Source: a virus. From it: 64,000 nt of DNA. This document shows positions 1-64,000 of the stretch, piece by piece (the stretch's first letter is position 1; each line of letters begins with the position of its first letter). The DNA is taken from positions 32,001 through 96,000 of IMG/VR virus record IMGVR_UViG_3300046535_001869; one strand, 5' to 3'. The notes beneath the pieces were generated by a model. The model saw only the letters and a list, made by a program, of their open reading frames with translations, had not been told where the DNA came from and searched no databases. Made by a program: the position numbers and the translations under genes.

Positions 1-216
1 GAGCAGACCGCGAAGATCTACACCGACCTGCCGCGCTGCGGCTCGTTGCCGGCGGTGGGTAAGCCGTTCTGCTCGGATCCGGCACTGGTCGCTAAGATGG
101 CCGACGCCGACAACAAGGCGTACGCCGCGGTCAAGGCGGCGCAGCGTAACGAGGCGCTCCTCGGCGCGGCGCTCGATGCCATCGCCGCCTACCAGTCACT
201 CACCCTAGGGAGGTGA
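1..216 (+). CDS. 3' part of a late-operon protein, truncated by the window start (possible lysis-cassette protein)
   Basis: Frame 1 is open from position 1 (EQTAKIYTDLPRCGS...FCSDP...) to TGA at 214-216; GGAGG RBS for the next gene lies at its end. Confidence 0.6.
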   Translation, partial: EQTAKIYTDLPRCGSLPAVGKPFCSDPALVAKMADADNKAYAAVKAAQRNEALLGAALDAIAAYQSLTLGR

Positions 217-219
217 TCC

Positions 220-447
220 ATGCCCGCAATCTCAGTCATTCTACCGATCGTCCTTCAACTCCTCGAGCTGGCCCCGCAGCTCGTCACCGGCGGCCAGGCC
301 TTCATCGCCGCGGCCCAATCCATCTGGGAGACCGCGACGTCGAACGTCGCCGCGACCGCCGACGAGCAGGCCCAGTACGACGCCGCGCTCGAAGCCAGCC
401 ACGCCGCGTTCCAGGCCTCGGCCAACCGTCAGGACCCGACCGCGTGA
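220..447 (+). CDS. small hypothetical protein with hydrophobic N-terminus
   Basis: GGGAGG RBS, ATG 220, GC3-rich codons. Confidence 0.7.
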   Translation: MPAISVILPIVLQLLELAPQLVTGGQAFIAAAQSIWETATSNVAATADEQAQYDAALEASHAAFQASANRQDPTA

Positions 448-641
448 AGTGGGTCATCCTCGGCCTCGCGGTGGTCGGGATCGCGCTTCTCGCGCTCGGC
501 TACCACATCAGTAACAGAGTGGACCACAGCACCGACGAGAACTTGGCGGCGGTGATCCCCTGGCTGATTGGGATCGTCGTCCTCGGGACCGACTTCGTGC
601 TGCTGATCGGCTTCGTGATCTACAAGGCATTTGCCTCGTGA
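444..641 (+). CDS. 2-TM membrane protein (holin-like candidate)
   Basis: GTGA coupling to the upstream stop; two hydrophobic stretches (VKWVILGLAVVGIALLALG and VIPWLIGIVVLGTDFVLLIGFVIY). Confidence 0.6.
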   Translation: MKWVILGLAVVGIALLALGYHISNRVDHSTDENLAAVIPWLIGIVVLGTDFVLLIGFVIYKAFAS

Positions 642-835
642 TCGATTGGCCCACCTTGCTGCGAACGCTAATGCACCGTCTGGGTTTCCACGGACCAAAC
701 TGGTATCCATTCTGGAACATGGGCGATATCTGGATCGAATGCATTGTTTGCGGCGCTCGTCGATTTCCGCCGTCTGAAGATATGAATGTTGTACCGCCGG
801 AGGAAATAGCGCCGCAATCGAGGTTTGCGCAATGA
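638..835 (+). CDS. hypothetical protein (CxxC)
   Basis: GTGA/ATGA coupling on both sides. Confidence 0.5.
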   Translation: MIDWPTLLRTLMHRLGFHGPNWYPFWNMGDIWIECIVCGARRFPPSEDMNVVPPEEIAPQSRFAQ

Positions 836-948
836 CCGACTGGTCCACCTCACTCAACTGGGATGGCCCGATGGCGCAGATCGGGCTGGCGATGATGGTG
901 GCGCTGCTGGTTATCGTGATTCTGATCGGGGTGGGGCAGCGCCGATGA
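832..948 (+). CDS. 38 aa single-TM protein (not in the ORF track)
   Basis: MTDWSTSLNWDGPMAQIGLAMMVALLVIVILIGVGQRR; ATGA overlaps at both ends. Confidence 0.55.
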   Translation: MTDWSTSLNWDGPMAQIGLAMMVALLVIVILIGVGQRR

Positions 949-1121
949 GCCGGACCCTCGTCGTCGCGTTATGCGCGGCTGTGCTTCTCGTTGTTGTCGG
1001 GGAGAGCGAGCTTCACCTCGGCGGCTCGGTCGTCTGGGGCGGGGTATCGGTCCTGATCGGCGGCCTCCTCCTCCTCGCCGAAATCGTTATGGCCGCGGCC
1101 TACAGCGATCGAACAGAGTAG
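945..1121 (+). CDS. 2-TM membrane protein
   Basis: ATGA-coupled start at 945; MSRTLVVALCAAVLLVVVG...GGVSVLIGGLLLLAEIV. Confidence 0.55.
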   Translation: MSRTLVVALCAAVLLVVVGESELHLGGSVVWGGVSVLIGGLLLLAEIVMAAAYSDRTE

Positions 1122-1141
1122 CTCCGAGGCTTCGCCCTCTC

Positions 1142-1176
1142 AACCCCGCGCCGGGAAACCAGCGCGGGGTTTTTCG
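1142..1176 (+). terminator. Rho-independent terminator between convergent arms
   Basis: AACCCCGCGC...GCGCGGGGTT stem running into a T tract, at the convergence of the + and - gene blocks. Confidence 0.8.
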
Positions 1177-1182
1177 TTTCTA

Positions 1183-2967
1183 CTACTTCCCGAGCTCCAT
1201 GTCCTCGTCGCGGATGTAGATCAGCGTCTCCTTGGCGCGCGTCGCGGCGACGTATTGAAGATTTTCTTCTTGACAAATTTGCCAATCTTGCCGCGCCGCC
1301 TTCGAGGGCATCAGCTCCGGGCGGAGGATCGCGACCTGCTGCCATTCTTTTCCCTTAGCTTTGTGACATGTGCAAAGCGTCAAGACCGTCTGCTTCTCGC
1401 CCTTCTTGTCGTCCTGGAACATCGAGCGGATCTTCTCGATCAGCGCCGGGATGGTCCGCTCGGTCTCCGCGAGGCCGCCGATCAGGACCAGCGCGCAGTC
1501 GACCCGATCGCCGACCGCCTCGGCCTGCCGCTCCTGGGCGCGGGCAATGAACTTCGCGACCTCGCGCTCCCGGAAGTGGTTGAGCTTCTCGACGAGCCGG
1601 TCGATCCCACGCGCCTTCTGGCGCTCGATCAGGTTGACGAGGCCCTCGCCGATCTCGCGCCCGAGGATCCGGCAGGGCCGCCCGCGGGCTATCAGACCGT
1701 ACGCGACGGTGACGAGCGGCGCGGTCTGGCGGCATAAAATGGCGTCGGTCGCCGTAAGGCGAGCGAGGGTATTTTGTAGGGATACGTTATTGAGAACCTC
1801 GCCCTCTGCTGCGCCTGGAGCCGACTCGATGTCCGGCACCCAGGTCTGGGCCATCTCGACGACGGCGCGCGAGCAGCGGTAGGAAACGGTCAGCGGCAGC
1901 TCGCGGGTGTTGAACTCGCGGGCGATCACGTCGAGCGCGTCCGTGGAGGCGCCGGTGAAGCCCATGATCGACTGGCGGTCGTCGCCGACCGCGAAGAGGC
2001 GACCACCGTCCTTCAGCGCCAGGTGGGTCATGGCGCGGCGAACGGGGTTCGTGTCCTGTGCCTCGTCCACGATCACGACGTCGTTCCGCCAGAGTCGGAG
2101 CTTCCAGAGGCAGACGAGGTAGAGCATGTCGGCGAAGTCGATCAGGCCCTGGCGCGCCGCCGCGTTCGACCGCGCGAGGAGCTCGCGGGCGATCTCGATG
2201 CCGGTGGCGGGGTTGGCCTCCTCGGAGTCGAGGTAGAGCCCGTAGTGGTCGACGATCGTCCACCACCGGTCCTCGGTGTCGGCGACCAGCGGGCCGATCC
2301 CTTCGCCCTTGGCCTTCTCCACGAGGTCACGCACGAACGCGGAGTAGAGGCCGAACGTCTCCTCGCCCTCGGGGGTGACGCACAGCCATTCGCGTAGGAG
2401 CTTCAGGCACTTGCCTGGGTCGACGACGATCTGGCTCTTCGGGAGGTTCAGGTGACGCAGGACCGCGGCCATCCCCACGGAGTGGAACGTCCCGGCGCGT
2501 ACATCGCGGAACGACCGGTCCGGGTACCGTGCGGCGAGCTCCTTGATCGCGTCGTCGAGCTGCGCGGCGGCCTCGGTCCCGAAGGCGAAGAGCTGGACGT
2601 GGGCACGCGGCGGGAGATAGACGACCATGTTCTTCATCGTGGTGGTCTTGCCGACGCCAGCGCGCGCCTTAACGATAACCGACCCACGGCCGTACTTGGC
2701 GTGCTCGAAGATCGCCGCCTGGTACGGCGAGGCGGTATGCCCCGACAGAAGCGTGTAGACGTCGTCGCTCGAGGCCGCTGGCGCGCGAACCACCGCGGCG
2801 CGTAGGCTTACCGCCCCGGCGCTCTCAGGTGCCCCAGCGGGCTCCTGCGAGGCGCAACCGGCGTGCCGCACGGCCCACCGGCCGTCGTTACCCTTATACG
2901 CCTCGCCCTCGCCGGCCTCGACGCGGGTGGAGCACTCGGTGCAGGTGCCGGGGTACTTGTTAATCAT
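1183..2967 (-). CDS. UvrD/Rep-family SF1 helicase with N-terminal Zn-ribbon
   Basis: Walker A ARAGVGKTT, IVDEAQD, AVGDDRQSI, SYRCS, TCHKAKGKEW, YVAATRAKE; start moved to ATG 2967 behind the CCGAGGAGAGACCTC leader. Confidence 0.9.
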   Translation of the reverse strand: MINKYPGTCTECSTRVEAGEGEAYKGNDGRWAVRHAGCASQEPAGAPESAGAVSLRAAVVRAPAASSDDVYTLLSGHTASPYQAAIFEHAKYGRGSVIVKARAGVGKTTTMKNMVVYLPPRAHVQLFAFGTEAAAQLDDAIKELAARYPDRSFRDVRAGTFHSVGMAAVLRHLNLPKSQIVVDPGKCLKLLREWLCVTPEGEETFGLYSAFVRDLVEKAKGEGIGPLVADTEDRWWTIVDHYGLYLDSEEANPATGIEIARELLARSNAAARQGLIDFADMLYLVCLWKLRLWRNDVVIVDEAQDTNPVRRAMTHLALKDGGRLFAVGDDRQSIMGFTGASTDALDVIAREFNTRELPLTVSYRCSRAVVEMAQTWVPDIESAPGAAEGEVLNNVSLQNTLARLTATDAILCRQTAPLVTVAYGLIARGRPCRILGREIGEGLVNLIERQKARGIDRLVEKLNHFREREVAKFIARAQERQAEAVGDRVDCALVLIGGLAETERTIPALIEKIRSMFQDDKKGEKQTVLTLCTCHKAKGKEWQQVAILRPELMPSKAARQDWQICQEENLQYVAATRAKETLIYIRDEDMELGK

Positions 2968-2993
2968 GAGGTCTCTCCTCGGTTGGTAAGGGT

Positions 2994-3022
2994 AGTATCG
3001 CGCCATTGCAGCGAAAAGTAAA
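2994..3022 (-). promoter_or_regulatory. phage early promoter, copy 1 (TTTACT-17-GATACT)
   Basis: Member of an 11-copy family with conserved TTTACTTT(T)C and sigma70-like spacing. Confidence 0.8.
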
Positions 3023-3147
3023 CCCCTAATTTGCCCTTAGCTGTGATAATTTCGAGGGGCAGGCCGGCTATTTTGCCTGCCCCTGTTCAGTGCGGACCAC
3101 CACGTTCGGGCTCGCGTAGCCCGCGGTGACCTCGCTTGCCAGGATAG

Positions 3148-3627
3148 TTATGACGAGCATTCGATCGCGTCCAGGTCGTCCTCGTCGAAGACGCCCTCGG
3201 CGACTGCGTAGGGCGGCCCGCGGAACCAGCCCGCGGCCTCGGCCTGCGCCTGGTCGAGCGCCTCCTCGACGCCGTCCCGGATCACCGTGACCTGATCTAT
3301 TCGGATCGCGATGACGGTCCGCGTCCCGACGTCGGTCACGCGGTAGGTGTGGTCACCCAGGGTGAACTCGTCGCCGATCCTCATCACCTCCCTCCTTACC
3401 GGAAACCACGCCTCAACGAACGCAACGGCCTGGTCGTAGTTGCCGGCGTTGGCGACGTTCTCGCGCAGCGCCTCGATCCGGTCCGTTGGGATCGCGAGCT
3501 GGCGAAGCATGGCGACGGCCGTACCGACGATGTAGAAGATGTTGGCGCCCGGCCCGCGCCCGTTGATGACAGTCGTGAAGACCGGGGTCGCAGCGTCGTC
3601 GGTCCAGTGGTGAATCTCGTAGGTCAC
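3148..3627 (-). CDS. hypothetical protein, apparently two fused small genes (internal start 3384)
   Basis: GTGA-coupled start at 3627; internal AAGGAGGGAGGTGATG RBS and start. Confidence 0.6.
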   Translation of the reverse strand: MTYEIHHWTDDAATPVFTTVINGRGPGANIFYIVGTAVAMLRQLAIPTDRIEALRENVANAGNYDQAVAFVEAWFPVRREVMRIGDEFTLGDHTYRVTDVGTRTVIAIRIDQVTVIRDGVEEALDQAQAEAAGWFRGPPYAVAEGVFDEDDLDAIECSS

Positions 3628-4073
3628 AGCGCAATCCTCCTCCCGAACGAGTTCTCCTCGATCCGGCCGTCGGGCCATACGACCGTCACCGGGATACCCT
3701 TTAGCCGAGCCCGACGGACCGTGAACCACGTGCCGGAGCGGCGCTGGGACGTATGCTCTTCCGGCGCGCGAGGCACGGCGATCAGGTACTCGGCAGCGTC
3801 GACGATCGCCTGGTTCCTGACCAGGTAGGGGAACGGGTCGGCCAGGGCGTCGCACGCGCAGAACGCACGCTTGCTCGGGTTCGACGGCGGATGGCCGTAC
3901 ATGAACCACAGCCGAACGCGGGCGACGGCGTGCGCCTCCGCGTCGGCCCCGACGCAGTCGCCGTGGTGGAACTCGCCGCGGCTGGCAACGAACCAATCGA
4001 TCACGTTGATGAATCCGCGATGCTGGGCATCGGTCATCCCGTGTTGGGTCCCGGTGAAGCCGAGGATGGTCAT
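3624..4073 (-). CDS. SLOG-superfamily (DprA/YspA-like) nucleotide-binding protein
   Basis: GFTGTQHG, HHGDCVGAD, YLVRNQAIVD, SGTWFTVRRA motifs. Confidence 0.7.
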   Translation of the reverse strand: MTILGFTGTQHGMTDAQHRGFINVIDWFVASRGEFHHGDCVGADAEAHAVARVRLWFMYGHPPSNPSKRAFCACDALADPFPYLVRNQAIVDAAEYLIAVPRAPEEHTSQRRSGTWFTVRRARLKGIPVTVVWPDGRIEENSFGRRIAL

Positions 4074-4282
4074 CGATCGTACGCCTGACCAAGAAACGGA
4101 GAATTTAGGATTTCTTTTCGCTCCTTACAGAACGAACATTCGCCAACGGCTTGTCGGCTATCTGGGGGTCCCATTTCGCTATAAGTCAGCGTCCAAAGAA
4201 TACCGTCTCGGCAAACCGTATCCCCGTAGGATTTATCAAGAGGACAAGGCGAACGCGCCGGCTTTCCCGGCGCTGGTCGCAT
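4070..4282 (-). CDS. hypothetical Cys-containing protein
   Basis: AAGGAGG RBS before ATG 4282; ATGA coupling to the next gene; downstream of promoter copy 2. Confidence 0.6.
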   Translation of the reverse strand: MRPAPGKPARSPCPLDKSYGDTVCRDGILWTLTYSEMGPPDSRQAVGECSFCKERKEILNSPFLGQAYDR

Positions 4283-4353
4283 GGTGGCCTCCTTTGGACT
4301 ATCTGGCACCGAAACAACTCCTCGGATACCTGCCGCTATGGCAGTACTTGGCT

Positions 4354-4382
4354 TATATACGCCGATCGGGGCGAAAAGTAAA
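4354..4382 (-). promoter_or_regulatory. phage early promoter, copy 2 (TTTACT-17-TATATA)
   Basis: Repeat-family match with 17 bp spacer. Confidence 0.75.
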
Positions 4383-4389
4383 CCGCTAT

Positions 4390-4806
4390 CTATTCCCCGT
4401 CCCTCGGCGAGCCGCAGAAGACGCATAACGGCCAGCGCGTGTTCGGCGGCCGGAGGTCCCAGACGCAGTGCACGACGAGCCGCGTGCCGAAGCACACCAT
4501 CGAGTCGCTGAACTGGAGGTCCTCGACCACGCACCCAACCGCCACGGCCACGGCGCTGCGATACTCCTGGGTGACCTTAGCTACCTTTGCCCTGGCTGCC
4601 TCCAGCTCGCGCCTAGCCGCGCTGATCGCTCGCTCCTTCTCGAATACCTTGTGGGCCAGGAGGATACGTCGGTCGCGGTCGGTCGTCGTGTCTATAGCCG
4701 AGGGCACCTTCAGGCGATTCGCCGAGCAGTCGTCTGGGTCGTGGTTGTGGTCGACCCGCATGTCGACCCCGCACCAGGGGCAGTCTACCGTGTGGTTGGC
4801 CATCAC
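4390..4806 (-). CDS. hypothetical protein with CxxC motifs
   Basis: Coupled to the upstream gene; CPWC and CVFC. Confidence 0.6.
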   Translation of the reverse strand: MMANHTVDCPWCGVDMRVDHNHDPDDCSANRLKVPSAIDTTTDRDRRILLAHKVFEKERAISAARRELEAARAKVAKVTQEYRSAVAVAVGCVVEDLQFSDSMVCFGTRLVVHCVWDLRPPNTRWPLCVFCGSPRDGE

Positions 4807-5345
4807 GCCGCCTCCCGCGCCGCGGCGAGCCGCGCGTTGAGATCCTCGATCCGCAGCGCCGGCAGCGCGACCGGAGCCAGCTCGTGGTGCGGGAAGTAGG
4901 CGTAGCCCTCGGGCCAGCCTTCGGCCAGCTTCTCGACGGTGGTGAAGGCCTGGAGCGTCCCCGTGATCTCGAGCTTCAACTGCTCACGCTCTTTCCTAAG
5001 CACCCCCTGGGCCACGGTGTGGTCGTCCCACAGCTTCCGCCAGTGCGTCGGTACTTTTGGGTAGCTGTGGGACGCCGGGAGGCGCACTGGGTCGGTCAGG
5101 GCGATGGTGTGGTTGTAATGCCGTTCAGCTTCGCTATATTTGAAGCTGATACGGCTAGCCAGTGGCAGCCACCCCTCGGGCAGCATCGCCATCTGCCGCA
5201 GCGCATCCTCGCCGTACAGCACGCGGAGCAGCCGCAGCCCGAGCGCGTGCTCCTGTTGCTTGAGGCGCAGTTCGCGCTCGGCGAACGTCGCGGCGAGGAG
5301 GCGCGTGGTGATCGCCTCGCGGTGGGACTTCAGCAGCTTGGTCAT
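4803..5345 (-). CDS. Nmad5-like (nucleotide modification associated domain 5) protein
   Basis: LPEGW and C-terminal TTVEKLAEGWPE...LPAL..LN pattern recalled for this family. Confidence 0.6.
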   Translation of the reverse strand: MTKLLKSHREAITTRLLAATFAERELRLKQQEHALGLRLLRVLYGEDALRQMAMLPEGWLPLASRISFKYSEAERHYNHTIALTDPVRLPASHSYPKVPTHWRKLWDDHTVAQGVLRKEREQLKLEITGTLQAFTTVEKLAEGWPEGYAYFPHHELAPVALPALRIEDLNARLAAAREAA

Positions 5346-5584
5346 CCCGTGTTCCTCCTGTATAGCTCCGCGAGGACCGCGGCGTCACCCCGGGCCTCCT
5401 CGTGCGTGACCCGGAGCCGTCGCGCCGTGACGGTAACCTTTCCACAGTCGCACCGCAGCTGGGCGCGATAGCCGTCCGTCTCGGGGTCGTGGACGACGTG
5501 CTCCTCGGGGATGTGGGGGCACGTTGCTGCCGTAGACCCGCGCGGGTAGCTGGCGCCTGGCGAGGCACGCGGGCGGTGGGTCAT
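5342..5584 (-). CDS. hypothetical protein
   Basis: ATGA coupling within the - strand chain. Confidence 0.55.
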   Translation of the reverse strand: MTHRPRASPGASYPRGSTAATCPHIPEEHVVHDPETDGYRAQLRCDCGKVTVTARRLRVTHEEARGDAAVLAELYRRNTG

Positions 5585-5877
5585 TGGTCCCCTCCTGGGT
5601 ATATCCCGGTCTTCCGGTACTCGCGGATTTTCAGCAGGCTCCGCTGGGACTGCCGCAGGCCCTCGCGGAAGGTCGGCAGGTCCATTAGCGCGAGGACCCG
5701 GCGCGCGGCCAGGCAGTTCGCGACGGCCATCCGGCGCAGCGCCGCGGCGTTCTGGGCCAGGGTCATCGCGGCGGTGACGCGGTCGAGTTCCTCATTTGCG
5801 CGCCGCAGTTCGGCGTCCTGCTCCGCCTCGGTCAGTGCCATCCAGCGGTCCCACTCCTCGTCGTCATTGTCGGTCAT
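5581..5877 (-). CDS. hypothetical protein
   Basis: Start re-set to ATG 5877 (ATGA overlap); MTDNDDEEWDRW... Confidence 0.6.
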   Translation of the reverse strand: MTDNDDEEWDRWMALTEAEQDAELRRANEELDRVTAAMTLAQNAAALRRMAVANCLAARRVLALMDLPTFREGLRQSQRSLLKIREYRKTGIYPGGDQ

Positions 5878-6107
5878 AGATTGATGTTCCACCCCTTCCG
5901 CACCAGGGCGACCAGCTCGCGCAGCAGGTCGTCGAGCGTATCGCCGTGACCGGTCGGATAGCCGTTGGCGATCATCCAATCGGCGACGACGGCCTTGGCG
6001 AAGTCGTCGAACTCCTTGGCTAGATCGACCAGGCTGCTGTAGTGGTTGGCCTGATCGTGCATGACACGACGCGCGGAACTCGTGGCTTTGTCGGTCGGGG
6101 CGCTCAT
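5874..6107 (-). CDS. hypothetical protein
   Basis: Start ATG 6107 with GAGGG RBS; YPTGHGDTLDDLL. Confidence 0.6.
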   Translation of the reverse strand: MSAPTDKATSSARRVMHDQANHYSSLVDLAKEFDDFAKAVVADWMIANGYPTGHGDTLDDLLRELVALVRKGWNINL

Positions 6108-6481
6108 GTTGTATCCCTCTCGCTGCGCTTCGGCTCGGTCGTCTCGCCGAGAATGTACTCGACGTCGATCACCAAGCCGTCGGTTAGCATGCTGTCGAAG
6201 AACCAATGTCCGCCGTGCTTGTTTACCTGCTCCTGTAGCCAGTAGTGCGCGTTCTGGTGCGTCCGGTCGTTCCAGTCGTACACGTCGGAGTGCGCCTTTT
6301 GGTCGGCCATACGCATTAGGATGACAATCGCCAGGCCGCCGCTAGGTGTCTCGACGCGGGTCGGGTACCCCGTTCGCCGCATATAGTATCGCTGCGCCTC
6401 GTTCTCGTCCTCGACGAGGATCGCCAGCGCCGGGACGAACGTGTTGCGGTCGCGGATCTCGACTATCCGGGTGATCATCAC
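6104..6481 (-). CDS. hypothetical phage protein
   Basis: Coupled ORF; EIRDRNTFVPALA...IDVEYILGE. Confidence 0.65.
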   Translation of the reverse strand: MMITRIVEIRDRNTFVPALAILVEDENEAQRYYMRRTGYPTRVETPSGGLAIVILMRMADQKAHSDVYDWNDRTHQNAHYWLQEQVNKHGGHWFFDSMLTDGLVIDVEYILGETTEPKRSERDTT

Positions 6482-7515
6482 TCGGCCTCGTTCACGAAGC
6501 GAACCAACCCGTCTAGTAGCGCGCCACGATCATCGTCCGAGACGCAGTCGTGCGCGCAGAGGATCTGACGCCCAAGGTTGTCTTGTATGTCGAACTCGTT
6601 GGCGATCCAGGGGCGCGGGAATCGATCGAATAGGGACGGCTCGACCGGCTGCGGCGCGGCGTAGGCCGCATAGTAGCGTTGAGCCGGCTCTGGCGCGTGG
6701 TTGCCGCGCCGTGCCATCACCGTGCGGAACGTGTCGGACGGGCTCCCGGCGTAGGAGAAGTCGAGGTCGTGCTCCCAGGCCGTCTCTGGAGAGGAGAGGA
6801 CCAGGTCGACCAGCCCCTCGTCATCGGACCGGGTGACGAACTCGGCGACGGCGGAGCGGATCAGGAACTCGTACTTCAGTGTCCGGTCCTCGGTCAGTTC
6901 GTGCTCGGTCTGGAGGTTCCACGTCACCTGCGCCGGCTTGCGCAGGTCGTAGGCGCGCATCCCGCGGTAGTAGACGTGCCGGCTCTCTCGCCGGGAGTAG
7001 TTGACCCGCGCGTCGCCGTCGTCCAGCTCGCTAAGGAAGATCTCGCCGCGCTGCTCGTGCGCCTCCAGCATCGCCGGGTGGTCCGTGGCGATTAGCGTAT
7101 GGTCGGCGATACCCTCGACCGGGTCCTCGGTCAGGTACGTCTCGCCGCGCTCGTCGCGCGTATTGGCCTCCAGCTCGCGGTACGCCTGCCACGCCTCCCA
7201 GGTCGCGCCGAGCTGGGTGGTGAACGGTAGCTCGTCGCTCTGGTTCGGCGCGAACTCGAAGCGTCGGTGGCGCATCTCGATCATGTCGAACGCCCCGCCG
7301 CGGAATTCAACCGGCCGCAGGTGGAACGAGCATGTTGCGTGGTGCCGATGGAGCACCGGCTCGGCGCCCAGACGGACCATCACGGCCAGCGCATACTTCA
7401 GCCCAGTGCCGAACATGCCGATCGGAGACGTCGAATTCGGCTTGGCCGACATCCCGAAGGTGGTCAGCGCGCGCAGGTCAAGCACGCCGGGCGTCTTGAA
7501 TACCAGGGTGGTCAT
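6478..7515 (-). CDS. GHKL (HSP90-like) ATPase-domain protein
   Basis: TFGMSAK...PIGMFGTGLKYA G-box; ELEANTRDE. Confidence 0.6.
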   Translation of the reverse strand: MTTLVFKTPGVLDLRALTTFGMSAKPNSTSPIGMFGTGLKYALAVMVRLGAEPVLHRHHATCSFHLRPVEFRGGAFDMIEMRHRRFEFAPNQSDELPFTTQLGATWEAWQAYRELEANTRDERGETYLTEDPVEGIADHTLIATDHPAMLEAHEQRGEIFLSELDDGDARVNYSRRESRHVYYRGMRAYDLRKPAQVTWNLQTEHELTEDRTLKYEFLIRSAVAEFVTRSDDEGLVDLVLSSPETAWEHDLDFSYAGSPSDTFRTVMARRGNHAPEPAQRYYAAYAAPQPVEPSLFDRFPRPWIANEFDIQDNLGRQILCAHDCVSDDDRGALLDGLVRFVNEAE

Positions 7516-7814
7516 AACGTAATCCTCAATACCTTAGACGACGCCGCAGCGACCAGGACGATCACCGCGATCGTCGCTACGAACATCATCGAGGCGGTCA
7601 TCCAGCCGCGCCACAGTCGCGGGCGCGGTCGAGCCTCCTCGCGCCAGGAGCACGGCAACCCGGACAGGGCCGCGGTCATGTGGAGCGCGACGCGTCCCGG
7701 GACCCAGGCGACGGGGCGGCCGATGCGACCACGAGGGGATCGACCGATCCGGTACAGCCTGGGGCCGACGAGGATGTAACGCCGCGAGTCGACGCGCTCG
7801 GGGAAGGGGATCAT
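7512..7814 (-). CDS. hypothetical protein with C-terminal TM helix
   Basis: ATGA-coupled start at 7814. Confidence 0.5.
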   Translation of the reverse strand: MIPFPERVDSRRYILVGPRLYRIGRSPRGRIGRPVAWVPGRVALHMTAALSGLPCSWREEARPRPRLWRGWMTASMMFVATIAVIVLVAAASSKVLRITL

Positions 7815-8863
7815 ATGTGATAATCCACGACGGTGACCCACTGGTCGGGACGGATGGTCGCGAGGATAGCGTCGAGCTGAGCCGGCCAGTCGCCCTTCTC
7901 GTCGGCAACCGACCCCCACCACCCGAGCTGCCCGCGCTCGGCCCATCGTCCGTCTTTGACGACGGCGAAGGCCGATAGTCCGGCCGCCGTCGCGACGTGG
8001 GCCTCGCGCGTATACGCGCCGCTGATCGAGTAGTCGCCGAACATGTCGTTGGCATGGCCGACGAGCTTGCGCAATCGGGTGGCCTCAGGGTCGGCCTCGA
8101 TGCGCTGGTACAGGGCCTGCCCGGATCTCGTATCAGCGCGAAGGGCCGCTAGTAGGTCATCGTAGTTGCGCAGTACCGATCCGAACGAGACGTCGTCGGT
8201 CGCCTTCTCCCTGTATTTCGCCTCCGCGCCGTCCCACTCCTCGGCCTTCTTCCGGCGCTCCTCGGCCAGCATCCCCTCCAGGTCGAGATCGCCCCAGCGG
8301 ATCTGGTCGTACCCGTCGCGACCGTGACCGTGGTCTGGCCCCCACTTACCTCCGGTACGCGAGTCCTCGTTGCGGTAGGCCGGAACCAGGTTGCGCGGCA
8401 TCAGGCGACCGCCGTAGCGCCCGCCGATTTGCCACCAGTCCCACTTCCGGTTGGGGTTGGTACGACGGCCGAACCGCCCGGGCTGGTCAGGAATCGCCGC
8501 GTAGCCCTCGCGGTCCGCCGCCTCGAACAGGTTCTCTCCGGCTGCGGCGCGGGTCATCTGGACCTCGACAGCGCCCGGGGGAACCGGGAGCGTCTCGTAC
8601 GACCGGTAGTTGTTGGCCTTCGTTGGCTCGACCTCCCTGTAGAACCGATCGTCGTAGGCGTCGACCAGTTCACCGTCGTGGAGACGAACGTACGCGCGCT
8701 CGGTCTCGTTGAACTCCTTGGTGAACTCGTCGGTATGGTCGACCCATTCCAGGTACCGCTCGATCCCGGTGCACTCGTACTCGTGCCACGGCAGGAGGAT
8801 CTCCTGGAGCTTCGCCTCACTCGGGCGGGTGTCGGTGATGACTAGAACGCTCGCGTGGCTCAT
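7811..8863 (-). CDS. conserved phage hypothetical protein
   Basis: Start ATG 8863; NPNRKWDWWQIGGRY, GQLGWWG and VVDYHI motifs. Confidence 0.7.
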   Translation of the reverse strand: MSHASVLVITDTRPSEAKLQEILLPWHEYECTGIERYLEWVDHTDEFTKEFNETERAYVRLHDGELVDAYDDRFYREVEPTKANNYRSYETLPVPPGAVEVQMTRAAAGENLFEAADREGYAAIPDQPGRFGRRTNPNRKWDWWQIGGRYGGRLMPRNLVPAYRNEDSRTGGKWGPDHGHGRDGYDQIRWGDLDLEGMLAEERRKKAEEWDGAEAKYREKATDDVSFGSVLRNYDDLLAALRADTRSGQALYQRIEADPEATRLRKLVGHANDMFGDYSISGAYTREAHVATAAGLSAFAVVKDGRWAERGQLGWWGSVADEKGDWPAQLDAILATIRPDQWVTVVDYHI

Positions 8864-9120
8864 GACTCTTTCTCCCCGTTCAATCCTAACGCCCTCAGTT
8901 CGAGGTCGCTCAACTTGGCCCTGGCGCTCTTCCGCAGCTGCTCGTCGATCGTCGCATTCATCGCGCGGAGCACCGGCTCGCTGAACGGCTGGACGTCGAC
9001 GTTCAGCCGGCAGCGCTGCCACTCGTAGGCGGGGTACTCCTTCGCGGCCGACGTCTCCATGAAGTAGACGTAGTCGCTGATCTGCTGGCACGAGTTCGCG
9101 AGCAGCGGGTCGTCTACCAT
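8860..9120 (-). CDS. hypothetical protein
   Basis: Coupled ORF, GC3-rich. Confidence 0.6.
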   Translation of the reverse strand: MVDDPLLANSCQQISDYVYFMETSAAKEYPAYEWQRCRLNVDVQPFSEPVLRAMNATIDEQLRKSARAKLSDLELRALGLNGEKES

Positions 9121-9368
9121 ACCGCCCTTCTCGATAAAGTTGTGGTAACACCATTCGCGCCCCCGGACCGGCGAGTGGTGCGGTGCGCGTAGATGATCCG
9201 AGCGAAAGTTTCATCGCCGACGTTCCGATCCAGTGCATCCTGCGCTATCGCTGCGGCCTCGCGACAGCGGTAGTCGCCCGACGCGAGATCCGGGCCGTTG
9301 TTGAGGTTCTCGATCGACCGCAGCGCTGCCTCGTAGGCGTCGAGCTTGTTCACAGCGTCACTCCCCAT
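9114..9368 (-). CDS. hypothetical protein
   Basis: Fills the - strand chain; start uncertain. Confidence 0.45.
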   Translation of the reverse strand: MGSDAVNKLDAYEAALRSIENLNNGPDLASGDYRCREAAAIAQDALDRNVGDETFARIIYAHRTTRRSGGANGVTTTLSRRAVW

Positions 9369-9607
9369 CTCTTGGCTAGCGCCCGGAGGTGCTCGACGAT
9401 GTCATCGCAGGCCTGCGCCCCTCCGGCGGTCGTCTCCTCGTGGTCCTTGTAGCGCAGCACCACCAGCGCCGCCTGGGTCAGGACTCGGTCAGCGGTCTCG
9501 TGGGAGAATAATATCCACGAGTCTGGCCCAAGATCGCGGCTCAGGTCGGGCACGGTTACCTCCACTTGACGAACTTGCGTTCGAATCCTAGCGCGTGGGC
9601 CACCCAC
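9350..9607 (-). CDS. hypothetical protein (true start probably near 9566)
   Basis: Fills the - strand chain. Confidence 0.45.
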   Translation of the reverse strand: MGGPRARIRTQVRQVEVTVPDLSRDLGPDSWILFSHETADRVLTQAALVVLRYKDHEETTAGGAQACDDIVEHLRALAKRWGVTL

Positions 9608-9867
9608 GTCACGGTCAGGTTCTGTGGCCGGCGCGTCTTACCGCTCAGCCAGTTGGCAATCGTCGAGTAACCCAGGTGGACCGTGTTGTGCGACGCGTCG
9701 AGCACGTCCTCGATGATGTCGCCGATCGACTTGCCCGAGTCGGTGATCATCCGGGTGATCTCGTCGAGCACCGGGTCACGGTCGACGAACCTATACCCGC
9801 GGTCGCGCTTCAGGTGACCCAGGTTACGGGCCTTTGGGCGAAGTTCCTGTACGTTTGATCTAGTCAT
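9556..9867 (-). CDS. XRE-like HTH DNA-binding protein
   Basis: LGYSTIANWLSGKTRRPQNLTVTWVAHALG. Confidence 0.7.
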   Translation of the reverse strand: MTRSNVQELRPKARNLGHLKRDRGYRFVDRDPVLDEITRMITDSGKSIGDIIEDVLDASHNTVHLGYSTIANWLSGKTRRPQNLTVTWVAHALGFERKFVKWR

Positions 9868-9883
9868 CGTCTGTTTTCCCTGT

Positions 9884-10225
9884 CTATCTGTTGTACTTCT
9901 TGGCCAACCCCGGGCTACCGTAGACGCCGCCTTCCAGGAGCGGGAAGAAGGCGTGCGGGTTGGCCAGATCGCGCTGGTACTGCGCGTTGAGGAAGTCCTG
10001 ACCGTCGCCGTAGTCGTCCAAGTCCTCGATCGCGCGGCGTGGACGCCGATCCGCGATTGGTCCGCGCCCGTATTCGTCGAGCGTTCTTGCTAGCGTCGAC
10101 GTCCTCTCGGATATTCGGCGTCGTTTTCGCAGGATCATTCGCAACGTGTTGCGAACATGCTCTTCGGTCATCTCGCCGACGGCGATGCGGCGCCCGTCGC
10201 GGGTCGTCCAGTACTCGTCGTCCAT
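9884..10225 (-). CDS. hypothetical protein
   Basis: WTTRDGRRIAVGEMTEEHVRNTLRMI phage-type motif. Confidence 0.65.
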   Translation of the reverse strand: MDDEYWTTRDGRRIAVGEMTEEHVRNTLRMILRKRRRISERTSTLARTLDEYGRGPIADRRPRRAIEDLDDYGDGQDFLNAQYQRDLANPHAFFPLLEGGVYGSPGLAKKYNR

Positions 10226-10226
10226 C

Positions 10227-10538
10227 TCAGCACCCTAGCGTGGCGAACAGCGTCTCGACGTTGCCGTCCCACGGACGCGCGACGCACCCCGGGTCGTGAC
10301 TCGCAGCAGCCAGGAATAGGCCCAGTGCGAAGGCGAAGGCGACCGCAGCGGGGACCACCATCGAGCACAGGGACGGGAACGCGCGGCCGAACGCTTCGAC
10401 CTCGCCGAGAGGGTCGGTGTAGCGCAGCGCCGCACGCTCCGCCGCCTCGATCCGGACGAACGACGGGTGCGCGTCCTCGGCGTTCTCGGCGCGCAGTGCC
10501 TCGATCCGGCGGAGCTTGGATTGGAGGTTAGGTGCCAT
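10227..10538 (-). CDS. hypothetical membrane protein
   Basis: Start ATG 10538 after GAGG; one TM helix. Confidence 0.55.
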   Translation of the reverse strand: MAPNLQSKLRRIEALRAENAEDAHPSFVRIEAAERAALRYTDPLGEVEAFGRAFPSLCSMVVPAAVAFAFALGLFLAAASHDPGCVARPWDGNVETLFATLGC

Positions 10539-10791
10539 GGTTGTCCGGATCCTCTTCCTTGCACCACTCGGCGATGCCGCGACTGGTATCGGAGAACGAG
10601 TGGTGGTGCGGCGGGCTGTAAGTGACAAGATTGACGATCCGTCGGAACTCCTCGTTGAGGGTAGCCGACCGGACGTCCTGGATGACGCAAGTGATCAGGG
10701 TCTCGTTCATCCCGGCGCGGCGCATCGTCCAGATCGCGTTGCGGCAGTTTAGGAGGAAGCTCTGGTCTGGGTAGGGCGGAGGCTCGGTCAT
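10528..10791 (-). CDS. hypothetical protein, paralog of 14729-14956
   Basis: GGAGGGAG RBS; CRNAIWTMRRAGMNET...VRSATLNEEF. Confidence 0.65.
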   Translation of the reverse strand: MTEPPPYPDQSFLLNCRNAIWTMRRAGMNETLITCVIQDVRSATLNEEFRRIVNLVTYSPPHHHSFSDTSRGIAEWCKEEDPDNHGT

Positions 10792-10979
10792 TTCTCCCTC
10801 CCAAGAATCTCCGATATGGAAGATCCGCAGTAGGGACAAAAGTAGATCGGCACGGTATACTCGCCGTCGTTCAAGTCCAAGACCATCTGCGGTGGTTCGC
10901 CACCAACCGACGGATGAACCCTGATCGGCGGGTGGTAAAACGGAGCCGACGAACAATTATGAGCGATCGGATCGGTCAA
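10788..10979 (-). CDS. small Zn-ribbon protein
   Basis: TTG start behind the CCGAGGAGAGATCTC leader; IYFCPYCG. Confidence 0.6.
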   Translation of the reverse strand: MTDPIAHNCSSAPFYHPPIRVHPSVGGEPPQMVLDLNDGEYTVPIYFCPYCGSSISEILGREK

Positions 10980-11007
10980 TGAGATCTCTCCTCGGTTGGT
11001 ATGACCA

Positions 11008-11036
11008 GTTATACGCGCGATCCTGCGAAAAGTAAA
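11008..11036 (-). promoter_or_regulatory. phage early promoter, copy 3 (TTTACT-17-TATAAC)
   Basis: Repeat-family match. Confidence 0.8.
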
Positions 11037-11039
11037 CTA

Positions 11040-11270
11040 CTAATTCTGGTCGCGCGCCTCGGCGATCGCCTCTGCGGCCTCGTCCAGGGTCCCGGCGATC
11101 AGGCGGTCGAGGCTATCCTGCCCGACCGGCGGCGGGCGCAGCTTGGCCCGCTTGCGCAGGCGGACGGCGTACCACGTCAGCGCCTCGCGCATAGGCCCGA
11201 GCATGTACGCCGGCAGGACCACGGTCACCGGGGTGTGGTCGCGGGTGTCGGTCACGGCAGTGGCATCCAT
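11040..11270 (-). CDS. hypothetical protein
   Basis: - strand chain ORF. Confidence 0.5.
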   Translation of the reverse strand: MDATAVTDTRDHTPVTVVLPAYMLGPMREALTWYAVRLRKRAKLRPPPVGQDSLDRLIAGTLDEAAEAIAEARDQN

Positions 11271-11632
11271 AGCATCGGCTCCTCTCCATCATCGGTGAAG
11301 TCGTCGTTCGAGTGGGTAATCCAGCGGTTCGCCTTGTACGTCGTTCCCCAACGACCGACGTGGGCGCGCAGCGGCGTTGTGGTGTATCCGCTCGGCCCGG
11401 CAAGGAGGACGAAGGTCCCGTCGCGCGGCGCGGTCTCGATTGAGAGCCAGTTTGCGCGGTTCAGCGCATCGATGATCATCTGCGGCGAGTCGGGATCGCC
11501 GCGCGTCGTCCAGGCGATGATGGCCGGATCGGTCCCGGACATCGGATCTTCGTGGTCCTCGATAGCCCTGGCGTCGCGCCATGGCTCGATCCTTGGGTTT
11601 CGGTCTCCCAGGCGATATCTCAGGTTAGACAT
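11252..11632 (-). CDS. DUF551-like phage protein
   Basis: WLSIETAPRDGT...PMLWMPLP; start ATG 11632 after GAGGAGG. Confidence 0.65.
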   Translation of the reverse strand: MSNLRYRLGDRNPRIEPWRDARAIEDHEDPMSGTDPAIIAWTTRGDPDSPQMIIDALNRANWLSIETAPRDGTFVLLAGPSGYTTTPLRAHVGRWGTTYKANRWITHSNDDFTDDGEEPMLWMPLP

Positions 11633-12551
11633 TAACGAACCTCCTCGCGTTGAGCATCCGGTAGCCACGGACCAGCTCCTCGATCCCGCGGTCGAGGTCC
11701 TCAATAAGAGCAAATCCAGCTTGGTATAGTCGTTCTCCAGAGACCGCATAGTCGCGCTTGTCCGGGTCCTGGCGCAGCTCAGCCTCGTGATAGATGAAAC
11801 CTGGAACGTGGGTCGCAATGATCTCAACGAGCTGTCGCTTCGTAACGTTACCACCAACGACGTTGAACGCCCGACTGCCCATCGCTCCATAATTCTCCGC
11901 TGCATGGATAAACGCCCGCGCCACGTCACGCACATGAACCACCGACCGCCGGTGGTGGGCCTCGAATAGCGTCACCGAACCGTCGGTCACGGCACGGTGG
12001 ACGAAGTCGTTTACGAGCAGATCAATTCTCATCTTTGGCGACATCCCGAAGACGGTCGCGAGCCGCAGTGATACGCCACCGAGCTCGAGAACCCGCTCCT
12101 CGGCCTCGCACTTCGTCGTGCCATAGAGCGAGACCGGCCGTAGCGGGGTATCCTCGTCGCACGGCTTGTTGGACCCGGACGCGCCATACCCAGAGTTTGT
12201 GTTCGGATATATGATACGCTGGTCCTTCGACAGGATCTTGGTAAGCCCGAGGATCGCGCCCAGGTTGACGTCGCGCGCGGCCCATGGGTCGGCAGCGCAC
12301 GCCGACGCACCGACGATAGCTGCCAGAGGCACGACTACGTCGACCTTGGCAACTAGCTCCGCGACCAGACGCAGATCACGCACGTCGCCGCGGACCGGGG
12401 TGAAGATCGGGTACTGGCAGCAAGCGGCCAGGGACGGGCTGGCGGCGCTGAACCTGTCCAGGACGGTGACCGCGTGCCCCGCGCGGAGGAGCTCCGGGAC
12501 GAGGATGGAGCCGATGTAGCCAGCGCCTCCGGTGATCAGATAGCGGGTCAT
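11625..12551 (-). CDS. NAD-dependent nucleotide-sugar epimerase/dehydratase/reductase (extended SDR)
   Basis: ITGGAGYIGS, YGTTK (YxxxK), LRLATVFG, VHVRDVARA. Confidence 0.9.
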   Translation of the reverse strand: MTRYLITGGAGYIGSILVPELLRAGHAVTVLDRFSAASPSLAACCQYPIFTPVRGDVRDLRLVAELVAKVDVVVPLAAIVGASACAADPWAARDVNLGAILGLTKILSKDQRIIYPNTNSGYGASGSNKPCDEDTPLRPVSLYGTTKCEAEERVLELGGVSLRLATVFGMSPKMRIDLLVNDFVHRAVTDGSVTLFEAHHRRSVVHVRDVARAFIHAAENYGAMGSRAFNVVGGNVTKRQLVEIIATHVPGFIYHEAELRQDPDKRDYAVSGERLYQAGFALIEDLDRGIEELVRGYRMLNARRFVNV

Positions 12552-12688
12552 TTAACAATCCTCCTTAGGGCAACGCCTATCGAAATAGCTAATGATATCA
12601 TAGCTAGTGGACAGAAATACAAAAAGCCATCACACCACCAAGGAAAATCCGGAAGACAACCATTCCATATCCAAATAATCCAATTCAT
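12548..12688 (-). CDS. 46 aa AT-rich membrane peptide (not in the ORF track)
   Basis: MNWIIWIWNGCLPDFPWWCDGFLYFCPLAMISLAISIGVALRRIVK; ATGA overlaps at both ends. Confidence 0.5.
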   Translation of the reverse strand: MNWIIWIWNGCLPDFPWWCDGFLYFCPLAMISLAISIGVALRRIVK

Positions 12689-12867
12689 TTTACCATCTGC
12701 CTTAACCTCCGCGCGGCCTCTCGCGCCTGGCTCGGCGGGCCGTACTGCGACCCGCGCGACGACTGGTTCGGGACCGGCTCGCGCGGCTGGGCTAGCCTGG
12801 CGCTGCGCGCTCGGCGGAACGACGCGCGGTGCTCGTTGCCGGGTCGGGGTTCTTGGGTTTGGGTCAT
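12685..12867 (-). CDS. small basic hypothetical protein
   Basis: GAGGGAG RBS. Confidence 0.5.
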   Translation of the reverse strand: MTQTQEPRPGNEHRASFRRARSARLAQPREPVPNQSSRGSQYGPPSQAREAARRLRQMVK

Positions 12868-12990
12868 CTATACTCCCTCAGTATGGCCAAGTTTTCGTAC
12901 GATATATACTGCGCGCAATGAAAAATCCGAGCGCGTAACCGAGCGTCATGCCACAGAATATCCCAATCAACAGCGCTTCCTCAGGTCCGA

Positions 12991-13611
12991 TCATAATCTA
13001 AGCTCCCGCCGCGCCCGCTCCAGCTCGGCTGGCGTGCCGATGTCGACGAAGTAGCCATCGAGCCGCACGTCGGCGAACCCGGACGGGTGGCCTGTGATGA
13101 ACTCCTCCAGCGAGAGGGTCTCTGCATCGACGTCGTCGATCACCGAGCGGCGCAGCACGTAGAGGCCGGCGGGGGTACCGTCCCGAAGGCGTGCCACGAG
13201 ACCGGCGACTGGTCCCTTCGGACAACTAAGCCACCCGTTCTTTACCATGTTGAAAAGCGGGCGCGGATCCACGTCGAAGAACGTGTCCCCATTGGCTAGG
13301 ATGAACGTCTCATCGAGGCGATGGCGGGCGTACCATAGCGCGCCGCCGGTCCCGGCGTCCGGGACCGGCTCGATAGCGACGTAGATCGGGACGCCGAGGC
13401 GTCGGTCCGCCTCGCGAGCGTACTCCACTACCTTCATCGCCTCGAAGCCGGCGAGCAGGAGGAAGCGGTCGCACCCGTGGTCGCGCAGGTGGGCGATGAC
13501 GTGGTCGAGGAACGGTACCCCGCCGACCTCGAGCAGAGGCTTCGGGGTGGAGGCGGTCAGCGCACCGAGGCGGGTGCCCCGGCCACCGACGAGGATCGCG
13601 GCCTGGGTCAT
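12991..13611 (-). CDS. sugar-1-phosphate nucleotidyltransferase (HddC-like)
   Basis: ILVGGRGTRLG, PKPLL, GTGGAL, ANGDT, FVDIGTP. Confidence 0.88.
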   Translation of the reverse strand: MTQAAILVGGRGTRLGALTASTPKPLLEVGGVPFLDHVIAHLRDHGCDRFLLLAGFEAMKVVEYAREADRRLGVPIYVAIEPVPDAGTGGALWYARHRLDETFILANGDTFFDVDPRPLFNMVKNGWLSCPKGPVAGLVARLRDGTPAGLYVLRRSVIDDVDAETLSLEEFITGHPSGFADVRLDGYFVDIGTPAELERARRELRL

Positions 13612-13783
13612 CTCCCATACTCCCCGAACGGCCCGCGCGGCTCCTCGGGGTCTGGGTGCATGGTCAACTCGGCGAACACGTCGCGGTAGTCGACGTCGTC
13701 GAACTCCGCGGCGCGCGGGTCGTACTCGACGATGTTCGGGATGACGTTCCCGAACGGGAAGGGGTGGGTCTTAGTCCGGCGCA

Positions 13784-13966
13784 TCATGGCTTCACCTGCG
13801 CCGCACGGATCTCATCCTTCAACTTACGCCAGCGTTTCGCCGCGCGCATATATCGCATCATCAGGTCATCTGGGACCTCTGCGTGATCGAACCCGCCGTA
13901 GCCGTCGTCGCTCTTGGACGCGACCGGCTCCATCTCGCCGTCTAGGTAGTCCCACTGTATCTTCAT
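13784..13966 (-). CDS. hypothetical protein
   Basis: CCGAGGAGAAACCTCATG leader. Confidence 0.65.
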   Translation of the reverse strand: MKIQWDYLDGEMEPVASKSDDGYGGFDHAEVPDDLMMRYMRAAKRWRKLKDEIRAAQVKP

Positions 13967-13982
13967 GAGGTTTCTCCTCGGG

Positions 13983-14327
13983 TTAATTCAGCTCTTGCGC
14001 TGATCCCAGAAATTCCGCCACCGTACGGCAACGGGACATGGAGGTAAAGTAATCTAGATGGCGTTCCATGCCATCTGGACCTGATCGGCTGACTCTAGCC
14101 ATTTCAATCTCGCCGTTGTCAGTGCGCGAGACCTCGGTACCGACGTATACTCCCAACCTTCTGTAGAAGTATTCTGCCTCGAGCGGAGTGCGCATACCTG
14201 CGGGAGCTGTTATAGTAAATTCGCAGGTTCGATTACCGTAACTTAACAGCACCCAGCTGCGGGCCTGGACGGTCGCGGTGGTTAAGACAAGAGCGGTCGC
14301 TGTAGCCGCAATGAGCTTGGTAAACAC
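13983..14327 (-). CDS. exported protein with signal peptide
   Basis: GTG behind the CCGAGGAGAGACCTCA leader; FTKLIAATATALVLTTATVQA signal peptide; lower GC. Confidence 0.65.
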   Translation of the reverse strand: MFTKLIAATATALVLTTATVQARSWVLLSYGNRTCEFTITAPAGMRTPLEAEYFYRRLGVYVGTEVSRTDNGEIEMARVSRSGPDGMERHLDYFTSMSRCRTVAEFLGSAQELN

Positions 14328-14372
14328 TGAGGTCTCTCCTCGGGTTTGGGGTTCAGCTATCTCCTCTGGGGA

Positions 14373-14732
14373 TTAAGTTAAACGTTCTTTGGCTGCCGGA
14401 TCATCCGGCTCGTTGCTGTCGTCGTAGTTGTACGGGGACGGCTCGGCGTCGTGGTACCTGGCGAACACCACCCGGTCGATCGCCGGGGCGATCTCGCGCG
14501 CGGCGCGCTGGTCCCAGACGTAATGAGTAACGTCGGGCTCGCCGAAGACGCGGACCGCGTTCTCCCACTGCTGGGGATCGCGAAATCCGACGAAGTGCGT
14601 CGCGGGGCGGACGCCGTCCATCAGCAGATCGAGCAGCGTGGCGCCGGTAGACTTGCAGCAGCGCCGGGCGCAGGCGCCGGCCGTCGCGCAATCGCTGGCG
14701 TCTATGGGGCAGATCGGGCTAGGTTTAGTCAT
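14373..14732 (-). CDS. hypothetical protein
   Basis: HFVGFR...AVRVFGEPD..H..WDQRA...YDDSN phage-type motif. Confidence 0.6.
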   Translation of the reverse strand: MTKPSPICPIDASDCATAGACARRCCKSTGATLLDLLMDGVRPATHFVGFRDPQQWENAVRVFGEPDVTHYVWDQRAAREIAPAIDRVVFARYHDAEPSPYNYDDSNEPDDPAAKERLT

Positions 14733-14956
14733 CCCTCGTACTTCCTAGCTATGTCCATCATCGCGCCGTGCGACAGGTGCGTCGGTGGATTCGTCCTCAC
14801 TAGCTCCTGGAGCCTGAAGAACTCCTGGCTGAGCGCGGCGGACCGGATCGTGGTCAGGACGACCGCGATCCGGGTCTCGTTCATGCCCTCCTCGCGCATC
14901 ATCTCGATCGCGGTCCGGCAGCGGGAGACGAAGATGGCGTCATCGGCGGTGATCAT
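14729..14956 (-). CDS. hypothetical protein, paralog of 10528-10791
   Basis: CRTAIEMMREEGMNET...IRSAALSQEF. Confidence 0.65.
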   Translation of the reverse strand: MITADDAIFVSRCRTAIEMMREEGMNETRIAVVLTTIRSAALSQEFFRLQELVRTNPPTHLSHGAMMDIARKYEG

Positions 14957-14961
14957 AACGA

Positions 14962-15357
14962 CTACCCACGATCCTCGAGATAGCCGATCAGGTCCGCGCA
15001 GAGGCGGTTCCAGCCGCGCTCGGCGTCCTCGGCGGGGATGGTGATGTCGGCCCTCGGGTCGATCGCGAGGACCGCCTGGGCGACGCGCTTCAGCGACAGG
15101 CGTAGGATGGCGAGCTCGTGGGCCGAGGTGCGGCCTATCAACTCGGCCGTCTTACGGTCTTTCCCGGCCGCCCACGCGGCGTGGGCCAGCGGGGCGCGGT
15201 TATACGGGGTCGCGCGACCACCGTGGTGATAGCCGCGCCGGTAGGCCGAGGTCAGCCCGGTACCCGCGGGGTTATCCAGCTCGGGGATCTCGGTCTTCGC
15301 GATATAGACCGCGTAGACCTTCTCCTGGCCGGGATAGGCGAAGGTTCGATTATTCAT
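14962..15357 (-). CDS. hypothetical protein
   Basis: Start ATG 15357 behind the CGAGGAGAGACCTC leader. Confidence 0.65.
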   Translation of the reverse strand: MNNRTFAYPGQEKVYAVYIAKTEIPELDNPAGTGLTSAYRRGYHHGGRATPYNRAPLAHAAWAAGKDRKTAELIGRTSAHELAILRLSLKRVAQAVLAIDPRADITIPAEDAERGWNRLCADLIGYLEDRG

Positions 15358-15569
15358 GAGGTCTCTCCTCGTATGCGCTCCCAGAGCCGGCGCAGCGCGC
15401 GGATCCACCGCGGATAGCGCAGCTCGCTCAGATCGTGGCAGTATTGGCGCAGGTGCGCTTCCTTGACGCCCGCGACGTTGCGCTGGTGGGCCGCATCGAC
15501 CGCGCGCCACTCGGCCGGGGTCCTCGGGTAGGAGCCGCCGTTGAGCTTCGCGTAGTATTCGGCGCTCAC
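15354..15569 (-). CDS. hypothetical protein
   Basis: GTGA-coupled start at 15569. Confidence 0.5.
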   Translation of the reverse strand: MSAEYYAKLNGGSYPRTPAEWRAVDAAHQRNVAGVKEAHLRQYCHDLSELRYPRWIRALRRLWERIRGETS

Positions 15570-15778
15570 GACCCGCGCTCCAGCTCGGCGAGCATCTCGA
15601 CGACGCGGTCGAGGACCACGTGGTACGGCGCGTCGATCACGACGCGATGGACCTGGGTCCCGGCGACGAAGCGCCGGCCCTCGTAGTGGGCCGCGGTGCG
15701 AACCGCGACGGCGATCCCGATCGGGGTGTCGCTCACGGTCGCGCGGTAGGCGGCGCTCGGGGAGAGGACGGTGGTCAT
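15566..15778 (-). CDS. hypothetical protein
   Basis: AGGGGA RBS. Confidence 0.55.
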   Translation of the reverse strand: MTTVLSPSAAYRATVSDTPIGIAVAVRTAAHYEGRRFVAGTQVHRVVIDAPYHVVLDRVVEMLAELERGS

Positions 15779-15789
15779 CGCCTGATCCC

Positions 15790-16008
15790 CTAATAGAAAC
15801 TATTGTAGATCGTCTTACAGCCGCCGCGTGGGCCGACAAAGACGCACTCATGATATTCGACCTTGAAGCCGGGTTGGCTGTAGGTACGGGTCACACTCAG
15901 CGTATCTGTACCGCCAACCCGGTCCACCTCGTAACTGCGAAGCTCGTAGTTACCACCGTACGGTACGAGCCTGAGGTTATGTACGATTTCGATTTGACGG
16001 TCGGTCAT
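15790..16008 (-). CDS. hypothetical protein
   Basis: Start ATG 16008 behind the conserved leader; FVGPRGG. Confidence 0.65.
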   Translation of the reverse strand: MTDRQIEIVHNLRLVPYGGNYELRSYEVDRVGGTDTLSVTRTYSQPGFKVEYHECVFVGPRGGCKTIYNSFY

Positions 16009-16034
16009 GAGGTATCTCCTCGGTTGGTAGGGGT

Positions 16035-16063
16035 AGTATCGCGCCATTGCAGCGAAAAGTAAA
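16035..16063 (-). promoter_or_regulatory. phage early promoter, copy 4 (TTTACT-17-GATACT)
   Basis: Near-identical over about 65 bp to 2965-3030. Confidence 0.8.
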
Positions 16064-16083
16064 CCCCTATTTTGCCCGAATTT

Positions 16084-16395
16084 TCAGTCGACCCGGGAGA
16101 CCTCAAACGAACCATCGGGCTGGACGACCGCGAGCCAAGAGCAGTCGTAGAACCGGATCACCTCGTCGCGCAGGCGCGTCTCGGCCAGGACCGCGAGCGG
16201 GTCATCGCCTGGGTACGACAGGCGACCGTCCGCGAGCATCTTGAACTTCGGTATCGGCCGCCATCCGCCGCCGTGGCGGTAGTTCTCGTCGATCTGTTCG
16301 CGCGCCGGGCGCGAGTCGCGTTCGTCGAGGAACGCGGGGACCAGACCGAGGAGGTCCATCGACGCGCTCGGGTGCCTCATGATCCATTTCATCAT
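16084..16395 (-). CDS. hypothetical phage protein
   Basis: AAGGA RBS; YRHGGGW...YPGDDP...DGSFEVSRVD. Confidence 0.7.
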   Translation of the reverse strand: MMKWIMRHPSASMDLLGLVPAFLDERDSRPAREQIDENYRHGGGWRPIPKFKMLADGRLSYPGDDPLAVLAETRLRDEVIRFYDCSWLAVVQPDGSFEVSRVD

Positions 16396-16450
16396 GGTTT
16401 TCCTTTTATTTGAGGTTCAAACCAAGGTTGGCCAGACCAGTTGTTGATTC

Positions 16451-16789
16451 TTAACGTTTTATGGGTGGCCGATCCTGCGCCCGGAACATGGCCGTCCAGA
16501 CGTCCGAGTAGGCGTCGTGGCGCCGGTGGTCGCGTGGCGCGACCGTATTCTTAAAGTTCGGATAGTCGATCTCGTTGATCCGATCGGCCATCTCGGCCCA
16601 GACCTCGTAACGCGGGACCAGCGCCCGGTAGCGATAGTCCTTCTGCGGGGTCGTCGAGACCCTCGCAGAGGGGAACACACGCCGGATGTCGCCCTTGAAG
16701 CGGGCGCGGACTAGGAGCTGGTCTCCGGTCAGGTCGTCGTCGGGCGCGACAATCGAGAACATCGCGTCGGAGAGGAAGATCCACATCAC
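16451..16789 (-). CDS. conserved hypothetical protein
   Basis: MWIF...FSIV...LLVRAR...DYRYRA...IDYPNFK. Confidence 0.7.
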   Translation of the reverse strand: MMWIFLSDAMFSIVAPDDDLTGDQLLVRARFKGDIRRVFPSARVSTTPQKDYRYRALVPRYEVWAEMADRINEIDYPNFKNTVAPRDHRRHDAYSDVWTAMFRAQDRPPIKR

Positions 16790-17106
16790 GGCACCCGCGC
16801 CGCGCGCAGCGCCGCCTCGTAGGCGTCGATCCCGCCCGCGTGCGCCTCGTCGAGGAGGCGCGCGACGGTGCGCTCCGTGAAGGGAATCGAGTCGCCAGCG
16901 CGGCCCATCGACGAGAAGCGCAGCGCGCCGTTCTTGCCGACGTAGACGCGATGGCGCAGCAGGTCCTCCTGCGGCTTGAGGAGGCTCCGCGTCTCGGCGG
17001 TCGGCCTGAAGACGACCTTCTTCGTCACGTGGGTCGCGGTGTCGACGACGTAGCCGCGCGCGAGGAGCGCGGTGGTCAGGAGCTGCTGGCGGGTGGGCTT
17101 GGGCAT
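16786..17106 (-). CDS. hypothetical protein
   Basis: Start ATG 17106 behind CCGAGGAGAGACCTC. Confidence 0.65.
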   Translation of the reverse strand: MPKPTRQQLLTTALLARGYVVDTATHVTKKVVFRPTAETRSLLKPQEDLLRHRVYVGKNGALRFSSMGRAGDSIPFTERTVARLLDEAHAGGIDAYEAALRAARVP

Positions 17107-17123
17107 GAGGTCTCTCCTCGGTT

Positions 17124-17300
17124 TCAAAGTCCAGCTTCGATGGCGCTGAGGATCTCGCGAGCCCAGCGCTTGACCTTCGGCTCGTACTCGCCGGTGATGA
17201 AGTGCTCGGTCAGATCGCGCGCGTGGCGCAGGGCCTCCTCCTGGCGGATCAACTTCTGACCGACGAGCTCGTCCTGGAGGTCGTGACGGGTGGTCTTCAT
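17124..17300 (-). CDS. hypothetical protein
   Basis: Start ATG 17300 behind CCGAGGAGATACCTC. Confidence 0.65.
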   Translation of the reverse strand: MKTTRHDLQDELVGQKLIRQEEALRHARDLTEHFITGEYEPKVKRWAREILSAIEAGL

Positions 17301-17327
17301 GAGGTATCTCCTCGGATTGGTAGGGGT

Positions 17328-17356
17328 AGTATCGCGCCGTTGCGGCGAAAAGTAAA
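17328..17356 (-). promoter_or_regulatory. phage early promoter, copy 5 (TTTACT-17-GATACT)
   Basis: Repeat-family match. Confidence 0.8.
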
Positions 17357-17505
17357 CCCCTAATTTCGCGATCTTGGAAGATTTCTGCGGAGCCCGAGCT
17401 CGAACCGCACAAGCGGCGCGTGCCACCACGGCAGCGGGCCAAACGTGCGCTGCCACGCGGCGCGGGTCTCGGCCTGCCGCCAGATCCGGCGCCAGTCGAG
17501 CCGGC

Positions 17506-18495
17506 TCACGTCGCCCACCCGTTTACGACGACCGTCGAGCCGGAGCGGGCGATACCCACCGGCACGAACACCGCGCTCGGGAGCGCGGCGCGGACCCGCG
17601 TGTGGTCCTCCGGGCACGCGAATAGCAAACAAAATCCCCCTCCGCCTGCTCCCAGCAGCTTCCCGCCGATCGCACCGGCCGCGCGGGCTCGCTCGTACAG
17701 CTCGCCGACTGTCGGGGTGGCTACCAGGGGTGAGAGGGCTTGCTTTAATCGCCAGGCCTCGTCCAGCAGCTCGCCTAGCGCCTCTATCGGCGTTGTCGAG
17801 GACAGCAGGATCGTCTCGGCCTCGTCGACCTGCTCGCGCATGCGGGCTAGGTACGGGGAGATCGGGGAGAGGTCGAGCGAGGCGGCGATCTGCGGCGCAT
17901 CTCTGACTTCTCCCGTAAACGCGAGTAGCAGATGATCGAGTAGCTCGCGCTGGCGGGCCTGGGGGACCATCGGGCGCCGGACTTCCCATCCGGACGGCCC
18001 GAAATCGACCCGGAGCAGATCGCCGTAGGCGGCGAAGATCTGGTCCTGTTCGCCGCCCAATTCCGCCATCACCGTGCGCTCCAGGTGGATCGCGCGGCGG
18101 GCGAGGAGGCCCGGGTGGTCGTGGCGGCCCGAGAGGGCATCGATCGCGGTGATCAGGCCACAGATGAAGGCTGACGATGATCCGAGGCCCGCGCGGGAGG
18201 GCAGGTCCGCCGAGTATGTGCACTCGATGTTAGTAGGGCGTCCCAGCTGGGTCAGGACGGCGCGGGCGGCCGGGTGGATCAGATCGTCGGCGTGCTCGGT
18301 CAGCTCGATCCTGGAATATACGAGCCTGACGTTGTGCTCGTGAAATGCGGGGAGCTCCCTCACAGTCAAGTAGACGTAGTGGTCGATGGCGAACCCGAGG
18401 ACCGCACCGCCGCGCGGGGACTCGTTGTAATAGGCCGGCGTGTCTGTGCCGCCGCCGAAGAGGCTCACCCTTAGTGGCGTTCGCGTGATGATCAC
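17506..18495 (-). CDS. GHMP sugar kinase (HddA-like, heptose-7-phosphate kinase family)
   Basis: RTPLRVSLFGGGTD, DLPSRAGLGSSS, GEQDQ, GGKLLGAGGGG. Confidence 0.9.
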   Translation of the reverse strand: MIITRTPLRVSLFGGGTDTPAYYNESPRGGAVLGFAIDHYVYLTVRELPAFHEHNVRLVYSRIELTEHADDLIHPAARAVLTQLGRPTNIECTYSADLPSRAGLGSSSAFICGLITAIDALSGRHDHPGLLARRAIHLERTVMAELGGEQDQIFAAYGDLLRVDFGPSGWEVRRPMVPQARQRELLDHLLLAFTGEVRDAPQIAASLDLSPISPYLARMREQVDEAETILLSSTTPIEALGELLDEAWRLKQALSPLVATPTVGELYERARAAGAIGGKLLGAGGGGFCLLFACPEDHTRVRAALPSAVFVPVGIARSGSTVVVNGWAT

Positions 18496-18878
18496 GGATC
18501 AATCCTCTCCACAACGAGCTCGTACCCGCTCGGACGCTCCTCGACGCGGACGATCGCGTTGCCGCTGCTCGTGTGCTGGTCTGGCGCGACCCAGACCGCG
18601 GTATCGGTCCGAGCGACGTAGCCGCCGCCCTTGTAGCCCACGAACACGCGCCCGATGGCGTCCGAAAGCAGGCCCGCCAGCGCGCCCGCGGTCTGGGGAC
18701 GGTCGCCGCGCTGGACGAACACCAGCGCCAGGTCCTCGTAGTAGCCGCGGTAGCTGACCAAGTGGTCCCAGCGGTAGCGGCCCGAGCCGACCCAGACCTT
18801 GGCCGAGCGTGGCAGGCGGGTGAGCGTGGCGAGGAGCGTCCCGACCGTCATCGCGCCGAGCGCGGCGCCGGGGCTCAC
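18492..18878 (-). CDS. hypothetical phage protein
   Basis: SYRGYYEDLA...FVGYKGG. Confidence 0.65.
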   Translation of the reverse strand: MSPGAALGAMTVGTLLATLTRLPRSAKVWVGSGRYRWDHLVSYRGYYEDLALVFVQRGDRPQTAGALAGLLSDAIGRVFVGYKGGGYVARTDTAVWVAPDQHTSSGNAIVRVEERPSGYELVVERIDP

Positions 18879-19108
18879 TGCTTCTCCCCATAGATCAGGC
18901 GCGTGACCCGCTCGCGCAGGCCCTCGCAGAACGCCTCGACGAGCTCGTCGGGCTGCTTGTTGTAGCGCACCGCGTTGAACGCGATCAAACCGGCGACCAT
19001 GCCCTCAACCGCGACCATCTCGGTCTCGAACTGACCGATCGCAGCCATCTTGGCGCCGAACTCCCGGATCAGGGAGGCGGTCAGGTCATTGATCTCATCC
19101 GTGGTCAC
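18875..19108 (-). CDS. hypothetical protein
   Basis: Coupled ORF. Confidence 0.6.
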   Translation of the reverse strand: MTTDEINDLTASLIREFGAKMAAIGQFETEMVAVEGMVAGLIAFNAVRYNKQPDELVEAFCEGLRERVTRLIYGEKQ

Positions 19109-19437
19109 TCGACCAACCCGCGGATCGTCGCGTCGTACAGGTCGAGGACGTCCTCTACGGTCCGCTCGGGCGCGTCGTTCCAGTCAGCGACGGGACAGGA
19201 GATGCCCCGGCCCACGAGTGTCTTCCTTAGTGCGTCGAAGGCGACCTGGCGGCGGACGGTATCCTCGTAGGTGCACATCCGGCCGCCGACCACCGCAAAG
19301 ATGCCCCCTACTGCGCAGGCTCGTCCGTTATCAATGGAGACATTCTGGCACCAGCCGTGGGTTACGATGTACTCGCGAGCGGCGCGGAGGTCCTCGACGA
19401 GGGTACTCGGGGCGAAGGTAGTGCTGTCTAGGGGCAT
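19105..19437 (-). CDS. DUF6197-like hypothetical protein
   Basis: GWCQ...CAVGGI...WNDAPERTVEDV. Confidence 0.6.
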   Translation of the reverse strand: MPLDSTTFAPSTLVEDLRAAREYIVTHGWCQNVSIDNGRACAVGGIFAVVGGRMCTYEDTVRRQVAFDALRKTLVGRGISCPVADWNDAPERTVEDVLDLYDATIRGLVE

Positions 19438-19446
19438 ATCGGACTC

Positions 19447-19746
19447 CTATGATTTAACCAGCTTGACGACCTTCTCGGCGGGTGGCTCGTCGACCCAGTC
19501 CAGGAAGGTGCGGACCGCGGCGAAGTCGGGGAAGATCTTGGCGCGGGCGTAGTCCTCGCCCGGCTGAAGCATCAGCAGGTGGAGGTCGACGAGGTACGAG
19601 CCGATCTTATTGGGCTCGCCGGTCTGTGGATTAAGGCACTCGACGAGATACATCGTCTTCGTGACCCGCTCGCGGAACCGAACCAGAGTCCAGTGCCCCT
19701 CGTCCGGGTCGTCGATCATGGCGAGGAGGTTGATCATGGCCACCAT
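19447..19746 (-). CDS. hypothetical protein
   Basis: - strand chain ORF. Confidence 0.55.
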   Translation of the reverse strand: MVAMINLLAMIDDPDEGHWTLVRFRERVTKTMYLVECLNPQTGEPNKIGSYLVDLHLLMLQPGEDYARAKIFPDFAAVRTFLDWVDEPPAEKVVKLVKS

Positions 19747-20057
19747 CCGTTATTGGTATGAACCTTTGTTGCCAGATAGCCTAGAATCGTGAGACGAGTA
19801 TCGATCCAGGGCGCGCCGCACGAGGAGCAGACGCAGACGTCGAACCTACTTGCTTCCTCTGGTATAGTCTGACCCATGGCGTAGTTATGGAACATTTTTG
19901 TAACGATCACGTCCCCCTCGGGTCCTGGGTCTTGGCCGGCCGGGACCCCAACGGGGGCCGGTCGTATGACTACCTTCGTCTCGCAGATCCGGTGTCCATT
20001 CTCGCAGGTTATCTCGGTCCCAGCCGGTAACGGCCCGGAGTAACCGTCGTAAGTCAC
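19734..20057 (-). CDS. hypothetical Zn-binding protein
   Basis: CENGH and CSSCG. Confidence 0.55.
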   Translation of the reverse strand: MTYDGYSGPLPAGTEITCENGHRICETKVVIRPAPVGVPAGQDPGPEGDVIVTKMFHNYAMGQTIPEEASRFDVCVCSSCGAPWIDTRLTILGYLATKVHTNNGWWP

Positions 20058-21568
20058 TTCGCCTCCTCCAACAGATCCCGTTTCAGCGTATACGACGTCA
20101 TCCTACGGATCTCCTCGACCGCCGCTTGGCCGAACTTGTCGCGGATCATCGCGAGGTAGCCCGGGTCGGTGAAGTAGCACGTGAAGGCGGTGTCGCGGAA
20201 GCGGAGGACCTCAGCGGCGGGGACGGTCTCGGTGTCTAGTGGACGAGATACGGAATTGTGCTGAGAATATCCGGCCCAGGACGATGGAGGCGTCCATCCC
20301 TCGGCGAGGGCCTGGTCGTATAGAGGCGAGCCGGGATAGGCCATCGCGCAGTAGAAATTGGCAAACTCGGTTCGGAGGGAGCGCGCGAGATCGAGGGTCT
20401 CTCCCATCGTCTCCATCGTATCGCCGCGCAGGCCAAAGATATAGTTCCCAATCACGTTGATCCCCGCGGCCTGGATCATCGCAACAACCCGGCGGATCTC
20501 GGCGTTATCGTCCTGGCCGGCGCGCAGGCGCTTGTTCGCCCCGGCGCGGACGTGGGCCGAGCCGGCCTCTATGCCGAGGGCTAACCATTTGATCCCAGCC
20601 TTGCGTAGAAGTGGTAAGTCGTCGTCGTGGACCGTGTCGGTACGAGAGTAGGCCCATATGTTCAGGTCGTCGGCGATCCCGGAGGCGATCAGCCGATGGC
20701 AGATCTCGCGAAAATGCCCGCGGTTCAAAACAAAGAGCTCGTCAGTTATCTTGAACGTTCGGATACCGTACTCGCGATAGAGCATCACGATCTCGTCGAC
20801 GACCTTGCGCGGATCGCGGCGCCGGTAAACGTTCGAGTGCTGGAATACGTTAATCATGCAGAAGTGGCACTTGAAGCTACACCCCAGGCTCGTGTGGATC
20901 GACGCGTAAGGCTGACGCCGCGTCGGGTCCTCCAGGCACTGCCAGTTGTGCGCCCGGTAGAGGTGCATCGGCAGCAGGTGCCACGCCGACGAGCCGTGGA
21001 GATCGCAGTCGAGGTCGAGGAGCGGTGCGCGGGGATTGGCGACCGCTCGCTCGTCCCCGCCGCAGGTCGGGTGGGACCACACCAGGCCTGGGATCTCCTG
21101 CGGGTACCAGACGCCACCGTGCTTGTGGATTTGCTCTAGGAGTCCCTCGATCGTCAGTGGTCCCTCGCCGTCGCAGACGAAGTCAACCGGCTCCTCGCGC
21201 AGCGTCCTTTCTGGTAGCGCCGAAGGGTGGTTACCGAGCATGAGGATCGGAGGGGGGAAGAGCAGGACGCGGATGGCCTGAGCTACGGCCCGCGCTCCCG
21301 TCATTTGCTGTGTACTCGCCGATGGTTGATGACCGTGGACGCATATCGCAACTAGACGCGGTCGATAGAAGGTAACCTTGATAGCAACCTGCTCCGGTGA
21401 AAGGTGTTCGGCCTCCTGGTCGATGATCGCGACGGTCTTCCCACGATCTAGAAAGTAGGAAGCGATAATTCGACACCACAGAGCCTGTTCGATAGCCGTG
21501 AGGGTGCCACCAAGCTCGCCGTAGATGCCGTGCACCGCGCCGGGATGGATCAGGACCAGGTCGATCAT
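20054..21568 (-). CDS. cobalamin-binding radical SAM enzyme
   Basis: N-terminal B12-binding-like domain (GNHPSALPE, DGEG), SLGCSFKCHFC (CxxxCxxC), YPGSPLY. Confidence 0.9.
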   Translation of the reverse strand: MIDLVLIHPGAVHGIYGELGGTLTAIEQALWCRIIASYFLDRGKTVAIIDQEAEHLSPEQVAIKVTFYRPRLVAICVHGHQPSASTQQMTGARAVAQAIRVLLFPPPILMLGNHPSALPERTLREEPVDFVCDGEGPLTIEGLLEQIHKHGGVWYPQEIPGLVWSHPTCGGDERAVANPRAPLLDLDCDLHGSSAWHLLPMHLYRAHNWQCLEDPTRRQPYASIHTSLGCSFKCHFCMINVFQHSNVYRRRDPRKVVDEIVMLYREYGIRTFKITDELFVLNRGHFREICHRLIASGIADDLNIWAYSRTDTVHDDDLPLLRKAGIKWLALGIEAGSAHVRAGANKRLRAGQDDNAEIRRVVAMIQAAGINVIGNYIFGLRGDTMETMGETLDLARSLRTEFANFYCAMAYPGSPLYDQALAEGWTPPSSWAGYSQHNSVSRPLDTETVPAAEVLRFRDTAFTCYFTDPGYLAMIRDKFGQAAVEEIRRMTSYTLKRDLLEEAK

Positions 21569-21777
21569 CAGAACTCCTTCATCAACGTGACGATGATCCG
21601 GCCGCGGCCGAACGCGTCGCGCTCAAACTTAAAACCAGACTGGAACGAGAGCCTGGACGCCTCCTCCCAGAGCTCCAGGACCGGCGCGAGCGCCTCCTCG
21701 ATCCGACGCTTCAGGTCGACGGCGACCTCGGCGTCGCTCCGGGTCGTCAGCAGGCGAACCGGCGGGTCGTCGTTCAC
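21568..21777 (-). CDS. hypothetical protein
   Basis: Coupled ORF. Confidence 0.55.
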   Translation of the reverse strand: MNDDPPVRLLTTRSDAEVAVDLKRRIEEALAPVLELWEEASRLSFQSGFKFERDAFGRGRIIVTLMKEF

Positions 21778-22022
21778 TTCACCCTCGTCAGCTTGAGCAC
21801 GTTCGGAACCCGCCCGATGCCCCTGGTCTCGGCCAGCACCGCGTCCAGCTGTCGGTTCAGCGCGTCACAGCGCGTGTAGAGAGTCGTCTTGGACACGCCG
21901 CCGTAGTCGCGCCAGATCCCTGCGACAACGTTCTTGGACACGCCGAAGCGTTCCGCGACCACGGACTGGATCTCGCCGTCGCCGAGGAGGTCGAGGATCG
22001 CGGTGCGGCGCTCTGGGGTCAT
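21774..22022 (-). CDS. GcrA-like N-terminal HTH protein
   Basis: VVAERFGVSKNVVAGIWR resembles the GcrA IA..LG.SRNAVIG helix. Confidence 0.5.
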   Translation of the reverse strand: MTPERRTAILDLLGDGEIQSVVAERFGVSKNVVAGIWRDYGGVSKTTLYTRCDALNRQLDAVLAETRGIGRVPNVLKLTRVK

Positions 22023-22453
22023 CCGGCAAACTTCTCGCGAGCCCTCATACTGAACCAGTGGTGGACGTTCAGGATAGCGGCTTGCGCGATCTCATCGATT
22101 TGCTTTGATGAACCATCGCTACCCTCGGTATCAGCGACGAGCTCCCCATTAAGATCGCCATCATTAAACGAGAATACGAGCTTCACACTGCCACGGTCCG
22201 CGAGAGCGGTTCGTATAGCCTCTAGGGCTGGTTCCTTGAAGCCGGAGACAGCAAGCTCAGTCGCGGCGCGAAATCGCATCCCCCGCTCGGCAGCAACGAT
22301 CGTTACTAGTTGATCTGCGGTTGCGTCCGGCAGCTTTCCGCGAACGTACTCGGTGGGATCAAGGTCCTCGTCCGTGAGATATGCCGTAACGCTCCGTTCG
22401 CTGAAGATCTCTCCTTCAGCTCCGACTCTAAACGTCAATTTTGCTAGATGCAT
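22019..22453 (-). CDS. hypothetical protein
   Basis: Start re-set to ATG 22453 after a purine-rich AAGGA RBS. Confidence 0.55.
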   Translation of the reverse strand: MHLAKLTFRVGAEGEIFSERSVTAYLTDEDLDPTEYVRGKLPDATADQLVTIVAAERGMRFRAATELAVSGFKEPALEAIRTALADRGSVKLVFSFNDGDLNGELVADTEGSDGSSKQIDEIAQAAILNVHHWFSMRAREKFAG

Positions 22454-22639
22454 GATGTCTTCCTTACGAAATAAGCCGCCCGCGCCGCGCGATACTCCTC
22501 GCGCGTCGGCCGCGGGGTCGGCGATGCGGGCCGGACGCGGATGAACTCTCGCATATCGGCCTCGTTGACGCAGCGTTAGGCGAGCCACTCGCGGCCGGCG
22601 TGGAGGAAGGTGTGGGTCATGATTCTTTATCATAGTCGT

Positions 22640-23812
22640 TCATAGTGTGTTCTTTAAAATTTTTACAGCTTTTTCAATAAGATCTGGGATTGGCCACGGC
22701 GCGCAGCCCAGGAACAGGCCAGTATCGTGGATCCGATCGGCGTTCGGCGTCGGGTTCGCCTCGCGCCAGGGCGCGCCGTAGGGATGACGGGTAAAGGACC
22801 CGCCGGTAGGTAAGCGTGCGTCGATCGAGGCTTCGCGCAGGGCCGCGACCAGGGCACGGCGGCGCTCGCGCGACTCGACCGTAAACGGCAGCCCGAACGG
22901 ACTGGGAGTCCCCTCGATCCTCGGGTGGACGATCGGTAGATCAGTCGTGAGGCTACGAAATAGGTCGGCGTTGGTGCGACGCGCGGCGATCATCTCGGGG
23001 AGCTTCCGTAGCTGCTCGCGGGCGACCGCGGCGTGGATCTCGACTGGCCGCAAATTGTACCCGAAAATGGTGAAATTGTAGTGCTCCTCAACCTCGGCGC
23101 TGCCCCACCCGGCGTTCCCGTGGTCGCGCAGGAGGCGCATCGTCCGGGCTAGGTCGTCGTCGTCGGTCAGCGCGGCGCCGCCTTCCCAAGCGCTAATCTG
23201 GTGGGAGTAGAAGAAACTAACGGTGGCGATGGCGCCGAACTCGATGGCGTCTACCCCAGGAGGCTTGCCCGCAAAGGCGCCGATCGACTCGCAGGCATCT
23301 ACTAGGAGCGGGATGTTGAGACGAGTAGCCAAGATCTGCCAGTCGACAAGATATGCCGGGTTGCCGAGGACCGGAACGGTGACGAGGAGCGACAACTTGT
23401 CCCACTCCATTTCGACGAGGTTTCCGGCGGGCGCATTCCACGTGTCGTCTACGTCGACAACTAGCGGCGCGAGGCCGTGCTGGATCGGGGGAGCATAGGT
23501 CGTGGCCCAGGCGATGGCCGGCGCGGCGAATCGGGAGATCTCCAGGGGAGGATCTCCCATCCACTGCTCGCCGTTCCGGATCCACCCATCCCCAGCGCGA
23601 TGCGCCAGCGCCACCACCGCGATGAGGTTAGCCGACGACCCGGAGTTGACCATCACCGCGTGGCGGCGGCCGTGGAATGCCGCGAGCTCGGCCTCCAGCG
23701 CCTCGGTCTCCGGCCCCATCGTCAGGCGGTCGGAGGCCAGCACGCGGGCGACGGCGGCGGCCTCTTCCGCTCCGTGCGCGCTGAAGGCTGTCGGAAAGTC
23801 CCACGTCGTCAT
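22640..23812 (-). CDS. DegT/DnrJ-fold PLP enzyme, ColD/RfbH-like NDP-4-keto-6-deoxysugar 3-dehydratase
   Basis: MVNSGSSANL, VDACESIG and GYNLRP; SFFYSHQISAWEGG has His at the Schiff-base Lys position, as in ColD/E1. Confidence 0.85.
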   Translation of the reverse strand: MTTWDFPTAFSAHGAEEAAAVARVLASDRLTMGPETEALEAELAAFHGRRHAVMVNSGSSANLIAVVALAHRAGDGWIRNGEQWMGDPPLEISRFAAPAIAWATTYAPPIQHGLAPLVVDVDDTWNAPAGNLVEMEWDKLSLLVTVPVLGNPAYLVDWQILATRLNIPLLVDACESIGAFAGKPPGVDAIEFGAIATVSFFYSHQISAWEGGAALTDDDDLARTMRLLRDHGNAGWGSAEVEEHYNFTIFGYNLRPVEIHAAVAREQLRKLPEMIAARRTNADLFRSLTTDLPIVHPRIEGTPSPFGLPFTVESRERRRALVAALREASIDARLPTGGSFTRHPYGAPWREANPTPNADRIHDTGLFLGCAPWPIPDLIEKAVKILKNTL

Positions 23813-24082
23813 TAGTATACTCCCAGACCGTGCGCTACGTCGTTCGCGAACAGTAGGACGACCATGAGCAGGACGACCGCACCGATCGCGTATGCTAGTG
23901 CTTCCATTACACCCTCACGTTCCAGATCCGGAGGCCTAGTCGACAGAGCTCGGTGAAGGCCAAACGACGCTTAATGTGAAACTCGTCTCCGGGGTTAATA
24001 GGGTAAGCTGGATTCTCAATGGCATCGCGGGTCCGCTGGTCGACATTCCGCATTAGGTCCTCGTAGCGGCGCTCCAGGTCGG

Positions 24083-24667
24083 TCATCCCTGGTCCTCCGT
24101 CTCGTATAGCTCCGCCCTCTCGACGAGGATCGTCGACGTCGGACGACGAAGGGCATCCATATAATAGGGGACGATCATGTACGGCTCGAATAGTTCTATC
24201 ACGTGGATAGTCCGCAGCATCGCGCGGAGCGCAGCGACGTAACCGGTGGGAACAAGGTCGACCTCGTCCGAGAGATAGTTGCCGCCCTCAGGGTCGACGT
24301 GCTGCGGACCTGGGTCGAGCGGGATCGGGGAGGCGATCGACGTACGGATGATGACCTTCGGGCGATAGTCGGAGTAGAGCGGGATCGCGTCGAGGTGGAG
24401 GACGAGCTGATTCATCGCCAGCAGAAGGAAGTTGATTCGCGGGTAGACCGCTACCGGGATCGCGCCGGTCAACGACAGCCCCGTGGCGATTCCCATCTGA
24501 GTATCTTCAAAGACAGGCGTCTCGATCATCCTCTCGCGCGGAACGTCGCGGAACGTCGCGGTCATCGCGGTGCCGCCGGCTACGATGGACTGGCCAAGAA
24601 ACATGACGCGAGGGTCCTCGGCGAGGAGGGTCATCGCCTCGGTCAGGCGATCACGATAGGTGGTCAA
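24083..24667 (-). CDS. TPP-dependent enzyme beta subunit (E1-beta/transketolase pyrimidine-binding domain only)
   Basis: FLGQSI, IETPVFEDTQMGIATGLS, YPRINFLLLAMNQL, GPQH. Confidence 0.85.
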   Translation of the reverse strand: MTTYRDRLTEAMTLLAEDPRVMFLGQSIVAGGTAMTATFRDVPRERMIETPVFEDTQMGIATGLSLTGAIPVAVYPRINFLLLAMNQLVLHLDAIPLYSDYRPKVIIRTSIASPIPLDPGPQHVDPEGGNYLSDEVDLVPTGYVAALRAMLRTIHVIELFEPYMIVPYYMDALRRPTSTILVERAELYETEDQG

Positions 24668-24685
24668 AACTCTTTCCTCGTGACG

Positions 24686-25387
24686 TTAGTCATCATCATG
24701 TAGTCGTAATTTCCCTGGAGCACCAAGGGCATGAATGCCCAACCGCGTAACCCAGTCTAGTATGTGGCACCATCGCCGATCGTCTTTCTCGAATCGGGGA
24801 ACCTTACCATCAGCGACATCAAGGCACACACAGGCGACGCAATTCAATTGCGCATCAGCCATTCCAATCTGCTCCATCAGTTCGATGTAGCGAAGATCAT
24901 CGGCGGTCGGTTCAATTGGCACCATGCCATGCGGGTCAGGCAGAGGTACAGGTTCGCCCAACTTAACGTAGGAGTTTGTAGTTTCCCAATGCCGTATCGT
25001 TTGCAAGCATCGCTCGTACCAACGCACCCATTTTTCTGGTTCCCACACGATGTTCGCATTCATCGAGCGTCCGAATCGCTTGTACCAGCGTATCTCGACG
25101 CCCTCGAACGAGAAATTCGGAGCGTCGGCTAGTTGCTGATCCCAGTCGGCATCTTCGGGCGAACCACCCCAATTATAATAGTGATTCCAAACAATCCCCT
25201 GCGGCAGTGGCGTTAGCCCCCCTTCGTCTGACCACATATCAAAATCGCGACCCGCTTCCCATTGTTTCTGCTGGGTATTCCAATATGCTCGATTCAGGTG
25301 CGCGCGTAACCCCTCTATCAGTGCATCAACGTAATCTGGCAGCGGTGCGCCGACAGGGTTGTTGTGAATTATTTGTCCTAATTCCAT
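24686..25387 (-). CDS. hypothetical protein (lower-GC insertion between the E1 subunit genes)
   Basis: 233 aa ORF; IRWYKRFGRSM. Confidence 0.65.
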   Translation of the reverse strand: MELGQIIHNNPVGAPLPDYVDALIEGLRAHLNRAYWNTQQKQWEAGRDFDMWSDEGGLTPLPQGIVWNHYYNWGGSPEDADWDQQLADAPNFSFEGVEIRWYKRFGRSMNANIVWEPEKWVRWYERCLQTIRHWETTNSYVKLGEPVPLPDPHGMVPIEPTADDLRYIELMEQIGMADAQLNCVACVCLDVADGKVPRFEKDDRRWCHILDWVTRLGIHALGAPGKLRLHDDD

Positions 25388-25441
25388 TTGTAAAACCAGC
25401 GTCCTTTAAGCGCGGTCACAGTCCGGCACGAAGGATTTTCG

Positions 25442-26032
25442 TCAGAAATCGACGCGGACACCCGCACCAGCGTGCGGGAACTTATTCTTATAGAAGTATC
25501 GATGCTCCTCTGCCGCCCCCGGGTGTGCGCCCCAAGCCTCCTGCGTATCGGTCATGACGGAGAGGCCGTTATCTTCGACGACGAACGAGATCGGCAGCGC
25601 CTGGCGCCGCGCGTAGGTCGTCGCCTCGTGATATGCTCCAGTCACTGCTGTCATGTCGCCACAAAATACATGAACCTTGGCGTCAGACCCCTGGCGTCTT
25701 AACCCCACCGCGATCCCCACGGCGATCGGCAGGATTCCGCCGACGATCGCCGACGAGACGACCCGGTGCTCGAGGAAGCACAACGTGATCGAGCGGCCGG
25801 CGAGGATCGCGGCGCGGACCTCGTCCGAGGGGACTTCGGCCAGGAGGCAGTGGTAGTGCATTCGCCATGACCCACAGACCCAGTCGCCGCGGGCCGCGTC
25901 GTGGTGCGCGGCGAAGTAGTCGATCAGCTGCTGCTCGTTGCCGCCCGAGAGGTGTACCGGGTGTGGGATCTCGGCGCGGTTGAACCGCTCGGCGATGTCC
26001 GCCTCGAAGGCTATCAGGTCGGCGGGGGTCAT
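25442..26032 (-). CDS. TPP-dependent enzyme alpha subunit (minimal E1-alpha)
   Basis: PVHLSGGNE, WRMHYH, SAIVGG, GD...EDN TPP motif; start ATG 26032 after GGAGG. Confidence 0.85.
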   Translation of the reverse strand: MTPADLIAFEADIAERFNRAEIPHPVHLSGGNEQQLIDYFAAHHDAARGDWVCGSWRMHYHCLLAEVPSDEVRAAILAGRSITLCFLEHRVVSSAIVGGILPIAVGIAVGLRRQGSDAKVHVFCGDMTAVTGAYHEATTYARRQALPISFVVEDNGLSVMTDTQEAWGAHPGAAEEHRYFYKNKFPHAGAGVRVDF

Positions 26033-26061
26033 CTTCGAGTCCTCCTTCGAGCAGGTTCCCG

Positions 26062-26090
26062 ACCATAGCGCACTAACAACGAAAAGTAAA
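26062..26090 (-). promoter_or_regulatory. phage promoter, copy 6 (TTTACT-17-TATGGT)
   Basis: Repeat-family match directly upstream of E1-alpha. Confidence 0.75.
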
Positions 26091-26510
26091 CTAAGGAAAT
26101 CGGAATCCACGCTCCTCCCAGAACGCGACGACGCGCGGGTCGGCCTCGCGCTCCAGGCGGAGGTACCACGGCCGACTGACGCCGAGGCTTTCGTACACGT
26201 CGACGAGGAGCTCGCCGGACCGGCGGCGCGCGGCGGCGCACAGCTCGGCCTGGGTGGGTACCAGACCCTCGATCGGTTCGGCAGCGGCGGCGACCTCCGC
26301 GGCTAAGACGCGAGCACCAAGGCCAGCCTCGATCGCACGATAGGAACTGTAGCTAACGCCGATCGTCGCGGCTGCCTCGGTCTGAGTCATCGCCGGCCCG
26401 GCCCGGCCGAAGGTCCTCCCGTTTCGGCTGAGCTGCCGACGGCGCCAGATCCACAGCCGCTCGGCGTCGGTCAGGTAGCCGAGGTCGTAGCGCGTCGATA
26501 CATCGTTCAT
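26091..26510 (-). CDS. tandem HTH DNA-binding protein
   Basis: MTQTEAAATIGVSYSSYRAIEAG and SLGVSRPWYLRLE. Confidence 0.7.
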   Translation of the reverse strand: MNDVSTRYDLGYLTDAERLWIWRRRQLSRNGRTFGRAGPAMTQTEAAATIGVSYSSYRAIEAGLGARVLAAEVAAAAEPIEGLVPTQAELCAAARRRSGELLVDVYESLGVSRPWYLRLEREADPRVVAFWEERGFRFP

Positions 26511-26905
26511 CTGAATCGCTTCGTTATGACGCGTCGTTCAATCGGCGCCAGGTGGCGGAGGATCTCCTTCAGCGGGAACGCGCCCTCGGCGCGGACCACC
26601 GGCGCGGGTTCGGCGTGCTCGTAGAGTAGACGCGTTCCCACGGCGTCATGGAGGAACCACGTCCGGTCGGCGTATAGCAGGACGTGGTAGAGACCGCCGG
26701 CCTTGACCCACCGCTCGCCGAACAGAACCTGGTCGAGCGTGATCGAGCCGATGGTCGCTTTCATTTCTAGCGTCCCGGTGACCCCGACGAGGCAGTACAC
26801 CGTGTCCGGGAACCCAAGCGAGACGCCGTTCTCGACGCGCTCTAGCACGCCGAACGGCGCGAGGTGGTCGCGCGTGGTGGACCAGGCGTGGGACTCAAGG
26901 GGCAT
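26507..26905 (-). CDS. PD-(D/E)xK nuclease (VRR-NUC/Holliday junction resolvase-like)
   Basis: RVEN...GFPD...LEMK...Q..F. Confidence 0.7.
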   Translation of the reverse strand: MPLESHAWSTTRDHLAPFGVLERVENGVSLGFPDTVYCLVGVTGTLEMKATIGSITLDQVLFGERWVKAGGLYHVLLYADRTWFLHDAVGTRLLYEHAEPAPVVRAEGAFPLKEILRHLAPIERRVITKRFR

Positions 26906-27090
26906 TAGATTTCAAGAGCCTTCTTCACAGCCGATTTTTCATCGCCCTTATAGGCTTTCTTTAGTCCTTCTTTATCAAATAAAGAGATGAATACCGGAAG
27001 CATCTTACTTGCCGCGAACCTGAAACCGACCCATATCATAAAAGCAGACCAGGCTAAGAAGCCTGCAAATAGAACTAAGGTCTCCATCAC
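26905..27090 (-). CDS. small membrane protein
   Basis: N-terminal TM helix; AT-rich. Confidence 0.55.
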   Translation of the reverse strand: MMETLVLFAGFLAWSAFMIWVGFRFAASKMLPVFISLFDKEGLKKAYKGDEKSAVKKALEI

Positions 27091-27464
27091 CTCACCCTCC
27101 CTCCCGGGTGCCTCTCCGCCGCGCGGTCCGCGGCGTCCACCACGACGGCCCGCTGTCTCGGGCTGACGAACCCGCGAGCGTAGTACTGCTCGCGGATCGA
27201 GTTGAGGACCCCGCGGAATTCACCGCTGGCGTTTCGCATAGCCAGGTCGAACGCGGCCTCGAGGTCGTCGTCCCCAGCCGGGGCAGACTCGACTTCTGCC
27301 ACGACCGAGATCACCCTCGACAGTGCCATCTCCCACGTGTAGCCGTTGCGCGCCAGGAGCGACGTCGCCTGACGTAGGCACGCCAGCGCCTCGTGATCGT
27401 TGTCCGACGTCGAGAGGGTCATCAGCTTCTTTAACTGACCGAAGTCCTTGAGGTTCATCCACAT
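27087..27464 (-). CDS. hypothetical protein (DUF2786-like N-terminus)
   Basis: LKKLMTLSTSDNDHEALA. Confidence 0.6.
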   Translation of the reverse strand: MWMNLKDFGQLKKLMTLSTSDNDHEALACLRQATSLLARNGYTWEMALSRVISVVAEVESAPAGDDDLEAAFDLAMRNASGEFRGVLNSIREQYYARGFVSPRQRAVVVDAADRAAERHPGGRVR

Positions 27465-30400
27465 CCCTCGTTATACGAGCACCGCGTACAAGTCCGGCAG
27501 GTCCCGGTCCTAACAAGCGACAGGTTGTGACAGTCTGGGCACTCGTCGAGCTCAGCCTTCCTGGCGACGTTTACCCACGCGGCCAGGGCGACCGGTGGTC
27601 GGCTCTCGACGAACTCCGAGATCTTCCGGTGGATCTCCTCGACCCCGACCGCAGCCTCGACCGCCGGGACGTTAGCCAGTTCCTCGCGCCCGAGGTAGTG
27701 GATAGCCACGTCGCGGAAGATCAAGTCGAACAGCGACTGTGCCAACCTGATCCGCTCGTGGCCCTCGACGATCCCCGCCGGCTCGAACTTTGTATGAACG
27801 AACGCGTCGACGAATTCGTCGAGCGGGACACCGTACTGAAGGCCGATCGAGATCGCCTTGGCGAACCCGTTGACCAGGGAGCGGACGGTCGACCCTTCCT
27901 TGCTCATCTCGGTGAAGATCTCGGCGAGCCGCCCGTCCGGGTACTCCCCGGTGTGGAGATAGACCGAGTGCCCGTCGAGCTTGAACTTTTGCCGATAGCC
28001 GCGAGCGCGTGGAGTTAGCGCCTCGCGTTCATTACGGGAGAAAACCGTATCCGCAACAACAGAATATCGACGCTTGGGATCGGTCAAGAAATCGGTTTCG
28101 CCGGAGGTCTGTGCGATTTTAGGTTTGGCAGCCGCGAGCGGCTGCGTCAGTTTCGACCCGTCGCGGTACAACGCGATGGCCTTGACGCCGAGCCGCCAAG
28201 CCTCGCGGTAGACGCCGGACACGTCCTCGACCGTCGCATCGTTCGGCAGGTTCACGGTCTTCGACGCCGCGCCCGAGAGATGCGGCTGGAGCGCGGCGAC
28301 CATCAACACATGGGCCATCGGGCGGAGGTCGGCGACGCAGTGGAAGACCCGTAGGGTCAGCGTCGGTGCACGATAAATACCGGGCCAACCATCTAGGGTA
28401 CCAGCCTCGCTGATCCAATTTATGGCGTCTCTGGTATCTCGTTCATCGAAACCGAGGCGTCCTAGAGCCATAGGAACCGCCTGGTTGACGATCACCATCG
28501 TCCCGCCGCCGGCCAGCTGCTTGTCCTTGACCAGCGCGTAGTCCGGCTCACACCCGGTGGTGTCGCAGTCCATCACGAACGAGATAGTCCCGGTCGGCGC
28601 GATCAGCGTCGTCTGGGCGTTGCGGAAGGATTTGGCCTCGAGGACATGCTCCCAGACATAGATGGATCGATCGACGATCCTTCCGGCCTGCCCCTCGCAG
28701 CTCACGAAGTCGACCGCCTCGCGGTGCTTGTGCATCACGCCGTAGAACGAGGCAACATTTGCCTCCCACCGAGGGAACGGCCCGAGCTCCTCGGCCAGCT
28801 CCGCCGAGGTCCGATAGGCGACGCCGGTCATCAACGCGGTCAGGGCAGCAGCGAGCGCGCGACCCTCGTCGGAATCGTACGGTAGCGCCAGACGCATCAG
28901 CAACCCACCGAGGTCAGCGTAGCCCAGGCCCAGGGTCCGGTAGTTGTACGCGCCCTCGGCGAACTCGCGCGCCGGGAACGAGGCCATCGAGACGCTGATG
29001 TCGAGCACCATCGTCCACAGCCGGCAAGCGTGCTCGTAGCGGTCAAGGTCGATCGAGCCGTCGTCGTTAAGGAAGGCGGTCAGGCGGAGGGAGGCGAGGT
29101 TGCACGCCGAGCCGTCATTTGAGTGAAATTCTGCGCACGGGTTCGTCGTCCTAATAGGACCGTCCGCGGCCGTAGTGTGCCAGGAGTTAATCGTATCGTG
29201 GAACAGTAGCCCAGGGTCCGCGCTGGCCCAGGCGGCACGACAGATCTCGTTCCAGACCTCACCGGCGTTAACGATCTTCGCCACCTCGCCGGTCGTGCGC
29301 GCTATCAAGTTCCACGGTTTATGTCCCTCGGCTGAACGCATGAACGCGTCGGTCACTCGGACCGAGTTGTTCGAGTTCTGCCCATCGATCGTCCGCATCG
29401 CCTCGGACTCCCAGGTCGCTGGGAGCGCTTCGGGCTCGAAGCCGTTCTCAAGTCGATCGATCATCGGCTGGGGGATATCGATGCCGATGGGAGCGAACCC
29501 CCCGTATTTTAATCGTAGCACCTGACTCCCGACGTCCATCGCCGCGGCCTTGCCCTCCTCGCGAACCTTCCAGCGAATGAACTCCAGGAGCTCCGGGTGG
29601 TCGTCGTCCAGGCAGACCATCTTGGCCGCGCGCCGGGTCGTCCCACCGGACTGGATCGCTCCGGCGGCTCTATCCCCGATCGCTAGCCAACTCATCACGC
29701 CGGAGGCTCGACCACCTCCGGATAACGGTTCGTGCAGCGCGCGCCAGGTGCTAGGATTTACCCCCGACCCGGACCCGTGCTTGAAGATCCGCGCCTCGCG
29801 GACCCACGTGTCCATGATCCCGCCCTCGTTGACGAGGTCGTCCCGGGTTGGCGTCAGGAAGCAGGCGTGCGGCTGGGGGTTCTCGTAGCTGTTGTAGACG
29901 CGATCGGCGATCGGCCAGCCGTCATCGGTGACCTTGTGCTCCTTCCCGACCCGCCACATCCCCGAGTCGGGTCCGGCGATGCCGTAGGCCCAGTGGAGGC
30001 CGGTGTTGAACCATTGCGGGGAGTTCGGCACCGCGATCTGCATCGCGAGCATGTAGTAGAGCTCGTCGTAGAACGCGCGGGCGTCCTCCTCTCCGATTTT
30101 ATCCGCGTCCGCACCGAGAACTTTGAAGTACCCCTCGCGCCAGCCCCAGTACGTCCACGCGCCGGCCATCCTGTTGAAGATCTGGCGCGCTGAGGTCTCG
30201 GGGCCATACGTTATAGTCCTGTTCGTGCCGCTGTGGGGTTCACGAGGCCTTAACCAAAATGGTAGGGAATGATCTATGTCCTTGACGCTATCAATCGTTT
30301 CGCTCGGCACCCCTGCCTTCCGCAGGTACTTGTCCGCGAGGATGTTCGCAGCGTTCTGGGACCAGCGCGCCGGTACCTCGACCCGCGGCACCTGGGCGAC

Positions 30401-30490
30401 CTTACCGGTGATGGCGACGTCGACGGTCTTCCATTCGATCTGGTCCTCGATGGGACGGTCAGTGGTCGTATATAGGCGGGTTATCTTCAC
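27455..30490 (-). CDS. nrdJ: class II (adenosylcobalamin-dependent) ribonucleotide reductase
   Basis: PNSPQWFNTG, QPHAC, TNPCAE, CNLASL, IAPTGTIS, YRDGSK, C-terminal TSCPD-like and Zn-ribbon domains; start uncertain (GTG 30490). Confidence 0.93.
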   Translation of the reverse strand: MKITRLYTTTDRPIEDQIEWKTVDVAITGKVAQVPRVEVPARWSQNAANILADKYLRKAGVPSETIDSVKDIDHSLPFWLRPREPHSGTNRTITYGPETSARQIFNRMAGAWTYWGWREGYFKVLGADADKIGEEDARAFYDELYYMLAMQIAVPNSPQWFNTGLHWAYGIAGPDSGMWRVGKEHKVTDDGWPIADRVYNSYENPQPHACFLTPTRDDLVNEGGIMDTWVREARIFKHGSGSGVNPSTWRALHEPLSGGGRASGVMSWLAIGDRAAGAIQSGGTTRRAAKMVCLDDDHPELLEFIRWKVREEGKAAAMDVGSQVLRLKYGGFAPIGIDIPQPMIDRLENGFEPEALPATWESEAMRTIDGQNSNNSVRVTDAFMRSAEGHKPWNLIARTTGEVAKIVNAGEVWNEICRAAWASADPGLLFHDTINSWHTTAADGPIRTTNPCAEFHSNDGSACNLASLRLTAFLNDDGSIDLDRYEHACRLWTMVLDISVSMASFPAREFAEGAYNYRTLGLGYADLGGLLMRLALPYDSDEGRALAAALTALMTGVAYRTSAELAEELGPFPRWEANVASFYGVMHKHREAVDFVSCEGQAGRIVDRSIYVWEHVLEAKSFRNAQTTLIAPTGTISFVMDCDTTGCEPDYALVKDKQLAGGGTMVIVNQAVPMALGRLGFDERDTRDAINWISEAGTLDGWPGIYRAPTLTLRVFHCVADLRPMAHVLMVAALQPHLSGAASKTVNLPNDATVEDVSGVYREAWRLGVKAIALYRDGSKLTQPLAAAKPKIAQTSGETDFLTDPKRRYSVVADTVFSRNEREALTPRARGYRQKFKLDGHSVYLHTGEYPDGRLAEIFTEMSKEGSTVRSLVNGFAKAISIGLQYGVPLDEFVDAFVHTKFEPAGIVEGHERIRLAQSLFDLIFRDVAIHYLGREELANVPAVEAAVGVEEIHRKISEFVESRPPVALAAWVNVARKAELDECPDCHNLSLVRTGTCRTCTRCSYNEGCG

Positions 30491-30512
30491 GCGTGTTCTC
30501 CTAACTTCAGTA

Positions 30513-30701
30513 TCACTCCACCCTCCCACCGGCGTACAGGCCGAGGTCGAGGAGCCCGCGGAGCGTCTCGCGTGCAGCGTCGTCTTCGACGATCCGGTAT
30601 CCGTTGAGCTTGATCGGCACCGCCCCGGCGGTCAGTCGGAAGATCACCGGGCCGACGTCGCGGACGGTTAGTTCTCGGCCGGTGGAGTAGATGAGCTTCA
30701 C
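30513..30701 (-). CDS. hypothetical protein
   Basis: GTGA-coupled start. Confidence 0.5.
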   Translation of the reverse strand: MKLIYSTGRELTVRDVGPVIFRLTAGAVPIKLNGYRIVEDDAARETLRGLLDLGLYAGGRVE

Positions 30702-30898
30702 TCGATGCCCCTCCGGTCCTTGCCTAACGGCCAAATCTTATCCTGGTAGATCTGGCCGTGACGTCGGAGCTGCGTTACACCATCGATCTTGTCCCACTCG
30801 GACAGCTCCGGCACCAGCTCGATGGCGCGGCGGCGGAGGACCGGGTCGACGCAGGCCTGGAAGAGGTGGACTAGGCAGGTCAGCTCGCGGATGGTCAC
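30698..30898 (-). CDS. hypothetical protein
   Basis: Coupled ORF. Confidence 0.5.
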   Translation of the reverse strand: MTIRELTCLVHLFQACVDPVLRRRAIELVPELSEWDKIDGVTQLRRHGQIYQDKIWPLGKDRRGIE

Positions 30899-31923
30899 TT
30901 GTCTCCCTCCCAGCCCTGCGGGCGCTCGAAGCCGCCCGCGCCGTGGTGCCCACCGCCCCCGTACAGCGCGCAGACCTTCGACACGTCAGCGCCCTCGGGG
31001 CGCGAGCGGAGGCTGAAGTTGCGCCGGCCATCGCGGTCGTAATAGGTGGCAGCAAAAGCCGCGGCCATCATAAATTCACCGCTAGTACCGGTCATAGATT
31101 GAGGCTCGGTTAACGCGTGCCCCACATCAGAAGCCAACCACGGCGGGCAGTTGCAGACTGGGACGCGAACGCCGCCAATAACCATCGTGCGGCGGGTGGT
31201 GCGAATGATGGTCTGAACGTCGAGGTCGTGCTTGCGGAGGATGCCGGTGCCCTCCTTGATAAGGTCAGCTCCGAACCAAGCACCTGAATCCGCTATATTT
31301 CCGTTGTCCTCGTATAGCCGATCCCACAGCGCGAAGGAGAGCGGGTAGGAGGTCACCGCGGCGTGGAACGGGCGCGAGCGGTCGTCGGTGAACTTCCAGA
31401 TGTCGTAGTCCTCAACTAGGTCGATGAACCAGGGGCGCGAGACGCCGGGGTTGAAGAAGTCCCAGGTAATGCCGGCGCCACTCCTCGACATATCGAATAA
31501 CACGCCGAGGTTTACTGGAGCGCCGGAAGAAATATATCTTACGGGTTCATCGGTCACATGATATGTCATACCTTGAATAGGAAGCGCTGGCCGACCAGCG
31601 AGTGTTTCGATCATATTGATTTCTAATGCCCAAGAGATAAAGTTTGAACGCGGAGAGGCTAATTCAGCCAGGTCCTCCGCTGCGGATTTATGGTGATCCA
31701 ACACGAGCACCGAGCGGGCGGTGCGGGCCATCGCCTCGAGGATCGGACGAGGGTAGGAGAAGTCGACGATCAGGACGTCGCGGTCCTTGACGTCCGGCGG
31801 ATCCTGGTTATACGACGCGTAGACGAATTCGACGTTGTTCTGGAGCGCGCGATGGACGACCCAGGAGGCAGCGAAGCCGTCGATGCAGGAGGAGCCGTGG
31901 GCGATGCAGAGGGTTTTGGTCAT
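30895..31923 (-). CDS. DHH/DHHA1 phosphoesterase
   Basis: HGSSCIDG, IVDFSY, LDHHKSA, FSLRS, GGGGH..AGGF; start ATG 31923. Confidence 0.85.
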   Translation of the reverse strand: MTKTLCIAHGSSCIDGFAASWVVHRALQNNVEFVYASYNQDPPDVKDRDVLIVDFSYPRPILEAMARTARSVLVLDHHKSAAEDLAELASPRSNFISWALEINMIETLAGRPALPIQGMTYHVTDEPVRYISSGAPVNLGVLFDMSRSGAGITWDFFNPGVSRPWFIDLVEDYDIWKFTDDRSRPFHAAVTSYPLSFALWDRLYEDNGNIADSGAWFGADLIKEGTGILRKHDLDVQTIIRTTRRTMVIGGVRVPVCNCPPWLASDVGHALTEPQSMTGTSGEFMMAAAFAATYYDRDGRRNFSLRSRPEGADVSKVCALYGGGGHHGAGGFERPQGWEGDK

Positions 31924-32219
31924 CGTCCAACTCCGACTAACACGTTGCGGTACCGCGGGACGAACGTCTTCTTGATCTTGACGCCCCTCCACCGCGTGCC
32001 ATAGCGACAGAGCGGGCTGGAGCGCCACGCCGACTGCTGAAGGAAGCGCGCCTCGCGCCGGTAGTAGCGCGCTAGGGCCTCCTCGTCGGCCGTGGTTCCC
32101 TCGGTCTGGCCGAAGAGTATCCTTGCCGGAACGTTCATAGCCTCGGAGATGCTCTCCATAAGATCATCGCGCGCCTCGGTGAACTCGGCTAAGGTAGGAA
32201 TTACGGTTACGATCTTCAC
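31920..32219 (-). CDS. small protein with a portal-like segment
   Basis: GTGA start at 32219; ISEAMNVPARILFGQTEG...ALARYY. Confidence 0.55.
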   Translation of the reverse strand: MKIVTVIPTLAEFTEARDDLMESISEAMNVPARILFGQTEGTTADEEALARYYRREARFLQQSAWRSSPLCRYGTRWRGVKIKKTFVPRYRNVLVGVGR

Positions 32220-32509
32220 AGCGTCATCTCGCGGTTCTGGTTGTATAGCTCCTCGGCGAGGTTCCCGAAGGCCAGGGCGCATGCCGCTTCCTCATCGTAG
32301 ACGTGCCCCGATGGCATGTCCGCGCGCAGGTCCTCGCGGACCTCGTGGCACTCGGCGCAGGTACAGTACTCGGTCGCGGTATTGTCCCAGATGCCGAACG
32401 AGTTCAGGTAGACTTCACCGGCCTCGATGGTGCGCCGGCACTCGCAGCATCGGTGGGGCTTGCGTGCCCGGCGAGGCTGCTCCTGGTAGAGGGTTGGGAT
32501 TTCACACAT
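32216..32509 (-). CDS. Zn-finger phage protein
   Basis: ARKPHRCCEC...I..GE.Y...CAEC. Confidence 0.7.
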   Translation of the reverse strand: MCEIPTLYQEQPRRARKPHRCCECRRTIEAGEVYLNSFGIWDNTATEYCTCAECHEVREDLRADMPSGHVYDEEAACALAFGNLAEELYNQNREMTL

Positions 32510-32821
32510 TCAGCGTCTTCCCCTCGGTTGATTGTAACCGTCGATGTAGTTCGACCGATCCTCGAAGCACCCCGGGTGCGGCACGCAGCGGACCTCGGCG
32601 TTCTCGATCGGCGGGTAGCCGTTCGGGTGGAAGGCGTCGCGTTCTGGTTTCCAGCGCCCCTCGCGTGCCACGGCGCACGGGTCGGGCATCCCGCGCAGCG
32701 GGGCCTTGGCGCAGGCACGGACCTCGCTCCCATCGGGCCAAGTGACGATCAGCTCGCGGTCGTCGGCCGAGGCGAGGACGACGAGGGCGGTGGCGAAGAG
32801 GAGGGGGTGGAGGGTGATCAT
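32510..32821 (-). CDS. hypothetical exported protein
   Basis: Hydrophobic N-terminus; four Cys. Confidence 0.5.
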   Translation of the reverse strand: MITLHPLLFATALVVLASADDRELIVTWPDGSEVRACAKAPLRGMPDPCAVAREGRWKPERDAFHPNGYPPIENAEVRCVPHPGCFEDRSNYIDGYNQPRGRR

Positions 32822-33111
32822 CCTTCAAGCCTCGCGCGCTCGTCCTCGGTCAGCAGATGCCACAGGCGGAAGCGAACGACGCGCCAATCGTTGATCAGTC
32901 GATCGGATTTCGACCGTTCAACCAGCTGGTTCCAGTACCACCGCGCCGACTCCAGACTGTGCTCGGGCGACTTGTCGCGCCGAAGGTACTTCAGGACGTT
33001 CCCAGCGGCGAACGCGGGACCCCAGTCGGTCTTCTCGACTATAGTATCCCAGACCTGGCGGCCCTCGCCGTAGTGGGTCTGGCGGACGGTCTCGTCGACG
33101 CGGGCGGTCAT
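32818..33111 (-). CDS. DUF3310-like protein
   Basis: HY...FAAGNVLKYLRR..K...LESARWY. Confidence 0.7.
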   Translation of the reverse strand: MTARVDETVRQTHYGEGRQVWDTIVEKTDWGPAFAAGNVLKYLRRDKSPEHSLESARWYWNQLVERSKSDRLINDWRVVRFRLWHLLTEDERARLEG

Positions 33112-33449
33112 CGTTCGGCCTCCAGTTGCGCGATCCGCTCGCGCGCCTTGAAGTGCGAGCGACCTATGACCCCGACGACGTCGAAGCCGGCGCAGCGGAC
33201 TAGGAGCGTCCAGTACGCGAAAACGTCGGACAATTCGTCCTTGAGCAGCTCACGGTCGATCTTGTCGCCGCGCCACTGCTTCTTGATGAAGTTCGCGACC
33301 TCACCCGCCTCGCCTGCGAGAGCCAGCGCGAGGAATCGCTCGTCCTCGATCGAGCCAGCGACGTTCCCGGACCGCGCGATGAACCGGTGGTGAAGGTCCC
33401 ACAGGTCACGATCGACGTCGTTGATCAGGTCCTTACCGTCCGATGGCAT
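33108..33449 (-). CDS. MazG-like NTP pyrophosphohydrolase
   Basis: LAGEAGEVANFIKK...DELSDVFAY. Confidence 0.8.
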   Translation of the reverse strand: MPSDGKDLINDVDRDLWDLHHRFIARSGNVAGSIEDERFLALALAGEAGEVANFIKKQWRGDKIDRELLKDELSDVFAYWTLLVRCAGFDVVGVIGRSHFKARERIAQLEAER

Positions 33450-33705
33450 CGGCGTACTCCCAGTTGTATCGCTTCGACTTCTTCGGCGGCCAGCCGTCCT
33501 CCCCGGCGAGCGCGAGCGCGACGACCGGGGACGGCGCGCGGACGCTCAGCGAGTCGTCGATCTCCTCGGGCTCGATCCGATAGACCGGGTCGCCAGGACC
33601 CCAGAACCAGCGGTGGGCGTCGTAGCCCGCGGCATCGAGCCGGACGCGACGCATGATCCAGCCATCGGGCAGGCGCGCGATTCCGTGGTGGAAGACGCGG
33701 GTCAT
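33433..33705 (-). CDS. hypothetical protein
   Basis: Coupled ORF. Confidence 0.5.
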   Translation of the reverse strand: MTRVFHHGIARLPDGWIMRRVRLDAAGYDAHRWFWGPGDPVYRIEPEEIDDSLSVRAPSPVVALALAGEDGWPPKKSKRYNWEYADAIGR

Positions 33706-34526
33706 ACCTTCAGATACCTCGGCGCGAAGCCGCCAGCCTCGGTCCGCTCCAGGTCACCGAACAGCGCGGGCTCAGCTGCGAGCATCAGCTCGGCGATCCG
33801 TGAGAAGACGTGGAAGATCTCCTCCTCGGCCGCCGGCTCGGTCCGGAGCGCGATGACGTGGCGGAGCGCGCGGACGTTCCCGGTCCAGACGCCGCCGGTC
33901 GCGACGCCCAGCGGAACGATCCGGCTCAAGCACGACGTCACTCGCTTCTTGTAGTCGAAGTTCTTGTCGCCCTCGTCCATCTCCCAGATCTTCAGCAGCT
34001 CGGCGTAGTAGTGCTCGACCGTCTCGAACGTCGCGTCGAAGACCGCGCGGCTCGCCGCCTTGCGGTCGGCCAGGTCCGGATCATCGGACGCGCGCTCGGT
34101 CAGCGACGTCGGGATCCAGTACGGGATGTCCCTGTCGAACCTGATGAACCTGAGGGACCCCTCGCTGATCGCCCAGCCGGCGCGGTGGCGGTTCATCTCG
34201 GCGGTGAAGACGCGCGATACGCCCTCGATCGCGAACGTATAGACCGCGTGCTCCAGGACCGAGCCGTGGCCGGACGCCAGGATGTTGTCCAGGTACGCGA
34301 CGAGGTCCGAGCGGACCCGCGTCACGTTCGGATTCAGGCCCGGCTCGAACGACATATAGCAGCGCTTCGCGGCGAGCGCGATCAGCAGCGCCGGATCGGT
34401 CGCGACATCCGGTCCCGGAACTTCGTACCCGTCCGCCCCGACGTGGTCGAGCCAGCGACGGACCTCAGCGCGGTCGACGACCGTTCGGCCAACGTTGAAG
34501 ATTTCGATAGAGACGTGCTTAGGCAC
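33702..34526 (-). CDS. thyX: FAD-dependent thymidylate synthase
   Basis: GHGSVLEH, SRVFTAEMNRHR...SEGSLRF, NVRALRH; likely start GTG 34526. Confidence 0.9.
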   Translation of the reverse strand: MPKHVSIEIFNVGRTVVDRAEVRRWLDHVGADGYEVPGPDVATDPALLIALAAKRCYMSFEPGLNPNVTRVRSDLVAYLDNILASGHGSVLEHAVYTFAIEGVSRVFTAEMNRHRAGWAISEGSLRFIRFDRDIPYWIPTSLTERASDDPDLADRKAASRAVFDATFETVEHYYAELLKIWEMDEGDKNFDYKKRVTSCLSRIVPLGVATGGVWTGNVRALRHVIALRTEPAAEEEIFHVFSRIAELMLAAEPALFGDLERTEAGGFAPRYLKV

Positions 34527-34683
34527 GTTCCGCCTCGATCCGCCCATCGTGCTGGGTGAAGTAGCGGGTGTGCGGATCAACGGCCCGCAGCGCTGCAACG
34601 ACCTCCTGTCGCGTTAGAGGGGGGAGGCTATTTACCGCCTCCAGGAGGTTCTCCAGGGTCACTCGTCCGGTCGGTCGGCGCAC
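34519..34683 (-). CDS. 54 aa hypothetical protein (not in the ORF track)
   Basis: GAGGGGAG RBS, GTG 34683, stop overlaps the thyX start. Confidence 0.5.
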   Translation of the reverse strand: MRRPTGRVTLENLLEAVNSLPPLTRQEVVAALRAVDPHTRYFTQHDGRIEAERA

Positions 34684-34712
34684 TGGTTCTCTCCCCTCAG
34701 CTCAGAAAGCAG

Positions 34713-34742
34713 ATAATACCATGGTAATGATAGAAAAGTAAA
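34713..34742 (-). promoter_or_regulatory. phage promoter, copy 7 (TTTACT-18-TATTAT)
   Basis: TTTACTTTTC core; 18 bp spacer. Confidence 0.65.
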
Positions 34743-34751
34743 GTGTGGTCT

Positions 34752-35165
34752 TTACCGTTCCACTAACCAAACATTGTGAACCCGGTCTTTGGTATACGGG
34801 TGCGTGGCGCCTGGCGCGCCGTGTGGTGTCCAGGAATCGTAGACTCGACCGTCCTTGATAATCACGACATGCTGCGGGACCGCCAACATGAGGACCCGAC
34901 CTGGGTAGAGTTCGACGCTGCGCTTGGCCCAGGTCGCGACGGTGCCGAGCTTTGCATGTTTGTATGGTCGTACCTTGTAACCAAGTTCGACCAGGGTGGC
35001 GCGGGCCGCTGCCATCGTGCTTGCTGTGACAACACCGGTGAGCGTGTCGTTGCGTGCGTGACGGTTCAGCGCGGGGTGGATTACCGAGGCAAAGTCTGCC
35101 CCGGTAATCGCGACCAGGGCGCTTGGTACGCACCATAGGCCTGGGGGAATTGGGTGGAGGTCCAT
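34752..35165 (-). CDS. hypothetical protein (possible papain-like Cys/His/Asp fold)
   Basis: WCVPSAL...HVVIIKDGRVYDSW. Confidence 0.6.
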   Translation of the reverse strand: MDLHPIPPGLWCVPSALVAITGADFASVIHPALNRHARNDTLTGVVTASTMAAARATLVELGYKVRPYKHAKLGTVATWAKRSVELYPGRVLMLAVPQHVVIIKDGRVYDSWTPHGAPGATHPYTKDRVHNVWLVER

Positions 35166-35166
35166 G

Positions 35167-36159
35167 CTACTTCAACAGCTTGCGTTTGCTCGAGCCGACC
35201 TGCGAGTCGAGGCCAATGTTATCGCCAGCGCTGCGGCCGGCTTGGTACGATGCGGAGTTCACCTTTTCGTGGTGCTTCGAATCTGCGTGCGTCCAGTTCT
35301 GCGAGCGACCGCGTCCGCCCCCGCTATTGCGACGGTTGCTGCGCTTGCGCCACGAATCGGCGTAGGTCTTGGCCTCCTCGACCCCGTAACCGTATGACTG
35401 ATAGAACGCCTCGGTGGCCTCGACCCCGGCTGCAACCAGCGCCTCCTCTTTGGCGCGGCGTTCCATTTCCTTGGCTTGGCCCTGTGCGCGACGGGTCGCC
35501 GTGGTACCAGCGGGAAACCCGTTCAGCGCATCGTTGTTCAGGTCGGCCTCGCTGCCGTACACGTCAGTGAGAACCAGCTCGCGCCCGGTACCGTTGCCGG
35601 TGGGTGCTGCCTTGCGAGAGGCCAACTCGGCCTCGCGACGGCGCTGCACCAGGCGTTCGATGACGCGCGAGGTGGCACCCTCGAGGAAAAACGTAAGTTC
35701 CCGCGTACTGCGGTTATCGATGCCGGCCTCGGTCGACAAGCGACGCATGGTAGAATCGAGATAGTCGTACATCTGCTCGGTGGCCTGGACATTAATGAAC
35801 CGGCCGACCAGCACGTGGCACCTCGAGGTCTTACCGCGGCCACCGGAATAGAGCGGCTTGACGTTTTGGACCTTAATGATCTGATGCAGGCAGAAGTTGT
35901 TGTTGGCCAGCGCGGCCATCAGGTTCCGCTGGTATTCGTACATCGCACGGCGGTCCGTGGTGCGCTTCTCGCGCTTGCCACCAACATCGCTAGCATCACC
36001 CCCGGCCTGCTCGACCTGGGCCATGGTCAGACCGTTCTCTTGCAGCAGCCGCTGGACGTGCTCGGCCGCCAGTGAGGCCTCGGCCTCGGTGGCGCCGCTG
36101 TTCTGCGACAGCGCAAGCAGCTTGGCGATACGTGCGAGGACTGGGTTCGAATCGGACAT
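35167..36159 (-). CDS. DUF2786-domain protein
   Basis: RIAKLLALS...TEAEASLA...LLQENGL; C-terminal YQAGRSAG. Confidence 0.75.
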   Translation of the reverse strand: MSDSNPVLARIAKLLALSQNSGATEAEASLAAEHVQRLLQENGLTMAQVEQAGGDASDVGGKREKRTTDRRAMYEYQRNLMAALANNNFCLHQIIKVQNVKPLYSGGRGKTSRCHVLVGRFINVQATEQMYDYLDSTMRRLSTEAGIDNRSTRELTFFLEGATSRVIERLVQRRREAELASRKAAPTGNGTGRELVLTDVYGSEADLNNDALNGFPAGTTATRRAQGQAKEMERRAKEEALVAAGVEATEAFYQSYGYGVEEAKTYADSWRKRSNRRNSGGGRGRSQNWTHADSKHHEKVNSASYQAGRSAGDNIGLDSQVGSSKRKLLK

Positions 36160-36200
36160 GGTGTACTCCCGTTTGAAGTTGTGGCGTTTGCGGCGCCTAG

Positions 36201-36374
36201 TTAGACCGGCTGGACGTCGTCTGAATAGTCATCGTCCATGTATGCCGTATACGGCGTAAAATCGTTTGTCACATCCACGAAGTGATTAATGTACTCTTGT
36301 AGACTTTCGTGTTCCTCTTTCGTAAACTTGCACGCATCGATAACAATTACGTATGCTTCTTTATAATAAGCCAT
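36201..36374 (-). CDS. 57 aa acidic protein (not in the ORF track)
   Basis: CGGGAG RBS; MAYYKEAYVIVIDACKFTKEEHESLQEYINHFVDVTNDFTPYTAYMDDDYSDDVQPV. Confidence 0.6.
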   Translation of the reverse strand: MAYYKEAYVIVIDACKFTKEEHESLQEYINHFVDVTNDFTPYTAYMDDDYSDDVQPV

Positions 36375-36428
36375 GTTGGTTCTCCCGTTTGAAGTCGGGG
36401 ACGTTTGTAGCGCCCCCGGGACCTCAGA

Positions 36429-37157
36429 TTAGATCCAGTATTTCTTATCGGCGTTCTGGATCTTGTGGCCCTTTTTTACCAGGGCAACGAGCTGGACCCC
36501 AATAGTTACCCGCATCCCACCTTCGGCGGTCGCGCGGTCAGGGAACTGTTCGGCGAGCGCGGCATACAGCTCTGCACGGGTCCGCGGGGTACCGTCGGCC
36601 AGCAGCGCGACCAGGGCGCCAATAATGCCAGGCTTAGTCTTCGGTGCGTTGGCCTGAACGTGCGCCTGCTCGAGGATCTGCTGCGGCGTCCGCATAGTCT
36701 TCGCGACCTTGGCCGCCTTGGGAGCTTTGGGCGTCGGGAGCGTAAAGCCGCCGGTGGCATCGCTCAGGCCATCAGCGGCCTCGTCGATGTGGTCGAGCAC
36801 CTCGTTAACCGCGTCCTCAAACTCCTGGTCCTCCAAGTCCAGGTCGAGGTTTTCCAGCTCCTCGTTGGCCGACCGGATGGTCTCGGCAGCGTTTTCCAGT
36901 GTGTCAATGGCCTCCTGCGCCTCGCCCGCGCGCTCGCCGTTTTGGAGCGATTCCGGCATACCGTCGAGGTATTCCTGCTCCTCATCACGAAGGGTGTCGA
37001 CCTCGTCGGCGATGGTGTCGAAGCTGCCGATTTCGTCATATGCCGTTTTGCGCTCGGTCACTTGCAGGTCGTTGTTAATTAGAGCCTCGACCGCGTCCCG
37101 TACCTTGGCCAGCTCTTGGCCCTGGATTGCGATGTCTTTGCGCCGTTGCTTGTTCAT
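36429..37157 (-). CDS. acidic coiled-coil domain fused to a KAP linker and a winged-helix-like domain
   Basis: MNKQRRK...EEQEYLDGMPESLQ; C-terminal domain nearly identical to that of 37223-37798. Confidence 0.75.
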   Translation of the reverse strand: MNKQRRKDIAIQGQELAKVRDAVEALINNDLQVTERKTAYDEIGSFDTIADEVDTLRDEEQEYLDGMPESLQNGERAGEAQEAIDTLENAAETIRSANEELENLDLDLEDQEFEDAVNEVLDHIDEAADGLSDATGGFTLPTPKAPKAAKVAKTMRTPQQILEQAHVQANAPKTKPGIIGALVALLADGTPRTRAELYAALAEQFPDRATAEGGMRVTIGVQLVALVKKGHKIQNADKKYWI

Positions 37158-37222
37158 GGTGTCTAAACTCCCGCTTGAAGGTTGGGTGGACCGGGGGCGT
37201 TGTGCGCCCCCGGGACCTCCGG

Positions 37223-37798
37223 TTAGATCCAATAGCGCTTATCGGCGCTCTGGATCCTGTGGCCCTTTTTCACCAGCGCCACGAGCTGGACCCCGATGGT
37301 TACCCGCATGCCACCCGCCTCGCTGGCCCGGTCGGGGAACATCGCAACCAGGGCATCGTAGAGCTCCGCCCGGGTGCGCTTGGTACCGTCGCTGAGCAGG
37401 GCGACCAGCGACCCGATCACGCCACCGGCCTTCGGGGCCTTGGCGGCGACCGTGGCGGCCTTCGGGGCCTTGGCGGCGATCGGGGCCTTCGGGGCCTTCG
37501 GGGCCTTCGGGGCCTTCGGGGCCTTCGGGGCCGCGGCGACCTTGACCTCGGCGACGTGCGCAACTTCGCGCTGCGCGGCCATCTGCAACAGCATGTTATC
37601 GAGCTCAGTGGCCTCGGCGTGGACACGGCCCTGCTCGGGGCAGTTAATGTCGCCGATGGTCTTGCGGCTGAACGGCCTCAGTACGGTCAGGTCGCAGACC
37701 ACCACGTGACCAAACTCCTCGGTAACGGTCAAGTCAGCGGCCTCGATAACGGCCTTTTGGGCGGCGGTAACGCGGACGGTCGGGTCGATGTGGGCCAT
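37223..37798 (-). CDS. Lys/Ala/Pro-repeat plus winged-helix-like DNA-binding protein
   Basis: Tandem KAP tract followed by GVIGSLVALLSDG...RAELYDAL...FPDR...GMRVTIGVQL. Confidence 0.75.
   Translation of the reverse strand: MAHIDPTVRVTAAQKAVIEAADLTVTEEFGHVVVCDLTVLRPFSRKTIGDINCPEQGRVHAEATELDNMLLQMAAQREVAHVAEVKVAAAPKAPKAPKAPKAPKAPIAAKAPKAATVAAKAPKAGGVIGSLVALLSDGTKRTRAELYDALVAMFPDRASEAGGMRVTIGVQLVALVKKGHRIQSADKRYWI
37481..37532. repeat. 9-bp tandem repeat (CGGGGCCTT) x5+, encoding KAP
   Basis: Read directly from the sequence. Confidence 0.9.
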
Positions 37799-37844
37799 AA
37801 ACCAAACTCCCTAAAACCGTGCCCCAACGGCACCGGTGATCACC

Positions 37845-37990
37845 ATAGTGACCGATCCCGTGATCATGGTCAAGCTAAAAATCGCACCGACCGTGATTTT
37901 TTATTTACCAATAAAATCAAGCACTTAGGTGATCCCGTCGCCCCGGACGGTCCAAAATTTCTTGACCTTGGCGCTACCTTGCCTCAGTAT
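37845..37990. promoter_or_regulatory. divergent promoter pair (TTGACC-17-CACTAT on -, TTGACC-17-CAGTAT on +)
   Basis: Intergenic gap between divergent genes with an AT-rich core. Confidence 0.5.
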
Positions 37991-38044
37991 CACGTTACCC
38001 ACCGAGCACCCGCGGTGGGGCACCGGCAAGGGGGTTTAGGTCAA

Positions 38045-38311
38045 ATGCAGTACATCTACATCGTTCGTTGGTCCTACGCCGAGCACTGTGCGGCATTTGC
38101 CACCCTCGAGGCGGCCCAGCAGTGTGCGTGCGATGGCGACCATGCACTTACATGGTCAAACTTTGATACCGACATGCGGGACGTCGAAATGTGGGAGTCC
38201 AGTTCGTACACCCTACACGGCGACCTCGTTGGCACGTACAGCGGCAAAGGTCACGTTACCATTACCAAGTACCCTCTCGGATTCACCCCAATGGAATTGG
38301 CGGGATTTTGA
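38045..38311 (+). CDS. hypothetical protein
   Basis: ATG 38045 downstream of the + promoter. Confidence 0.55.
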   Translation: MQYIYIVRWSYAEHCAAFATLEAAQQCACDGDHALTWSNFDTDMRDVEMWESSSYTLHGDLVGTYSGKGHVTITKYPLGFTPMELAGF

Positions 38312-38314
38312 AAC

Positions 38315-38491
38315 ATGCACCTACATCTGTGGGACGAATCTTTAGCAGATCAGCCAGAGGCCTATGTAACTACCATGGTCGAATGCGATCTTAGACCTAA
38401 CGAAATTTATGTGGGCGACCATATCCAGTGGATTGGTGAGATCGTAATTAATGGTAAAACATACCACGTTGAGCTGCGACAACACGTCTAA
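38315..38491 (+). CDS. 58 aa hypothetical protein (not in the ORF track)
   Basis: MHLHLWDESLADQPEAYV...ELRQHV; its stop overlaps the polymerase stop. Confidence 0.5.
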   Translation: MHLHLWDESLADQPEAYVTTMVECDLRPNEIYVGDHIQWIGEIVINGKTYHVELRQHV

Positions 38492-40542
38492 ACCGTCTCA
38501 CCCCAGTTCGCCCCGCGTTCCCAGTCGACCTTCATTGGGACGGTAAGCTTTACTGTGGTCTCCATAATGTGCCGGGCCTCGACCGCCGCTTTATCCGCGG
38601 CGGCCGACCTGGGCACGGAGTAGTCAAGTTCATCATGGATTGTTAGGAGCGGTGCTCCCAGCACGCTACAAACACCGCTTTTCCAGATATCTAGCATCGC
38701 CTTCTTTAGGATATCAGCGGCCGATCCCTGTAGAATCCGGTTTAGCCCAGCGTGGCAGAACGCACGGCGAATATTGTTCCCATAGGTCTCGGTCGCCCGT
38801 TCTTTGAGCATCATACGCGATTTGCGGTCGGCTTTGCTCTCGCCGCGTTGTTGTCGCAGGTTGGGTTCCCAGAGTGTGAATCGCTGGCGGCGACCCAAGA
38901 GAGTCCTTACGTGACCCCGGTCCTCGGCTGTCTGCATGGCGATAATACCGAGCTGGCGCACGAACGGTAGCTTCGCGTCGTATTTTCGGGAGAATGACCG
39001 GGCTTCCTCAAGCGAAATCCCAGCGGTTGCCGCAATTTTGTCATCCCCTCCCATGTAGACTCGACAAAAATTAACATTCTTGACCCGTTTGCGGAGAAAC
39101 TTGTCGTGAGGATCTATACCAATCATTTCAGCCGTCATATTATGAAAATCAGTTGACGGATCATCAATGTAGGCCTGTCGTGCGTCCTCCGCCCCTGCAA
39201 GAATGTTCTGGGTACCGGGATATTTGGTTAAGGATGCAAAATGAGTTAAAACTCTATATTCGATCTGCGACTCGTCATGTCTTTCAAAGATCTCGCCAAC
39301 TTCCGGTTCGAAGATTGATCGTGTTAGCGGACCCAATTCTTCATCCCGCGCTGGCTGGTTCTGGAGGTTGGGGCGACTGGAGGCGAAACGGGCCATCGTC
39401 CCACCCGACTCACCCTTTAGTTGCGGGAACTCGGCATAGATTCGGCCCCTAACATTGTGCTTCAAGATGTTTCCGGTGTAGGTATTGATAATCTTGTCGA
39501 CCCGACGACCGGCCTGGATCGCATCGACCAACGCATCTTTACCTTGGAATAAAGCAAGCCAGGGCTTAGTGACGGAGAGCTTGCCCTTCTTGGAGGTCCT
39601 GGGAACCTGAAGACCACGGTCCAGTAGCGCCTGGGCAAAGCTGTCCGGGGCCATAAGTTCCGCGGCCTTGTTATTGGAGAGGCGGCGGACCTCGCCCAGC
39701 CAGCGGTCGCGCTGTTTGATCATCTCCTGGTTAACGGTCTCAGCGCGCTCGACATTAACTGGGACACCACGAAGCCGCATTGCCAACATTAATGGCAGTA
39801 GGCCACGCTCGAGATCGTAGACCTCCCGTAAACCTTCCGCATCGATGATTGCTAGTTGTTTCTCTAGAATCCGTAAGGGCAAGTCAACGTCACCCTCACC
39901 ATATTCACCAACAAATCGTGCTGGTGCCCGCCAGAGGTTGCCCTTAATTTGCTTCTCTGTTGTCCACCCGTTCGCCGCACCCCAGGAGTAGAGCATCTCG
40001 TGGCGCTTGCTTTCGCCGAGATGATACTCAGCGACATCATCCATCGAATAACCGTGCGGGCGCCATTCATCAACTAATGGTTCGGCTAACAGGATATCGT
40101 GAAATCCTTTGGCATTGCGGAATGTGACGTCCCACTCCGGCATCGCCATGAACTCGAGGTCGTAGAGCAGATGGGCGCCGACGACTTCCCCGTCGAAGGC
40201 GTTTAGTTCGTCGTACGCCCAGGCATGCACTGCACCAGCATCCATATTCCCACCGCCCTCGTGGCGGACAGGGAAATACCAGCGCTGTCCATCATCGGTT
40301 CCAACCGCCAGGCCGACCACGTAGGAGCCGCGGCGTGTGCCAGGCCCTAGAGACAGGAGGTCGTCGTCCCGTGTCTCCACGTCAAACGATATACGCTTAA
40401 TACCGCGGTTGCGTAGCGTGGGGAGCCCTGTCGGGGCTGTCCAGCTGCATTCCGGTAGGGCGCGCGGGCCGTATGTTACTGGGACCCGTTGTTTTGGCTG
40501 GACCTGCCAAAACATACCGACGTCGTCATCGAAGGCAGACAT
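38488..40542 (-). CDS. family A DNA polymerase with 3'-5' exonuclease
   Basis: Exo FDVET and YGEGD; motif A DESQIEYR; motif B RKRVKNVNF...Y; motif C IHDEL. Confidence 0.93.
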   Translation of the reverse strand: MSAFDDDVGMFWQVQPKQRVPVTYGPRALPECSWTAPTGLPTLRNRGIKRISFDVETRDDDLLSLGPGTRRGSYVVGLAVGTDDGQRWYFPVRHEGGGNMDAGAVHAWAYDELNAFDGEVVGAHLLYDLEFMAMPEWDVTFRNAKGFHDILLAEPLVDEWRPHGYSMDDVAEYHLGESKRHEMLYSWGAANGWTTEKQIKGNLWRAPARFVGEYGEGDVDLPLRILEKQLAIIDAEGLREVYDLERGLLPLMLAMRLRGVPVNVERAETVNQEMIKQRDRWLGEVRRLSNNKAAELMAPDSFAQALLDRGLQVPRTSKKGKLSVTKPWLALFQGKDALVDAIQAGRRVDKIINTYTGNILKHNVRGRIYAEFPQLKGESGGTMARFASSRPNLQNQPARDEELGPLTRSIFEPEVGEIFERHDESQIEYRVLTHFASLTKYPGTQNILAGAEDARQAYIDDPSTDFHNMTAEMIGIDPHDKFLRKRVKNVNFCRVYMGGDDKIAATAGISLEEARSFSRKYDAKLPFVRQLGIIAMQTAEDRGHVRTLLGRRQRFTLWEPNLRQQRGESKADRKSRMMLKERATETYGNNIRRAFCHAGLNRILQGSAADILKKAMLDIWKSGVCSVLGAPLLTIHDELDYSVPRSAAADKAAVEARHIMETTVKLTVPMKVDWERGANWGETV

Positions 40543-41247
40543 TTATGGTACGCCCCAAATTTTGTGCATTTGCATTCCGGCAATATAACCGTGTCTCATT
40601 GCCATGCGCACCACTTCTCGTTCGTTCGCCTTAGTCAGAACGGTATCCAACTCATCGCACGGGCTGAGGTAGACCGGTGCACCTGGGCGTGGACGGGCGA
40701 TAGTTGACCGTTGGCCTTGGCGCTGGGTCGACATGACAGGTAATCCGTCGTTCTCGGCGTTTTGACCCTGACGGATGATGTATTTGAATGCCGCTGCATG
40801 TAGATATATCTTTGAATTGATTTTTGGCGTCTTTGGTGAGACAACGATGGAGACATCATCGTGTAATAAGATATCTTGCCAGATGGTTCCGGCTGTTTCA
40901 AATTGAATACGGGTGCGGCCGTTGCCAAGCTTGAATAGTGCGGGGACCAGGAGGCTCATATCTTGGCGCAGCGGTTCGCCGCCGGTGATGACGTAGAGAC
41001 GACAGGTGTCAGTTTGGACTTGTCGTACTTTATTGATAATTTCATCGACGGACAGGTAAGGGTCGGTCTCGTCTCCCCACTCAGTATCGCAGAAGGCGCA
41101 CTTCAGATTGCATCCAGTTAAACGTATGAATACCGCGGGCCAACCAGCGTAAATTGATTCTCCTTGCAGTGTCATAAAAATTTCCCGCACCTGGAGCTTA
41201 CTGTCGTCTCGATATTCTCTATGACGTATCGGGTTCTGTCCGAGCAC
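40543..41247 (-). CDS. queE: 7-carboxy-7-deazaguanine synthase (radical SAM)
   Basis: EIFMTLQGE, FIRLTGCNLKCAFCDT, ITGGEP, VSPK, QMHK. Confidence 0.92.
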   Translation of the reverse strand: MLGQNPIRHREYRDDSKLQVREIFMTLQGESIYAGWPAVFIRLTGCNLKCAFCDTEWGDETDPYLSVDEIINKVRQVQTDTCRLYVITGGEPLRQDMSLLVPALFKLGNGRTRIQFETAGTIWQDILLHDDVSIVVSPKTPKINSKIYLHAAAFKYIIRQGQNAENDGLPVMSTQRQGQRSTIARPRPGAPVYLSPCDELDTVLTKANEREVVRMAMRHGYIAGMQMHKIWGVP

Positions 41248-42207
41248 CTAGCGCCTCCCAATAATAAACCCGCGCAGCCCAGGTGCGGCGAACGCCGTTG
41301 GATTCGGGTACTTGTCCGGCTCCCAGTGTGTTGCGTTCTTAATCACCGCATCGAGAAATTGTGAGGCCCATAAGGACCGCTCCTCCACCGGCACCGGGGT
41401 CAACGGTATCTCGTGCTCGACCTCGCTTGCATCGCGATGTCCAACAAGCTTGGTTGCATGGACTTCAACGACACTCTCGGTCATCTCCGACACAAATTCA
41501 TATGCCTCGCGCCATTCATTCGTAATAGCCCACTCGGGTTTCTTGTAATTCTCGAAGAGCTTTAGACCAGTCGTGGGGAACTCATCATTAATGAGTTGGG
41601 TCCGCATCCACGAATTATCGTCCCACTTGAAGGCCGCATAGTTTGGATAAAGCTGCCATCCAATGAGGTTGCCGTCCTTGCGGGATAAGAGATAGTCGAC
41701 GGCCCAGCAAGGTAAGAGATGCCCAGCACCGTCGAGGCTTGGACAATCGACCTGGGCCAGGCTGACGTTTGTCGTCGCAACAAACGAATCACGACCGATG
41801 CAGGCACAGAGCGCCCAGGGGTGAATCGCGTTGTCGGAGATAAATGGACGAATCAATGCGAGTGCAGTCAAGAAGTTTGGCGGTAGGGGATTCCAGGTGT
41901 CACCCGGCTGGGCATATTCGACATCGTTTGCCGGTAGAGTCTTGATTGTACCGTGCATACGCCGGGAGCGCAGCGTAATGCTACCGTCGCCGATTTGCAC
42001 TGACTCGATAGAGGGGAGCCGATTGATAAGCCGCTCGAACTCACGACCCGGGACCGCGAATGTCCCGTCGCACGGAATAGGCGCGCAGGCCGTATATCGG
42101 CCGTCACCCGCGGTAATGGTGCCATCGCGTACAAGGTATTGTGTCATTGAGGCTACAATATCCTGGCGCGATAGGGCCTTACGGACTTTGTCGAGCGATT
42201 CTTTCAT
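41248..42207 (-). CDS. DNA polymerase sliding-clamp (beta)-like protein
   Basis: AGDG, FAVPGREF and PFISDNA..PWA; lies next to the polymerase module. Confidence 0.6.
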   Translation of the reverse strand: MKESLDKVRKALSRQDIVASMTQYLVRDGTITAGDGRYTACAPIPCDGTFAVPGREFERLINRLPSIESVQIGDGSITLRSRRMHGTIKTLPANDVEYAQPGDTWNPLPPNFLTALALIRPFISDNAIHPWALCACIGRDSFVATTNVSLAQVDCPSLDGAGHLLPCWAVDYLLSRKDGNLIGWQLYPNYAAFKWDDNSWMRTQLINDEFPTTGLKLFENYKKPEWAITNEWREAYEFVSEMTESVVEVHATKLVGHRDASEVEHEIPLTPVPVEERSLWASQFLDAVIKNATHWEPDKYPNPTAFAAPGLRGFIIGRR

Positions 42208-43166
42208 TATGCGACCAGGAGCGGCTGGACTTCGGTGAACCGGTCGACACCGAGGTCCTCGAGACCTTGGTAGGTTGCAGCATTTACGACGTCACGAAAC
42301 GTGTAATGAGTCGCGAGCTGTTCAGCGGTAACACCAAACTCCCCGAGCCACTGATCAACAACACATCGCGACTCTAGAGGAAGGGTTCGATAATGCCAAC
42401 CATTGAAACTACGGGCCTGTGGCGACTCCTCGGAAAAAACTACCTTGCGGAGCTTGTTATTAACGCGAAATAAACAGGCGCCGAAGATTCCTGTCATAAG
42501 CCAGGAGGATGAGTCTACAGAGTGCCAGGGGTACCGGAACATGAGCTGCATGTCCGTTAAACCGAATCCATGGGTTCGGACTTTTGGTGACCCATTTTGG
42601 TTGGTAAGATACTTCATCCAGAGCCAGTCAAGCCGTTGCATTAGCCATTTCGTAGTCTCGGGTACCATTCCTCCTATGAAGATATAATCTTCACCGTCGT
42701 CAATATACTTCTGAAGCCATTCGTCTGGCTCGCGTACATGGAAGACCGGTTTGACCGGGGCGCCTAGTTTAAGAAGGGTCTGGTAATTAGCGTATGTGGC
42801 GCTGGCTGATTCCTCACCGGAACCAATAGCATCGAGCGCGGAATAGACTGTAAAGATCTGGCGTGGTAGGCAACGGCGAATGTACCGGGCATACTCCTCA
42901 ATCGGTATCTCATTGCCTTTGGTAAAGGCCGTGAAAGCTCCGGAATCTAGAAATAAATCCCAACCGAAATCAATCGAGTCTCCTATCGCAGCGCTGAGAC
43001 CGTTGGGGAGTTTTTCGAAGTTTGAGCCGGAAAAACCGTGGTAGAAGAAACTGAACAGGCGGCGCTTAACATACTTGGTCCAGACGCCTGCGGCCGTGTC
43101 TCCACCACTGAGGCGAGATATGGCGGTGGCGGTGGCGGCGCGTTCGCCGGCCAGGTAGATCTTCAT
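42207..43166 (-). CDS. dpdA: DpdA-like DNA 7-deazaguanine transglycosylase (TGT fold)
   Basis: FLDSGAF, LD.IG, PVFH, IGGMV, HGFG, SVDSSSW; embedded among the que genes; start ATG 43166. Confidence 0.8.
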   Translation of the reverse strand: MKIYLAGERAATATAISRLSGGDTAAGVWTKYVKRRLFSFFYHGFSGSNFEKLPNGLSAAIGDSIDFGWDLFLDSGAFTAFTKGNEIPIEEYARYIRRCLPRQIFTVYSALDAIGSGEESASATYANYQTLLKLGAPVKPVFHVREPDEWLQKYIDDGEDYIFIGGMVPETTKWLMQRLDWLWMKYLTNQNGSPKVRTHGFGLTDMQLMFRYPWHSVDSSSWLMTGIFGACLFRVNNKLRKVVFSEESPQARSFNGWHYRTLPLESRCVVDQWLGEFGVTAEQLATHYTFRDVVNAATYQGLEDLGVDRFTEVQPLLVA

Positions 43167-43552
43167 CGTTTGATAAACTCGCAGGCAGCCTCGAGCGAGT
43201 CGAAGAACTTCCAAGTGTGACAGACGAGCCAGGGAGAGCGCGGTGCACCGCTGACGTCAATGGTGTAAACCGGTATTTGAAGTTCCACCGAGGCCATACG
43301 AATTTCCATTGCAGAGCCTACGCTCGGCCTGTCGAAATAGGCCAAGAGGGCCGAGGAATTACGGATATCTTCCTCATCCGCTGACACGATTTGGCCGGCC
43401 ATCCCCGGTTCCTGCTCGCGTCCGCGGTAGTCACGCCGAATGGGGTCGAGGACCGGGATGGGCGCGAGGAGCTGGGCTGCGCGCTGGCGCCACTCGACAC
43501 AGTCTTGGTCGGAGCGGCCCTGGATTGGGCCGCAAAGGTACACCGGCCTCAT
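43163..43552 (-). CDS. nucleoside 2-deoxyribosyltransferase / nucleotide N-glycosidase-like protein
   Basis: VYLCGPI...WR...LDP...D..DI...SVGSAME. Confidence 0.75.
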   Translation of the reverse strand: MRPVYLCGPIQGRSDQDCVEWRQRAAQLLAPIPVLDPIRRDYRGREQEPGMAGQIVSADEEDIRNSSALLAYFDRPSVGSAMEIRMASVELQIPVYTIDVSGAPRSPWLVCHTWKFFDSLEAACEFIKR

Positions 43553-44421
43553 TTGCGGAGCGCCATGAATTCGGCCCTCGCCCGTGCGTCGTCATAGAGT
43601 GCACCGCGCAAGGCGCTGGTCGTCGTCGGAGTGTTTGGTGCATGGACACCGCGTGATTCCATACACATATGACGGCATTCGATGATGACACCAACGCCGA
43701 CCGGTGTCAGATGTTCCATTAGCGCGTCGGCAATTTCATTTGTCAAACGCTCCTGTACCTGTAGTCGCTTAGCGAATACGTTGGTCAAACGGACCAGCTT
43801 GGATAGGCCGATGATTTTCCCATCTGGGATATAACCAATGGTCGCGGTTCCAAAGAAAGGAATAAGATGGTGTTCGCACGTTGAGTAAACTGGGATACCG
43901 CGCATAACGACGAGCTCGTTAACCCGGTCGGCTCCGTCCTCAAATGTCTTGAGGACGTCTGCTGGCGACTGGCCGTAACCGCTACATGCCTCAGCCCAGG
44001 CCTTTACCACACGCGTCGGTGTTTGTCGCAGGCCTTCACGCGTCGGATCCTCTCCGATAAACTGGAGGAGGCGTACCACGGCGTCCTCGGCCGAGGCGTC
44101 GTGTTCCTCGGTGGTTTCCCACGGCATGACAAGCCACTGTCCGGCGTACTCGGGTGTGCGTTTGTCGAAAAGGACGCCGAATCGAATTCCTTCGTACCTC
44201 GCGGCAGTGCGCCCACTATCCCAGATATCGTCGACGACCACGTCGGCCGCACTGAGGCTGTCGACGAGCTCGGCACCGGTAAGGGCGCCGATGGCCAAGG
44301 CGACCGGTACCCCGCCACGTGGCACGCCCCAGATACGCGTCCTACTGCCAATCTGGAGACGGTCGGCGAGTTGGCGTGCCGCTGCCAAGACCTCGGCCGG
44401 AGTAATGAGACGTTGGGTCAT
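43549..44421 (-). CDS. folE: purine phosphoribosyltransferase-like domain fused to GTP cyclohydrolase I
   Basis: N-terminal GVPRGG, VVDDIWDSGRT, WLVMPWE; C-terminal REGLRQTP.RV, CEHHLIPF, GLSKL.R, LQVQERLT, HMCM..RG. Confidence 0.9.
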   Translation of the reverse strand: MTQRLITPAEVLAAARQLADRLQIGSRTRIWGVPRGGVPVALAIGALTGAELVDSLSAADVVVDDIWDSGRTAARYEGIRFGVLFDKRTPEYAGQWLVMPWETTEEHDASAEDAVVRLLQFIGEDPTREGLRQTPTRVVKAWAEACSGYGQSPADVLKTFEDGADRVNELVVMRGIPVYSTCEHHLIPFFGTATIGYIPDGKIIGLSKLVRLTNVFAKRLQVQERLTNEIADALMEHLTPVGVGVIIECRHMCMESRGVHAPNTPTTTSALRGALYDDARARAEFMALRK

Positions 44422-44993
44422 TGTGCAGCCTGCTGCCAAGTTAGATTATGAATAATATTATAAATAGTACTTTCGTGAACATTATATCGATTCGCGAGTG
44501 CTCGAACTCCATTCTTTCTTGACCATGGAGTACAATTGTCTCTTATGAACTCAATTTCTATTTGAGTTAATTTTCCGGACTTAACAAATTCGCCGTAAGT
44601 TGTCCGTCTACCGTTGCGTACTGCATCTTGAATATTTTCTTTCTGGGTTCCCCAGATAAGATTATCTAGACGATTATTCTCAACATTATCATCTATATGA
44701 CGGGCTTTGTTTCGCCGATCGTCAGGAGGTGGTCCGACAAAGGTGAATAGGATTAGACGCGCTGCTGAAATTTTTGCCGCTCGTCCACTATCATGCAATG
44801 ATATAAATGTACGCCTATAAGGTGGAGGCAAAGACGGTGAAAAGTTCTCCGACGCAGTCTTAGAGGAATAGTATTGTACGTTCACAACCAAATCGTGTGC
44901 CGGACGATTAGAGCACGCAAGTTTACGGAAATGGCCTAAATTACTAGCCTCGTGGTTTGGCCAGTCGGGTATTTGTCTCCACTCCTCTGTCAT
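44418..44993 (-). CDS. NUMOD4-HNH homing endonuclease
   Basis: EEWRQIPDWPNHEASNLG, RHIDDNVENNRLDNLIWGTQKEN, C-terminal HTH; AT-rich. Confidence 0.85.
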   Translation of the reverse strand: MTEEWRQIPDWPNHEASNLGHFRKLACSNRPAHDLVVNVQYYSSKTASENFSPSLPPPYRRTFISLHDSGRAAKISAARLILFTFVGPPPDDRRNKARHIDDNVENNRLDNLIWGTQKENIQDAVRNGRRTTYGEFVKSGKLTQIEIEFIRDNCTPWSRKNGVRALANRYNVHESTIYNIIHNLTWQQAAQ

Positions 44994-45676
44994 TTTGCGT
45001 ACTCGGTTGGATCGTTTACTCCTGCACGAATAAATGCCTCTCGACGCGCACGGCATGTCGGACACACGCCACAATGCAGATCGCCACCGGCATAACAGGA
45101 CCATGTCATATGGTAAGGAGTTCCGAGCTCTGCACCCATCTTAATAATTTGATCTTTTGTCATAAACTGCCAAGGGACATTCAGCTGAACGCGATGGTAT
45201 GTCCCAACATCAATGGCATTGGCCATCGCACCAGTGAATTGAAATGTGCAGTCTGGGTATGCGCTCCGCTCCGCGTCCTCGGCATGCGCTCCAAAGTAGA
45301 TAATCGCATTGACGCCGTCGATTAGCGTTCCCTGGATATGGGAGGCCAGGACCGAGAGCATAAGACCATTTCGAAATGGAACATAGGTCGGACTGATCCC
45401 ATGGGGGAGGTCCGCGTACGATACGGACGGGATTTCGCGTGAGGAGTCGGTTAGCATTGTCTTGGGAACAATCGAATCGAGTGTAATGACCGAGTGCGGA
45501 CGACCATAGAAGTTCGCCACCCGTTGGGCGTGCTCGATCTCCTTACTGTGGCGCTGACCATAGTTGATACTTATAGTCCGAACGGCCTGCTGGCCAAGGT
45601 TTCGGACCGCCAGCGACACGGCAGTTGAGGAGTCGATGCCGCCGGATAAAAGAACGTAGCCCAGGGTGATGGTCAT
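44990..45676 (-). CDS. queC: 7-cyano-7-deazaguanine (preQ0) synthase
   Basis: LSGGIDS, YGQRH..E, TYVPFRN, YPDC, TWSCY...CGVCPTC. Confidence 0.95.
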   Translation of the reverse strand: MTITLGYVLLSGGIDSSTAVSLAVRNLGQQAVRTISINYGQRHSKEIEHAQRVANFYGRPHSVITLDSIVPKTMLTDSSREIPSVSYADLPHGISPTYVPFRNGLMLSVLASHIQGTLIDGVNAIIYFGAHAEDAERSAYPDCTFQFTGAMANAIDVGTYHRVQLNVPWQFMTKDQIIKMGAELGTPYHMTWSCYAGGDLHCGVCPTCRARREAFIRAGVNDPTEYAK

Positions 45677-45772
45677 GATGCTCCCTTTTCGCTAAGGTAG
45701 ACGCCGGCCTTTCTTCCCACTGTGGCCGGCAACAGTGCGTCAAAGATAGAAGTGGAGGGAGTAGAACCACCG

Positions 45773-46213
45773 CTACCCGGAAGCTGGATAGTCTGACCAA
45801 CAATTAACGGTTTCGTAGACACGTAGCCGGGCGAGCGAGGCCAGGCCTTTACTCCGGCGCTCCACCTCGGGTGCTAATTGATTAAACCAGAGACGCGCCA
45901 AGTTCTCGGCGGTTGGAATACTCGGGATAATCTGGAGCTTCCCGCAGCACTCGCGAAACTGCGAAAGTAATGGGTCGTCCGACCAAACGATCATTGCATG
46001 ATCAAATGGTTCGTCTATTACAGACATCATCTCATCTTTGAGAAAACCAAAATCAAGGACCATCCCGGCCTGGCTGCCCTCCTCTTGTAAGGCGCCGACA
46101 CAGGTGGCCTGAATCGTATACCGATGACCGTGGACGTTACAGCATTTTGATTCGTGATCGGGAACACGGTGTGCTGCATCGATACTAATTTCACGGGTAA
46201 TATGATGGAGCAC
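45773..46213 (-). CDS. queD: 6-carboxytetrahydropterin synthase
   Basis: AAHR..HESKC.NVHGHRY, GMVLDF, FDH, PTAEN, ET; start GTG 46213. Confidence 0.92.
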   Translation of the reverse strand: MLHHITREISIDAAHRVPDHESKCCNVHGHRYTIQATCVGALQEEGSQAGMVLDFGFLKDEMMSVIDEPFDHAMIVWSDDPLLSQFRECCGKLQIIPSIPTAENLARLWFNQLAPEVERRSKGLASLARLRVYETVNCWSDYPASG

Positions 46214-46249
46214 GGTAGGTCTCCCTGGATAACATATTGACGAAACACA

Positions 46250-46278
46250 ATAGTACCGGTAAATAGACGAAAAGTAAA
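46250..46278 (-). promoter_or_regulatory. phage promoter, copy 8 (TTTACT-17-TACTAT), driving the que/dpdA/pol operon
   Basis: Repeat-family match. Confidence 0.8.
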
Positions 46279-46300
46279 GGCCCCTGGTGGGGCCTTTACT
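46269..46300 (-). terminator. intrinsic terminator overlapping the -35 of promoter copy 8
   Basis: AGTAAAGGCCCC-ACCA-GGGGCCTTTACT followed by TTT. Confidence 0.65.
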
Positions 46301-46327
46301 CATTGTTGTGCTCGATGTCGTGTGGGG

Positions 46328-47020
46328 CTACTCGACGGCCGATCCGGTGTACACAAGGCCGCGGCCTTCGACCTTCTCCTTGTGGATATTCAGCTTGCCG
46401 GTCTTGGCCAGACGCACGAGCTGGACGCGGATAGTCGTGCCCATACCGCCCTTGGAGCCTTCGCCGGCGCGGTCGGGGAAGACGCTCGCGAGATGCTGGT
46501 AGAGCTCCTCGACCGTCCCGCCGCCGTTCTTGAGCATGTCGACAAGAGTTGAAATGACACCCGGCGCCTTTGGCTCGGCTGGCGCCTTCTCGGCCTTTGG
46601 TGCACGGGTCTTCTTGGCCTTGACTTCGGTTCCGGTGACTTCGGTGTTCTCGCCTTCCATTGACTTAGTCCTTTGGGTTTGAGGGATAATGCTAGGCACG
46701 GCGGCCTGGGCCTTGTCGATGAGCTTTAGAGCGATACGGCGGAATGCGGTGTCCCGGTCGTGGAAGCTCTTGACCCGGTCCTTTTCAGAGACCATGGCGT
46801 TATAGATCTCAGCGAGTTTGGCCTGGGTTGTGAACCCGCGAATGATCCAAGCGGATTCAATCTCCTCCTGTAGTGGGTGCGCAGTATCGAAGATGAACGC
46901 AGTCCGATTCGAGGGGAGGTGCTCGGTCCAGTTCTTGATCTGGGCCAAACTGACATCATCCTCAAACCGCCGAATACGAACATCCTCGAGCCACTCACGC
47001 CAATCCAAAACGATACGCAT
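46328..47020 (-). CDS. protein with C-terminal KAP linker and winged-helix-like domain (third paralog)
   Basis: KAPGVISTLVDML...ELY..L...FPDRA...GGM.TTI.VQL; possible internal start at MEGENT. Confidence 0.7.
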   Translation of the reverse strand: MRIVLDWREWLEDVRIRRFEDDVSLAQIKNWTEHLPSNRTAFIFDTAHPLQEEIESAWIIRGFTTQAKLAEIYNAMVSEKDRVKSFHDRDTAFRRIALKLIDKAQAAVPSIIPQTQRTKSMEGENTEVTGTEVKAKKTRAPKAEKAPAEPKAPGVISTLVDMLKNGGGTVEELYQHLASVFPDRAGEGSKGGMGTTIRVQLVRLAKTGKLNIHKEKVEGRGLVYTGSAVE

Positions 47021-47157
47021 GTGCCTAAACTCCCTCGGTTAGAGCCGGGTTTTGACGACCCAGCGTGGACCAAGATTGTCCCGAAACTCGACGGTAAAAG
47101 TCAAGACTTCATTACGTCAAATTTCGGGATCTGACAGTCGAAAACGATGGTTGACTT

Positions 47158-48030
47158 TTAGAATGGTACCTCATCCGAGGAGGCGCGTTGGGTGTCGGTG
47201 CCGCCCTCAGCCGAGGCCTGGAAGTTGGCGCGGGCCTGACCCGAACGGACCAGCTCGGAGAAGGACTTGGCCGTCGCATAGAGCGGCTCGTTCTGGCGGA
47301 TCAGCGACTCGCGGGCGGTCGGGGCGGCCAGCTCGAACTGGAAGTTGTAGAACGGCTGGCCCTGGCTATTCTTCTGGCCAACCGAGGTCAGCCGCCAGCG
47401 GTGCGCCCAGATCGGCGGGGTCACGACCCGGCCGTTGACCGGGTACTTCAGGGAGCCGATCCGGGTGAATAGCTTCTTGTAAACCCCGATCTTGGTGCTG
47501 GTGAACGCGATGACGACCTGCTCGGCCGAGGTCTCGTCGAGCGGAGGGGGTGCGACGAGCGCGAAGAGGTTGAACTGCTCGACGAGCTCTGTCCCCTCGC
47601 CGGTGTCGAGCGGCTTGAAGCGGCCCTGCTGGCGGATCAGGCGCTGGACGCGCTCGTCGTCCGGGCCGACGACGCCGCGGAACCCGCCGCCCTGGGTGCG
47701 CGGGACCCACTCGCCGTAGAGGTAGTCGCGCGCGACCGGGACCACGTCGAGGCCGGTGTGGCCGTCGTAGAGCTGGCCGGTCATCGTGTTGACGAACATG
47801 CCGGGCTTAGCAGCCTCGTTATAGACCGGTCCCGAGGGGTCGGCGACCTGCGGGCTAAGGGCCTGGATCAGGCCAAGGAACGGTGTCAGCAGCTCCTCGG
47901 AACGGGCGCCCTCCATCCCAGCGCCGGCATCGTCGCCGAAGTCGACTATTTCGAGATCGGTGCCCGGCCCCAGATTGGCCGGGGTCAGCGGTGGCTTCTC
48001 GTCCTGTTGCTTGCGTCTCGCGTCGCTCAT
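47158..48030 (-). CDS. putative single-stranded DNA-binding protein
   Basis: PFLGLIQALSPQV, EWVPR..GGGF; acidic C-terminus SSDEVPF; located in the replication module. Confidence 0.65.
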   Translation of the reverse strand: MSDARRKQQDEKPPLTPANLGPGTDLEIVDFGDDAGAGMEGARSEELLTPFLGLIQALSPQVADPSGPVYNEAAKPGMFVNTMTGQLYDGHTGLDVVPVARDYLYGEWVPRTQGGGFRGVVGPDDERVQRLIRQQGRFKPLDTGEGTELVEQFNLFALVAPPPLDETSAEQVVIAFTSTKIGVYKKLFTRIGSLKYPVNGRVVTPPIWAHRWRLTSVGQKNSQGQPFYNFQFELAAPTARESLIRQNEPLYATAKSFSELVRSGQARANFQASAEGGTDTQRASSDEVPF

Positions 48031-48242
48031 GGTTCGTCCTTCCTCTGGGTTAACATCGATTCGATCGCCGCGGCCTGAGCTAGTGCCAGGTCTACGAAGG
48101 CGATCGGATTATGGGGGTACGCGGTAGTCCACTCGGGCCAACGCTCGCGGTGGGCGGCGGCCGGTCCCCAGGCGAGGTCGCGGCGGGCCTCGTGGAGGAG
48201 CTTGGCTACGGGCCAGAGGCGGCGCATCTGGTCTAGGGTCAT
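48027..48242 (-). CDS. hypothetical protein
   Basis: Coupled ORF. Confidence 0.55.
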   Translation of the reverse strand: MTLDQMRRLWPVAKLLHEARRDLAWGPAAAHRERWPEWTTAYPHNPIAFVDLALAQAAAIESMLTQRKDEP

Positions 48243-48511
48243 CGCTCGCGAGTCCCGGTGATCGGGTCACGAGGGGCGTTGCACGCCGCCTCGATATTTC
48301 GCTTCAGGCCATAGATGTCAGGTGGACCGCCATCATGATTTGAGTGAAATCTTAGGGTGGTACTTCCTCCGCCGACGTAGTGGAGTACCAACGTTCCGTC
48401 GCGTCCATCCGTGACTTCTACGGCGGCGAGATGGTCTAGGTCGAAGCTAAGGCCACCAGGCGACGCGATCTGCATCCCAGGAGGGCAGAACTTCGTGATG
48501 CGAGTCATCAT
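48239..48511 (-). CDS. hypothetical protein
   Basis: Coupled ORF. Confidence 0.55.
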   Translation of the reverse strand: MMTRITKFCPPGMQIASPGGLSFDLDHLAAVEVTDGRDGTLVLHYVGGGSTTLRFHSNHDGGPPDIYGLKRNIEAACNAPRDPITGTRER

Positions 48512-49104
48512 CGGCGGGCAAGTCCCTTCAGCTCGACGGTCCTCGGGCGAGAGCCAACGACCGCGGTCGTCGAGCGGTAGACGCCGAGTAGCTCCAAGGG
48601 GGGATCGTCGCCGCGCAGGACTAGCTCTCGCACGAAGGCGCCGATGGTCGGCGCAGCAATTTGTTCTCTGAGGTCGAGCTTTTTGAAGCGGTTCGACAGG
48701 CGGTGAGCGCGAAGCTCAGCGAGGAGCGTACGTGCCTCCTCGAGGTCACCGCGGTCCAGCTCGATCTCAATCGTGGTCTTGATTAACGGCGCTCCATCGT
48801 GCTCCTCAACCCAGAGGAGGCCGTCGGCAGCGGTCAACTTGTTCCCGATGAACTTGTCCTCGATCTTAACCGGGGTGCCGTCGGTCAGGGTAAAGCCCGA
48901 CATGCCTACGGCGCGGAGAGCCTCGGGGAGGTCGACCTCCTTAGTCTGACGCAGCGCGGTCAGGGCCTGCTGGAGGAGGGACGTGAGGCGCACGGCCTCG
49001 GCCTCCTCCTGGCGCTGGCGCTCGGCTAGCGTCGCGACGCGGCTTAGGTCAGCGTCGGTCGGGGGAGGGGCGGGCTCTACGTCGGCGGGGGACAGGTCGT
49101 TCAT
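48508..49104 (-). CDS. conserved phage replication-module protein
   Basis: Coiled coil, then LPEAL..VGMSGFTLTDG. Confidence 0.65.
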   Translation of the reverse strand: MNDLSPADVEPAPPPTDADLSRVATLAERQRQEEAEAVRLTSLLQQALTALRQTKEVDLPEALRAVGMSGFTLTDGTPVKIEDKFIGNKLTAADGLLWVEEHDGAPLIKTTIEIELDRGDLEEARTLLAELRAHRLSNRFKKLDLREQIAAPTIGAFVRELVLRGDDPPLELLGVYRSTTAVVGSRPRTVELKGLARR

Positions 49105-49140
49105 GGTGTCTTAGGCTCGTCAGTTAATTACACGGGAGGT

Positions 49141-49169
49141 CTTATACGCTACTTTAGACGAAAAGTAAA
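49141..49169 (-). promoter_or_regulatory. phage promoter, copy 9 (TTTACT-17-TATAAG)
   Basis: Repeat-family match. Confidence 0.8.
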
Positions 49170-49176
49170 CACCTAA

Positions 49177-49374
49177 TCACCGTTCGTACTGCGCTACTCG
49201 AACGCCAGTAAGGACGCTGGTTAGAATCACAGTTCCGCTGGAGATTATGAGAGACGCGGTCGGCGCGGGCGGCAGACCGCCTTCCCCAAGATGAGATAAG
49301 ACTTCGAGTAAGAGCACCGCGTTCGCGAAACCAGAGACCCAGGTGATTATCACTAGACTTTTCATCACAACCAC
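49177..49374 (-). CDS. small 2-TM membrane protein
   Basis: Two hydrophobic stretches. Confidence 0.5.
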   Translation of the reverse strand: MVVMKSLVIITWVSGFANAVLLLEVLSHLGEGGLPPAPTASLIISSGTVILTSVLTGVRVAQYER

Positions 49375-50945
49375 CTCGATGGGGGATCGCCGACGATCAG
49401 CTCGGCGATAGAGCGTTTTGCGCGGAGGGCCTCGATCACGTCGAGGTCGCGGGTTCCCTCGGCGACGAGGTCGACGACGTCGGTCCAGGCGTCCTGGTCC
49501 ATCGACTCGGTCCGATCCTCGGTCTGGCGTCTTTCACGGAGGGAAAATTCGTTACTGTAGTAAATGGACAGGCGAGCGCGGGAGCAGTCGTGGCCGCGGC
49601 CCAGGCCGGACTTCTCGGTGGCGATCAGGCCGTCGAGTTGGCCGTCTTTGAAGGCGTGGTAGTAGCCCTCCCTCGTGTCGCGCGGCATCGAACCGTCGTA
49701 ACGGCCGACCTTGAACTGGGCCTTGGTGAGGGCTACCGTGACGTCGGTTACGTCCTGGCGAAAGCGGCACCAGACGAGGAACGGCTTGCGGGTACGCTCG
49801 ACCTCGCTGACGAGTGTCTCAAGCGCTGGGTTATGGGTATCGATCCGCTGGAGCTCGGTCTGCGCGACGGTCATGCCCAGGCCGTCGCACTGGGGACACT
49901 CGGTGCCATCGTCGAGGAAGCCAGCGGTCTCGCAGTTGGTGCACGGGGTACCGGTGCGTTCGGGCGGGAAATATCCGCGGGCTACCATTTGTAATCGGGT
50001 CATGCGAGTCAAGACGTTGGCCACCGGGACGTCGCCGTCGCCGAGTTCGGCGACGTACTGGTCGCGCAGGCCGTCGTAGACCTTCTGCTGTTTCGGGGTC
50101 ATCGTGAAGTAGCGGGTGGCGTACTCCTTGTTTGAGCCCTCGCGGCGGACGCGGTCGCTGAACGTGGACAGGCGTGCGAACAGCTCCTCTAGGTTCTGAT
50201 AACCGATCTTAACGTCGAAGTGGGTGTTGGTCCTGCGGTTGTAGCCCTTCTTGCGGGTGAACACGCCGGGGGCGATCTCCTCCTCCTCGTACTTGGTGTA
50301 GCGAGCGCGGAAGGCGGTAGCGGTGGTGAAGCCCAGGGCGCCGGGGCGGAGGAAATTCGTGGGGAAGTATAGATTGTCCGGCCCCTCGTCGGCCGGGGTA
50401 CCGGTCAGGAGACGACGCATCTTGACGTTCGGGGCGCGACCAAGGCGCAGAAGCATCTTGGTACGGGCGGACCATCTAGTCGCCCAGTCCTCGTCGACGA
50501 CGAGCATTGTCTTGCGGTTGCGGAGGATCGCTCGTAGAGCATACTCGCCGTCGTTGGTAGTAATCGCCTCGCAGTTCATCGTCAAGATCGCAGGGCCGGG
50601 GTGGATGGCCAGGGCGTCGATCGCGGCGCGGGCGGCCTTGGTTCCCATACGGCCGGGGCGCCAAGTCAGGAGGTTGGTCTTCTCGAGGAACTCCGGAGGA
50701 AGATCCTTCGGGGCCTCGTCGCGCCACACGAGGTGGACGTCGGAGGGGTAGGCGATCACCACGAGGGTGGTGACTCGGCCGAGATCGTAGTTGTAGCGGA
50801 ACTGGTCGAAGATGGTTTTTGATTTACCAACGCGCGGGTCCCAGAAGTGAGCGTGGTACTCCGTGTCCTTGGCTCGCTCGAAGGCGGCGAGTTGAGCTGG
50901 ACGTGGGGGGCGGTGGAAGGTGAAGGCGGATTTCTGGGGCGACAT
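49365..50945 (-). CDS. SNF2-like SF2 helicase with Zn-finger insertion
   Basis: PRVGKSK, VVDED, LLTGTP, RLQ, VWCRF, GLGRG, QTEDR. Confidence 0.8.
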   Translation of the reverse strand: MSPQKSAFTFHRPPRPAQLAAFERAKDTEYHAHFWDPRVGKSKTIFDQFRYNYDLGRVTTLVVIAYPSDVHLVWRDEAPKDLPPEFLEKTNLLTWRPGRMGTKAARAAIDALAIHPGPAILTMNCEAITTNDGEYALRAILRNRKTMLVVDEDWATRWSARTKMLLRLGRAPNVKMRRLLTGTPADEGPDNLYFPTNFLRPGALGFTTATAFRARYTKYEEEEIAPGVFTRKKGYNRRTNTHFDVKIGYQNLEELFARLSTFSDRVRREGSNKEYATRYFTMTPKQQKVYDGLRDQYVAELGDGDVPVANVLTRMTRLQMVARGYFPPERTGTPCTNCETAGFLDDGTECPQCDGLGMTVAQTELQRIDTHNPALETLVSEVERTRKPFLVWCRFRQDVTDVTVALTKAQFKVGRYDGSMPRDTREGYYHAFKDGQLDGLIATEKSGLGRGHDCSRARLSIYYSNEFSLRERRQTEDRTESMDQDAWTDVVDLVAEGTRDLDVIEALRAKRSIAELIVGDPPSRWL

Positions 50946-50946
50946 G

Positions 50947-51312
50947 TTAGTGGATCTCTTGCGGTCTCTTCGGACAGCTCCATCGGTTCTTATGCTTAAC
51001 TGCCAGCCCTTCTCGACTTAAAGTCCAGAGCGTTCCTCGGACACTATTGGGTTTAAAGCCGGTCGCTTTAACTATCTCGTCCAACGTTAATCCCACGTTC
51101 GTCTCAACGATCATCTGCCTAATCGCCGGCTTAACACTACCAGATTTTGCACGACCGGATGACTCTTCATTAGGGTTTAGCGGAGTCAAGTCAGCGAGCT
51201 TCGTTTTCATTTCTGCTACTGCTGCATCATAGCCAAGTTCAAATGCCTTTTCAATCAAAGGTCTTAGAGTCTCTGACGAGGCTGAAATAATTTTATCCAA
51301 GTCTGCGCGCAT
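50947..51312 (-). CDS. winged-HTH DNA-binding protein
   Basis: GLTLDEIVKATGFKPNSVRGTLWTLSREG; start ATG 51312. Confidence 0.7.
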   Translation of the reverse strand: MRADLDKIISASSETLRPLIEKAFELGYDAAVAEMKTKLADLTPLNPNEESSGRAKSGSVKPAIRQMIVETNVGLTLDEIVKATGFKPNSVRGTLWTLSREGLAVKHKNRWSCPKRPQEIH

Positions 51313-51343
51313 GATATATCTCCCAGGAGCATTTGACGACAAC

Positions 51344-51372
51344 AATATATACGAAATGTGGCGAAAAGTAAA
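51344..51372 (-). promoter_or_regulatory. phage promoter, copy 10 (TTTACT-17-TATATT)
   Basis: Repeat-family match. Confidence 0.75.
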
Positions 51373-51381
51373 GTGTGGGGC

Positions 51382-53625
51382 TTAGAACGGGGTCTCGTCG
51401 TGATCGTTTTGTAAGTGGTTCGCGGTTGGAGCATCGTTATACGATACTTCAACTGTTCCGTCGATCGGATCACGGTAGACGTAGATATCTTTATGGCGAT
51501 CCTCCCAGGTATCGCCTTTGACAAAACACCGGGATGGTGGTCCTTTACCGGTGGCAATTCTTTGAACAACTCGCTCCCAGCCCAGCTCCAACATGGCCTC
51601 GGTCAGCCGTCCATTATCCGGGCTACCACGTTGATGTTCTGGTTTGTTAATAATTTTCCAAACGTCGTTAGATGTGATGCATCCGCATGGCGTGTCAAAG
51701 AGTTTCGGCAGTAGTATATCTGTCCATGGATCGCCTTGGCGGACCGCATCTTGCACGACGGCCGCCTCATCCCACAGTGTCGGGTCGAGGCGAATCGAAG
51801 TGCCTAGAGATTCTAGGTACGCTGCCTCAGCCCACAAGGCCTCTCGCGCCGCACGTAGCGCGGCGATATCAAAACGGAGGACGTAGATCGGCCAGAATCG
51901 CCTATTGGTGCGGTCGCGTAGGAAAGCGGTCGAATTTGTGGTTCCGAAGAAAACACATTGGCGCGGGGCGTTGGTTGGATGATGACCATAGGCGAGGCGC
52001 GCCCGATCTACCTGCCGGCTTAGAATTGATTTGATGGTCTCGACATCAGACTGATGAATACCTTGGAGCTCTGCACATTCGACGATCCAGCGGCCGGAGA
52101 GTTGCTCGATAGTTTTCTTCTCGTCGGCTTTGAGGGGAAAGCTGTCGGTAAACCAATCCTCATTCACCGCCAGGGTACTGAGCGCGAGTGACTTCTCCGT
52201 CCCTTGGATAGGGCTAATTAAAACCATCATTTCATCAAACTTACAACCAGGGTTGCGGACGCGGCGGACAGCAGCCAGGAGTATAAGGCGGGACGTGGCC
52301 CTAATAAACGGGGTATCCTTAGCCCCAGCAAAGCGAATAAGCCATTCCTCGGTTAAATTCTGGGTAGTGCTGGGGTCGTGTAGGGGAAGGGCGTTAAAAT
52401 AGTCTAGGACTGGATGGTAGGCCGCCTGACGGGCGATGGTTGATGTAGTGATGTTTAAGATATCGCGGGTTGGCAGAAATCCGAATCTTTCATACGTATT
52501 CACCCGGATCTCGGCCTCTGTTGGATCATCGAGACAACGTGCCGGGCCTACGCCGTTAACATAGGAGCGGTCCTGGAAAACGTTGTGACTTAATTTGATT
52601 CCCATATCGTTGAGCGCCTTGCGAACGTTCTTGGGCGATAGTGGGTCGATACTACCGTGCGATGTCCTTTCCCAGTCGATTGCAACTACATGGCGGGCGC
52701 GCTCTACTTGGCGGCGGGCGACCGCTGTTGGATTTGGTTGAGATAGGCAATGTGCTGCAATCCCACACGATGGATCAATTAGGATGGGGATGATATCGCC
52801 ATCAGGCCAACCACGTCGTATCAGCGCTGTTACTACGGCGAACACTAGACGGGAACGGTCATCATTGTAGTCAGATGCATCACCAGTTTTTATGGCCTTC
52901 TGAAGTTTTACGGGAAGGCTACCAACCGATGGGTGCACCTTTTCATCATCGGCCGTATGCGCACCCTCGGGAAGATGGGGGACTGGATCACTCTCGTATG
53001 ACCATGTTCGGTCCCAATTTGTTTCAACGATAGCCGCTAATGCCGGAACACGGCCGCGGGCCAGCTTGGCGCTGGAGGGAAGATTGATGGTACCGGGAAG
53101 CCTCATCAGCCGGTTGATGTTCTGGACCGCATCCGAACCCAGGTCCCGTGCGATCGCCTTTCCTGAGGCCTCGATACGCTCGAGGTTATTATCCTCGTGA
53201 GCAATTAGCGGACCGGCGAATCGCCAAAACGCCTGGTAACCACCGCCAGAGAATATAATAGCGGTCGGTGGTGGCTCGAGGAGCTTTAACCGCGATAGGA
53301 GACGTGTGAAGTTTTCCTCGGTTGGCAGAGAGAAAGGTCCGGACTTTGGTAAGTCCAGGTCGACATAGATTGCCCAAATAGCTTTGATCTGATCTTTGGT
53401 TGGTGTAGTTCTTGGCGCGCCCTCGATGATGTTTGGGACAAAATACAGGTTGACGATACCGTTTCGGTCGTCAAGATATTCTTGTAGCGGCTGTTCTTCA
53501 GTGAATCGACGGGCTGGTACTAGAGGGTTCTCGACGGAGGGATCGATCTCGACTACGAGCCAGGGGCCACTAGGACCGTGCCAGGCCTTTAGCCATTTGA
53601 CGGCTGTCTGGGTGTCTGGTGCCAT
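51382..53625 (-). CDS. primase-helicase (RepB-like AEP primase plus VirE-family helicase)
   Basis: YVDLD, FSGGGYQAFW, RLMRLPGTIN; PGCKFD, QGTEKS, WIVECAEL, GTTN...RRFWP. Confidence 0.85.
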   Translation of the reverse strand: MAPDTQTAVKWLKAWHGPSGPWLVVEIDPSVENPLVPARRFTEEQPLQEYLDDRNGIVNLYFVPNIIEGAPRTTPTKDQIKAIWAIYVDLDLPKSGPFSLPTEENFTRLLSRLKLLEPPPTAIIFSGGGYQAFWRFAGPLIAHEDNNLERIEASGKAIARDLGSDAVQNINRLMRLPGTINLPSSAKLARGRVPALAAIVETNWDRTWSYESDPVPHLPEGAHTADDEKVHPSVGSLPVKLQKAIKTGDASDYNDDRSRLVFAVVTALIRRGWPDGDIIPILIDPSCGIAAHCLSQPNPTAVARRQVERARHVVAIDWERTSHGSIDPLSPKNVRKALNDMGIKLSHNVFQDRSYVNGVGPARCLDDPTEAEIRVNTYERFGFLPTRDILNITTSTIARQAAYHPVLDYFNALPLHDPSTTQNLTEEWLIRFAGAKDTPFIRATSRLILLAAVRRVRNPGCKFDEMMVLISPIQGTEKSLALSTLAVNEDWFTDSFPLKADEKKTIEQLSGRWIVECAELQGIHQSDVETIKSILSRQVDRARLAYGHHPTNAPRQCVFFGTTNSTAFLRDRTNRRFWPIYVLRFDIAALRAAREALWAEAAYLESLGTSIRLDPTLWDEAAVVQDAVRQGDPWTDILLPKLFDTPCGCITSNDVWKIINKPEHQRGSPDNGRLTEAMLELGWERVVQRIATGKGPPSRCFVKGDTWEDRHKDIYVYRDPIDGTVEVSYNDAPTANHLQNDHDETPF

Positions 53626-53643
53626 TTGCGGATTTCTTTCGCA

Positions 53644-53973
53644 TTAACTGTTGACTATCTCCATCTCCTCTGGTGGTTGCGCGGGTTGCGCCGGTACTGG
53701 TAGCAGGCGCCACCGCCGGCCAAAACGTGAAAATCTGTAAATGTCGTAAGTTTTGTCTTCTTTCTGCGACAAAATAAACCGGTTTTCGTTCTTTGATAAC
53801 CAGACCGCGAGAGCATCCGGATGCGGGTGTTCTCGCTCCATGTCCACGACTGTGATAATAGTTGATAGAAAGTCTGGGCGATGATCGATACCGTAATCAA
53901 GAACGGTACGGGGGCTTACCGGCGTTTGACCAAACGCCTCAATCCAGGTTTTAATAAAGATTTCTTCCAGCAT
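53644..53973 (-). CDS. hypothetical protein (possible winged-helix origin-binding protein)
   Basis: AGGGGAG RBS, ATG 53973; adjacent to the repeat region. Confidence 0.6.
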   Translation of the reverse strand: MLEEIFIKTWIEAFGQTPVSPRTVLDYGIDHRPDFLSTIITVVDMEREHPHPDALAVWLSKNENRFILSQKEDKTYDIYRFSRFGRRWRLLPVPAQPAQPPEEMEIVNS

Positions 53974-54074
53974 TTTTTTGAATCTCCCCTGGTTTGACAA
54001 AAGGTACGGTTGTGTACAATACACCACCCAAATTAAAGATTACTAGAGAAAAATTATTTTGTTTTTGTTGGTTC

Positions 54075-54360
54075 GACTAGTGTAACAGGTGTAACATGTC
54101 CGAAAATAAAATTTAAAATGTTACACCTGTTACGGTGGAATGGGCGCTAAGTTATTGAAATCATATGTTACACTGGGGGTGTTACGGTGGGTACCCCCTA
54201 CTGGTACACCCTTATTTTTTTTACATACTTTGGGGCTAACATTGCCTCGGTTGTATTGGTTTTGCTGTAACAGGTGTAACATCATAAAAATAACATAGTA
54301 ATAATAATAGGTTAAGTCTTGTTACATGGGGTTTTGTGACTAGTGTAACAGGTGTAACAA
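54075..54360. repeat. TGTAACAGGTGTAACA iteron-like repeats in an AT-rich intergenic region (putative replication origin)
   Basis: Direct copies at 54081, 54266 and 54344; inverted copy at 54119; partial TGTTAC at 54166, 54180 and 54320. Confidence 0.8.
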
Positions 54361-54441
54361 TCATAAAATTTATGAAATAGAGTGTCGGTCGTTTTGTTTC
54401 CACTTGACAGCACCGCTCTGGGTGAATGAGACTCTCGCTTC

Positions 54442-55050
54442 ATGATAGATCTTGATCTACCGTGGCGCGCTCTTGGTATTCAGCCCAGATCCGAGATTGC
54501 TGTATCGGGATTCATTAGTGATCTCGATTTTATTTGTTATTGTCCGAGTTATAAGATGGTCATGGTTCACCGTGGTAAGAAACGCGAAACAGTTGTTCCG
54601 TTTATTCATTCTTATATTTTTGTCAGATTTGGCTTTGATGCTATAACGTGGCATCAGATGATGAATATTGTTGGGGTCAATCGGATACTTCTTGGTCGAG
54701 TTGCTGAGGAGGAAATTTTGCAGTTGCGTCATCAGGTTGGTGATGGAACTGGGGTGCTCAGTTATGAGGTGAGAAAGATTTTTCGGAGGATTAATGTCGG
54801 CGATCGAATAACCCTGTGCAATGGGGTATTCGCAGGAACAGATGGCGTTGTCGAAACTGTCGATGATGAGCTCCAGGTCGGGGGTATAAATATCTCTTTA
54901 CTTGGTCGAGAGATCGTGGTAAACCAACCTCTGGCTTGGTGTGAGAAGAGTGCTCCGGCCACTGATGGTGGACCTGGAACCCGCTCCCGTAAGCGCCATA
55001 GGAATGGTCGTTTACGAAGTCCTTATGTGAATCTTGGTTCACAGGCTTAA
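54442..55050 (+). CDS. NusG/RfaH-family transcription antiterminator
   Basis: NGN PFIHSYIFVRF; KOW VGDRITLCNGVFAGTDGVV...LLGRE; first gene of the late arm. Confidence 0.8.
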   Translation: MIDLDLPWRALGIQPRSEIAVSGFISDLDFICYCPSYKMVMVHRGKKRETVVPFIHSYIFVRFGFDAITWHQMMNIVGVNRILLGRVAEEEILQLRHQVGDGTGVLSYEVRKIFRRINVGDRITLCNGVFAGTDGVVETVDDELQVGGINISLLGREIVVNQPLAWCEKSAPATDGGPGTRSRKRHRNGRLRSPYVNLGSQA

Positions 55051-55059
55051 CATCACCTC

Positions 55060-55965
55060 ATGGCAAAGTTTCCGGACCCTCGGCGGAAGTATAAGCGGGC
55101 TTTCCGACCGCCATCGGCTCCCAGCCCGCGACCATATCGACCGCCGCTCACGCCGCAGCATCTTCGATTCGTCGATGAGTATACGCTGAGCCATGACCTT
55201 GCGATCGCAAGTAAAGCGTCCGGGGTTGATTTCGAGACTGGTAAGTCGCTATTTGCTAAACCGATAATCCAAGCGGCGATTCAGATCGCAAAGCAGCGGT
55301 CGATGCGCCGAACCGAGATCTACACTGATGAGGTCCTCCGTCGCTGGTGGCTCCTCGCTACGGCTGATGCGCGTGAGTTTACGCAGATTCGTCGAGTCAA
55401 CTGTCGCCGCTGTTGGGGTCGAAATCATCAGTATCAGTTCCGCGATAACGAATTAATCGAGGCTGAACTGGAGCATGAGCATACTCAAATTCAACTTGAC
55501 GAAAAACAACGCTATGAATTCAACGATTTAGGTGGTGGAGGTTTTGATGGATTCAAAGATCCTTGCCGAGGTCCGAAGGCGGTATCGCGTCTTTTAAGTC
55601 TCGGTGTTGATGTTGAAGCAACATCTGAGCATGATTGCCCAGCATGCGACGGCCTTGGCGAAGTCACAGTGTGGGTCAATGATTCGCGTAATTATTCGCC
55701 GGGTGCTGTGCTGCTTTACGATGGAGTGAAGGTTTCAAAAGAAGGTTCAGTCGAGATCAAGCATCGCGACCGCGATGAGGCGATGAAGATGGTAGCCCAG
55801 CACCTTGGGATGCTCGTGACCCGCAACGTCAACCTCGAACTGGACCCGACGAAGCTCACCGATGAACAGCTCGATCAGGTCCTTGAACGGTTCGGCCACC
55901 TCGCGGGACGCGAAGATGGCCCTCTTCTTGAGCATGCTCCAGCGGGAGAAGACGCGGCGGGTTGA
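55060..55965 (+). CDS. terS: terminase small subunit (Zn-finger insertion type)
   Basis: LTPQHLRFVDEY HTH; RRVNCRRCWG...CPACDGLG; LAQHLGM-like segment; lies upstream of terL. Confidence 0.8.
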   Translation: MAKFPDPRRKYKRAFRPPSAPSPRPYRPPLTPQHLRFVDEYTLSHDLAIASKASGVDFETGKSLFAKPIIQAAIQIAKQRSMRRTEIYTDEVLRRWWLLATADAREFTQIRRVNCRRCWGRNHQYQFRDNELIEAELEHEHTQIQLDEKQRYEFNDLGGGGFDGFKDPCRGPKAVSRLLSLGVDVEATSEHDCPACDGLGEVTVWVNDSRNYSPGAVLLYDGVKVSKEGSVEIKHRDRDEAMKMVAQHLGMLVTRNVNLELDPTKLTDEQLDQVLERFGHLAGREDGPLLEHAPAGEDAAG

Positions 55966-57451
55966 GGGGAGGCCGCTGCCGAATCTAGACCAAAATTGGG
56001 CTAGATCCTACGCCGGCCGCGCATCAGACTTCATCGGGGAGTTGATAGGCCCGCCCTGGCTAACCGATGACTGGTTGGCCTGGCGAGCTTTTATTAAGAC
56101 GTTATTTGGCGAATACTTGTACGATGAAGAACTGCAAGTATACCGCAAATGTACGGGCCTAGATGGTCCACCCCTTGGGCGCCAGCGCGAGGCGTGGCTG
56201 CCGGTCGGGCGTCGCGGCGGGAAGAGCCGGATGCTCGCTGCTATAGCGGTTCATCTCGGTTGCTGCTATGATTGGACACAGTATCTCTCCCCCGGAGAGA
56301 TGGGCCACGTGTTTATCGTTGCGGATCAATTGAAGCATACAACGCCGATTCTCCACTACGTCAAGGGCTTCCTGTTCAGCCACCCGAAACTCACGAAGCT
56401 AGTCGCGAAGCCTCTTGTCGAGTCTGTTGAGCTAATAGGCCAGATTAAGATCGAGGGTGTGGCAGCCTCGATCGAGGCAGTGCGGTCGAAAACAGTCGTC
56501 GCGGCGCTTCTTGATGAGATCGCGTTCTGGCAGCCGGATGAGACGCAGGCCAACCCGGACGTCGAGGTCATAAATGCCCTCCGTCCGGCGATGCTGACGA
56601 TCCCGAACGCTACCCAGCTCGCCGCCTCCTCGCGCTACGCGCGCAAGGGTGCGCTGTGGAACGCCTTCCGTGATTACCACGGCCGTGCCGAAGGTCCGCT
56701 GGTCTGGTCGGCCGACACCGTGACGATGCACCCGAGCGTTGACCAGGATTTCATCGCGGCGGAGTACGAGAAGGACCCGCTGGCCGCCGCGGCCGAGTAC
56801 GGCTTGGAGTGGCGCTCCGACGTCGCAGCGTTCGTCACGAGGGAGATCGTCGAGGCGACGGTCCCAGTTGGCGTCTTCGAGCGTGTGCCCCAGCCCGGCG
56901 TCGTCTACAAGGCGTTCACCGATCCTTCTGGTGGGTCGGCCGATTCGTTCACGCTGGCCATCGGCCACAAGGACTGGGCGACGGGCCGGGGGATACTAGA
57001 CGTGGTGCGCGAGGTAAGGCCTCCGTTCGGCCCCGAGTCGGTCGTGGGGGAGTTTGCGGAGCTGCTACGGTCGTACCGGATCGGCGAGGTGATGGGAGAT
57101 CACTATGCGGGTGAATGGCCTCGAGAGCAGTTCCGCAAGGTCGGGATCAATTACAACCTCTCCGAGGACGCAAAGTCCAGGATCTACCAGGGGTGGCTAC
57201 CCCTACTCAATAGCGGTAAAGTTGAGCTCCTCGACCTTCCACGTCTCGTGCTACAGGCCTGCGGTCTCGAACGAAGGACGAGCCGCGTCGGTAAGGATAC
57301 GATCGATCACGCCCCCGGCGGCCACGACGACGTGGTCAACGCCGTGGCCGGTGTGCTACGGCTTGTGACGGACATCGCTCAGCCGATCGTCGTCTCGAAC
57401 GAGGCGCTGATGATGAGCCGGGCGCGGGCGGCTGGGGGGATGAGGCGTTAG
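55916..57451 (+). CDS. terL: terminase large subunit
   Basis: GRRGGKS Walker A, LLDEIAFW Walker B, TDPSGG and HDD nuclease motifs; start uncertain (55862, 55916 or 55934). Confidence 0.88.
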   Translation: MALFLSMLQREKTRRVEGRPLPNLDQNWARSYAGRASDFIGELIGPPWLTDDWLAWRAFIKTLFGEYLYDEELQVYRKCTGLDGPPLGRQREAWLPVGRRGGKSRMLAAIAVHLGCCYDWTQYLSPGEMGHVFIVADQLKHTTPILHYVKGFLFSHPKLTKLVAKPLVESVELIGQIKIEGVAASIEAVRSKTVVAALLDEIAFWQPDETQANPDVEVINALRPAMLTIPNATQLAASSRYARKGALWNAFRDYHGRAEGPLVWSADTVTMHPSVDQDFIAAEYEKDPLAAAAEYGLEWRSDVAAFVTREIVEATVPVGVFERVPQPGVVYKAFTDPSGGSADSFTLAIGHKDWATGRGILDVVREVRPPFGPESVVGEFAELLRSYRIGEVMGDHYAGEWPREQFRKVGINYNLSEDAKSRIYQGWLPLLNSGKVELLDLPRLVLQACGLERRTSRVGKDTIDHAPGGHDDVVNAVAGVLRLVTDIAQPIVVSNEALMMSRARAAGGMRR

Positions 57452-57658
57452 CTACGACGCTCTGTACCGAGCTGGATCCTTCCAGTCGGCGGCGTCGGCG
57501 CAACCCGCGAGGTATTCCTGCGCAGCGTCATCGGCTGAGGTATCAGTCTCGATGCCTGGATTATCGATGACGAAGCGAGCAGCCTCGGTCAGAGGATTAG
57601 GTAGACCGGCCTCCGAGAGGTAGGTCGCTAGGCGAAGAATGAAATTGTCGGTGGTCAT
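57452..57658 (-). CDS. hypothetical acidic protein (antisense cassette, gene 2)
   Basis: ATGA-coupled start at 57658. Confidence 0.6.
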   Translation of the reverse strand: MTTDNFILRLATYLSEAGLPNPLTEAARFVIDNPGIETDTSADDAAQEYLAGCADAADWKDPARYRAS

Positions 57659-57897
57659 TTCCGCAACTGAGGGTAATAACCGCGCCAATCGTCGGCGCAC
57701 AGCTTAGCGGTCGAGAGAGCCGACTGCCAGTATTCATCCGAGTACCATTCGCCGCCAGTTTCGTTCATCGTGTCCCCGGCGTTGGTCTCGGCGCTGCATT
57801 CGATGTGCCAACGCAGATCACCGTAGTTGTCGCGACCGGCGATTGAGGTATCGATCGCTGCGATGAAGTTCTGGTAGGCTCGTTCTGCGTTGGTCAT
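57655..57897 (-). CDS. hypothetical protein (antisense cassette, gene 1)
   Basis: CCGAGGAACTGCCTCATG leader. Confidence 0.65.
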   Translation of the reverse strand: MTNAERAYQNFIAAIDTSIAGRDNYGDLRWHIECSAETNAGDTMNETGGEWYSDEYWQSALSTAKLCADDWRGYYPQLRK

Positions 57898-57924
57898 GAG
57901 GCAGTTCCTCGGTTAGTAAGGACG

Positions 57925-57953
57925 ATTATCGCCCGTCCGCGCACGAAAGTAAA
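57925..57953 (-). promoter_or_regulatory. phage promoter, copy 11 (TTTACT-17-GATAAT), antisense within the late arm
   Basis: Repeat-family match. Confidence 0.75.
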
Positions 57954-57981
57954 CTACTTTTTCTCCAAATCGCGCAGAAAA

Positions 57982-58716
57982 ATGGAGACAGCGACGCCCC
58001 TTTTAGACACCCTCCGCCGCGACGGCATCGCCCGCGTCTACCCGCCCCTCGGCGCCGGCCCGGCGGCCGAGCTCGCCGCGTACCTGCGCGCCGCGCCGTG
58101 CTACCCGGGCCACGTGCGCGTGTACGGCGACGGGGTCGCGCGGTCGTGGGATGTTACCTCGGAGATATGTGACGTCTGGTGCCATTCCTTGGAGACGATC
58201 GTCCTGGCGCCCCATCTCTGGGACCTGGCGATTGGCCTCCTCCCGGCCGCCGCGCGGTACCTCGACGCCCCACCACGGCTCTATTCGATGAATGCCTTCT
58301 GGTCGCGCGCGTCCGCTACCGAGCCGATGCTTGACCTCCAGACCTGGCATCGCGACCGCGACGACGATAAGTTCCTCGCGCTGTTCGTCTACGGGACCGA
58401 CGTGCTATGCGAGGAGGACGGACCGCACCGGTTTATGATCGGGACCCACGACCCGAAGTGCGTGATGGCGAACTACGGACCTCCGGTCTTCGGCCCTGCC
58501 GGCACGACCTTTCTCGCCGACACGCGCGGCCTTCACATGGGGGTGAAACCAACGAGCCGCGAGCCACGCCTAATCGTCTGGGCGCGTTACGGCATCTCCG
58601 AGCGCCCGTGGGCCTACGGGCAGGATCAACTGGCGCCGGTCGCGGCAGCGCGACTCGGGGATCGCTATCCACCGGACGCGGCGACGCGGAAGATGGTGGA
58701 GCTCGTCGCGGCGTGA
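57982..58716 (+). CDS. Fe(II)/2-oxoglutarate dioxygenase (PhyH-like)
   Basis: WHRD (HxD), DGPH..GTH, GPAGT.FLADT.GLH, distal R. Confidence 0.75.
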   Translation: METATPLLDTLRRDGIARVYPPLGAGPAAELAAYLRAAPCYPGHVRVYGDGVARSWDVTSEICDVWCHSLETIVLAPHLWDLAIGLLPAAARYLDAPPRLYSMNAFWSRASATEPMLDLQTWHRDRDDDKFLALFVYGTDVLCEEDGPHRFMIGTHDPKCVMANYGPPVFGPAGTTFLADTRGLHMGVKPTSREPRLIVWARYGISERPWAYGQDQLAPVAAARLGDRYPPDAATRKMVELVAA

Positions 58717-61421
58717 AGTCCGCCACCGTAACCCGACTCCCCGGGACCCGGCGCCAGCGCGCCGCGAAGGCAGCTCCGTCGATCTCGCAGCAGGCGGTCG
58801 ATACCTCAGCCCAGCGGCGCCAGCGGCGCGTCGACCCGTTCGCGATGCCCCACCATCCGCCCGGCGTGATCCCCGCGGGCGAGGGTGGTTCGAAGATCGC
58901 CCAAGATTCCGCGATAGACGAGGCTTGGGTCTGGGCGCAGCAGTCGTTCATCAACAGCGCGGTCGCCGAGGGCACGACGTTCCTCGGCTACGCCGCGCTC
59001 TCGATCTTGGCCCAGCGCGCCGAGTACCGCGTCATCTCCGAGGAGATCGCCTCCGAGATGGTCCGCGAGTGGATAGAGCTGAAGGCGGTCGGAGACGAGG
59101 ACAAGACCGAGCGGATCGCTCAGCTCAACGCTGAGATGGAGCGGCTCGATGTCCGCGCGGCGTTCGAGCGCGGCGGCGCGGTCTACGACGGACTCTTCGG
59201 CCGCGGCCACGTCTACCTGGATACAGGTGACTCGGACGATCGCGACGAGCTGAAGACCCCGATCGGCGACGGGTGGAACTTGATGAGCCGGTCGAAGATT
59301 GGGCTCGAGGGCCACAATGGCAGGACTGAGACTAAAAAGATCCTCGCCCTGCGCCCGGTCGAACCCGTCTGGTGCTATCCGACGACGTACGATTCCAACG
59401 ACCCGCTGAAGCCAGACTGGTATTGCCCGACGACGTGGCACGTTATGGGGAAGGAGGTCCACGTCTCGCGCCTGCTGACGTTCATCGGTCGTGAGGTTCC
59501 TGACCTGTTGAAGCCCGCCTACTCCTTCGGCGGCCTCTCGATGTCCCAGATGGCCAAGCCGTACATCGACAACTGGCTGCGCACGCGCCAGTCGGTCAGC
59601 GACAAGGTGGCCTCGTTCAGCGTCCGCGGGATCAAGACCCCTGGCCTGGCGGCCTCGCTCAGCGCCGGGGGCGACCTAATCTACAAGCGCGCCGAGATCT
59701 TCAACAACATGGTCCAGAACTCCGGGCTGATGCTGCTCGACAGCACCAACGAGGAGTTTTTCGAGGTCGCGACGCCGCTCGGCGGGCTCCATGAGCTCCA
59801 AGCGCAAGCGCAGGAGCACATGGCTTCTGTGAGCAGAATACCTCTTGTCAAGCTCCTGGGCATCACCCCGTCCGGCCTGAACACCTCGACCGAGGGCGAG
59901 ATCCGCTCGTTCTACGACTGGATTGCTAGCTTCCAGGAGCACCTGTTTCGCAAGAACCTCCACGCGGTCATCGGGTTCCTCATGCTCGGGCTGTGGGGAG
60001 AGGTGGACCACGGGATCAAGTTTGAGTTCAAATCCTTGTGGCAATTGGACGAGGCGGCCCAGGTCGCGGTTGAGAAGACCAAGACAGACATCGACGACGC
60101 GAATGTCGCGATGGGTTCGGTCAGTCCCGAGGAAGTTCGCAAACGGATCGCTCAGGATCCATCCTCGACCTATGCCGGCCTCGACCTCGACCCGGACGAG
60201 CTCCCCGAGCCGCCCGGCGGCGAGATGGAGATGGGCGAGCCAGGATCGGAACTGATGGGCCATAATGGCGGCCCAGAGCTGAACGACGAGGGTGAGGTTC
60301 GCTCCCCACCGTCGCCTGGTGCCCCAAAGGGCGCGATCCCCGGCGCACGCAACCCGCGTGATAACTCGCTGTCCGTTACCTCGCGCGCCGGCAACCTCGC
60401 CTCCCCGACCGGTGGGTTCGGCGGTGATTCTTTAGCTGAGGAGGTTCATGTCTATCTTGAGGCTGTAAACGACTCCCGTCACGCTAATGACAAGTGGAAT
60501 GAGAGCGACCATCCTCGAGGCAATCCCGAGAACTCCGGCGAATTTACCTCAGGAGGCGGTGGCGGTAAAACAAGTCATCTTCATCCATCAGAAGGCAGCG
60601 GAAAAGAACGCACCGCGGTTGGTGGTGGGGGCCTTCCAGAACATATCGTTAGTCTGGCGATACCCCCTGCATGGACTGACGTGAAATACAGTTCGGATCC
60701 AAAAGCCGACCTTCTGGCGGTTGGTCGTGATGCAAAAGGCCGCGAACAGCGAATATACTCGGATGCATACCACGCGGCCCAGGCTGAGGCTAAGTTTCGA
60801 CGAATCTCCGAACTGAGTGACAAGTTCAAAGATATCAAAGCGCAGAACGAGGAGCTGCGGAAATCGCCCGATAAACGTGTCCGTGATTCTGCTGACTGCA
60901 CAGCCCTAATCATGTCGATGGGTATCCGTCCTGGCGGGGAATCGGATACTGGCGCCGATAAGTACGCTTATGGTGCGACGACGCTCAAAGGCGAGCACGT
61001 GGTTACCGAATCTGATGGTTCGGTGCGCTTGAAATTTGTTGGCAAGAAGGGCGTTGATCTCGATCTACCGGTCGAGGATCGAGGTCTCGCGCATATGCTG
61101 GTATCCCGGGCACGCAGGGCCGGCGCGAGTGGGCAGATCTTCCCCAGTACGAGCGCCGGTGCACTCCTTGGGCATGTTCACACGTTGGACGGTGGTGGGT
61201 TCAAAACAAAGGATTTTCGGACCCTGCATGGCACCAGAACAGCGATCAAAGAAGTTGCCCGCCAACCGGTACCGAGGTCGGCCTCGGCCTATAAGAAAGC
61301 CGTGCGATCAGTCGCGGCAGCGGTTGCAAGAACATTAGGCAATACCCCGACAGTCGCGCTACAATCATACATCAACCCCGTTGTTTTTGCCCGATGGAGA
61401 TTGGCAAGTGGCGCAGCATGA
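58713..61421 (+). CDS. DUF1073-type portal protein fused to a type IB DNA topoisomerase domain
   Basis: Portal: FLGY..LS.LAQRAEYR, VHVSRL, YSFGGLSMSQ, RIPLVKLLGITPSGLN. TopIB: AIPPAW, GRDAKGR.Q..Y, IRPG, FVGKKG, KDFRT, LGNT, SYINP. No stop between the two; GTGA start at 58713. Confidence 0.88.
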   Translation: MKSATVTRLPGTRRQRAAKAAPSISQQAVDTSAQRRQRRVDPFAMPHHPPGVIPAGEGGSKIAQDSAIDEAWVWAQQSFINSAVAEGTTFLGYAALSILAQRAEYRVISEEIASEMVREWIELKAVGDEDKTERIAQLNAEMERLDVRAAFERGGAVYDGLFGRGHVYLDTGDSDDRDELKTPIGDGWNLMSRSKIGLEGHNGRTETKKILALRPVEPVWCYPTTYDSNDPLKPDWYCPTTWHVMGKEVHVSRLLTFIGREVPDLLKPAYSFGGLSMSQMAKPYIDNWLRTRQSVSDKVASFSVRGIKTPGLAASLSAGGDLIYKRAEIFNNMVQNSGLMLLDSTNEEFFEVATPLGGLHELQAQAQEHMASVSRIPLVKLLGITPSGLNTSTEGEIRSFYDWIASFQEHLFRKNLHAVIGFLMLGLWGEVDHGIKFEFKSLWQLDEAAQVAVEKTKTDIDDANVAMGSVSPEEVRKRIAQDPSSTYAGLDLDPDELPEPPGGEMEMGEPGSELMGHNGGPELNDEGEVRSPPSPGAPKGAIPGARNPRDNSLSVTSRAGNLASPTGGFGGDSLAEEVHVYLEAVNDSRHANDKWNESDHPRGNPENSGEFTSGGGGGKTSHLHPSEGSGKERTAVGGGGLPEHIVSLAIPPAWTDVKYSSDPKADLLAVGRDAKGREQRIYSDAYHAAQAEAKFRRISELSDKFKDIKAQNEELRKSPDKRVRDSADCTALIMSMGIRPGGESDTGADKYAYGATTLKGEHVVTESDGSVRLKFVGKKGVDLDLPVEDRGLAHMLVSRARRAGASGQIFPSTSAGALLGHVHTLDGGGFKTKDFRTLHGTRTAIKEVARQPVPRSASAYKKAVRSVAAAVARTLGNTPTVALQSYINPVVFARWRLASGAA

Positions 61422-61620
61422 AGAAGATCAAGATCAGTTACCGGAAATTCATTTCGGCACCGCAACTGCTAAGCCGACCGTGAACTGGCGGGATGAGGAG
61501 TTCGACGATCCGGATCCTGATGATGACGAGGAACTAGCCGAAACCCCGGCCGATGTGATTAGCATGCTGGGATTTGATCCCCTGGACGACGAGCCGGATG
61601 AGTCTTCACGTTCACTTTAG
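61408..61620 (+). CDS. small highly acidic protein
   Basis: GGAGA RBS, GTG 61408; DDPDPDDDEELAETPADVISMLGFDP. Confidence 0.65.
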   Translation: MAQHEEDQDQLPEIHFGTATAKPTVNWRDEEFDDPDPDDDEELAETPADVISMLGFDPLDDEPDESSRSL

Positions 61621-63046
61621 AAGCTCGATCGATCCTGGCCGAGCTCGCCGGTTCGCTGGTCTACTTCAAAACCATGTCGGAGTCTTAGAGGAAGGCAAAT
61701 ATCTCCGTGATCCCGCCGGCACGCTATGGCGGGTGCGTGAGGTCCGCCGGGTTGTGGCGCTGGCACACGACGGCCTGGCAATGGATGAGATCTCCTGGAA
61801 AGAGGAGGAGCATCCCAGGGCGAAGAACGGCGAGTTCGCTAAGTCCTCCGAAGTTAGCCAGCACATAAAGGGCACACTCAAGACTGCCGGATATACTCCT
61901 TCCAAGTTCGGCGGGTATTATCATTCATCTGGTCACCATGTAAGAATTATGTCCCCCGAGGGCGGGCAGAAACTGTCCTCAATCTGGGAGCACCGGCATG
62001 GGGGGACAAACAAGTTTGCCCACGGTTTCGGTTCGCCGAGTTTGTTGGCATATTTAGACAAAATCAAAAAACAGCCCGAGGCGAAGACTGAGACTCCAAA
62101 GGTCGAGCCAAAGGTCGAGGCTGAGATCTCGAAGACCGCGATAAAGCTTCCAAAGAAGCCTGGCCCCATCACCTCGCCCTCGAATGCGCATAATCAGAAG
62201 CATCTCGATACGTTAGAGGCACTGGCCCTCGCAGGGAAGTGGGACGCGCTCCTCGCGTACAAGAACAAGCTGAAGGGGAGTAATGGCTACGCAAGAATGA
62301 TCCAGAAGTACGGCGACGAGTTGCTTGCTGCCCGGTCGCAGACCGGGGAGGTCACGAAGAACGAACTGAAAACCACGCAATCGTACGAAGATGGATTAGA
62401 GTTCCACGCGACAGATACTGTTAGTGAACTCTTTCAATCTCGTGTGAAAACTACGTGGAGTATGTTACCCGAAAGCGTGAAGAGTGCGGTCGTAAAAAAC
62501 GGCACGCAGGTTCGCATGGGATTTTCTACAACGGAGGTAATGCCACATCTTAAAGATATGGCACCAAGAGGTTGGCCCAAGGGGAGCACCTGGGACATGG
62601 CGGAGGGACTTTATAGTCCATCTATAAACTCCGTAGTAGTGTCTGAAAATCTCTATGATAGAAGTCTCCGGGAATTTATTCCAACGCCTCGCGCCAAGGC
62701 GGTATTACGGCACGAAATAGGTCATGCATACGATCGTGCTTTGGCGAATAGTACAGATCCAGGGGTCGAGTATTCTCAGTCGCAGAAGTTCCGCGAAGAC
62801 TATAATGATGATTACAACGCAATGGATTTGAAGGCTGGTAGATATTCTGGAATAGGTTATTATCTGCAAGAGGGCAATGCTGGACCGTCCGAGACATTCG
62901 CTGAGATAACTGCCCAAGTTATGGCAGAAGTGGGAAGCGAAGGGGTCCTTGGGACCGGTGGCTCTAGTCTAGTGTTTTTAAAGGACTGGTTTCCAAAGAC
63001 ATATGCACACATAAAAACCCTAATCATTGGAGAGACCGAGGCGTGA
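61598..63046 (+). CDS. putative virion-associated protein with C-terminal anthrax-lethal-factor-like zinc metallopeptidase domain
   Basis: WKEEEHPRAKNGEF tag; GLY...LRHEIGHAYD...SQKF...Y...SETFAE. Confidence 0.75.
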   Translation: MSLHVHFRSSIDPGRARRFAGLLQNHVGVLEEGKYLRDPAGTLWRVREVRRVVALAHDGLAMDEISWKEEEHPRAKNGEFAKSSEVSQHIKGTLKTAGYTPSKFGGYYHSSGHHVRIMSPEGGQKLSSIWEHRHGGTNKFAHGFGSPSLLAYLDKIKKQPEAKTETPKVEPKVEAEISKTAIKLPKKPGPITSPSNAHNQKHLDTLEALALAGKWDALLAYKNKLKGSNGYARMIQKYGDELLAARSQTGEVTKNELKTTQSYEDGLEFHATDTVSELFQSRVKTTWSMLPESVKSAVVKNGTQVRMGFSTTEVMPHLKDMAPRGWPKGSTWDMAEGLYSPSINSVVVSENLYDRSLREFIPTPRAKAVLRHEIGHAYDRALANSTDPGVEYSQSQKFREDYNDDYNAMDLKAGRYSGIGYYLQEGNAGPSETFAEITAQVMAEVGSEGVLGTGGSSLVFLKDWFPKTYAHIKTLIIGETEA

Positions 63047-63252
63047 AATTGTTTTTCATTACTAGCGAGAACGAGATTACCGTTGAAGGTTACATGAAGG
63101 GTGACGACGGTACGGTCGCTCAATACCATGATGTCATCAAGCCCAAAGGTAATGTCTTCGATGTTCCTTATGAGGAACTATCGGTTCACAAGGCCGGCGA
63201 GATCGAAGTTAACGACGACGGCTATATAATTCATGCGTACACTGATGCTTGA
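63043..63252 (+). CDS. small acidic hypothetical protein
   Basis: GTGA coupling to the peptidase gene. Confidence 0.6.
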   Translation: MKLFFITSENEITVEGYMKGDDGTVAQYHDVIKPKGNVFDVPYEELSVHKAGEIEVNDDGYIIHAYTDA

Positions 63253-63787
63253 TTCCATCCTCAACCACCCCCGCTACGCCCCTTACCACGGCTGGCACGA
63301 CGATCACCGCGCCGCCGATGGCACCCCGGCCTATCTCCCAGCGATGCAGCAGGTCCGCGAGGAGTTCATCGAGTTCCTGCGCGTCGTCCCCGAGCGTGGC
63401 TCGTGCCTACAGCTCGGCCTGGGCGAGTGCGACGCCTCCCACGCCGTTTGGTGCAGCCTGTTCGCCCACGTCGTGACGATTGACTGGCGCGCGTGCTTGG
63501 TTAACGAGGATAGCTACCCAGGCGCCGATACACGATCGCGTGAGGCAATCACCCTGGCCGTACGCTACGCGCCGTATGACCTAGTCTTCATCGACGCTGG
63601 TCACTCGTTCGTCGACGTCCAGCACGACTACCTCCACTACCGCGAGATGCTGCGCCCCGGCGGGATCGTCGCGCTTCACGACGCGCTGCCGCGCCCGACC
63701 TACCCCGAGGTCGAGGTCCATAAGCTCATCGCGATGCTGCCCGGCGTCAAGATTATCGGAAATGAGGTGGGGATAGCCTGGTTATGA
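63245..63787 (+). CDS. class I SAM-dependent methyltransferase (Methyltransf_24-like)
   Basis: LQLG, VTID, DLVFIDAGHS...D...LRPGGIVALHD. Confidence 0.8.
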   Translation: MLDSILNHPRYAPYHGWHDDHRAADGTPAYLPAMQQVREEFIEFLRVVPERGSCLQLGLGECDASHAVWCSLFAHVVTIDWRACLVNEDSYPGADTRSREAITLAVRYAPYDLVFIDAGHSFVDVQHDYLHYREMLRPGGIVALHDALPRPTYPEVEVHKLIAMLPGVKIIGNEVGIAWL

Positions 63788-63945
63788 TCATCGAGATCCT
63801 GTTTGTCGTTACCATGTTCCTGTGGTTCCTGACGAGGGTGCCGCATCCGTCGATCGCTCAGTTCGAGCCAGCTGGTGGCTACCTCGCGTTCGTCGCGGTC
63901 CTCCTCCTGGGCATCGCGGTCTATATGCCAGGACTGGGTCGCTGA
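63784..63945 (+). CDS. 53 aa 2-TM membrane protein (not in the ORF track)
   Basis: MIIEILFVVTMFLWFL...GGYLAFVAVLLLGIAVYM; ATGA coupling. Confidence 0.6.
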   Translation: MIIEILFVVTMFLWFLTRVPHPSIAQFEPAGGYLAFVAVLLLGIAVYMPGLGR

Positions 63946-64000
63946 TCCGCCTCGTCTCCCTCGGCGGCACCGGCGACGCGTACCTCATCTGCGCGCTGGC

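Follow-up and report, generated by a model that had tools for sequence, protein, structure and literature searches.

The question raised by this locus is whether seven enzyme genes, spread over 14.4 kb of a soil phage genome, encode a single pathway, and which sugar such a pathway would make. An earlier note on this DNA had proposed one rare-sugar pathway, possibly leading to a branched 3,6-dideoxysugar. We find that the seven genes are one conserved pathway, and we consider it rather probable that they represent the phage copy of a module that makes and remodels GDP-heptose, including the route proposed below. The enzyme specificities are assigned here by homology, and the chemistry of the route is inferred.

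Layout of the seven genes

All seven enzymes named in the earlier note are confirmed within the window (the whole 64-kb stretch of DNA that was analysed), on the minus strand throughout and each with a Pfam match above the cut-off. The features are the following.

27455..30529, minus strand, class II (B12-dependent) ribonucleotide reductase (Ribonuc_red_lgC 1.4e-113, Ribonuc_red_2_N 5.2e-28)
25442..26032, minus strand, E1-alpha-like ThDP enzyme, alpha (PP-domain) subunit, 196 aa (Pfam E1_dh 5.6e-10 and TPP_enzyme_C)
24686..25387, minus strand, 233-aa ORF separating alpha from beta (GC3 0.53, atypical composition)
24083..24667, minus strand, E1-beta-like ThDP enzyme, beta (Pyr-domain) subunit, 194 aa (Pfam Transket_pyr 1.1e-6)
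22640..23812, minus strand, predicted ColD-type PMP-dependent sugar-nucleotide 3-dehydratase (Pfam DegT 3e-52)
22019..22633, minus strand, 204-aa ORF separating the dehydratase and radical SAM genes (GC3 0.57, atypical)
20054..21568, minus strand, cobalamin-binding radical SAM enzyme, class B (B12-binding 5.5e-11, Radical_SAM 8.2e-17)
19105-19437, minus strand, DUF6197 ORF among the spacer ORFs (family search)
18492-18878, minus strand, phrog_12889 ORF among the spacer ORFs (family search)
17506..18495, minus strand, HddA-like putative heptose-7-phosphate kinase (GHMP N and C domains)
12991..13611, minus strand, HddC-like putative sugar-1-phosphate (heptose-1-phosphate) guanylyltransferase (NTP_transferase 5.9e-13)
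11625..12551, minus strand, extended SDR, putative Cj1427-like sugar-nucleotide C4-dehydrogenase (Pfam Epimerase 1.4e-32)
12685..20057, minus strand, co-oriented small ORFs between enzyme genes, a span that includes the nucleotidyltransferase and kinase genes (ORF chain, GC3, overlapping stop/start codons)

The enzymes occupy about 6.4 of the 14.4 kb, with 22 small co-oriented ORFs interspersed among them. The spacer ORFs of 12685..20057 are mostly ORFans, and none has a tblastn match in 80 bacterial loci around ColD homologues. The 233-aa ORF has no match in Pfam, NCBIfam, or PHROG, and its Atlas model (pLDDT 0.35) gives no usable match; it may have been inserted recently, or may not be a gene at all. 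The 204-aa ORF has no family match in the same three collections. An assembly artefact can be dismissed as the cause of this arrangement, because contigs of a second study (run X2), an independent soil metagenome, tile positions 10500-27500 with 0 differences and bridge the junctions. The class II ribonucleotide reductase adjoining the region lies outside the pathway and is a second cobalamin-dependent enzyme of the phage.

The same genes in bacteria and other viruses

In alphaproteobacterial polysaccharide loci (e.g., L106, L114, and L178), all seven genes adjoin one another and run alpha, beta, ColD, SDR, radical SAM, kinase, nucleotidyltransferase. L111, L121, L125, and L128 each yielded six of the seven, while L124 has the radical SAM and nucleotidyltransferase genes fused into one 735-aa ORF. 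The bacterial homologues are accompanied by GT2, GT1, ManC, and RmlC genes. The operon organization that the earlier note had assumed for bacteria is thus found with exactly these seven genes, and the E1-like pair and the B12 radical SAM enzyme are co-located in it. When every phage ORF was compared by tblastn with the 80 bacterial loci, the matches were the seven genes and opposite-strand shadow ORFs, plus 2 stray matches, of which one was to the adjacent ribonucleotide reductase. As essentially only the seven genes were matched, their grouping is, by this sequence comparison, far beyond chance.

Two unrelated viral contigs (L202 and L196) also carry all seven genes in compact form, and their alpha and beta are short, as in this phage. 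In five phages whose structural genes are common to this phage, the alpha, beta, ColD, SDR, and radical SAM genes are contiguous, but the kinase and the nucleotidyltransferase are absent, so co-occurrence among relatives holds for five genes only. In these relatives the substrate must therefore come from the host, and it need not be a heptose. Their cassette, together with transferases, has the major capsid protein region on one side and the head-completion/sheath genes on the other. Trees of alpha, ColD, and radical SAM (FastTree only) place the phage in a viral clade beside alphaproteobacterial genes; those of the kinase and nucleotidyltransferase gave no resolved placement. No published description of this seven-gene module was found in the literature searched.

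Six of the seven phage genes are colinear with L106, keeping the canonical order; by our own count, 37 of the 5040 possible orderings match colinearity this well. The scatter would most likely have arisen by insertion of small ORFs into a formerly compact operon. The dispersal stressed in the earlier note is real, but it is peculiar to this genome.

Enzyme assignments and the proposed route

The kinase carries the motifs PSRAGLGSSS and GAGGGG. Its best NCBIfam model is HddA (7e-23, under the model cut-off with 81 vs 600 bits), and its family profile matches the solved heptose kinases 4USM, 3K85, and 4N3O at 1e-47 to 2e-51, the next family being fucokinase at 1e-26. The nucleotidyltransferase, with the motif GRGTRL, has as best solved matches 6JQ8 and 5XHW ("putative 6-deoxy-D-mannoheptose pathway protein", 6e-19), which we take to be HddC, ahead of the mannose-1-P guanylyltransferases; it misses the HddC equivalog cut-off (72 vs 300 bits). 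The two enzymes are most likely of the heptose/GDP type, in line with the heptose activation suggested earlier. GmhA and GmhB were not found in the phage; SIS/GmhA genes are present in the Azospirillum locus L111 and within the module of L202.

The SDR, which contains the motifs GGAGYIG and YGTTK, matches PDB entries 6VO6/6VO8 over its full length (3e-88, ~50% identity), with the next solved match only at 1e-22 and 4,6-dehydratases at ~1e-12. The depositor's name is generic, and we presume these entries to be Cj1427, a GDP-heptose C4-dehydrogenase; the previous assignment as epimerase/reductase was set aside on this basis. The function of Cj1427 is described in PMC10680097. The search for a 4,6-dehydratase in the phage gave none, the sole SDR being more similar to 6VO6.

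In the PLP enzyme, His204 (SFFYSHQ) replaces the catalytic Lys, as had been noticed before. It is invariant across 27 homologues and aligns with ColD His188, the residue mutated to Lys in entry 2R0T. The family profile matches ColD (2GMS) at 1.1e-95 vs 2e-54 for E1 (3BCX), and no Fe-S cysteines are conserved among the 27 homologues. By homology the enzyme is a ColD-type His-dependent 3-dehydratase; the RfbH/E1 type, which the earlier note had named alongside ColD, is not supported, the ColD match being the stronger and conserved cysteines being absent.

With the activating enzymes nearest to heptose enzymes, an SDR close to 6VO6, and a ColD-type PLP enzyme, the substrate is most likely GDP-D-glycero-D-manno-heptose rather than a CDP- or dTDP-hexose. 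In particular, the latter two assignments point to a GDP carrier and a heptose, not to a CDP-hexose as in yersiniose. Since no 4,6-dehydratase is present, the "3,6-dideoxy" designation is unsupported, and GDP-3-deoxy-4-keto-heptose appears to be a likelier intermediate. In the proposed route, the host would give heptose-7-phosphate via GmhA and a GmhB-type phosphatase. C4 would be oxidised by the Cj1427-like SDR, and the C3 hydroxyl removed by the ColD-type PMP enzyme to yield GDP-3-deoxy-4-keto-heptose. The short E1-like alpha/beta pair would then put a two-carbon unit, probably from pyruvate, on the C4 ketone, leading to a branched tertiary alcohol. The B12 radical SAM enzyme would act last and alter a carbon, C-methylation being the simplest option.

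The alpha subunit starts with an ATG at 26032 behind GAAGGAGG; its homologues align from that residue onward, and this is likely the true start. It keeps the cofactor motif GDM-x26-EDN and aligns to residues ~35-200 of the bacterial alpha (320-330 aa), with no significant solved-structure match by sequence. Beta, whose best solved matches are E1-beta chains, retains the TPxxE glutamate (TPVFE) and lacks the E1-beta C-terminal domain (bacterial beta, 353-386 aa). The modelled alpha-beta complex has an ipSAE of 0.81 vs 0.00 for the best control, a mark that 58 of 80 complexes of known structure attain, as against 2 of 110 mismatched pairs, although this pass may mirror likeness to E1 complexes that are already solved. 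Contacts agree by at least 98% among three runs, with partner pLDDT of at least 86. The kept cofactor motifs and the model suggest that the thiamine enzyme is probably intact, while the strong shortening of both subunits could mean a changed reaction.

The radical SAM enzyme has its CxxxCxxC motif as CSFKCHFC (residues 230-237) and is 52-58% identical to the cluster radical SAM enzymes of bacteria and viral contigs. Its nearest solved structure is AprD4, weak at 2e-15, which is a dehydratase rather than a methylase. No reductase for the sugar branch was found in the phage.

The C. jejuni capsular GDP-heptose pathways (HddA, HddC, Cj1427, and the HS:5 C3-dehydratase; Raushel and Holden laboratories) use the same families for activation, C4 oxidation, and PLP/PMP C3 deoxygenation. 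The intermediate proposed here has been made there in vitro (PMC10680097; PMC10440746), by Cj1427 with a ColD-type C3-dehydratase (PMC10680097). However, these bacterial capsule pathways end with epimerases and C4-reductases and lack the thiamine and B12 radical SAM enzymes of the phage module, and their C3-dehydratase is naturally partnered by a 4,6-dehydratase. The GDP-colitose pathway (ColD, ColC; E. coli O55) includes the closest solved relative of the phage PLP enzyme, ColD, with the catalytic His kept, but colitose is an unbranched 3,6-dideoxyhexose from GDP-4-keto-6-deoxymannose, and the phage has no Gmd or ColC equivalent.

For avilamycin (AviB1/AviB2), paulomycin, and aldgarose, pyruvate-dehydrogenase-E1-like pairs are proposed to form two-carbon sugar branches. 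As in the phage proposal, these alpha/beta homologues branch a sugar nucleotide and do not act in a dehydrogenase complex; unlike the 196- and 194-aa phage subunits, they are full-length, belong to actinomycete natural-product clusters, and use dTDP-hexose/pentose. Yersiniose A (YerE/YerF), ErwE, and MyGE share with the proposal the thiamine-dependent attachment of an acyl branch, in a 3-deoxy-4-keto sugar nucleotide, to the ketone at C4 (PMC9306805). The YerE type is nevertheless single-chain, of another thiamine class, and specific to CDP-3,6-dideoxyhexose, whereas the phage has a split, short E1 alpha/beta that probably acts on GDP-heptose; the earlier note had cited YerE as its example of such a branching enzyme. 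No counterpart of the reductase YerF was found in the phage.

Glycosyltransferase, acceptor, and alternative readings

A search of the rest of the genome for a glycosyltransferase, as the earlier note had advised, gave a conserved protein with a GT-B fold at L101:148-1071, outside the window (model pLDDT 94). A candidate glycosyltransferase is thus present, whereas its absence would have spoken against the proposal in the earlier note. Every top Foldseek match listed is a GT-B glycosyltransferase for sugar, lipid, or protein (best E-value 4e-8), and Atlas places the protein in GT1-like clusters (0.97-0.98). It has no Pfam match, and an hhalign comparison of its profile with the PF13524 proteins gave no match (probability 1.3%). 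In the relatives, the GT-B protein is found beside or within the cassette, with a paralogue inside the cassette of G004 and two copies in G005; the module in G001, G004, L196, and L202 has glycosyltransferase-like genes of PF13524 at its flanks. On the modelled fold, L101:148-1071 is likely the transferase of the finished sugar. A virion protein is favoured as the acceptor because in the relatives both the GT-B protein and the cassette are embedded in the module of head-tail structural genes; a host surface glycan is possible.

Among the alternatives, an accidental sharing of one region by seven unrelated auxiliary genes, for which the 22 ORFs in between and the two genes absent from the five relatives could be cited, has practically no credibility, since it is already contradicted by the co-location data (a contiguous operon in many bacteria and two viral contigs, one fusion, and a conserved order). 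A yersiniose-like branched 3,6-dideoxyhexose, formed from a CDP- or dTDP-hexose by a 4,6-dehydratase and an E1/RfbH-type 3-dehydrase and then given a two-carbon branch, is improbable. The ColD profile match exceeds that of E1 with no conserved Fe-S cysteines, even though RfbH is the top NCBIfam model (1.8e-49); the sole SDR is nearest to 6VO6, and the activating enzymes are of the heptose/GDP type. That YerE puts a two-carbon branch on a 4-keto-3-deoxy sugar is well established, but YerE, ErwE, and MyGE are in a different thiamine-enzyme class (PMC9306805).

A more serious competitor, though still an unlikely one, is that the same pathway serves the host O-antigen or capsule (e.g., for superinfection block or receptor masking), the GT-B protein or host transferases attaching the sugar and the virion being undecorated. 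The polysaccharide loci of the bacterial homologues agree with this, as does the position of the phage genes beside NrdJ and ThyX in the replication/nucleotide-metabolism region, outside the late module; the location of the relatives' cassette among head and sheath genes does not, and the phage proteins that were scanned included no flippase, polymerase, or ligase. Use of the product for DNA modification or as a free small molecule has a chance even slightly below that of the yersiniose type. Nucleoside antibiotics derived from heptose are mentioned in PMC9978623. The top Foldseek matches listed are, however, for other acceptors, and DNA, one of the targets offered by the earlier note, is unlikely because searches of this phage and four relatives gave no ThyA-type hydroxymethylase; ThyX is present. 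The T4 DNA glucosyltransferases likewise have a GT-B fold, which counts for the DNA reading.

Virion decoration, the favoured reading, has a parallel in mycobacteriophages such as Che8, whose virions are glycosylated by phage-encoded glycosyltransferases with host sugar nucleotides. As in the relatives G001, G002, G004, and G005, the glycosyltransferase genes of these phages adjoin structural genes. Unlike the Che8-type phages, the present module would supply its own rare sugar.

Layout of the seven genes in the phage genome

The phage record, from IMG/VR, is 109,299 bp long, with direct terminal repeats and a G+C content of ~63%; the window covers its bases 32001-96000. It belongs to a myovirus, as seen from the tail sheath gene at L101:11063-12817 (L101 and L103 denote stretches of the phage genome outside the window). 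The scattered genes reported in the earlier note at 11625-26032 are all confirmed at their positions, each scoring above the Pfam cut-off for its claimed family and having its catalytic motifs intact. They encode an E1-like thiamine pair (alpha and beta), a ColD-type PLP enzyme, a B12 radical SAM enzyme (rSAM), an HddA-like kinase, an HddC-like nucleotidyltransferase (here the transferase) and an SDR. The stretch lies within a long minus-strand array that also contains a UvrD-like helicase and ThyX. Landmarks in the array and among the head genes are the following.

27455-30529, in the minus-strand array: class II B12-dependent ribonucleotide reductase
L103:9941-11038: major head protein
L101:8900-9295: head protein

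The enzyme genes are set apart by 22 co-oriented ORFs. GC3 is high in many of these, and the stop codon of one often overlaps the start codon of the next. Because these ORFs, unrelated to the pathway, separate its genes, cluster-finding tools would miss it here. The intervening ORFs are mostly ORFans, a few matching DUF6197 or a PHROG of unknown function, and an HTH domain match lies just upstream of the seven-gene region. GC3 is atypically low (0.53 and 0.57, respectively) in two larger ORFs of the cassette, 24686-25387 and 22019-22633, which may be recent insertions, or may not be genes. Homing endonucleases were considered as the cause of the dispersal and rejected, since the intervening ORFs carry no matches to such families.

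The same DNA is present nearly complete in one rhizosphere run and one soil run, from two different studies. The contigs of the soil run tile 10500-27500 with zero differences and bridge the gene junctions, which shows that the dispersed layout is real; short contig joints, with sides of 20-23 letters, were set aside as noise from other organisms. No RNA dataset is listed among the sequencing runs carrying the phage DNA. On the minus strand the genes follow the order alpha, beta, ColD, rSAM, kinase, transferase, SDR. Compared with the bacterial locus used as order reference (L106), only the SDR has moved, the other six genes being colinear; by our own count 37 of the 5040 possible orderings are as colinear as this one. 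Such colinearity fits a compact operon that was later widened by insertions.

By megablast, the region matches none of the GenBank phages, and the window contains no tRNA and no Rfam family. The G+C content drops from ~0.63 to 0.48-0.55 at 38000-46000 and 50000-56000, where ORFs of high GC3, otherwise characteristic of this genome, are few; tRNA and Rfam matches are likewise absent there.

Enzyme assignments and the proposed sugar

The assignments of the kinase, the transferase, the SDR and the PLP enzyme, four independent comparisons of sequence, point to GDP-D-glycero-D-manno-heptose. The kinase has GHMP N and C domains by Pfam, with the phosphate-binding motif PxxxGLGSS in the form PSRAGLGSSS at 99-108 and GAGGGG at 282-287, and its family profile matches the solved heptose kinases 4USM, 3K85 and 4N3O at 1e-47 to 2e-51, with fucokinase following at 1e-26. 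It scores 81.5 bits against the HddA equivalog model (NCBIfam NF049969), below the cut-off of 600 bits, and would be a distant member of HddA at best. The transferase shows the NTP_transferase fold and the GxGTRL signature. Its closest solved structures are 6JQ8 and 5XHW (6e-19, "6-deoxy-D-mannoheptose pathway protein"), which we take to be HddC, followed by mannose-1-phosphate guanylyltransferases; it too falls below the equivalog cut-off for HddC (NCBIfam NF049965, 72.4 vs 300 bits), the N-terminal 116 residues alone being aligned.

The SDR, in which GGAGYIG (GxxGxxG) and YGTTK (YxxxK) are present, matches 6VO6/6VO8 over its full length (residues 3-307, ~50% identity, 3e-88), the next match being at 1e-22. 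These structures are presumably Cj1427 of Campylobacter jejuni, with which the generic name given by the depositor is in keeping. Cj1427 holds a tightly bound NADH that is recycled by alpha-ketoglutarate, and it oxidizes the C4 of GDP-heptose without 6-deoxygenation (PMC10680097). When Cj1427 is combined in vitro with a ColD-type C3-dehydratase, GDP-3-deoxy-4-keto-heptose is formed; the reported m/z values are 634.08 for GDP-heptose and 616.08 for this product (PMC10680097; PMC10440746).

In the PLP enzyme, which has the DegT fold, the replacement of the catalytic Lys by His proposed earlier is borne out: His204, which occupies the position of the Schiff-base Lys and corresponds to His188 of ColD in the alignment, shows no variation across 27 homologues. 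The family profile matches ColD, a GDP-sugar 3-dehydratase, at 1e-95, compared with 2e-54 for the CDP-specific E1, and the [2Fe-2S] cysteines are absent, one cysteine (C174) alone being nearly invariant when the four were sought in the family alignment. An E1/RfbH-type 3-dehydrase, also named in the earlier note, is therefore not supported. The same applies to the "3,6-dideoxy" sugar that it proposed, because no 4,6-dehydratase is present. GmhA, GmhB and a branch reductase were not found in the phage, so that the host must supply the first steps.

The 4-ketone would be a natural acceptor for a thiamine-dependent carboligation by the alpha/beta pair, by analogy with yersiniose, for which such a carboligation onto a 4-keto sugar is described (PMC9306805). 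Erwiniose and caryophyllose were rejected as products, since their synthesis relies on YerE-type enzymes that use long keto-acid donors and act on a CDP-hexose (PMC9306805). A phosphonate pathway, considered in view of the combination of a thiamine decarboxylase, a B12 rSAM and a nucleotidyltransferase, was discarded as well, because the searches gave no PEP mutase and both the SDR and the PLP enzyme are of sugar-nucleotide types.

The cofactor motif of alpha, GDM-x26-EDN, is invariant in six viral alphas (the E1 pattern being GDG-x(25-30)-N), and the activating Glu of beta, in TPVFE / PVxE, is invariant in eight betas. The bacterial operons encode an alpha of 321-342 aa and a beta of 353-386 aa; the phage alpha and beta, with 196 and 194 aa, are reduced to the PP and Pyr domains and do not have the full-length E1 architecture (alpha of ~320-370 aa; beta of ~325 aa with a C-terminal transketolase-C domain). 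The pair is thus classed as E1-derived rather than as an E1 component. By sequence, the phage alpha has no match in the PDB. The alpha-beta model speaks for binding of the two subunits, with an ipSAE of 0.81, the best control being 0.00, a score that may reflect likeness to E1 complexes, since these have been solved. Between runs, at least 98% of the contacts coincide, the partner pLDDT is at least 86, and the ipSAE mark used here is reached by 58 of 80 solved complexes and by 2 of 110 mismatched pairs.

The rSAM combines an N-terminal B12-binding domain with a CxxxCxxC core, which places it in class B (cobalamin-dependent). It reaches no NCBIfam model, the best being BchE (131 vs 481 bits), and its nearest solved relative is AprD4, a dehydratase; C-methylation is the simplest guess for its reaction. 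There are two cobalamin-dependent enzymes in the phage, this one (20054-21568) and the ribonucleotide reductase (27455-30529), so that the phage relies on the host for B12.

A tentative proposal, rather unlikely to hold in all its parts, is that the product is an undescribed nine- or ten-carbon, C4-branched and C-methylated 3-deoxyheptose, that a new GT-B sequence family places it on virion proteins as a conserved capsid or neck glycan of a large clade of soil myoviruses, and that the alpha/beta pair is the smallest known E1-type thiamine enzyme. The branched sugar might in addition be cyclized between the branch and C7, an idea that comes from bradyrhizose, which we take to be a carbocycle-fused sugar of this kind.

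The module in bacteria and in other viruses

A total of 80 bacterial loci around ColD homologues were collected and searched with the phage proteins. The expectation that such genes form one operon in bacteria holds for many Alphaproteobacteria, in which alpha, beta, ColD, SDR, rSAM, kinase and transferase stand side by side in this order. The carriers include a Hyphomicrobiaceae MAG, Azospirillum, Magnetospirillum and Rhodospirillaceae, and also a Terriglobia MAG and an Elusimicrobiota MAG. In one uncultured Rhodospirillaceae MAG the rSAM and the nucleotidyltransferase are fused in one ORF of 735 aa (L124:5300-7507). When all phage ORFs were compared with the 80 loci, the matches were to the seven genes and their opposite-strand shadows; outside these, two stray matches were obtained, one of them the neighboring ribonucleotide reductase. 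The seven genes are one pathway. Variant bacterial loci lack the rSAM or lack alpha and beta, which indicates that the module is combinatorial around ColD, SDR and kinase.

In Azospirillum halopraeferens DSM 3675 (locus L111) the operon lies among an SIS (GmhA-like) gene, two GT2 genes, ManC, a large GT1 protein and RmlC, and the locus is a surface-polysaccharide locus. A related cluster is present in two genomes of 7.5-8 Mb from the family of a Xanthobacteraceae MAG (loci L187-L190; G045:C1:6280001-6318000 and G156:C28:30001-62000), with an rSAM (38%), a kinase (47%), a different DegT (27%) and an SDR (49%), and without alpha and beta. The bradyrhizose operon of photosynthetic Bradyrhizobium is reported to contain 11 sugar-modification genes, including a "dTDP-glucose 4,6-dehydratase", and its pathway is unknown (PMC4743980). 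A link between the related cluster and bradyrhizose is only a guess.

Five IMG/VR phages (G001-G005) are relatives of this one, their structural genes matching its own at 40-65% identity. Each of the five has alpha, beta, ColD, SDR and rSAM in an unbroken or nearly unbroken row, the genes even overlapping in G002; kinase and transferase are absent from the five by tblastn. When viral contigs were scanned for the kinase, hundreds proved to carry it. All seven genes occur within 6-7 kb in two unrelated viral contigs (L202 and L196), with a short alpha (~200 aa), a short beta (~185 aa) and a transferase of 206 aa. PF13524 glycosyltransferase-like genes adjoin the module in both, and in L202 an SIS gene lies inside it. 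The closest relatives of the PLP enzyme are at 66-71% identity. A tblastn search with the PLP enzyme and the rSAM gave only distant cyanophage and Streptomyces phage matches, and an IMG/VR scan with a single protein gave none, an alignment query being needed.

FastTree trees put the phage rSAM into a viral clade together with L202, L192, L195 and L220, with the five relatives as sister and an alphaproteobacterial clade next. In the ColD tree, this phage, its five relatives and three further viral contigs form a group at 100. The alpha tree splits the viral from the bacterial forms, and the kinase and the transferase sit on long branches that the trees do not resolve. The earlier note had held that independent, patchy distributions would count against a pathway; the compact modules and the rSAM, ColD and alpha trees show no patchiness in that sense.

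Inteins or related elements were also encountered. The rSAM of G005 (G005:C1:96345-98738, locus L005) appears as two matching blocks within one 849-aa frame, and is probably split by an intein. At L196:13538-16588 there is a second B12 rSAM gene with an intein according to Pfam (Intein_splicing, Hint), and in L202 a 1006-aa ORF with LAGLIDADG domains adjoins the module.

The heptose pathways of C. jejuni match the phage module in activation, C4-oxidation and C3-deoxygenation, while its branching step resembles that of yersiniose and of the E1-like pairs of some antibiotic clusters. The literature searched describes neither the combination nor its occurrence in phages, and neither the shortened E1 pair nor the GT-B family linked to the module. 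Sugar-nucleotide biosynthesis borne by phages is of an already known kind, of which this combination is a variant. If this reading of the module is correct, phages possess, and pass among themselves, an entire pathway to a rare higher sugar that draws on several cofactors (PLP, thiamine, cobalamin, SAM, NAD), and do more than borrow the sugar nucleotides of the host. Alphaproteobacteria of soil and freshwater, Azospirillum and Magnetospirillum among them, commonly have this operon, and as no characterized product was found for it, the small versions in phages give convenient access to a bacterial surface sugar. The 196-/194-aa alpha/beta pair would then represent an E1-type carboligase of minimal size, which makes it interesting for biocatalysis.

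Glycosyltransferase candidate and destination of the sugar

Scans of the phage genome with Pfam GT1, GT2, GT9 and SIS were negative. The earlier note made its reading depend on a glycosyltransferase in the genome, and a candidate is present outside the window, a 307-aa protein (L101:148-1071) with a predicted GT-B fold. Its AlphaFold2 model, obtained with 40 sequences, has a pLDDT of 94 and a pTM of 0.91; the fold was repeated in this way after one from 5 sequences had been poor (pLDDT 56). Foldseek returns 394 PDB matches at E <= 0.001, the best at 4e-8, and among the matches listed the top ones are all GT-B glycosyltransferases (SenB, PimA, TarM, SdgB); in the Atlas the protein is found among "glycosyl transferase family 1" clusters. 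By sequence, it has no Pfam match at 0.01, six-frame scans of the genome with PF13524 and PF00534 are negative, its profile has no match in the PDB, and hhalign gives 1.3% against PF13524 proteins, which does not make it a member of that family. More than 400 homologues exist, none of them annotated, and several lie on contigs of the same size as the PLP-enzyme contigs.

All five relatives retain the gene, and it adjoins the cassette in them. A paralogue lies within the cassette of G004, and two copies are present in G005. In the relatives, the GT-B gene and the cassette are flanked by the capsid genes on one side and by the head-completion and sheath genes on the other, a slot that in G001 and G004 also contains further PF13524 and GT2 genes. 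This location in the structural slot makes glycosylation of the virion the favored use of the sugar, gene position being the only ground for it. Remodeling of the host surface, instead of decoration of the virion, is a serious rival. Glycosylation of the phage DNA is unlikely, because no ThyA-type hydroxymethylase was found in this phage or in four relatives. The link between the module and a new GT-B family in virion modules suggests a conserved virion glycosylation in this group of uncultured myoviruses.

In the present phage, the corresponding slot (L101:1086-8903, genome 1086-8903) is occupied not by the cassette but by five genes without relatives in G001-G005, encoding proteins of 119, 660, 209, 292 and 1191 aa, one of which has a short alpha-L-arabinofuranosidase-B-like stretch (3.4e-9).

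Two further proteins of this phage have composite architectures. The 1004-aa protein at 58407-61421 on the plus strand is an apparent portal-topoisomerase fusion, with Phage_portal_3 at residues 196-563 (5.5e-73), this portal part being conserved in the relatives, and a type IB topoisomerase core at residues 747-984 (Topoisom_I, 1.8e-19, and Top1B_N_bact). The 1191-aa protein at L103:4289-7864 (genome 100289-103864) contains a NUDIX hydrolase region at ~405-550, and its C-terminus (~990-1173) is a head maturation protease.

What the first reader, a model, noticed from the sequence alone, without database searches (positions are those of the whole stretch)
43163..44421. PRTase-FolE fusion plus an NDT-like enzyme inside the 7-deazaguanine cluster
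Seen: FolE has an N-terminal domain of about 105 aa with GVPRGG, the PRPP-binding loop VVDDIWDSGRT and WLVMPWE, resembling Gpt-type purine PRTases. The next gene is nucleoside 2-deoxyribosyltransferase-like and is translationally coupled to dpdA. Established: DpdA swaps guanine in DNA for a 7-deazaguanine base and releases free guanine, while FolE consumes GTP. Inference A: the PRTase salvages the excised guanine back towards GTP, forming a closed loop. Inference B: the PRTase and/or NDT make preQ0 (deoxy)nucleotides, giving a second, pre-replicative route through NrdJ and the phage polymerase. Inference C: the NDT-like enzyme removes such nucleotides from the pool.
Basis: partly seen in the sequence, partly recalled or inferred. 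Interest (0 to 1): 0.7.

Follow-up and report, generated by a model that had tools for sequence, protein, structure and literature searches.

The report
Two helper enzymes for deazaguanine DNA
In this phage's operon for swapping guanine in its DNA for a 7-deazaguanine base, the first pathway enzyme carries a stripped-down guanine-salvage domain, and the next gene belongs to a small sugar-base exchange enzyme family that, across uncultured viruses, sits beside the DNA base-swapping enzyme and a deazaguanine importer; no paper I could find describes either link.

Summary
Both observations are real. The folE gene (43549-44421, 290 aa) starts with a roughly 105-aa loop-less domain related to Gpt, a purine phosphoribosyltransferase (PRT). 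The supporting numbers are AF2 pLDDT 93, top PDB matches E. coli and Yersinia XGPRT, and hhalign 98.4% to E. coli Gpt. The next gene (43163-43552, 129 aa) has the nucleoside deoxyribosyltransferase (NDT) fold and resembles DNPH1. ATGA overlaps couple queC, HNH, PRT-folE, the NDT-like gene and dpdA.

This scan has already found the PRT-FolE fusion on at least seven other genomes. Here, 76 of 80 viral loci with the mini-PRT also hold folE, 63 of them as fusions. One relative is fused to the unrelated FolE2.

The new result concerns the NDT-like family. In 52 of 80 viral loci it lies with dpdA, directly adjacent in 45 and in either gene order. Thirteen loci add a YhhQ-type preQ0 transporter gene, and YhhQ-NDT fusion proteins exist. 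The family keeps the residue pattern of DmtZ, a phage enzyme that acts on dNMPs (NAR 2026).

Best reading: the PRT recycles excised guanine towards GTP, and the NDT-like enzyme exchanges the base of dGMP-type nucleotides with preQ0. Neither substrate is shown. I call this a new variant of a known system.

The parts
44107..44421 (-). Mini-PRT domain of the fusion protein (residues 1 to about 105). It is loop-less and Gpt-like, with PRGG 34-37, D64 D65, D68, S69-G70-x-T72, K87, W96 and PWE 100-102.
43549..44106 (-). GTP cyclohydrolase I (FolE) domain of the same protein, plus the stop codon. The Pfam match covers residues 112-288.
   Evidence: PF01227, 229 bits; phrog_2197.
43163..43552 (-). NDT-superfamily enzyme of 129 aa, resembling DNPH1 and DmtZ. 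The family-invariant residues are Y5, P9, W21, R22, P37, D41, Y42, R43, D59, S77, G79, E83, S106, P107 and W108.
   Evidence: The record's own gene call (P0169, 79 aa) is truncated; 132-aa relatives cover 99% of the 129-aa ORF.
42207..43166 (-). DpdA, the DNA guanine/7-deazaguanine transglycosylase (319 aa). Its ATG overlaps the NDT-like stop codon (ATGA).
   Evidence: phrog_887, E 9e-45..
44418..44993 (-). HNH/NUMOD4 homing-type endonuclease inserted between queC and folE, with ATGA overlaps at both ends.
44990..45676 (-). QueC (preQ0 synthase).
   Evidence: PF06508, E 2.5e-49.
45773..46303 (-). QueD (CPH4 synthase). The true start codon may lie inside this ORF.
   Evidence: PF01242, E 1e-30.
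40543..41247 (-). QueE (radical-SAM CDG synthase).
   Evidence: PF04055.
41248..42207 (-). Sliding-clamp-like processivity factor, lying between dpdA and queE.
   Evidence: phrog_947, E 8e-27.
38488..40542 (-). Family A DNA polymerase at the end of the same gene string.
   Evidence: PF00476, E 5e-51.

Best explanation

(1) The N-terminal domain of FolE is a minimal 6-oxopurine phosphoribosyltransferase. It most likely converts guanine plus PRPP into GMP. Host kinases would then turn GMP into GTP, the substrate of FolE. In this way the guanine that DpdA cuts out of DNA is removed as a competitor and reused to make the next preQ0.

(2) The NDT-like protein uses a covalent Glu-deoxyribosyl mechanism and has a pocket suited to a 5'-phosphate, like DNPH1 and the phage enzyme DmtZ. 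It most likely takes dGMP (or another dNMP) as donor and a 7-deazaguanine base (preQ0) as acceptor. The products would be dPreQ0 monophosphate and free guanine. That would be a nucleotide-level counterpart of the exchange DpdA performs on DNA.

Shown here: the folds, the conserved residues, the gene coupling, the co-occurrence and the fusions. Inferred: both substrates, the direction of the NDT-like reaction, and whether the product reaches DNA.
For: PRT domain:
- Fold and profile matches point to Gpt.
- Residues are near-invariant across 149 cluster representatives: PRGG, the DD pair, D68 (139/149, aligned with Gpt D92), K87 (121/149, aligned with Gpt K115), W96 (aligned with Gpt W134) and PWE.
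- At least 418 50%-identity clusters exist.
- 58 of 149 representatives carry FolE, and one (P0137) carries the analogous FolE2.
- Of 80 viral loci, 76 have folE: 63 are fused, and in 13 the genes are separate, with gaps of 3-25 nt in seven.
- The same conserved motifs occur in phages that make different final bases: phiST, CP220 and immuto_2-6A.

NDT-like protein:
- Pfam match and fold. The best profile matches to solved structures are Rcl/DNPH1, though weakly.
- Ser77 sits six residues before the Glu nucleophile, where DNPH1 has its phosphate-binding Ser87 (PMC3834327).
- A motif-by-motif map onto DmtZ gives Y6/Y5, P57/P37, N77/D59, E103/E83 and W124/W108 (PMC12884076).
- 52 of 80 viral loci hold dpdA. 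In 45 it is adjacent on the same strand, 23 downstream and 22 upstream.
- 13 loci add a YhhQ-family gene; all five tested pass the Pfam cut-off.
- Two divergent YhhQ-NDT fusion proteins exist, plus one fusion to a weak DUF6884 (DpdC-type) match (PMC12235509).
- Cultured phages ZHS and Erebus carry the gene inside their que/dpdA clusters.
Against: - No substrate is shown for either enzyme.
- The PRT lacks the flexible catalytic loop (Gpt residues about 60-82), so it may be slow, may need a partner, or may not be catalytic.
- The product GMP is three steps away from GTP, and the phage has no guanylate kinase.
- PRTs that act on preQ0 or CDG are known in toyocamycin and tubercidin pathways (bioRxiv 10.64898/2026.04.15.718813). 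Standalone mini-PRTs also sit in the phages known to replace every G.
- hhalign of the NDT-like family against DmtZ is not significant overall, and the profile matches to DNPH1 are weak (E about 0.01).
- A large bacterial clade of the same NDT-like family, mostly in PVC-group MAGs, has no dpdA nearby (1 of 80). The basic activity may therefore be a general dNMP glycosidase.
- A dPreQ0 monophosphate route would need kinases and a polymerase that accept it.
Confidence: 0.42

Rival explanations
1. The mini-PRT is a 7-deazaguanine phosphoribosyltransferase. It would join preQ0 or CDG to PRPP, as ToyH and TubC do in toyocamycin and tubercidin synthesis. The ribonucleotide would then pass through the phage ribonucleotide reductase and kinases to a modified dGTP that the polymerase inserts, giving a pre-replicative route.
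For: PRTs are standard parts of 7-deazapurine nucleoside gene clusters (bioRxiv 10.64898/2026.04.15.718813). Standalone family members occur in Cellulophaga phiST, Campylobacter CP220 and Flavobacterium immuto_2-6A. PMC10516641 reports that G is fully replaced in phiST and immuto_2-6A, and PMC10484667 reports the same for the Campylobacter Firehammervirus phages. 30 of 80 mini-PRT loci show no dpdA within 10 kb. The phage encodes an RNR.
Against: The domain keeps the Asp that contacts purine N7 in 6-oxopurine PRTs, an atom that 7-deazapurines lack (the residue's role is from my own knowledge). It pairs specifically with FolE and FolE2, not with QueC or QueE, which make the bases. Its base-side residues do not vary among phages that make different 7-substituents. 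50 of 80 loci do hold dpdA.
Confidence: 0.25
2. The NDT-like enzyme is a plain dNMP N-glycosidase like DNPH1. It would hydrolyse dGMP to guanine and deoxyribose 5-phosphate, feeding guanine to salvage and lowering dGTP, with no transfer to preQ0.
For: Ser77 at the DNPH1 Ser87 position, and the best profile matches are Rcl/DNPH1. DNPH1 has its lowest Km for dGMP among the canonical dNMPs (PMC3834327). The bacterial clade has no deazaguanine context. A MazG-like gene in the phage could supply dNMPs.
Against: It does not explain the fusions to a preQ0 transporter and to a DpdC-like domain, nor the DpdA-NDT-YhhQ cassettes in phages that have no que genes. Pro37 is invariant at the position where PMC12884076 reports a Pro conserved in transferases and absent from hydrolases.
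Confidence: 0.2
3. The NDT-like enzyme is a salvage glycosidase. It would free a 7-deazaguanine base from salvaged deoxynucleosides or deoxynucleotides so that DpdA can use it.
For: It occurs in cassettes with a Q-precursor transporter and DpdA in phages that cannot make preQ0. Known Q salvage pathways do include nucleoside hydrolases (PMC11130926 abstract; own knowledge).
Against: Enzymes of this class activate a purine leaving group through N7, which 7-deazapurines lack (own knowledge). There is no obvious source of such nucleotides in an infected cell. The gene is also kept in phages with a full preQ0 pathway, such as this one.
Confidence: 0.1
4. The PRT-like domain does not catalyse a reaction. 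It would be a ligand-binding module for GMP, PRPP or (p)ppGpp that regulates FolE or helps it assemble.
For: The catalytic flexible loop is missing. Purine PRTs are known (p)ppGpp binders, and a ppGpp-bound PRT-like protein appears among the fold matches (5vog; PMC6783271).
Against: The Mg-PRPP and PPi motifs and the base-contact residues are almost invariant. Many relatives are free-standing genes rather than domains. The same domain is fused to the unrelated FolE2.
Confidence: 0.08

Closest known systems
E. coli / Yersinia xanthine-guanine phosphoribosyltransferase Gpt (XGPRT; PDB 1NUL, 1A95, 4JLS, 6KP5)
   Same: Type I PRT core fold. The PPi loop (SRGG in Gpt, PRGG here) and the PRPP loop (DDLVDTGGT in Gpt, DDIWDSGRT here) correspond. 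The Asp, Lys and Trp of the purine site align, and both end in a (W)xxxPW(D/E) motif. hhalign gives 98.4% probability.
   Different: About 105 aa instead of 152. The flexible loop (Gpt residues about 60-82) and part of the hood are missing. Sequence identity is only 21-28%. The domain is fused to, or encoded next to, FolE in phage deazaguanine clusters. Activity is untested.
ToyH / TubC-type phosphoribosyltransferases of toyocamycin and tubercidin biosynthesis
   Same: A PRT encoded together with FolE, QueD and QueE homologues in a 7-deazapurine pathway.
   Different: Those enzymes ribosylate preQ0 or CDG to make free nucleoside antibiotics in actinomycetes.
DmtZ of Z-genome phages (Gordonia phage Ghobes gp53; NAR 2026, PMC12884076)
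   Same: A small phage NDT-family enzyme in a DNA base-replacement system. It shares the Tyr/Asp(Asn)/Glu triad, an uncharged small residue in the 5'-phosphate pocket, a conserved Pro and a lid Trp, in the same order and with similar spacing.
   Different: Overall sequence similarity is not significant. DmtZ acts on dAMP and the Z base. The position of its adenine-reading Asp12 is Asn or Gln here (52 of 60 sequences). This family also has its own invariant W21-R22 and R40-D41-Y42-R43 motifs and is linked to dpdA, not purZ.
DNPH1 / Rcl (2'-deoxynucleoside 5'-phosphate N-hydrolase 1)
   Same: Fold match with TMq up to 0.78. It is the best profile match among solved structures. The YxCGxI start, the PS(L/V)G...E motif with the phosphate-binding Ser, and the catalytic Glu are shared.
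   Different: The profile E-value is only about 0.01. The SIRGG loop reads PI(N/Q)G(R/C) here. DNPH1 has no Pro at the position of Pro37. DNPH1 is a eukaryotic nucleotide-pool sanitiser.
Classical nucleoside 2'-deoxyribosyltransferases (Lactobacillus NDT/PDT; Desulfotalea NDT, PDB 7O62)
   Same: Fold match with TMq 0.80, passes Pfam PF05014, and has a covalent Glu nucleophile.
   Different: The Asp/Asn that hold the 5'-hydroxyl of a nucleoside are replaced by Ser, which points to a phosphorylated substrate.

Membership tests
Type I PRT, 6-oxopurine branch (Gpt/XGPRT) | PRT core fold | tested here: met
   AF2 pLDDT 93. The top Foldseek matches are XGPRT chains, E 5e-6.
Type I PRT, 6-oxopurine branch (Gpt/XGPRT) | PRPP-binding loop (acidic pair followed by xx-D-(S/T)-G-x-T) and PPi loop (x-R-G-G) | tested here: met
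   D64, D65, D68, S69, G70, T72 and P34-R35-G36-G37 are at least 86% conserved in 149 relatives (S69 128/149; the others 93% or more) and align with Gpt.
Type I PRT, 6-oxopurine branch (Gpt/XGPRT) | Purine-site residues: Asp near N7, Lys near O6, stacking aromatic | tested here: met
   D68, K87 and W96 align with Gpt D92, K115 and W134. The roles of these residues come from my own knowledge of the family.
Type I PRT, 6-oxopurine branch (Gpt/XGPRT) | Flexible catalytic loop that closes over the active site | tested here: not met
   Gpt residues about 60-82 have no counterpart in the family profile.
Type I PRT, 6-oxopurine branch (Gpt/XGPRT) | Pfam PF00156 gathering score | tested here: not met
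   14.9 bits against a 26.3 cut-off for this protein. 32 of 149 relatives hit at E<1e-3.
Type I PRT, 6-oxopurine branch (Gpt/XGPRT) | Guanine/xanthine + PRPP turnover | not testable with these tools
   Needs an enzyme assay.
GTP cyclohydrolase I (FolE, PF01227) | Pfam gathering score over the whole domain | tested here: met
   229 bits against a 27 cut-off, covering profile positions 2-177 of 179.
NDT superfamily (PF05014) | Pfam gathering score, fold, and the Tyr/Asp/Glu catalytic triad | tested here: met
   32.3 bits against a 28.8 cut-off. Foldseek matches NDT and DNPH1. Y5, D59 and E83 are invariant in 60 relatives.
Classical nucleoside-specific NDT | Asp/Asn that bind the 5'-OH of the deoxyribose | tested here: not met
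   The residue six positions before the Glu nucleophile is an invariant Ser77. PMC12884076 states that Asp/Asn at the 5' pocket mark the NDTs.
DNPH1/Rcl dNMP N-hydrolases | Ser in the PS(L/V)G motif that binds the 5'-phosphate | tested here: met
   S77 aligns with Rcl Ser87 (PMC3834327).
DNPH1/Rcl dNMP N-hydrolases | Second phosphate-binding Ser contributed by the partner subunit, and the SIRGG loop | tested here: inconclusive
   Invariant S106 is a candidate for the second Ser, but it lies outside the aligned stretch. The loop reads PIQGR here.
DmtZ-type phosphodeoxyribosyltransferases | Key residues reported for DmtZ (Tyr6, Pro57, Asn77, Glu103, Trp124, uncharged 5' pocket) | tested here: met
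   All have counterparts in the same order: Y5, P37, D59, E83, W108 and S77 (PMC12884076).
DmtZ-type phosphodeoxyribosyltransferases | Significant overall sequence relationship | tested here: not met
   hhalign gives 2.9% probability and aligns only the Glu motif.
DmtZ-type phosphodeoxyribosyltransferases | Transfer of deoxyribose 5-phosphate from a dNMP to a modified base | not testable with these tools
   Needs an enzyme assay.
DpdA (phage DNA transglycosylase) | Match to the phage DpdA family | tested here: met
   phrog_887, E 9e-45. Invariant D74, H199, S216, D218 and S219 in 47 relatives.

The most novel reading that the evidence does not exclude
Phages that modify guanine may run a second route that acts before DNA replication. 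In it, the DpdA-linked NDT-like enzyme would be a dGMP:preQ0 phosphodeoxyribosyltransferase, the G-side counterpart of DmtZ. It would convert the dGMP pool into dPreQ0MP for the phage polymerase encoded in the same operon. The loop-less Gpt domain would return every displaced guanine to FolE. In phages that cannot make preQ0, the DpdA-NDT-YhhQ cassette would then be a complete kit to import preQ0, load it onto nucleotides and insert it into DNA.
Probability: 0.3. Interest if true: 0.85.

Novelty: new variant of a known kind. Interest (0 to 1): 0.7.

Why it matters
The 7-deazaguanine DNA pathway is described as FolE, QueD, QueE and QueC plus DpdA. The field has left open whether undetected deoxyribosyltransferases or a modified-dGTP route exist (PMC6884629, Discussion).

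This work names two recurrent parts that the papers I could search do not discuss. The first is a guanine-type PRT tied to FolE. The second, new to this scan, is an NDT-family enzyme tied to DpdA and to the preQ0 transporter.

If the proposed activities hold, they would explain three things:
- How phages cope with the millimolar-scale release of poorly soluble guanine. This is my estimate: roughly 65,000 G per genome at about 60% G+C, a quarter replaced as in CAjan or Rosebush, and about 100 genomes per cell.
- How phages that encode only DpdA get enough base.
- Possibly how high replacement levels are reached.

Both enzymes are small and easy to assay, and they could be used to make deazaguanine nucleotides.

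Tried and rejected
- Megablast of the region against cultured phages found no match.
- phmmer of each protein alone against PDB sequences found nothing useful.
- Complex prediction of DpdA with the NDT-like protein gave no support (score 0.00). This is not evidence either way.
I took contexts from the search for related loci instead.
The dpdA base rate therefore comes from tblastn on cultured phages: 241 of 50,697 records, a lower bound.
- The 28 viral NDT-like loci without dpdA include five where the neighbour is phrog_15826, possibly a distant DpdA relative, and five with a dehydrogenase (phrog_9582) within about 1.6 kb of the gene. I found no other common theme.
- The bacterial loci have no conserved neighbour.
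- My DpdA profile did not detect the DpdA that the literature reports in Halorubrum virus HRTV-29, and found none in Moorella phage MTATph1.
- I considered the PRT domain as a mere N-terminal extension of FolE and rejected that reading, because free-standing homologues and a FolE2 fusion exist.
- Literature searches for PRT with DpdA, and for NDT with DpdA, found no paper that discusses either link.
- Rfam found nothing in the queD-queC spacer.
Full report
**Setting.** The window is part of a complete 109,299-bp uncultured virus record with terminal repeats. On the minus strand, a gene string runs queD, queC, an HNH endonuclease, folE, an NDT-like gene, dpdA, a clamp-like gene, queE and a family A DNA polymerase. 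Reading the junctions shows four-base ATGA start/stop overlaps at queC/HNH, HNH/folE, folE/NDT-like and NDT-like/dpdA. The real folE start is therefore the ATG at 44421 (290 aa, the same as the record's own protein P0001). The real dpdA start is the ATG at 43166. The coordinates of the finding are exact.

**The FolE extension.** Pfam places GTP cyclohydrolase I on residues 112-288. The first 110 residues alone give only a sub-threshold PF00156 hit on the PRPP loop and nothing in a plain sequence search of the PDB.

A full HMMER search of 1.84 billion cluster representatives found 418 relatives at E<=0.001. In them the motifs PRGG, hhhDD(I/L)xDSGxT and WxxFPWE are almost invariant. An AlphaFold2 model built on 87 relatives is confident (pLDDT 93). 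Its best solved-structure matches are E. coli and Yersinia xanthine-guanine PRT, followed by archaeal purine PRTs.

A profile comparison with E. coli Gpt, fetched from MG1655, gives 98.4% probability, E 1e-14 and 28% identity. The alignment pairs PRGG with SRGG and the two PRPP loops. It pairs D68 with D92, K87 with K115 and W96 with W134. It also shows that Gpt residues about 60-82, the flexible loop, are simply absent. The domain is therefore a real, minimal Gpt-type PRT. One defining feature of the family is not met, and catalytic competence is unproven.

**What the mini-PRT keeps company with.** Of 149 representatives, 58 also carry the FolE domain. One, P0137, carries the type IB enzyme FolE2 (PF02649, 200 bits) behind the same domain. 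That is an independent fusion to an enzyme with the same activity.

In 80 viral loci fetched with the family alignment:
- 76 have folE within 10 kb. In 63 it is in the same reading frame. In 13 it is a separate gene; in seven of those the gap is 3-25 nt.
- 73 have queE, 69 queD, 46 queC and 50 dpdA.
- None has the NDT-like gene.

Among cultured phages, the fused form is in PaMx25/NP1/JG054/Quinobequin-type Pseudomonas phages. It is also in Stenotrophomonas, Xanthomonas, Variovorax, Sphingomonas and Vibrio phages. In all of these it is annotated only as GTP cyclohydrolase. Free-standing relatives, annotated 'phosphoribosyl transferase', are in Flavobacterium phage immuto_2-6A, Cellulophaga phiST and Campylobacter CP220, CPt10 and CP21. 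In phiST and immuto_2-6A, PMC10516641 reports full replacement of G; PMC10484667 reports the same for the Campylobacter Firehammervirus phages.

Earlier follow-ups in this scan reached the same anatomy on at least seven other genomes. This half of the finding is therefore not new to the scan. None of the papers I could search mentions it.

**Role of the mini-PRT.** I favour guanine salvage, at about 55%, for four reasons:
- The base-side residues are those of 6-oxopurine PRTs, including the Asp that contacts N7, an atom absent from 7-deazapurines (residue role from my own knowledge).
- The partner is always the GTP-consuming first enzyme, in two unrelated forms.
- The residues do not change among phages that make different 7-substituents.
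- DpdA frees one guanine for each base it inserts.

The main rival, at about 25%, is a ToyH/TubC-type reaction on preQ0 or CDG. That is known chemistry in toyocamycin and tubercidin clusters. It fits the presence of the enzyme in phages that replace every G, and it fits the phage RNR. A non-catalytic ligand-binding role remains possible because the loop is missing.

**The NDT-like gene.** The record's own gene call covers only 79 aa (P0169). Relatives of about 132 aa at up to 71% identity cover the whole 129-aa ORF. The protein passes Pfam PF05014. The AF2 model (pLDDT 94) matches Desulfotalea NDT (TMq 0.80) and human DNPH1 (TMq 0.78) about equally.

The family alignment of 60 sequences is unusually tight. 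The invariant residues are Y5, G8, P9, I10, W21, R22, P37, D41, Y42, R43, D59, S77, G79, M82, E83, S106, P107 and W108. A profile search of PDB sequences ranks Rcl/DNPH1 first (E 0.008-0.017), ahead of NDTs. It aligns Y5, D59, S77 and E83 with the Rcl catalytic Tyr, Asp and Glu and with Ser87. PMC3834327 shows that Ser87 binds the 5'-phosphate. The pocket is therefore of the nucleotide type, not the nucleoside type.

**A direct precedent.** A 2026 paper (PMC12884076) describes DmtZ, an NDT-family enzyme of Z-genome phages. [quoted passage not shown] I located DmtZ as Ghobes gp53.

Overall profile similarity to the present family is not significant. Even so, every residue that paper singles out has a counterpart here, in the same order:
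- Tyr6 / Y5
- Pro57 / P37, the 'transferase' proline
- Asn77 / D59
- the uncharged 5' pocket / S77
- Glu103 / E83
- the lid Trp124 / W108

The adenine-reading Asp12 corresponds to Asn or Gln here (52 of 60 sequences). That would suit a 6-oxo base; this last point is inference.

**What the NDT-like gene keeps company with.** This is the new result. I fetched 80 viral loci with the family alignment. An iterative profile search started from the window's DpdA finds a DpdA relative in 52 of them. In 45 it is the immediate neighbour on the same strand, 23 times downstream and 22 times upstream. Only 14 of the 52 have any folE or que gene within 10 kb. Two of these calls were checked against PHROGs and are phrog_887. 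Five further loci have a phrog_15826 neighbour that may be a distant DpdA relative. For scale, a single-query tblastn finds dpdA in 241 of 50,697 cultured phage records.

Thirteen of the 80 loci also carry a small membrane protein of the YhhQ/Vut_1 family beside the NDT-like gene. The usual order is DpdA, NDT-like, YhhQ, and all five I tested pass the Pfam cut-off. YhhQ is the validated preQ0 transporter family (PMC12235509, which cites Zallot 2017; PMC11130926).

A search for longer relatives found two divergent proteins, P0287 and P0289, in which a YhhQ domain is fused to the NDT-like domain. It also found one, P0286, with a weak DUF6884 match in front (27.3 bits against a 30 cut-off). DUF6884 is the DpdC domain (PMC12235509).

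Among cultured viruses:
- Edwardsiella phage ZHS and Aminobacter phage Erebus have the gene inside their que/dpdA clusters.
- Halorubrum virus HRTV-29, genus Dpdavirus, has it. PMC8651126 reports that this virus encodes DpdA but no preQ0 genes.
- Moorella phage MTATph1 has it with no dpdA that I could detect.

In bacterial genomes the family forms a separate clade, mostly in PVC-group and allied MAGs. 76 of the 79 sequences in that clade are bacterial (support 0.74). Only 1 of 80 loci has dpdA nearby, and there is no conserved neighbour.

**Role of the NDT-like enzyme.** The associations link the phage branch to the 7-deazaguanine base itself: an importer of the base, an enzyme that inserts it, and an enzyme that edits it. 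The fold fixes the chemistry as making or breaking a deoxyribose-base bond through a Glu-bound intermediate. The Ser pocket points to 5'-phosphorylated substrates.

The simplest reaction that fits all of this is dGMP (or another dNMP) plus preQ0 giving dPreQ0MP plus guanine, as DmtZ does with dAMP and Z. I give this about 40-45%. Plain dGMP hydrolysis gets about 20%. Release of the base from salvaged nucleotides gets about 10%; it is disfavoured because 7-deazapurines are poor leaving groups, which is my own knowledge. Guanine scavenging onto dNMPs remains open.

The two accessories are independent of each other. They meet only in this phage lineage: the window, its close relative L005, and the contigs of P0003/P0165 and P0004/P0166.

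**Verdict.** Its removal idea is the weakest. The system is a known one (phage 7-deazaguanine DNA modification) with two accessory parts not described in the papers I could search, so I rate it a new variant of a known kind. The mechanisms are inferred, and simple enzyme assays would settle them.

Noticed in passing
window 58407-61421 (+): A 1004-aa protein joins a phage portal (PF06381) to a type IB topoisomerase (PF01028, PF21338). Another agent in this scan has already followed it up.
   Followed up: no
window 44418-44993 (-): An HNH/NUMOD4 homing-type endonuclease sits between queC and folE. It has ATGA overlaps at both ends, so it is translated as part of the modification operon.
   Followed up: partly
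window 43163-43552 (-): The record's own gene call for the NDT-like gene is only 79 aa (P0169, starting at Met51). Homologues support the 129-aa ORF, so automatic annotation would miss the N-terminal catalytic Tyr.
   Followed up: yes
window 45677-45772 (-): This is the only sizeable spacer in the operon (queD-queC), and other first-stage notes flag it as riboswitch-like. It has no Rfam match even at E<=1.
   Followed up: partly
P0137 (564 aa, metagenomic): The mini-PRT (residues 44-127) is fused, through a stretch of about 160 aa with no Pfam match, to FolE2/GCHY-1 (residues 290-557). This is an independent fusion to the analogous cyclohydrolase.
   Followed up: partly
loci L011, L019, L030, L032, L058 (next to the NDT-like gene): The neighbour is phrog_15826, 'unknown function', about 215-300 aa. 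It hits weakly in the DpdA profile search, and a true DpdA (L066) hits it weakly in return. It may be a divergent DpdA-like family.
   Followed up: partly
loci such as L023, L066, L078, L084: The DpdA proteins in the DpdA-NDT-YhhQ cassettes are short (about 225-250 aa). They lack the first 25-30 residues and part of the C-terminus of the roughly 300-aa DpdA found in full que clusters.
   Followed up: no
loci L171-L250 (bacterial MAGs): A chromosomal clade of the same NDT-like family (33-43% identity, same motifs) is widespread. It occurs in Verrucomicrobiota, Kiritimatiellia, Lentisphaerae, Planctomycetota, Hydrogenedentota and Omnitrophota. It has no dpdA and no conserved neighbour.
   Followed up: partly
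window 27455-30529 (-) and about 33108-33449 (-): The phage encodes a large ribonucleotide reductase (PF02867, E 9e-116) and a MazG-like pyrophosphohydrolase (27.7 bits). It has no guanylate kinase. These could bear on a nucleotide-level route.
   Followed up: partly
window 54442-55050 (+), 51382-53625 (-), 47158-48030 (-): A NusG-like protein lies just upstream of the small terminase gene. There is also a primase/VapE-type helicase and a Pam3 gp34-like protein.
   Followed up: no
L001 (Pseudomonas phage Baskent_P4_1), locus 6807-7727: A 920-bp stretch between the PRT-folE gene and the clamp gene carries no annotation in the deposited record. This is where dpdA lies in related phages.
   Followed up: no
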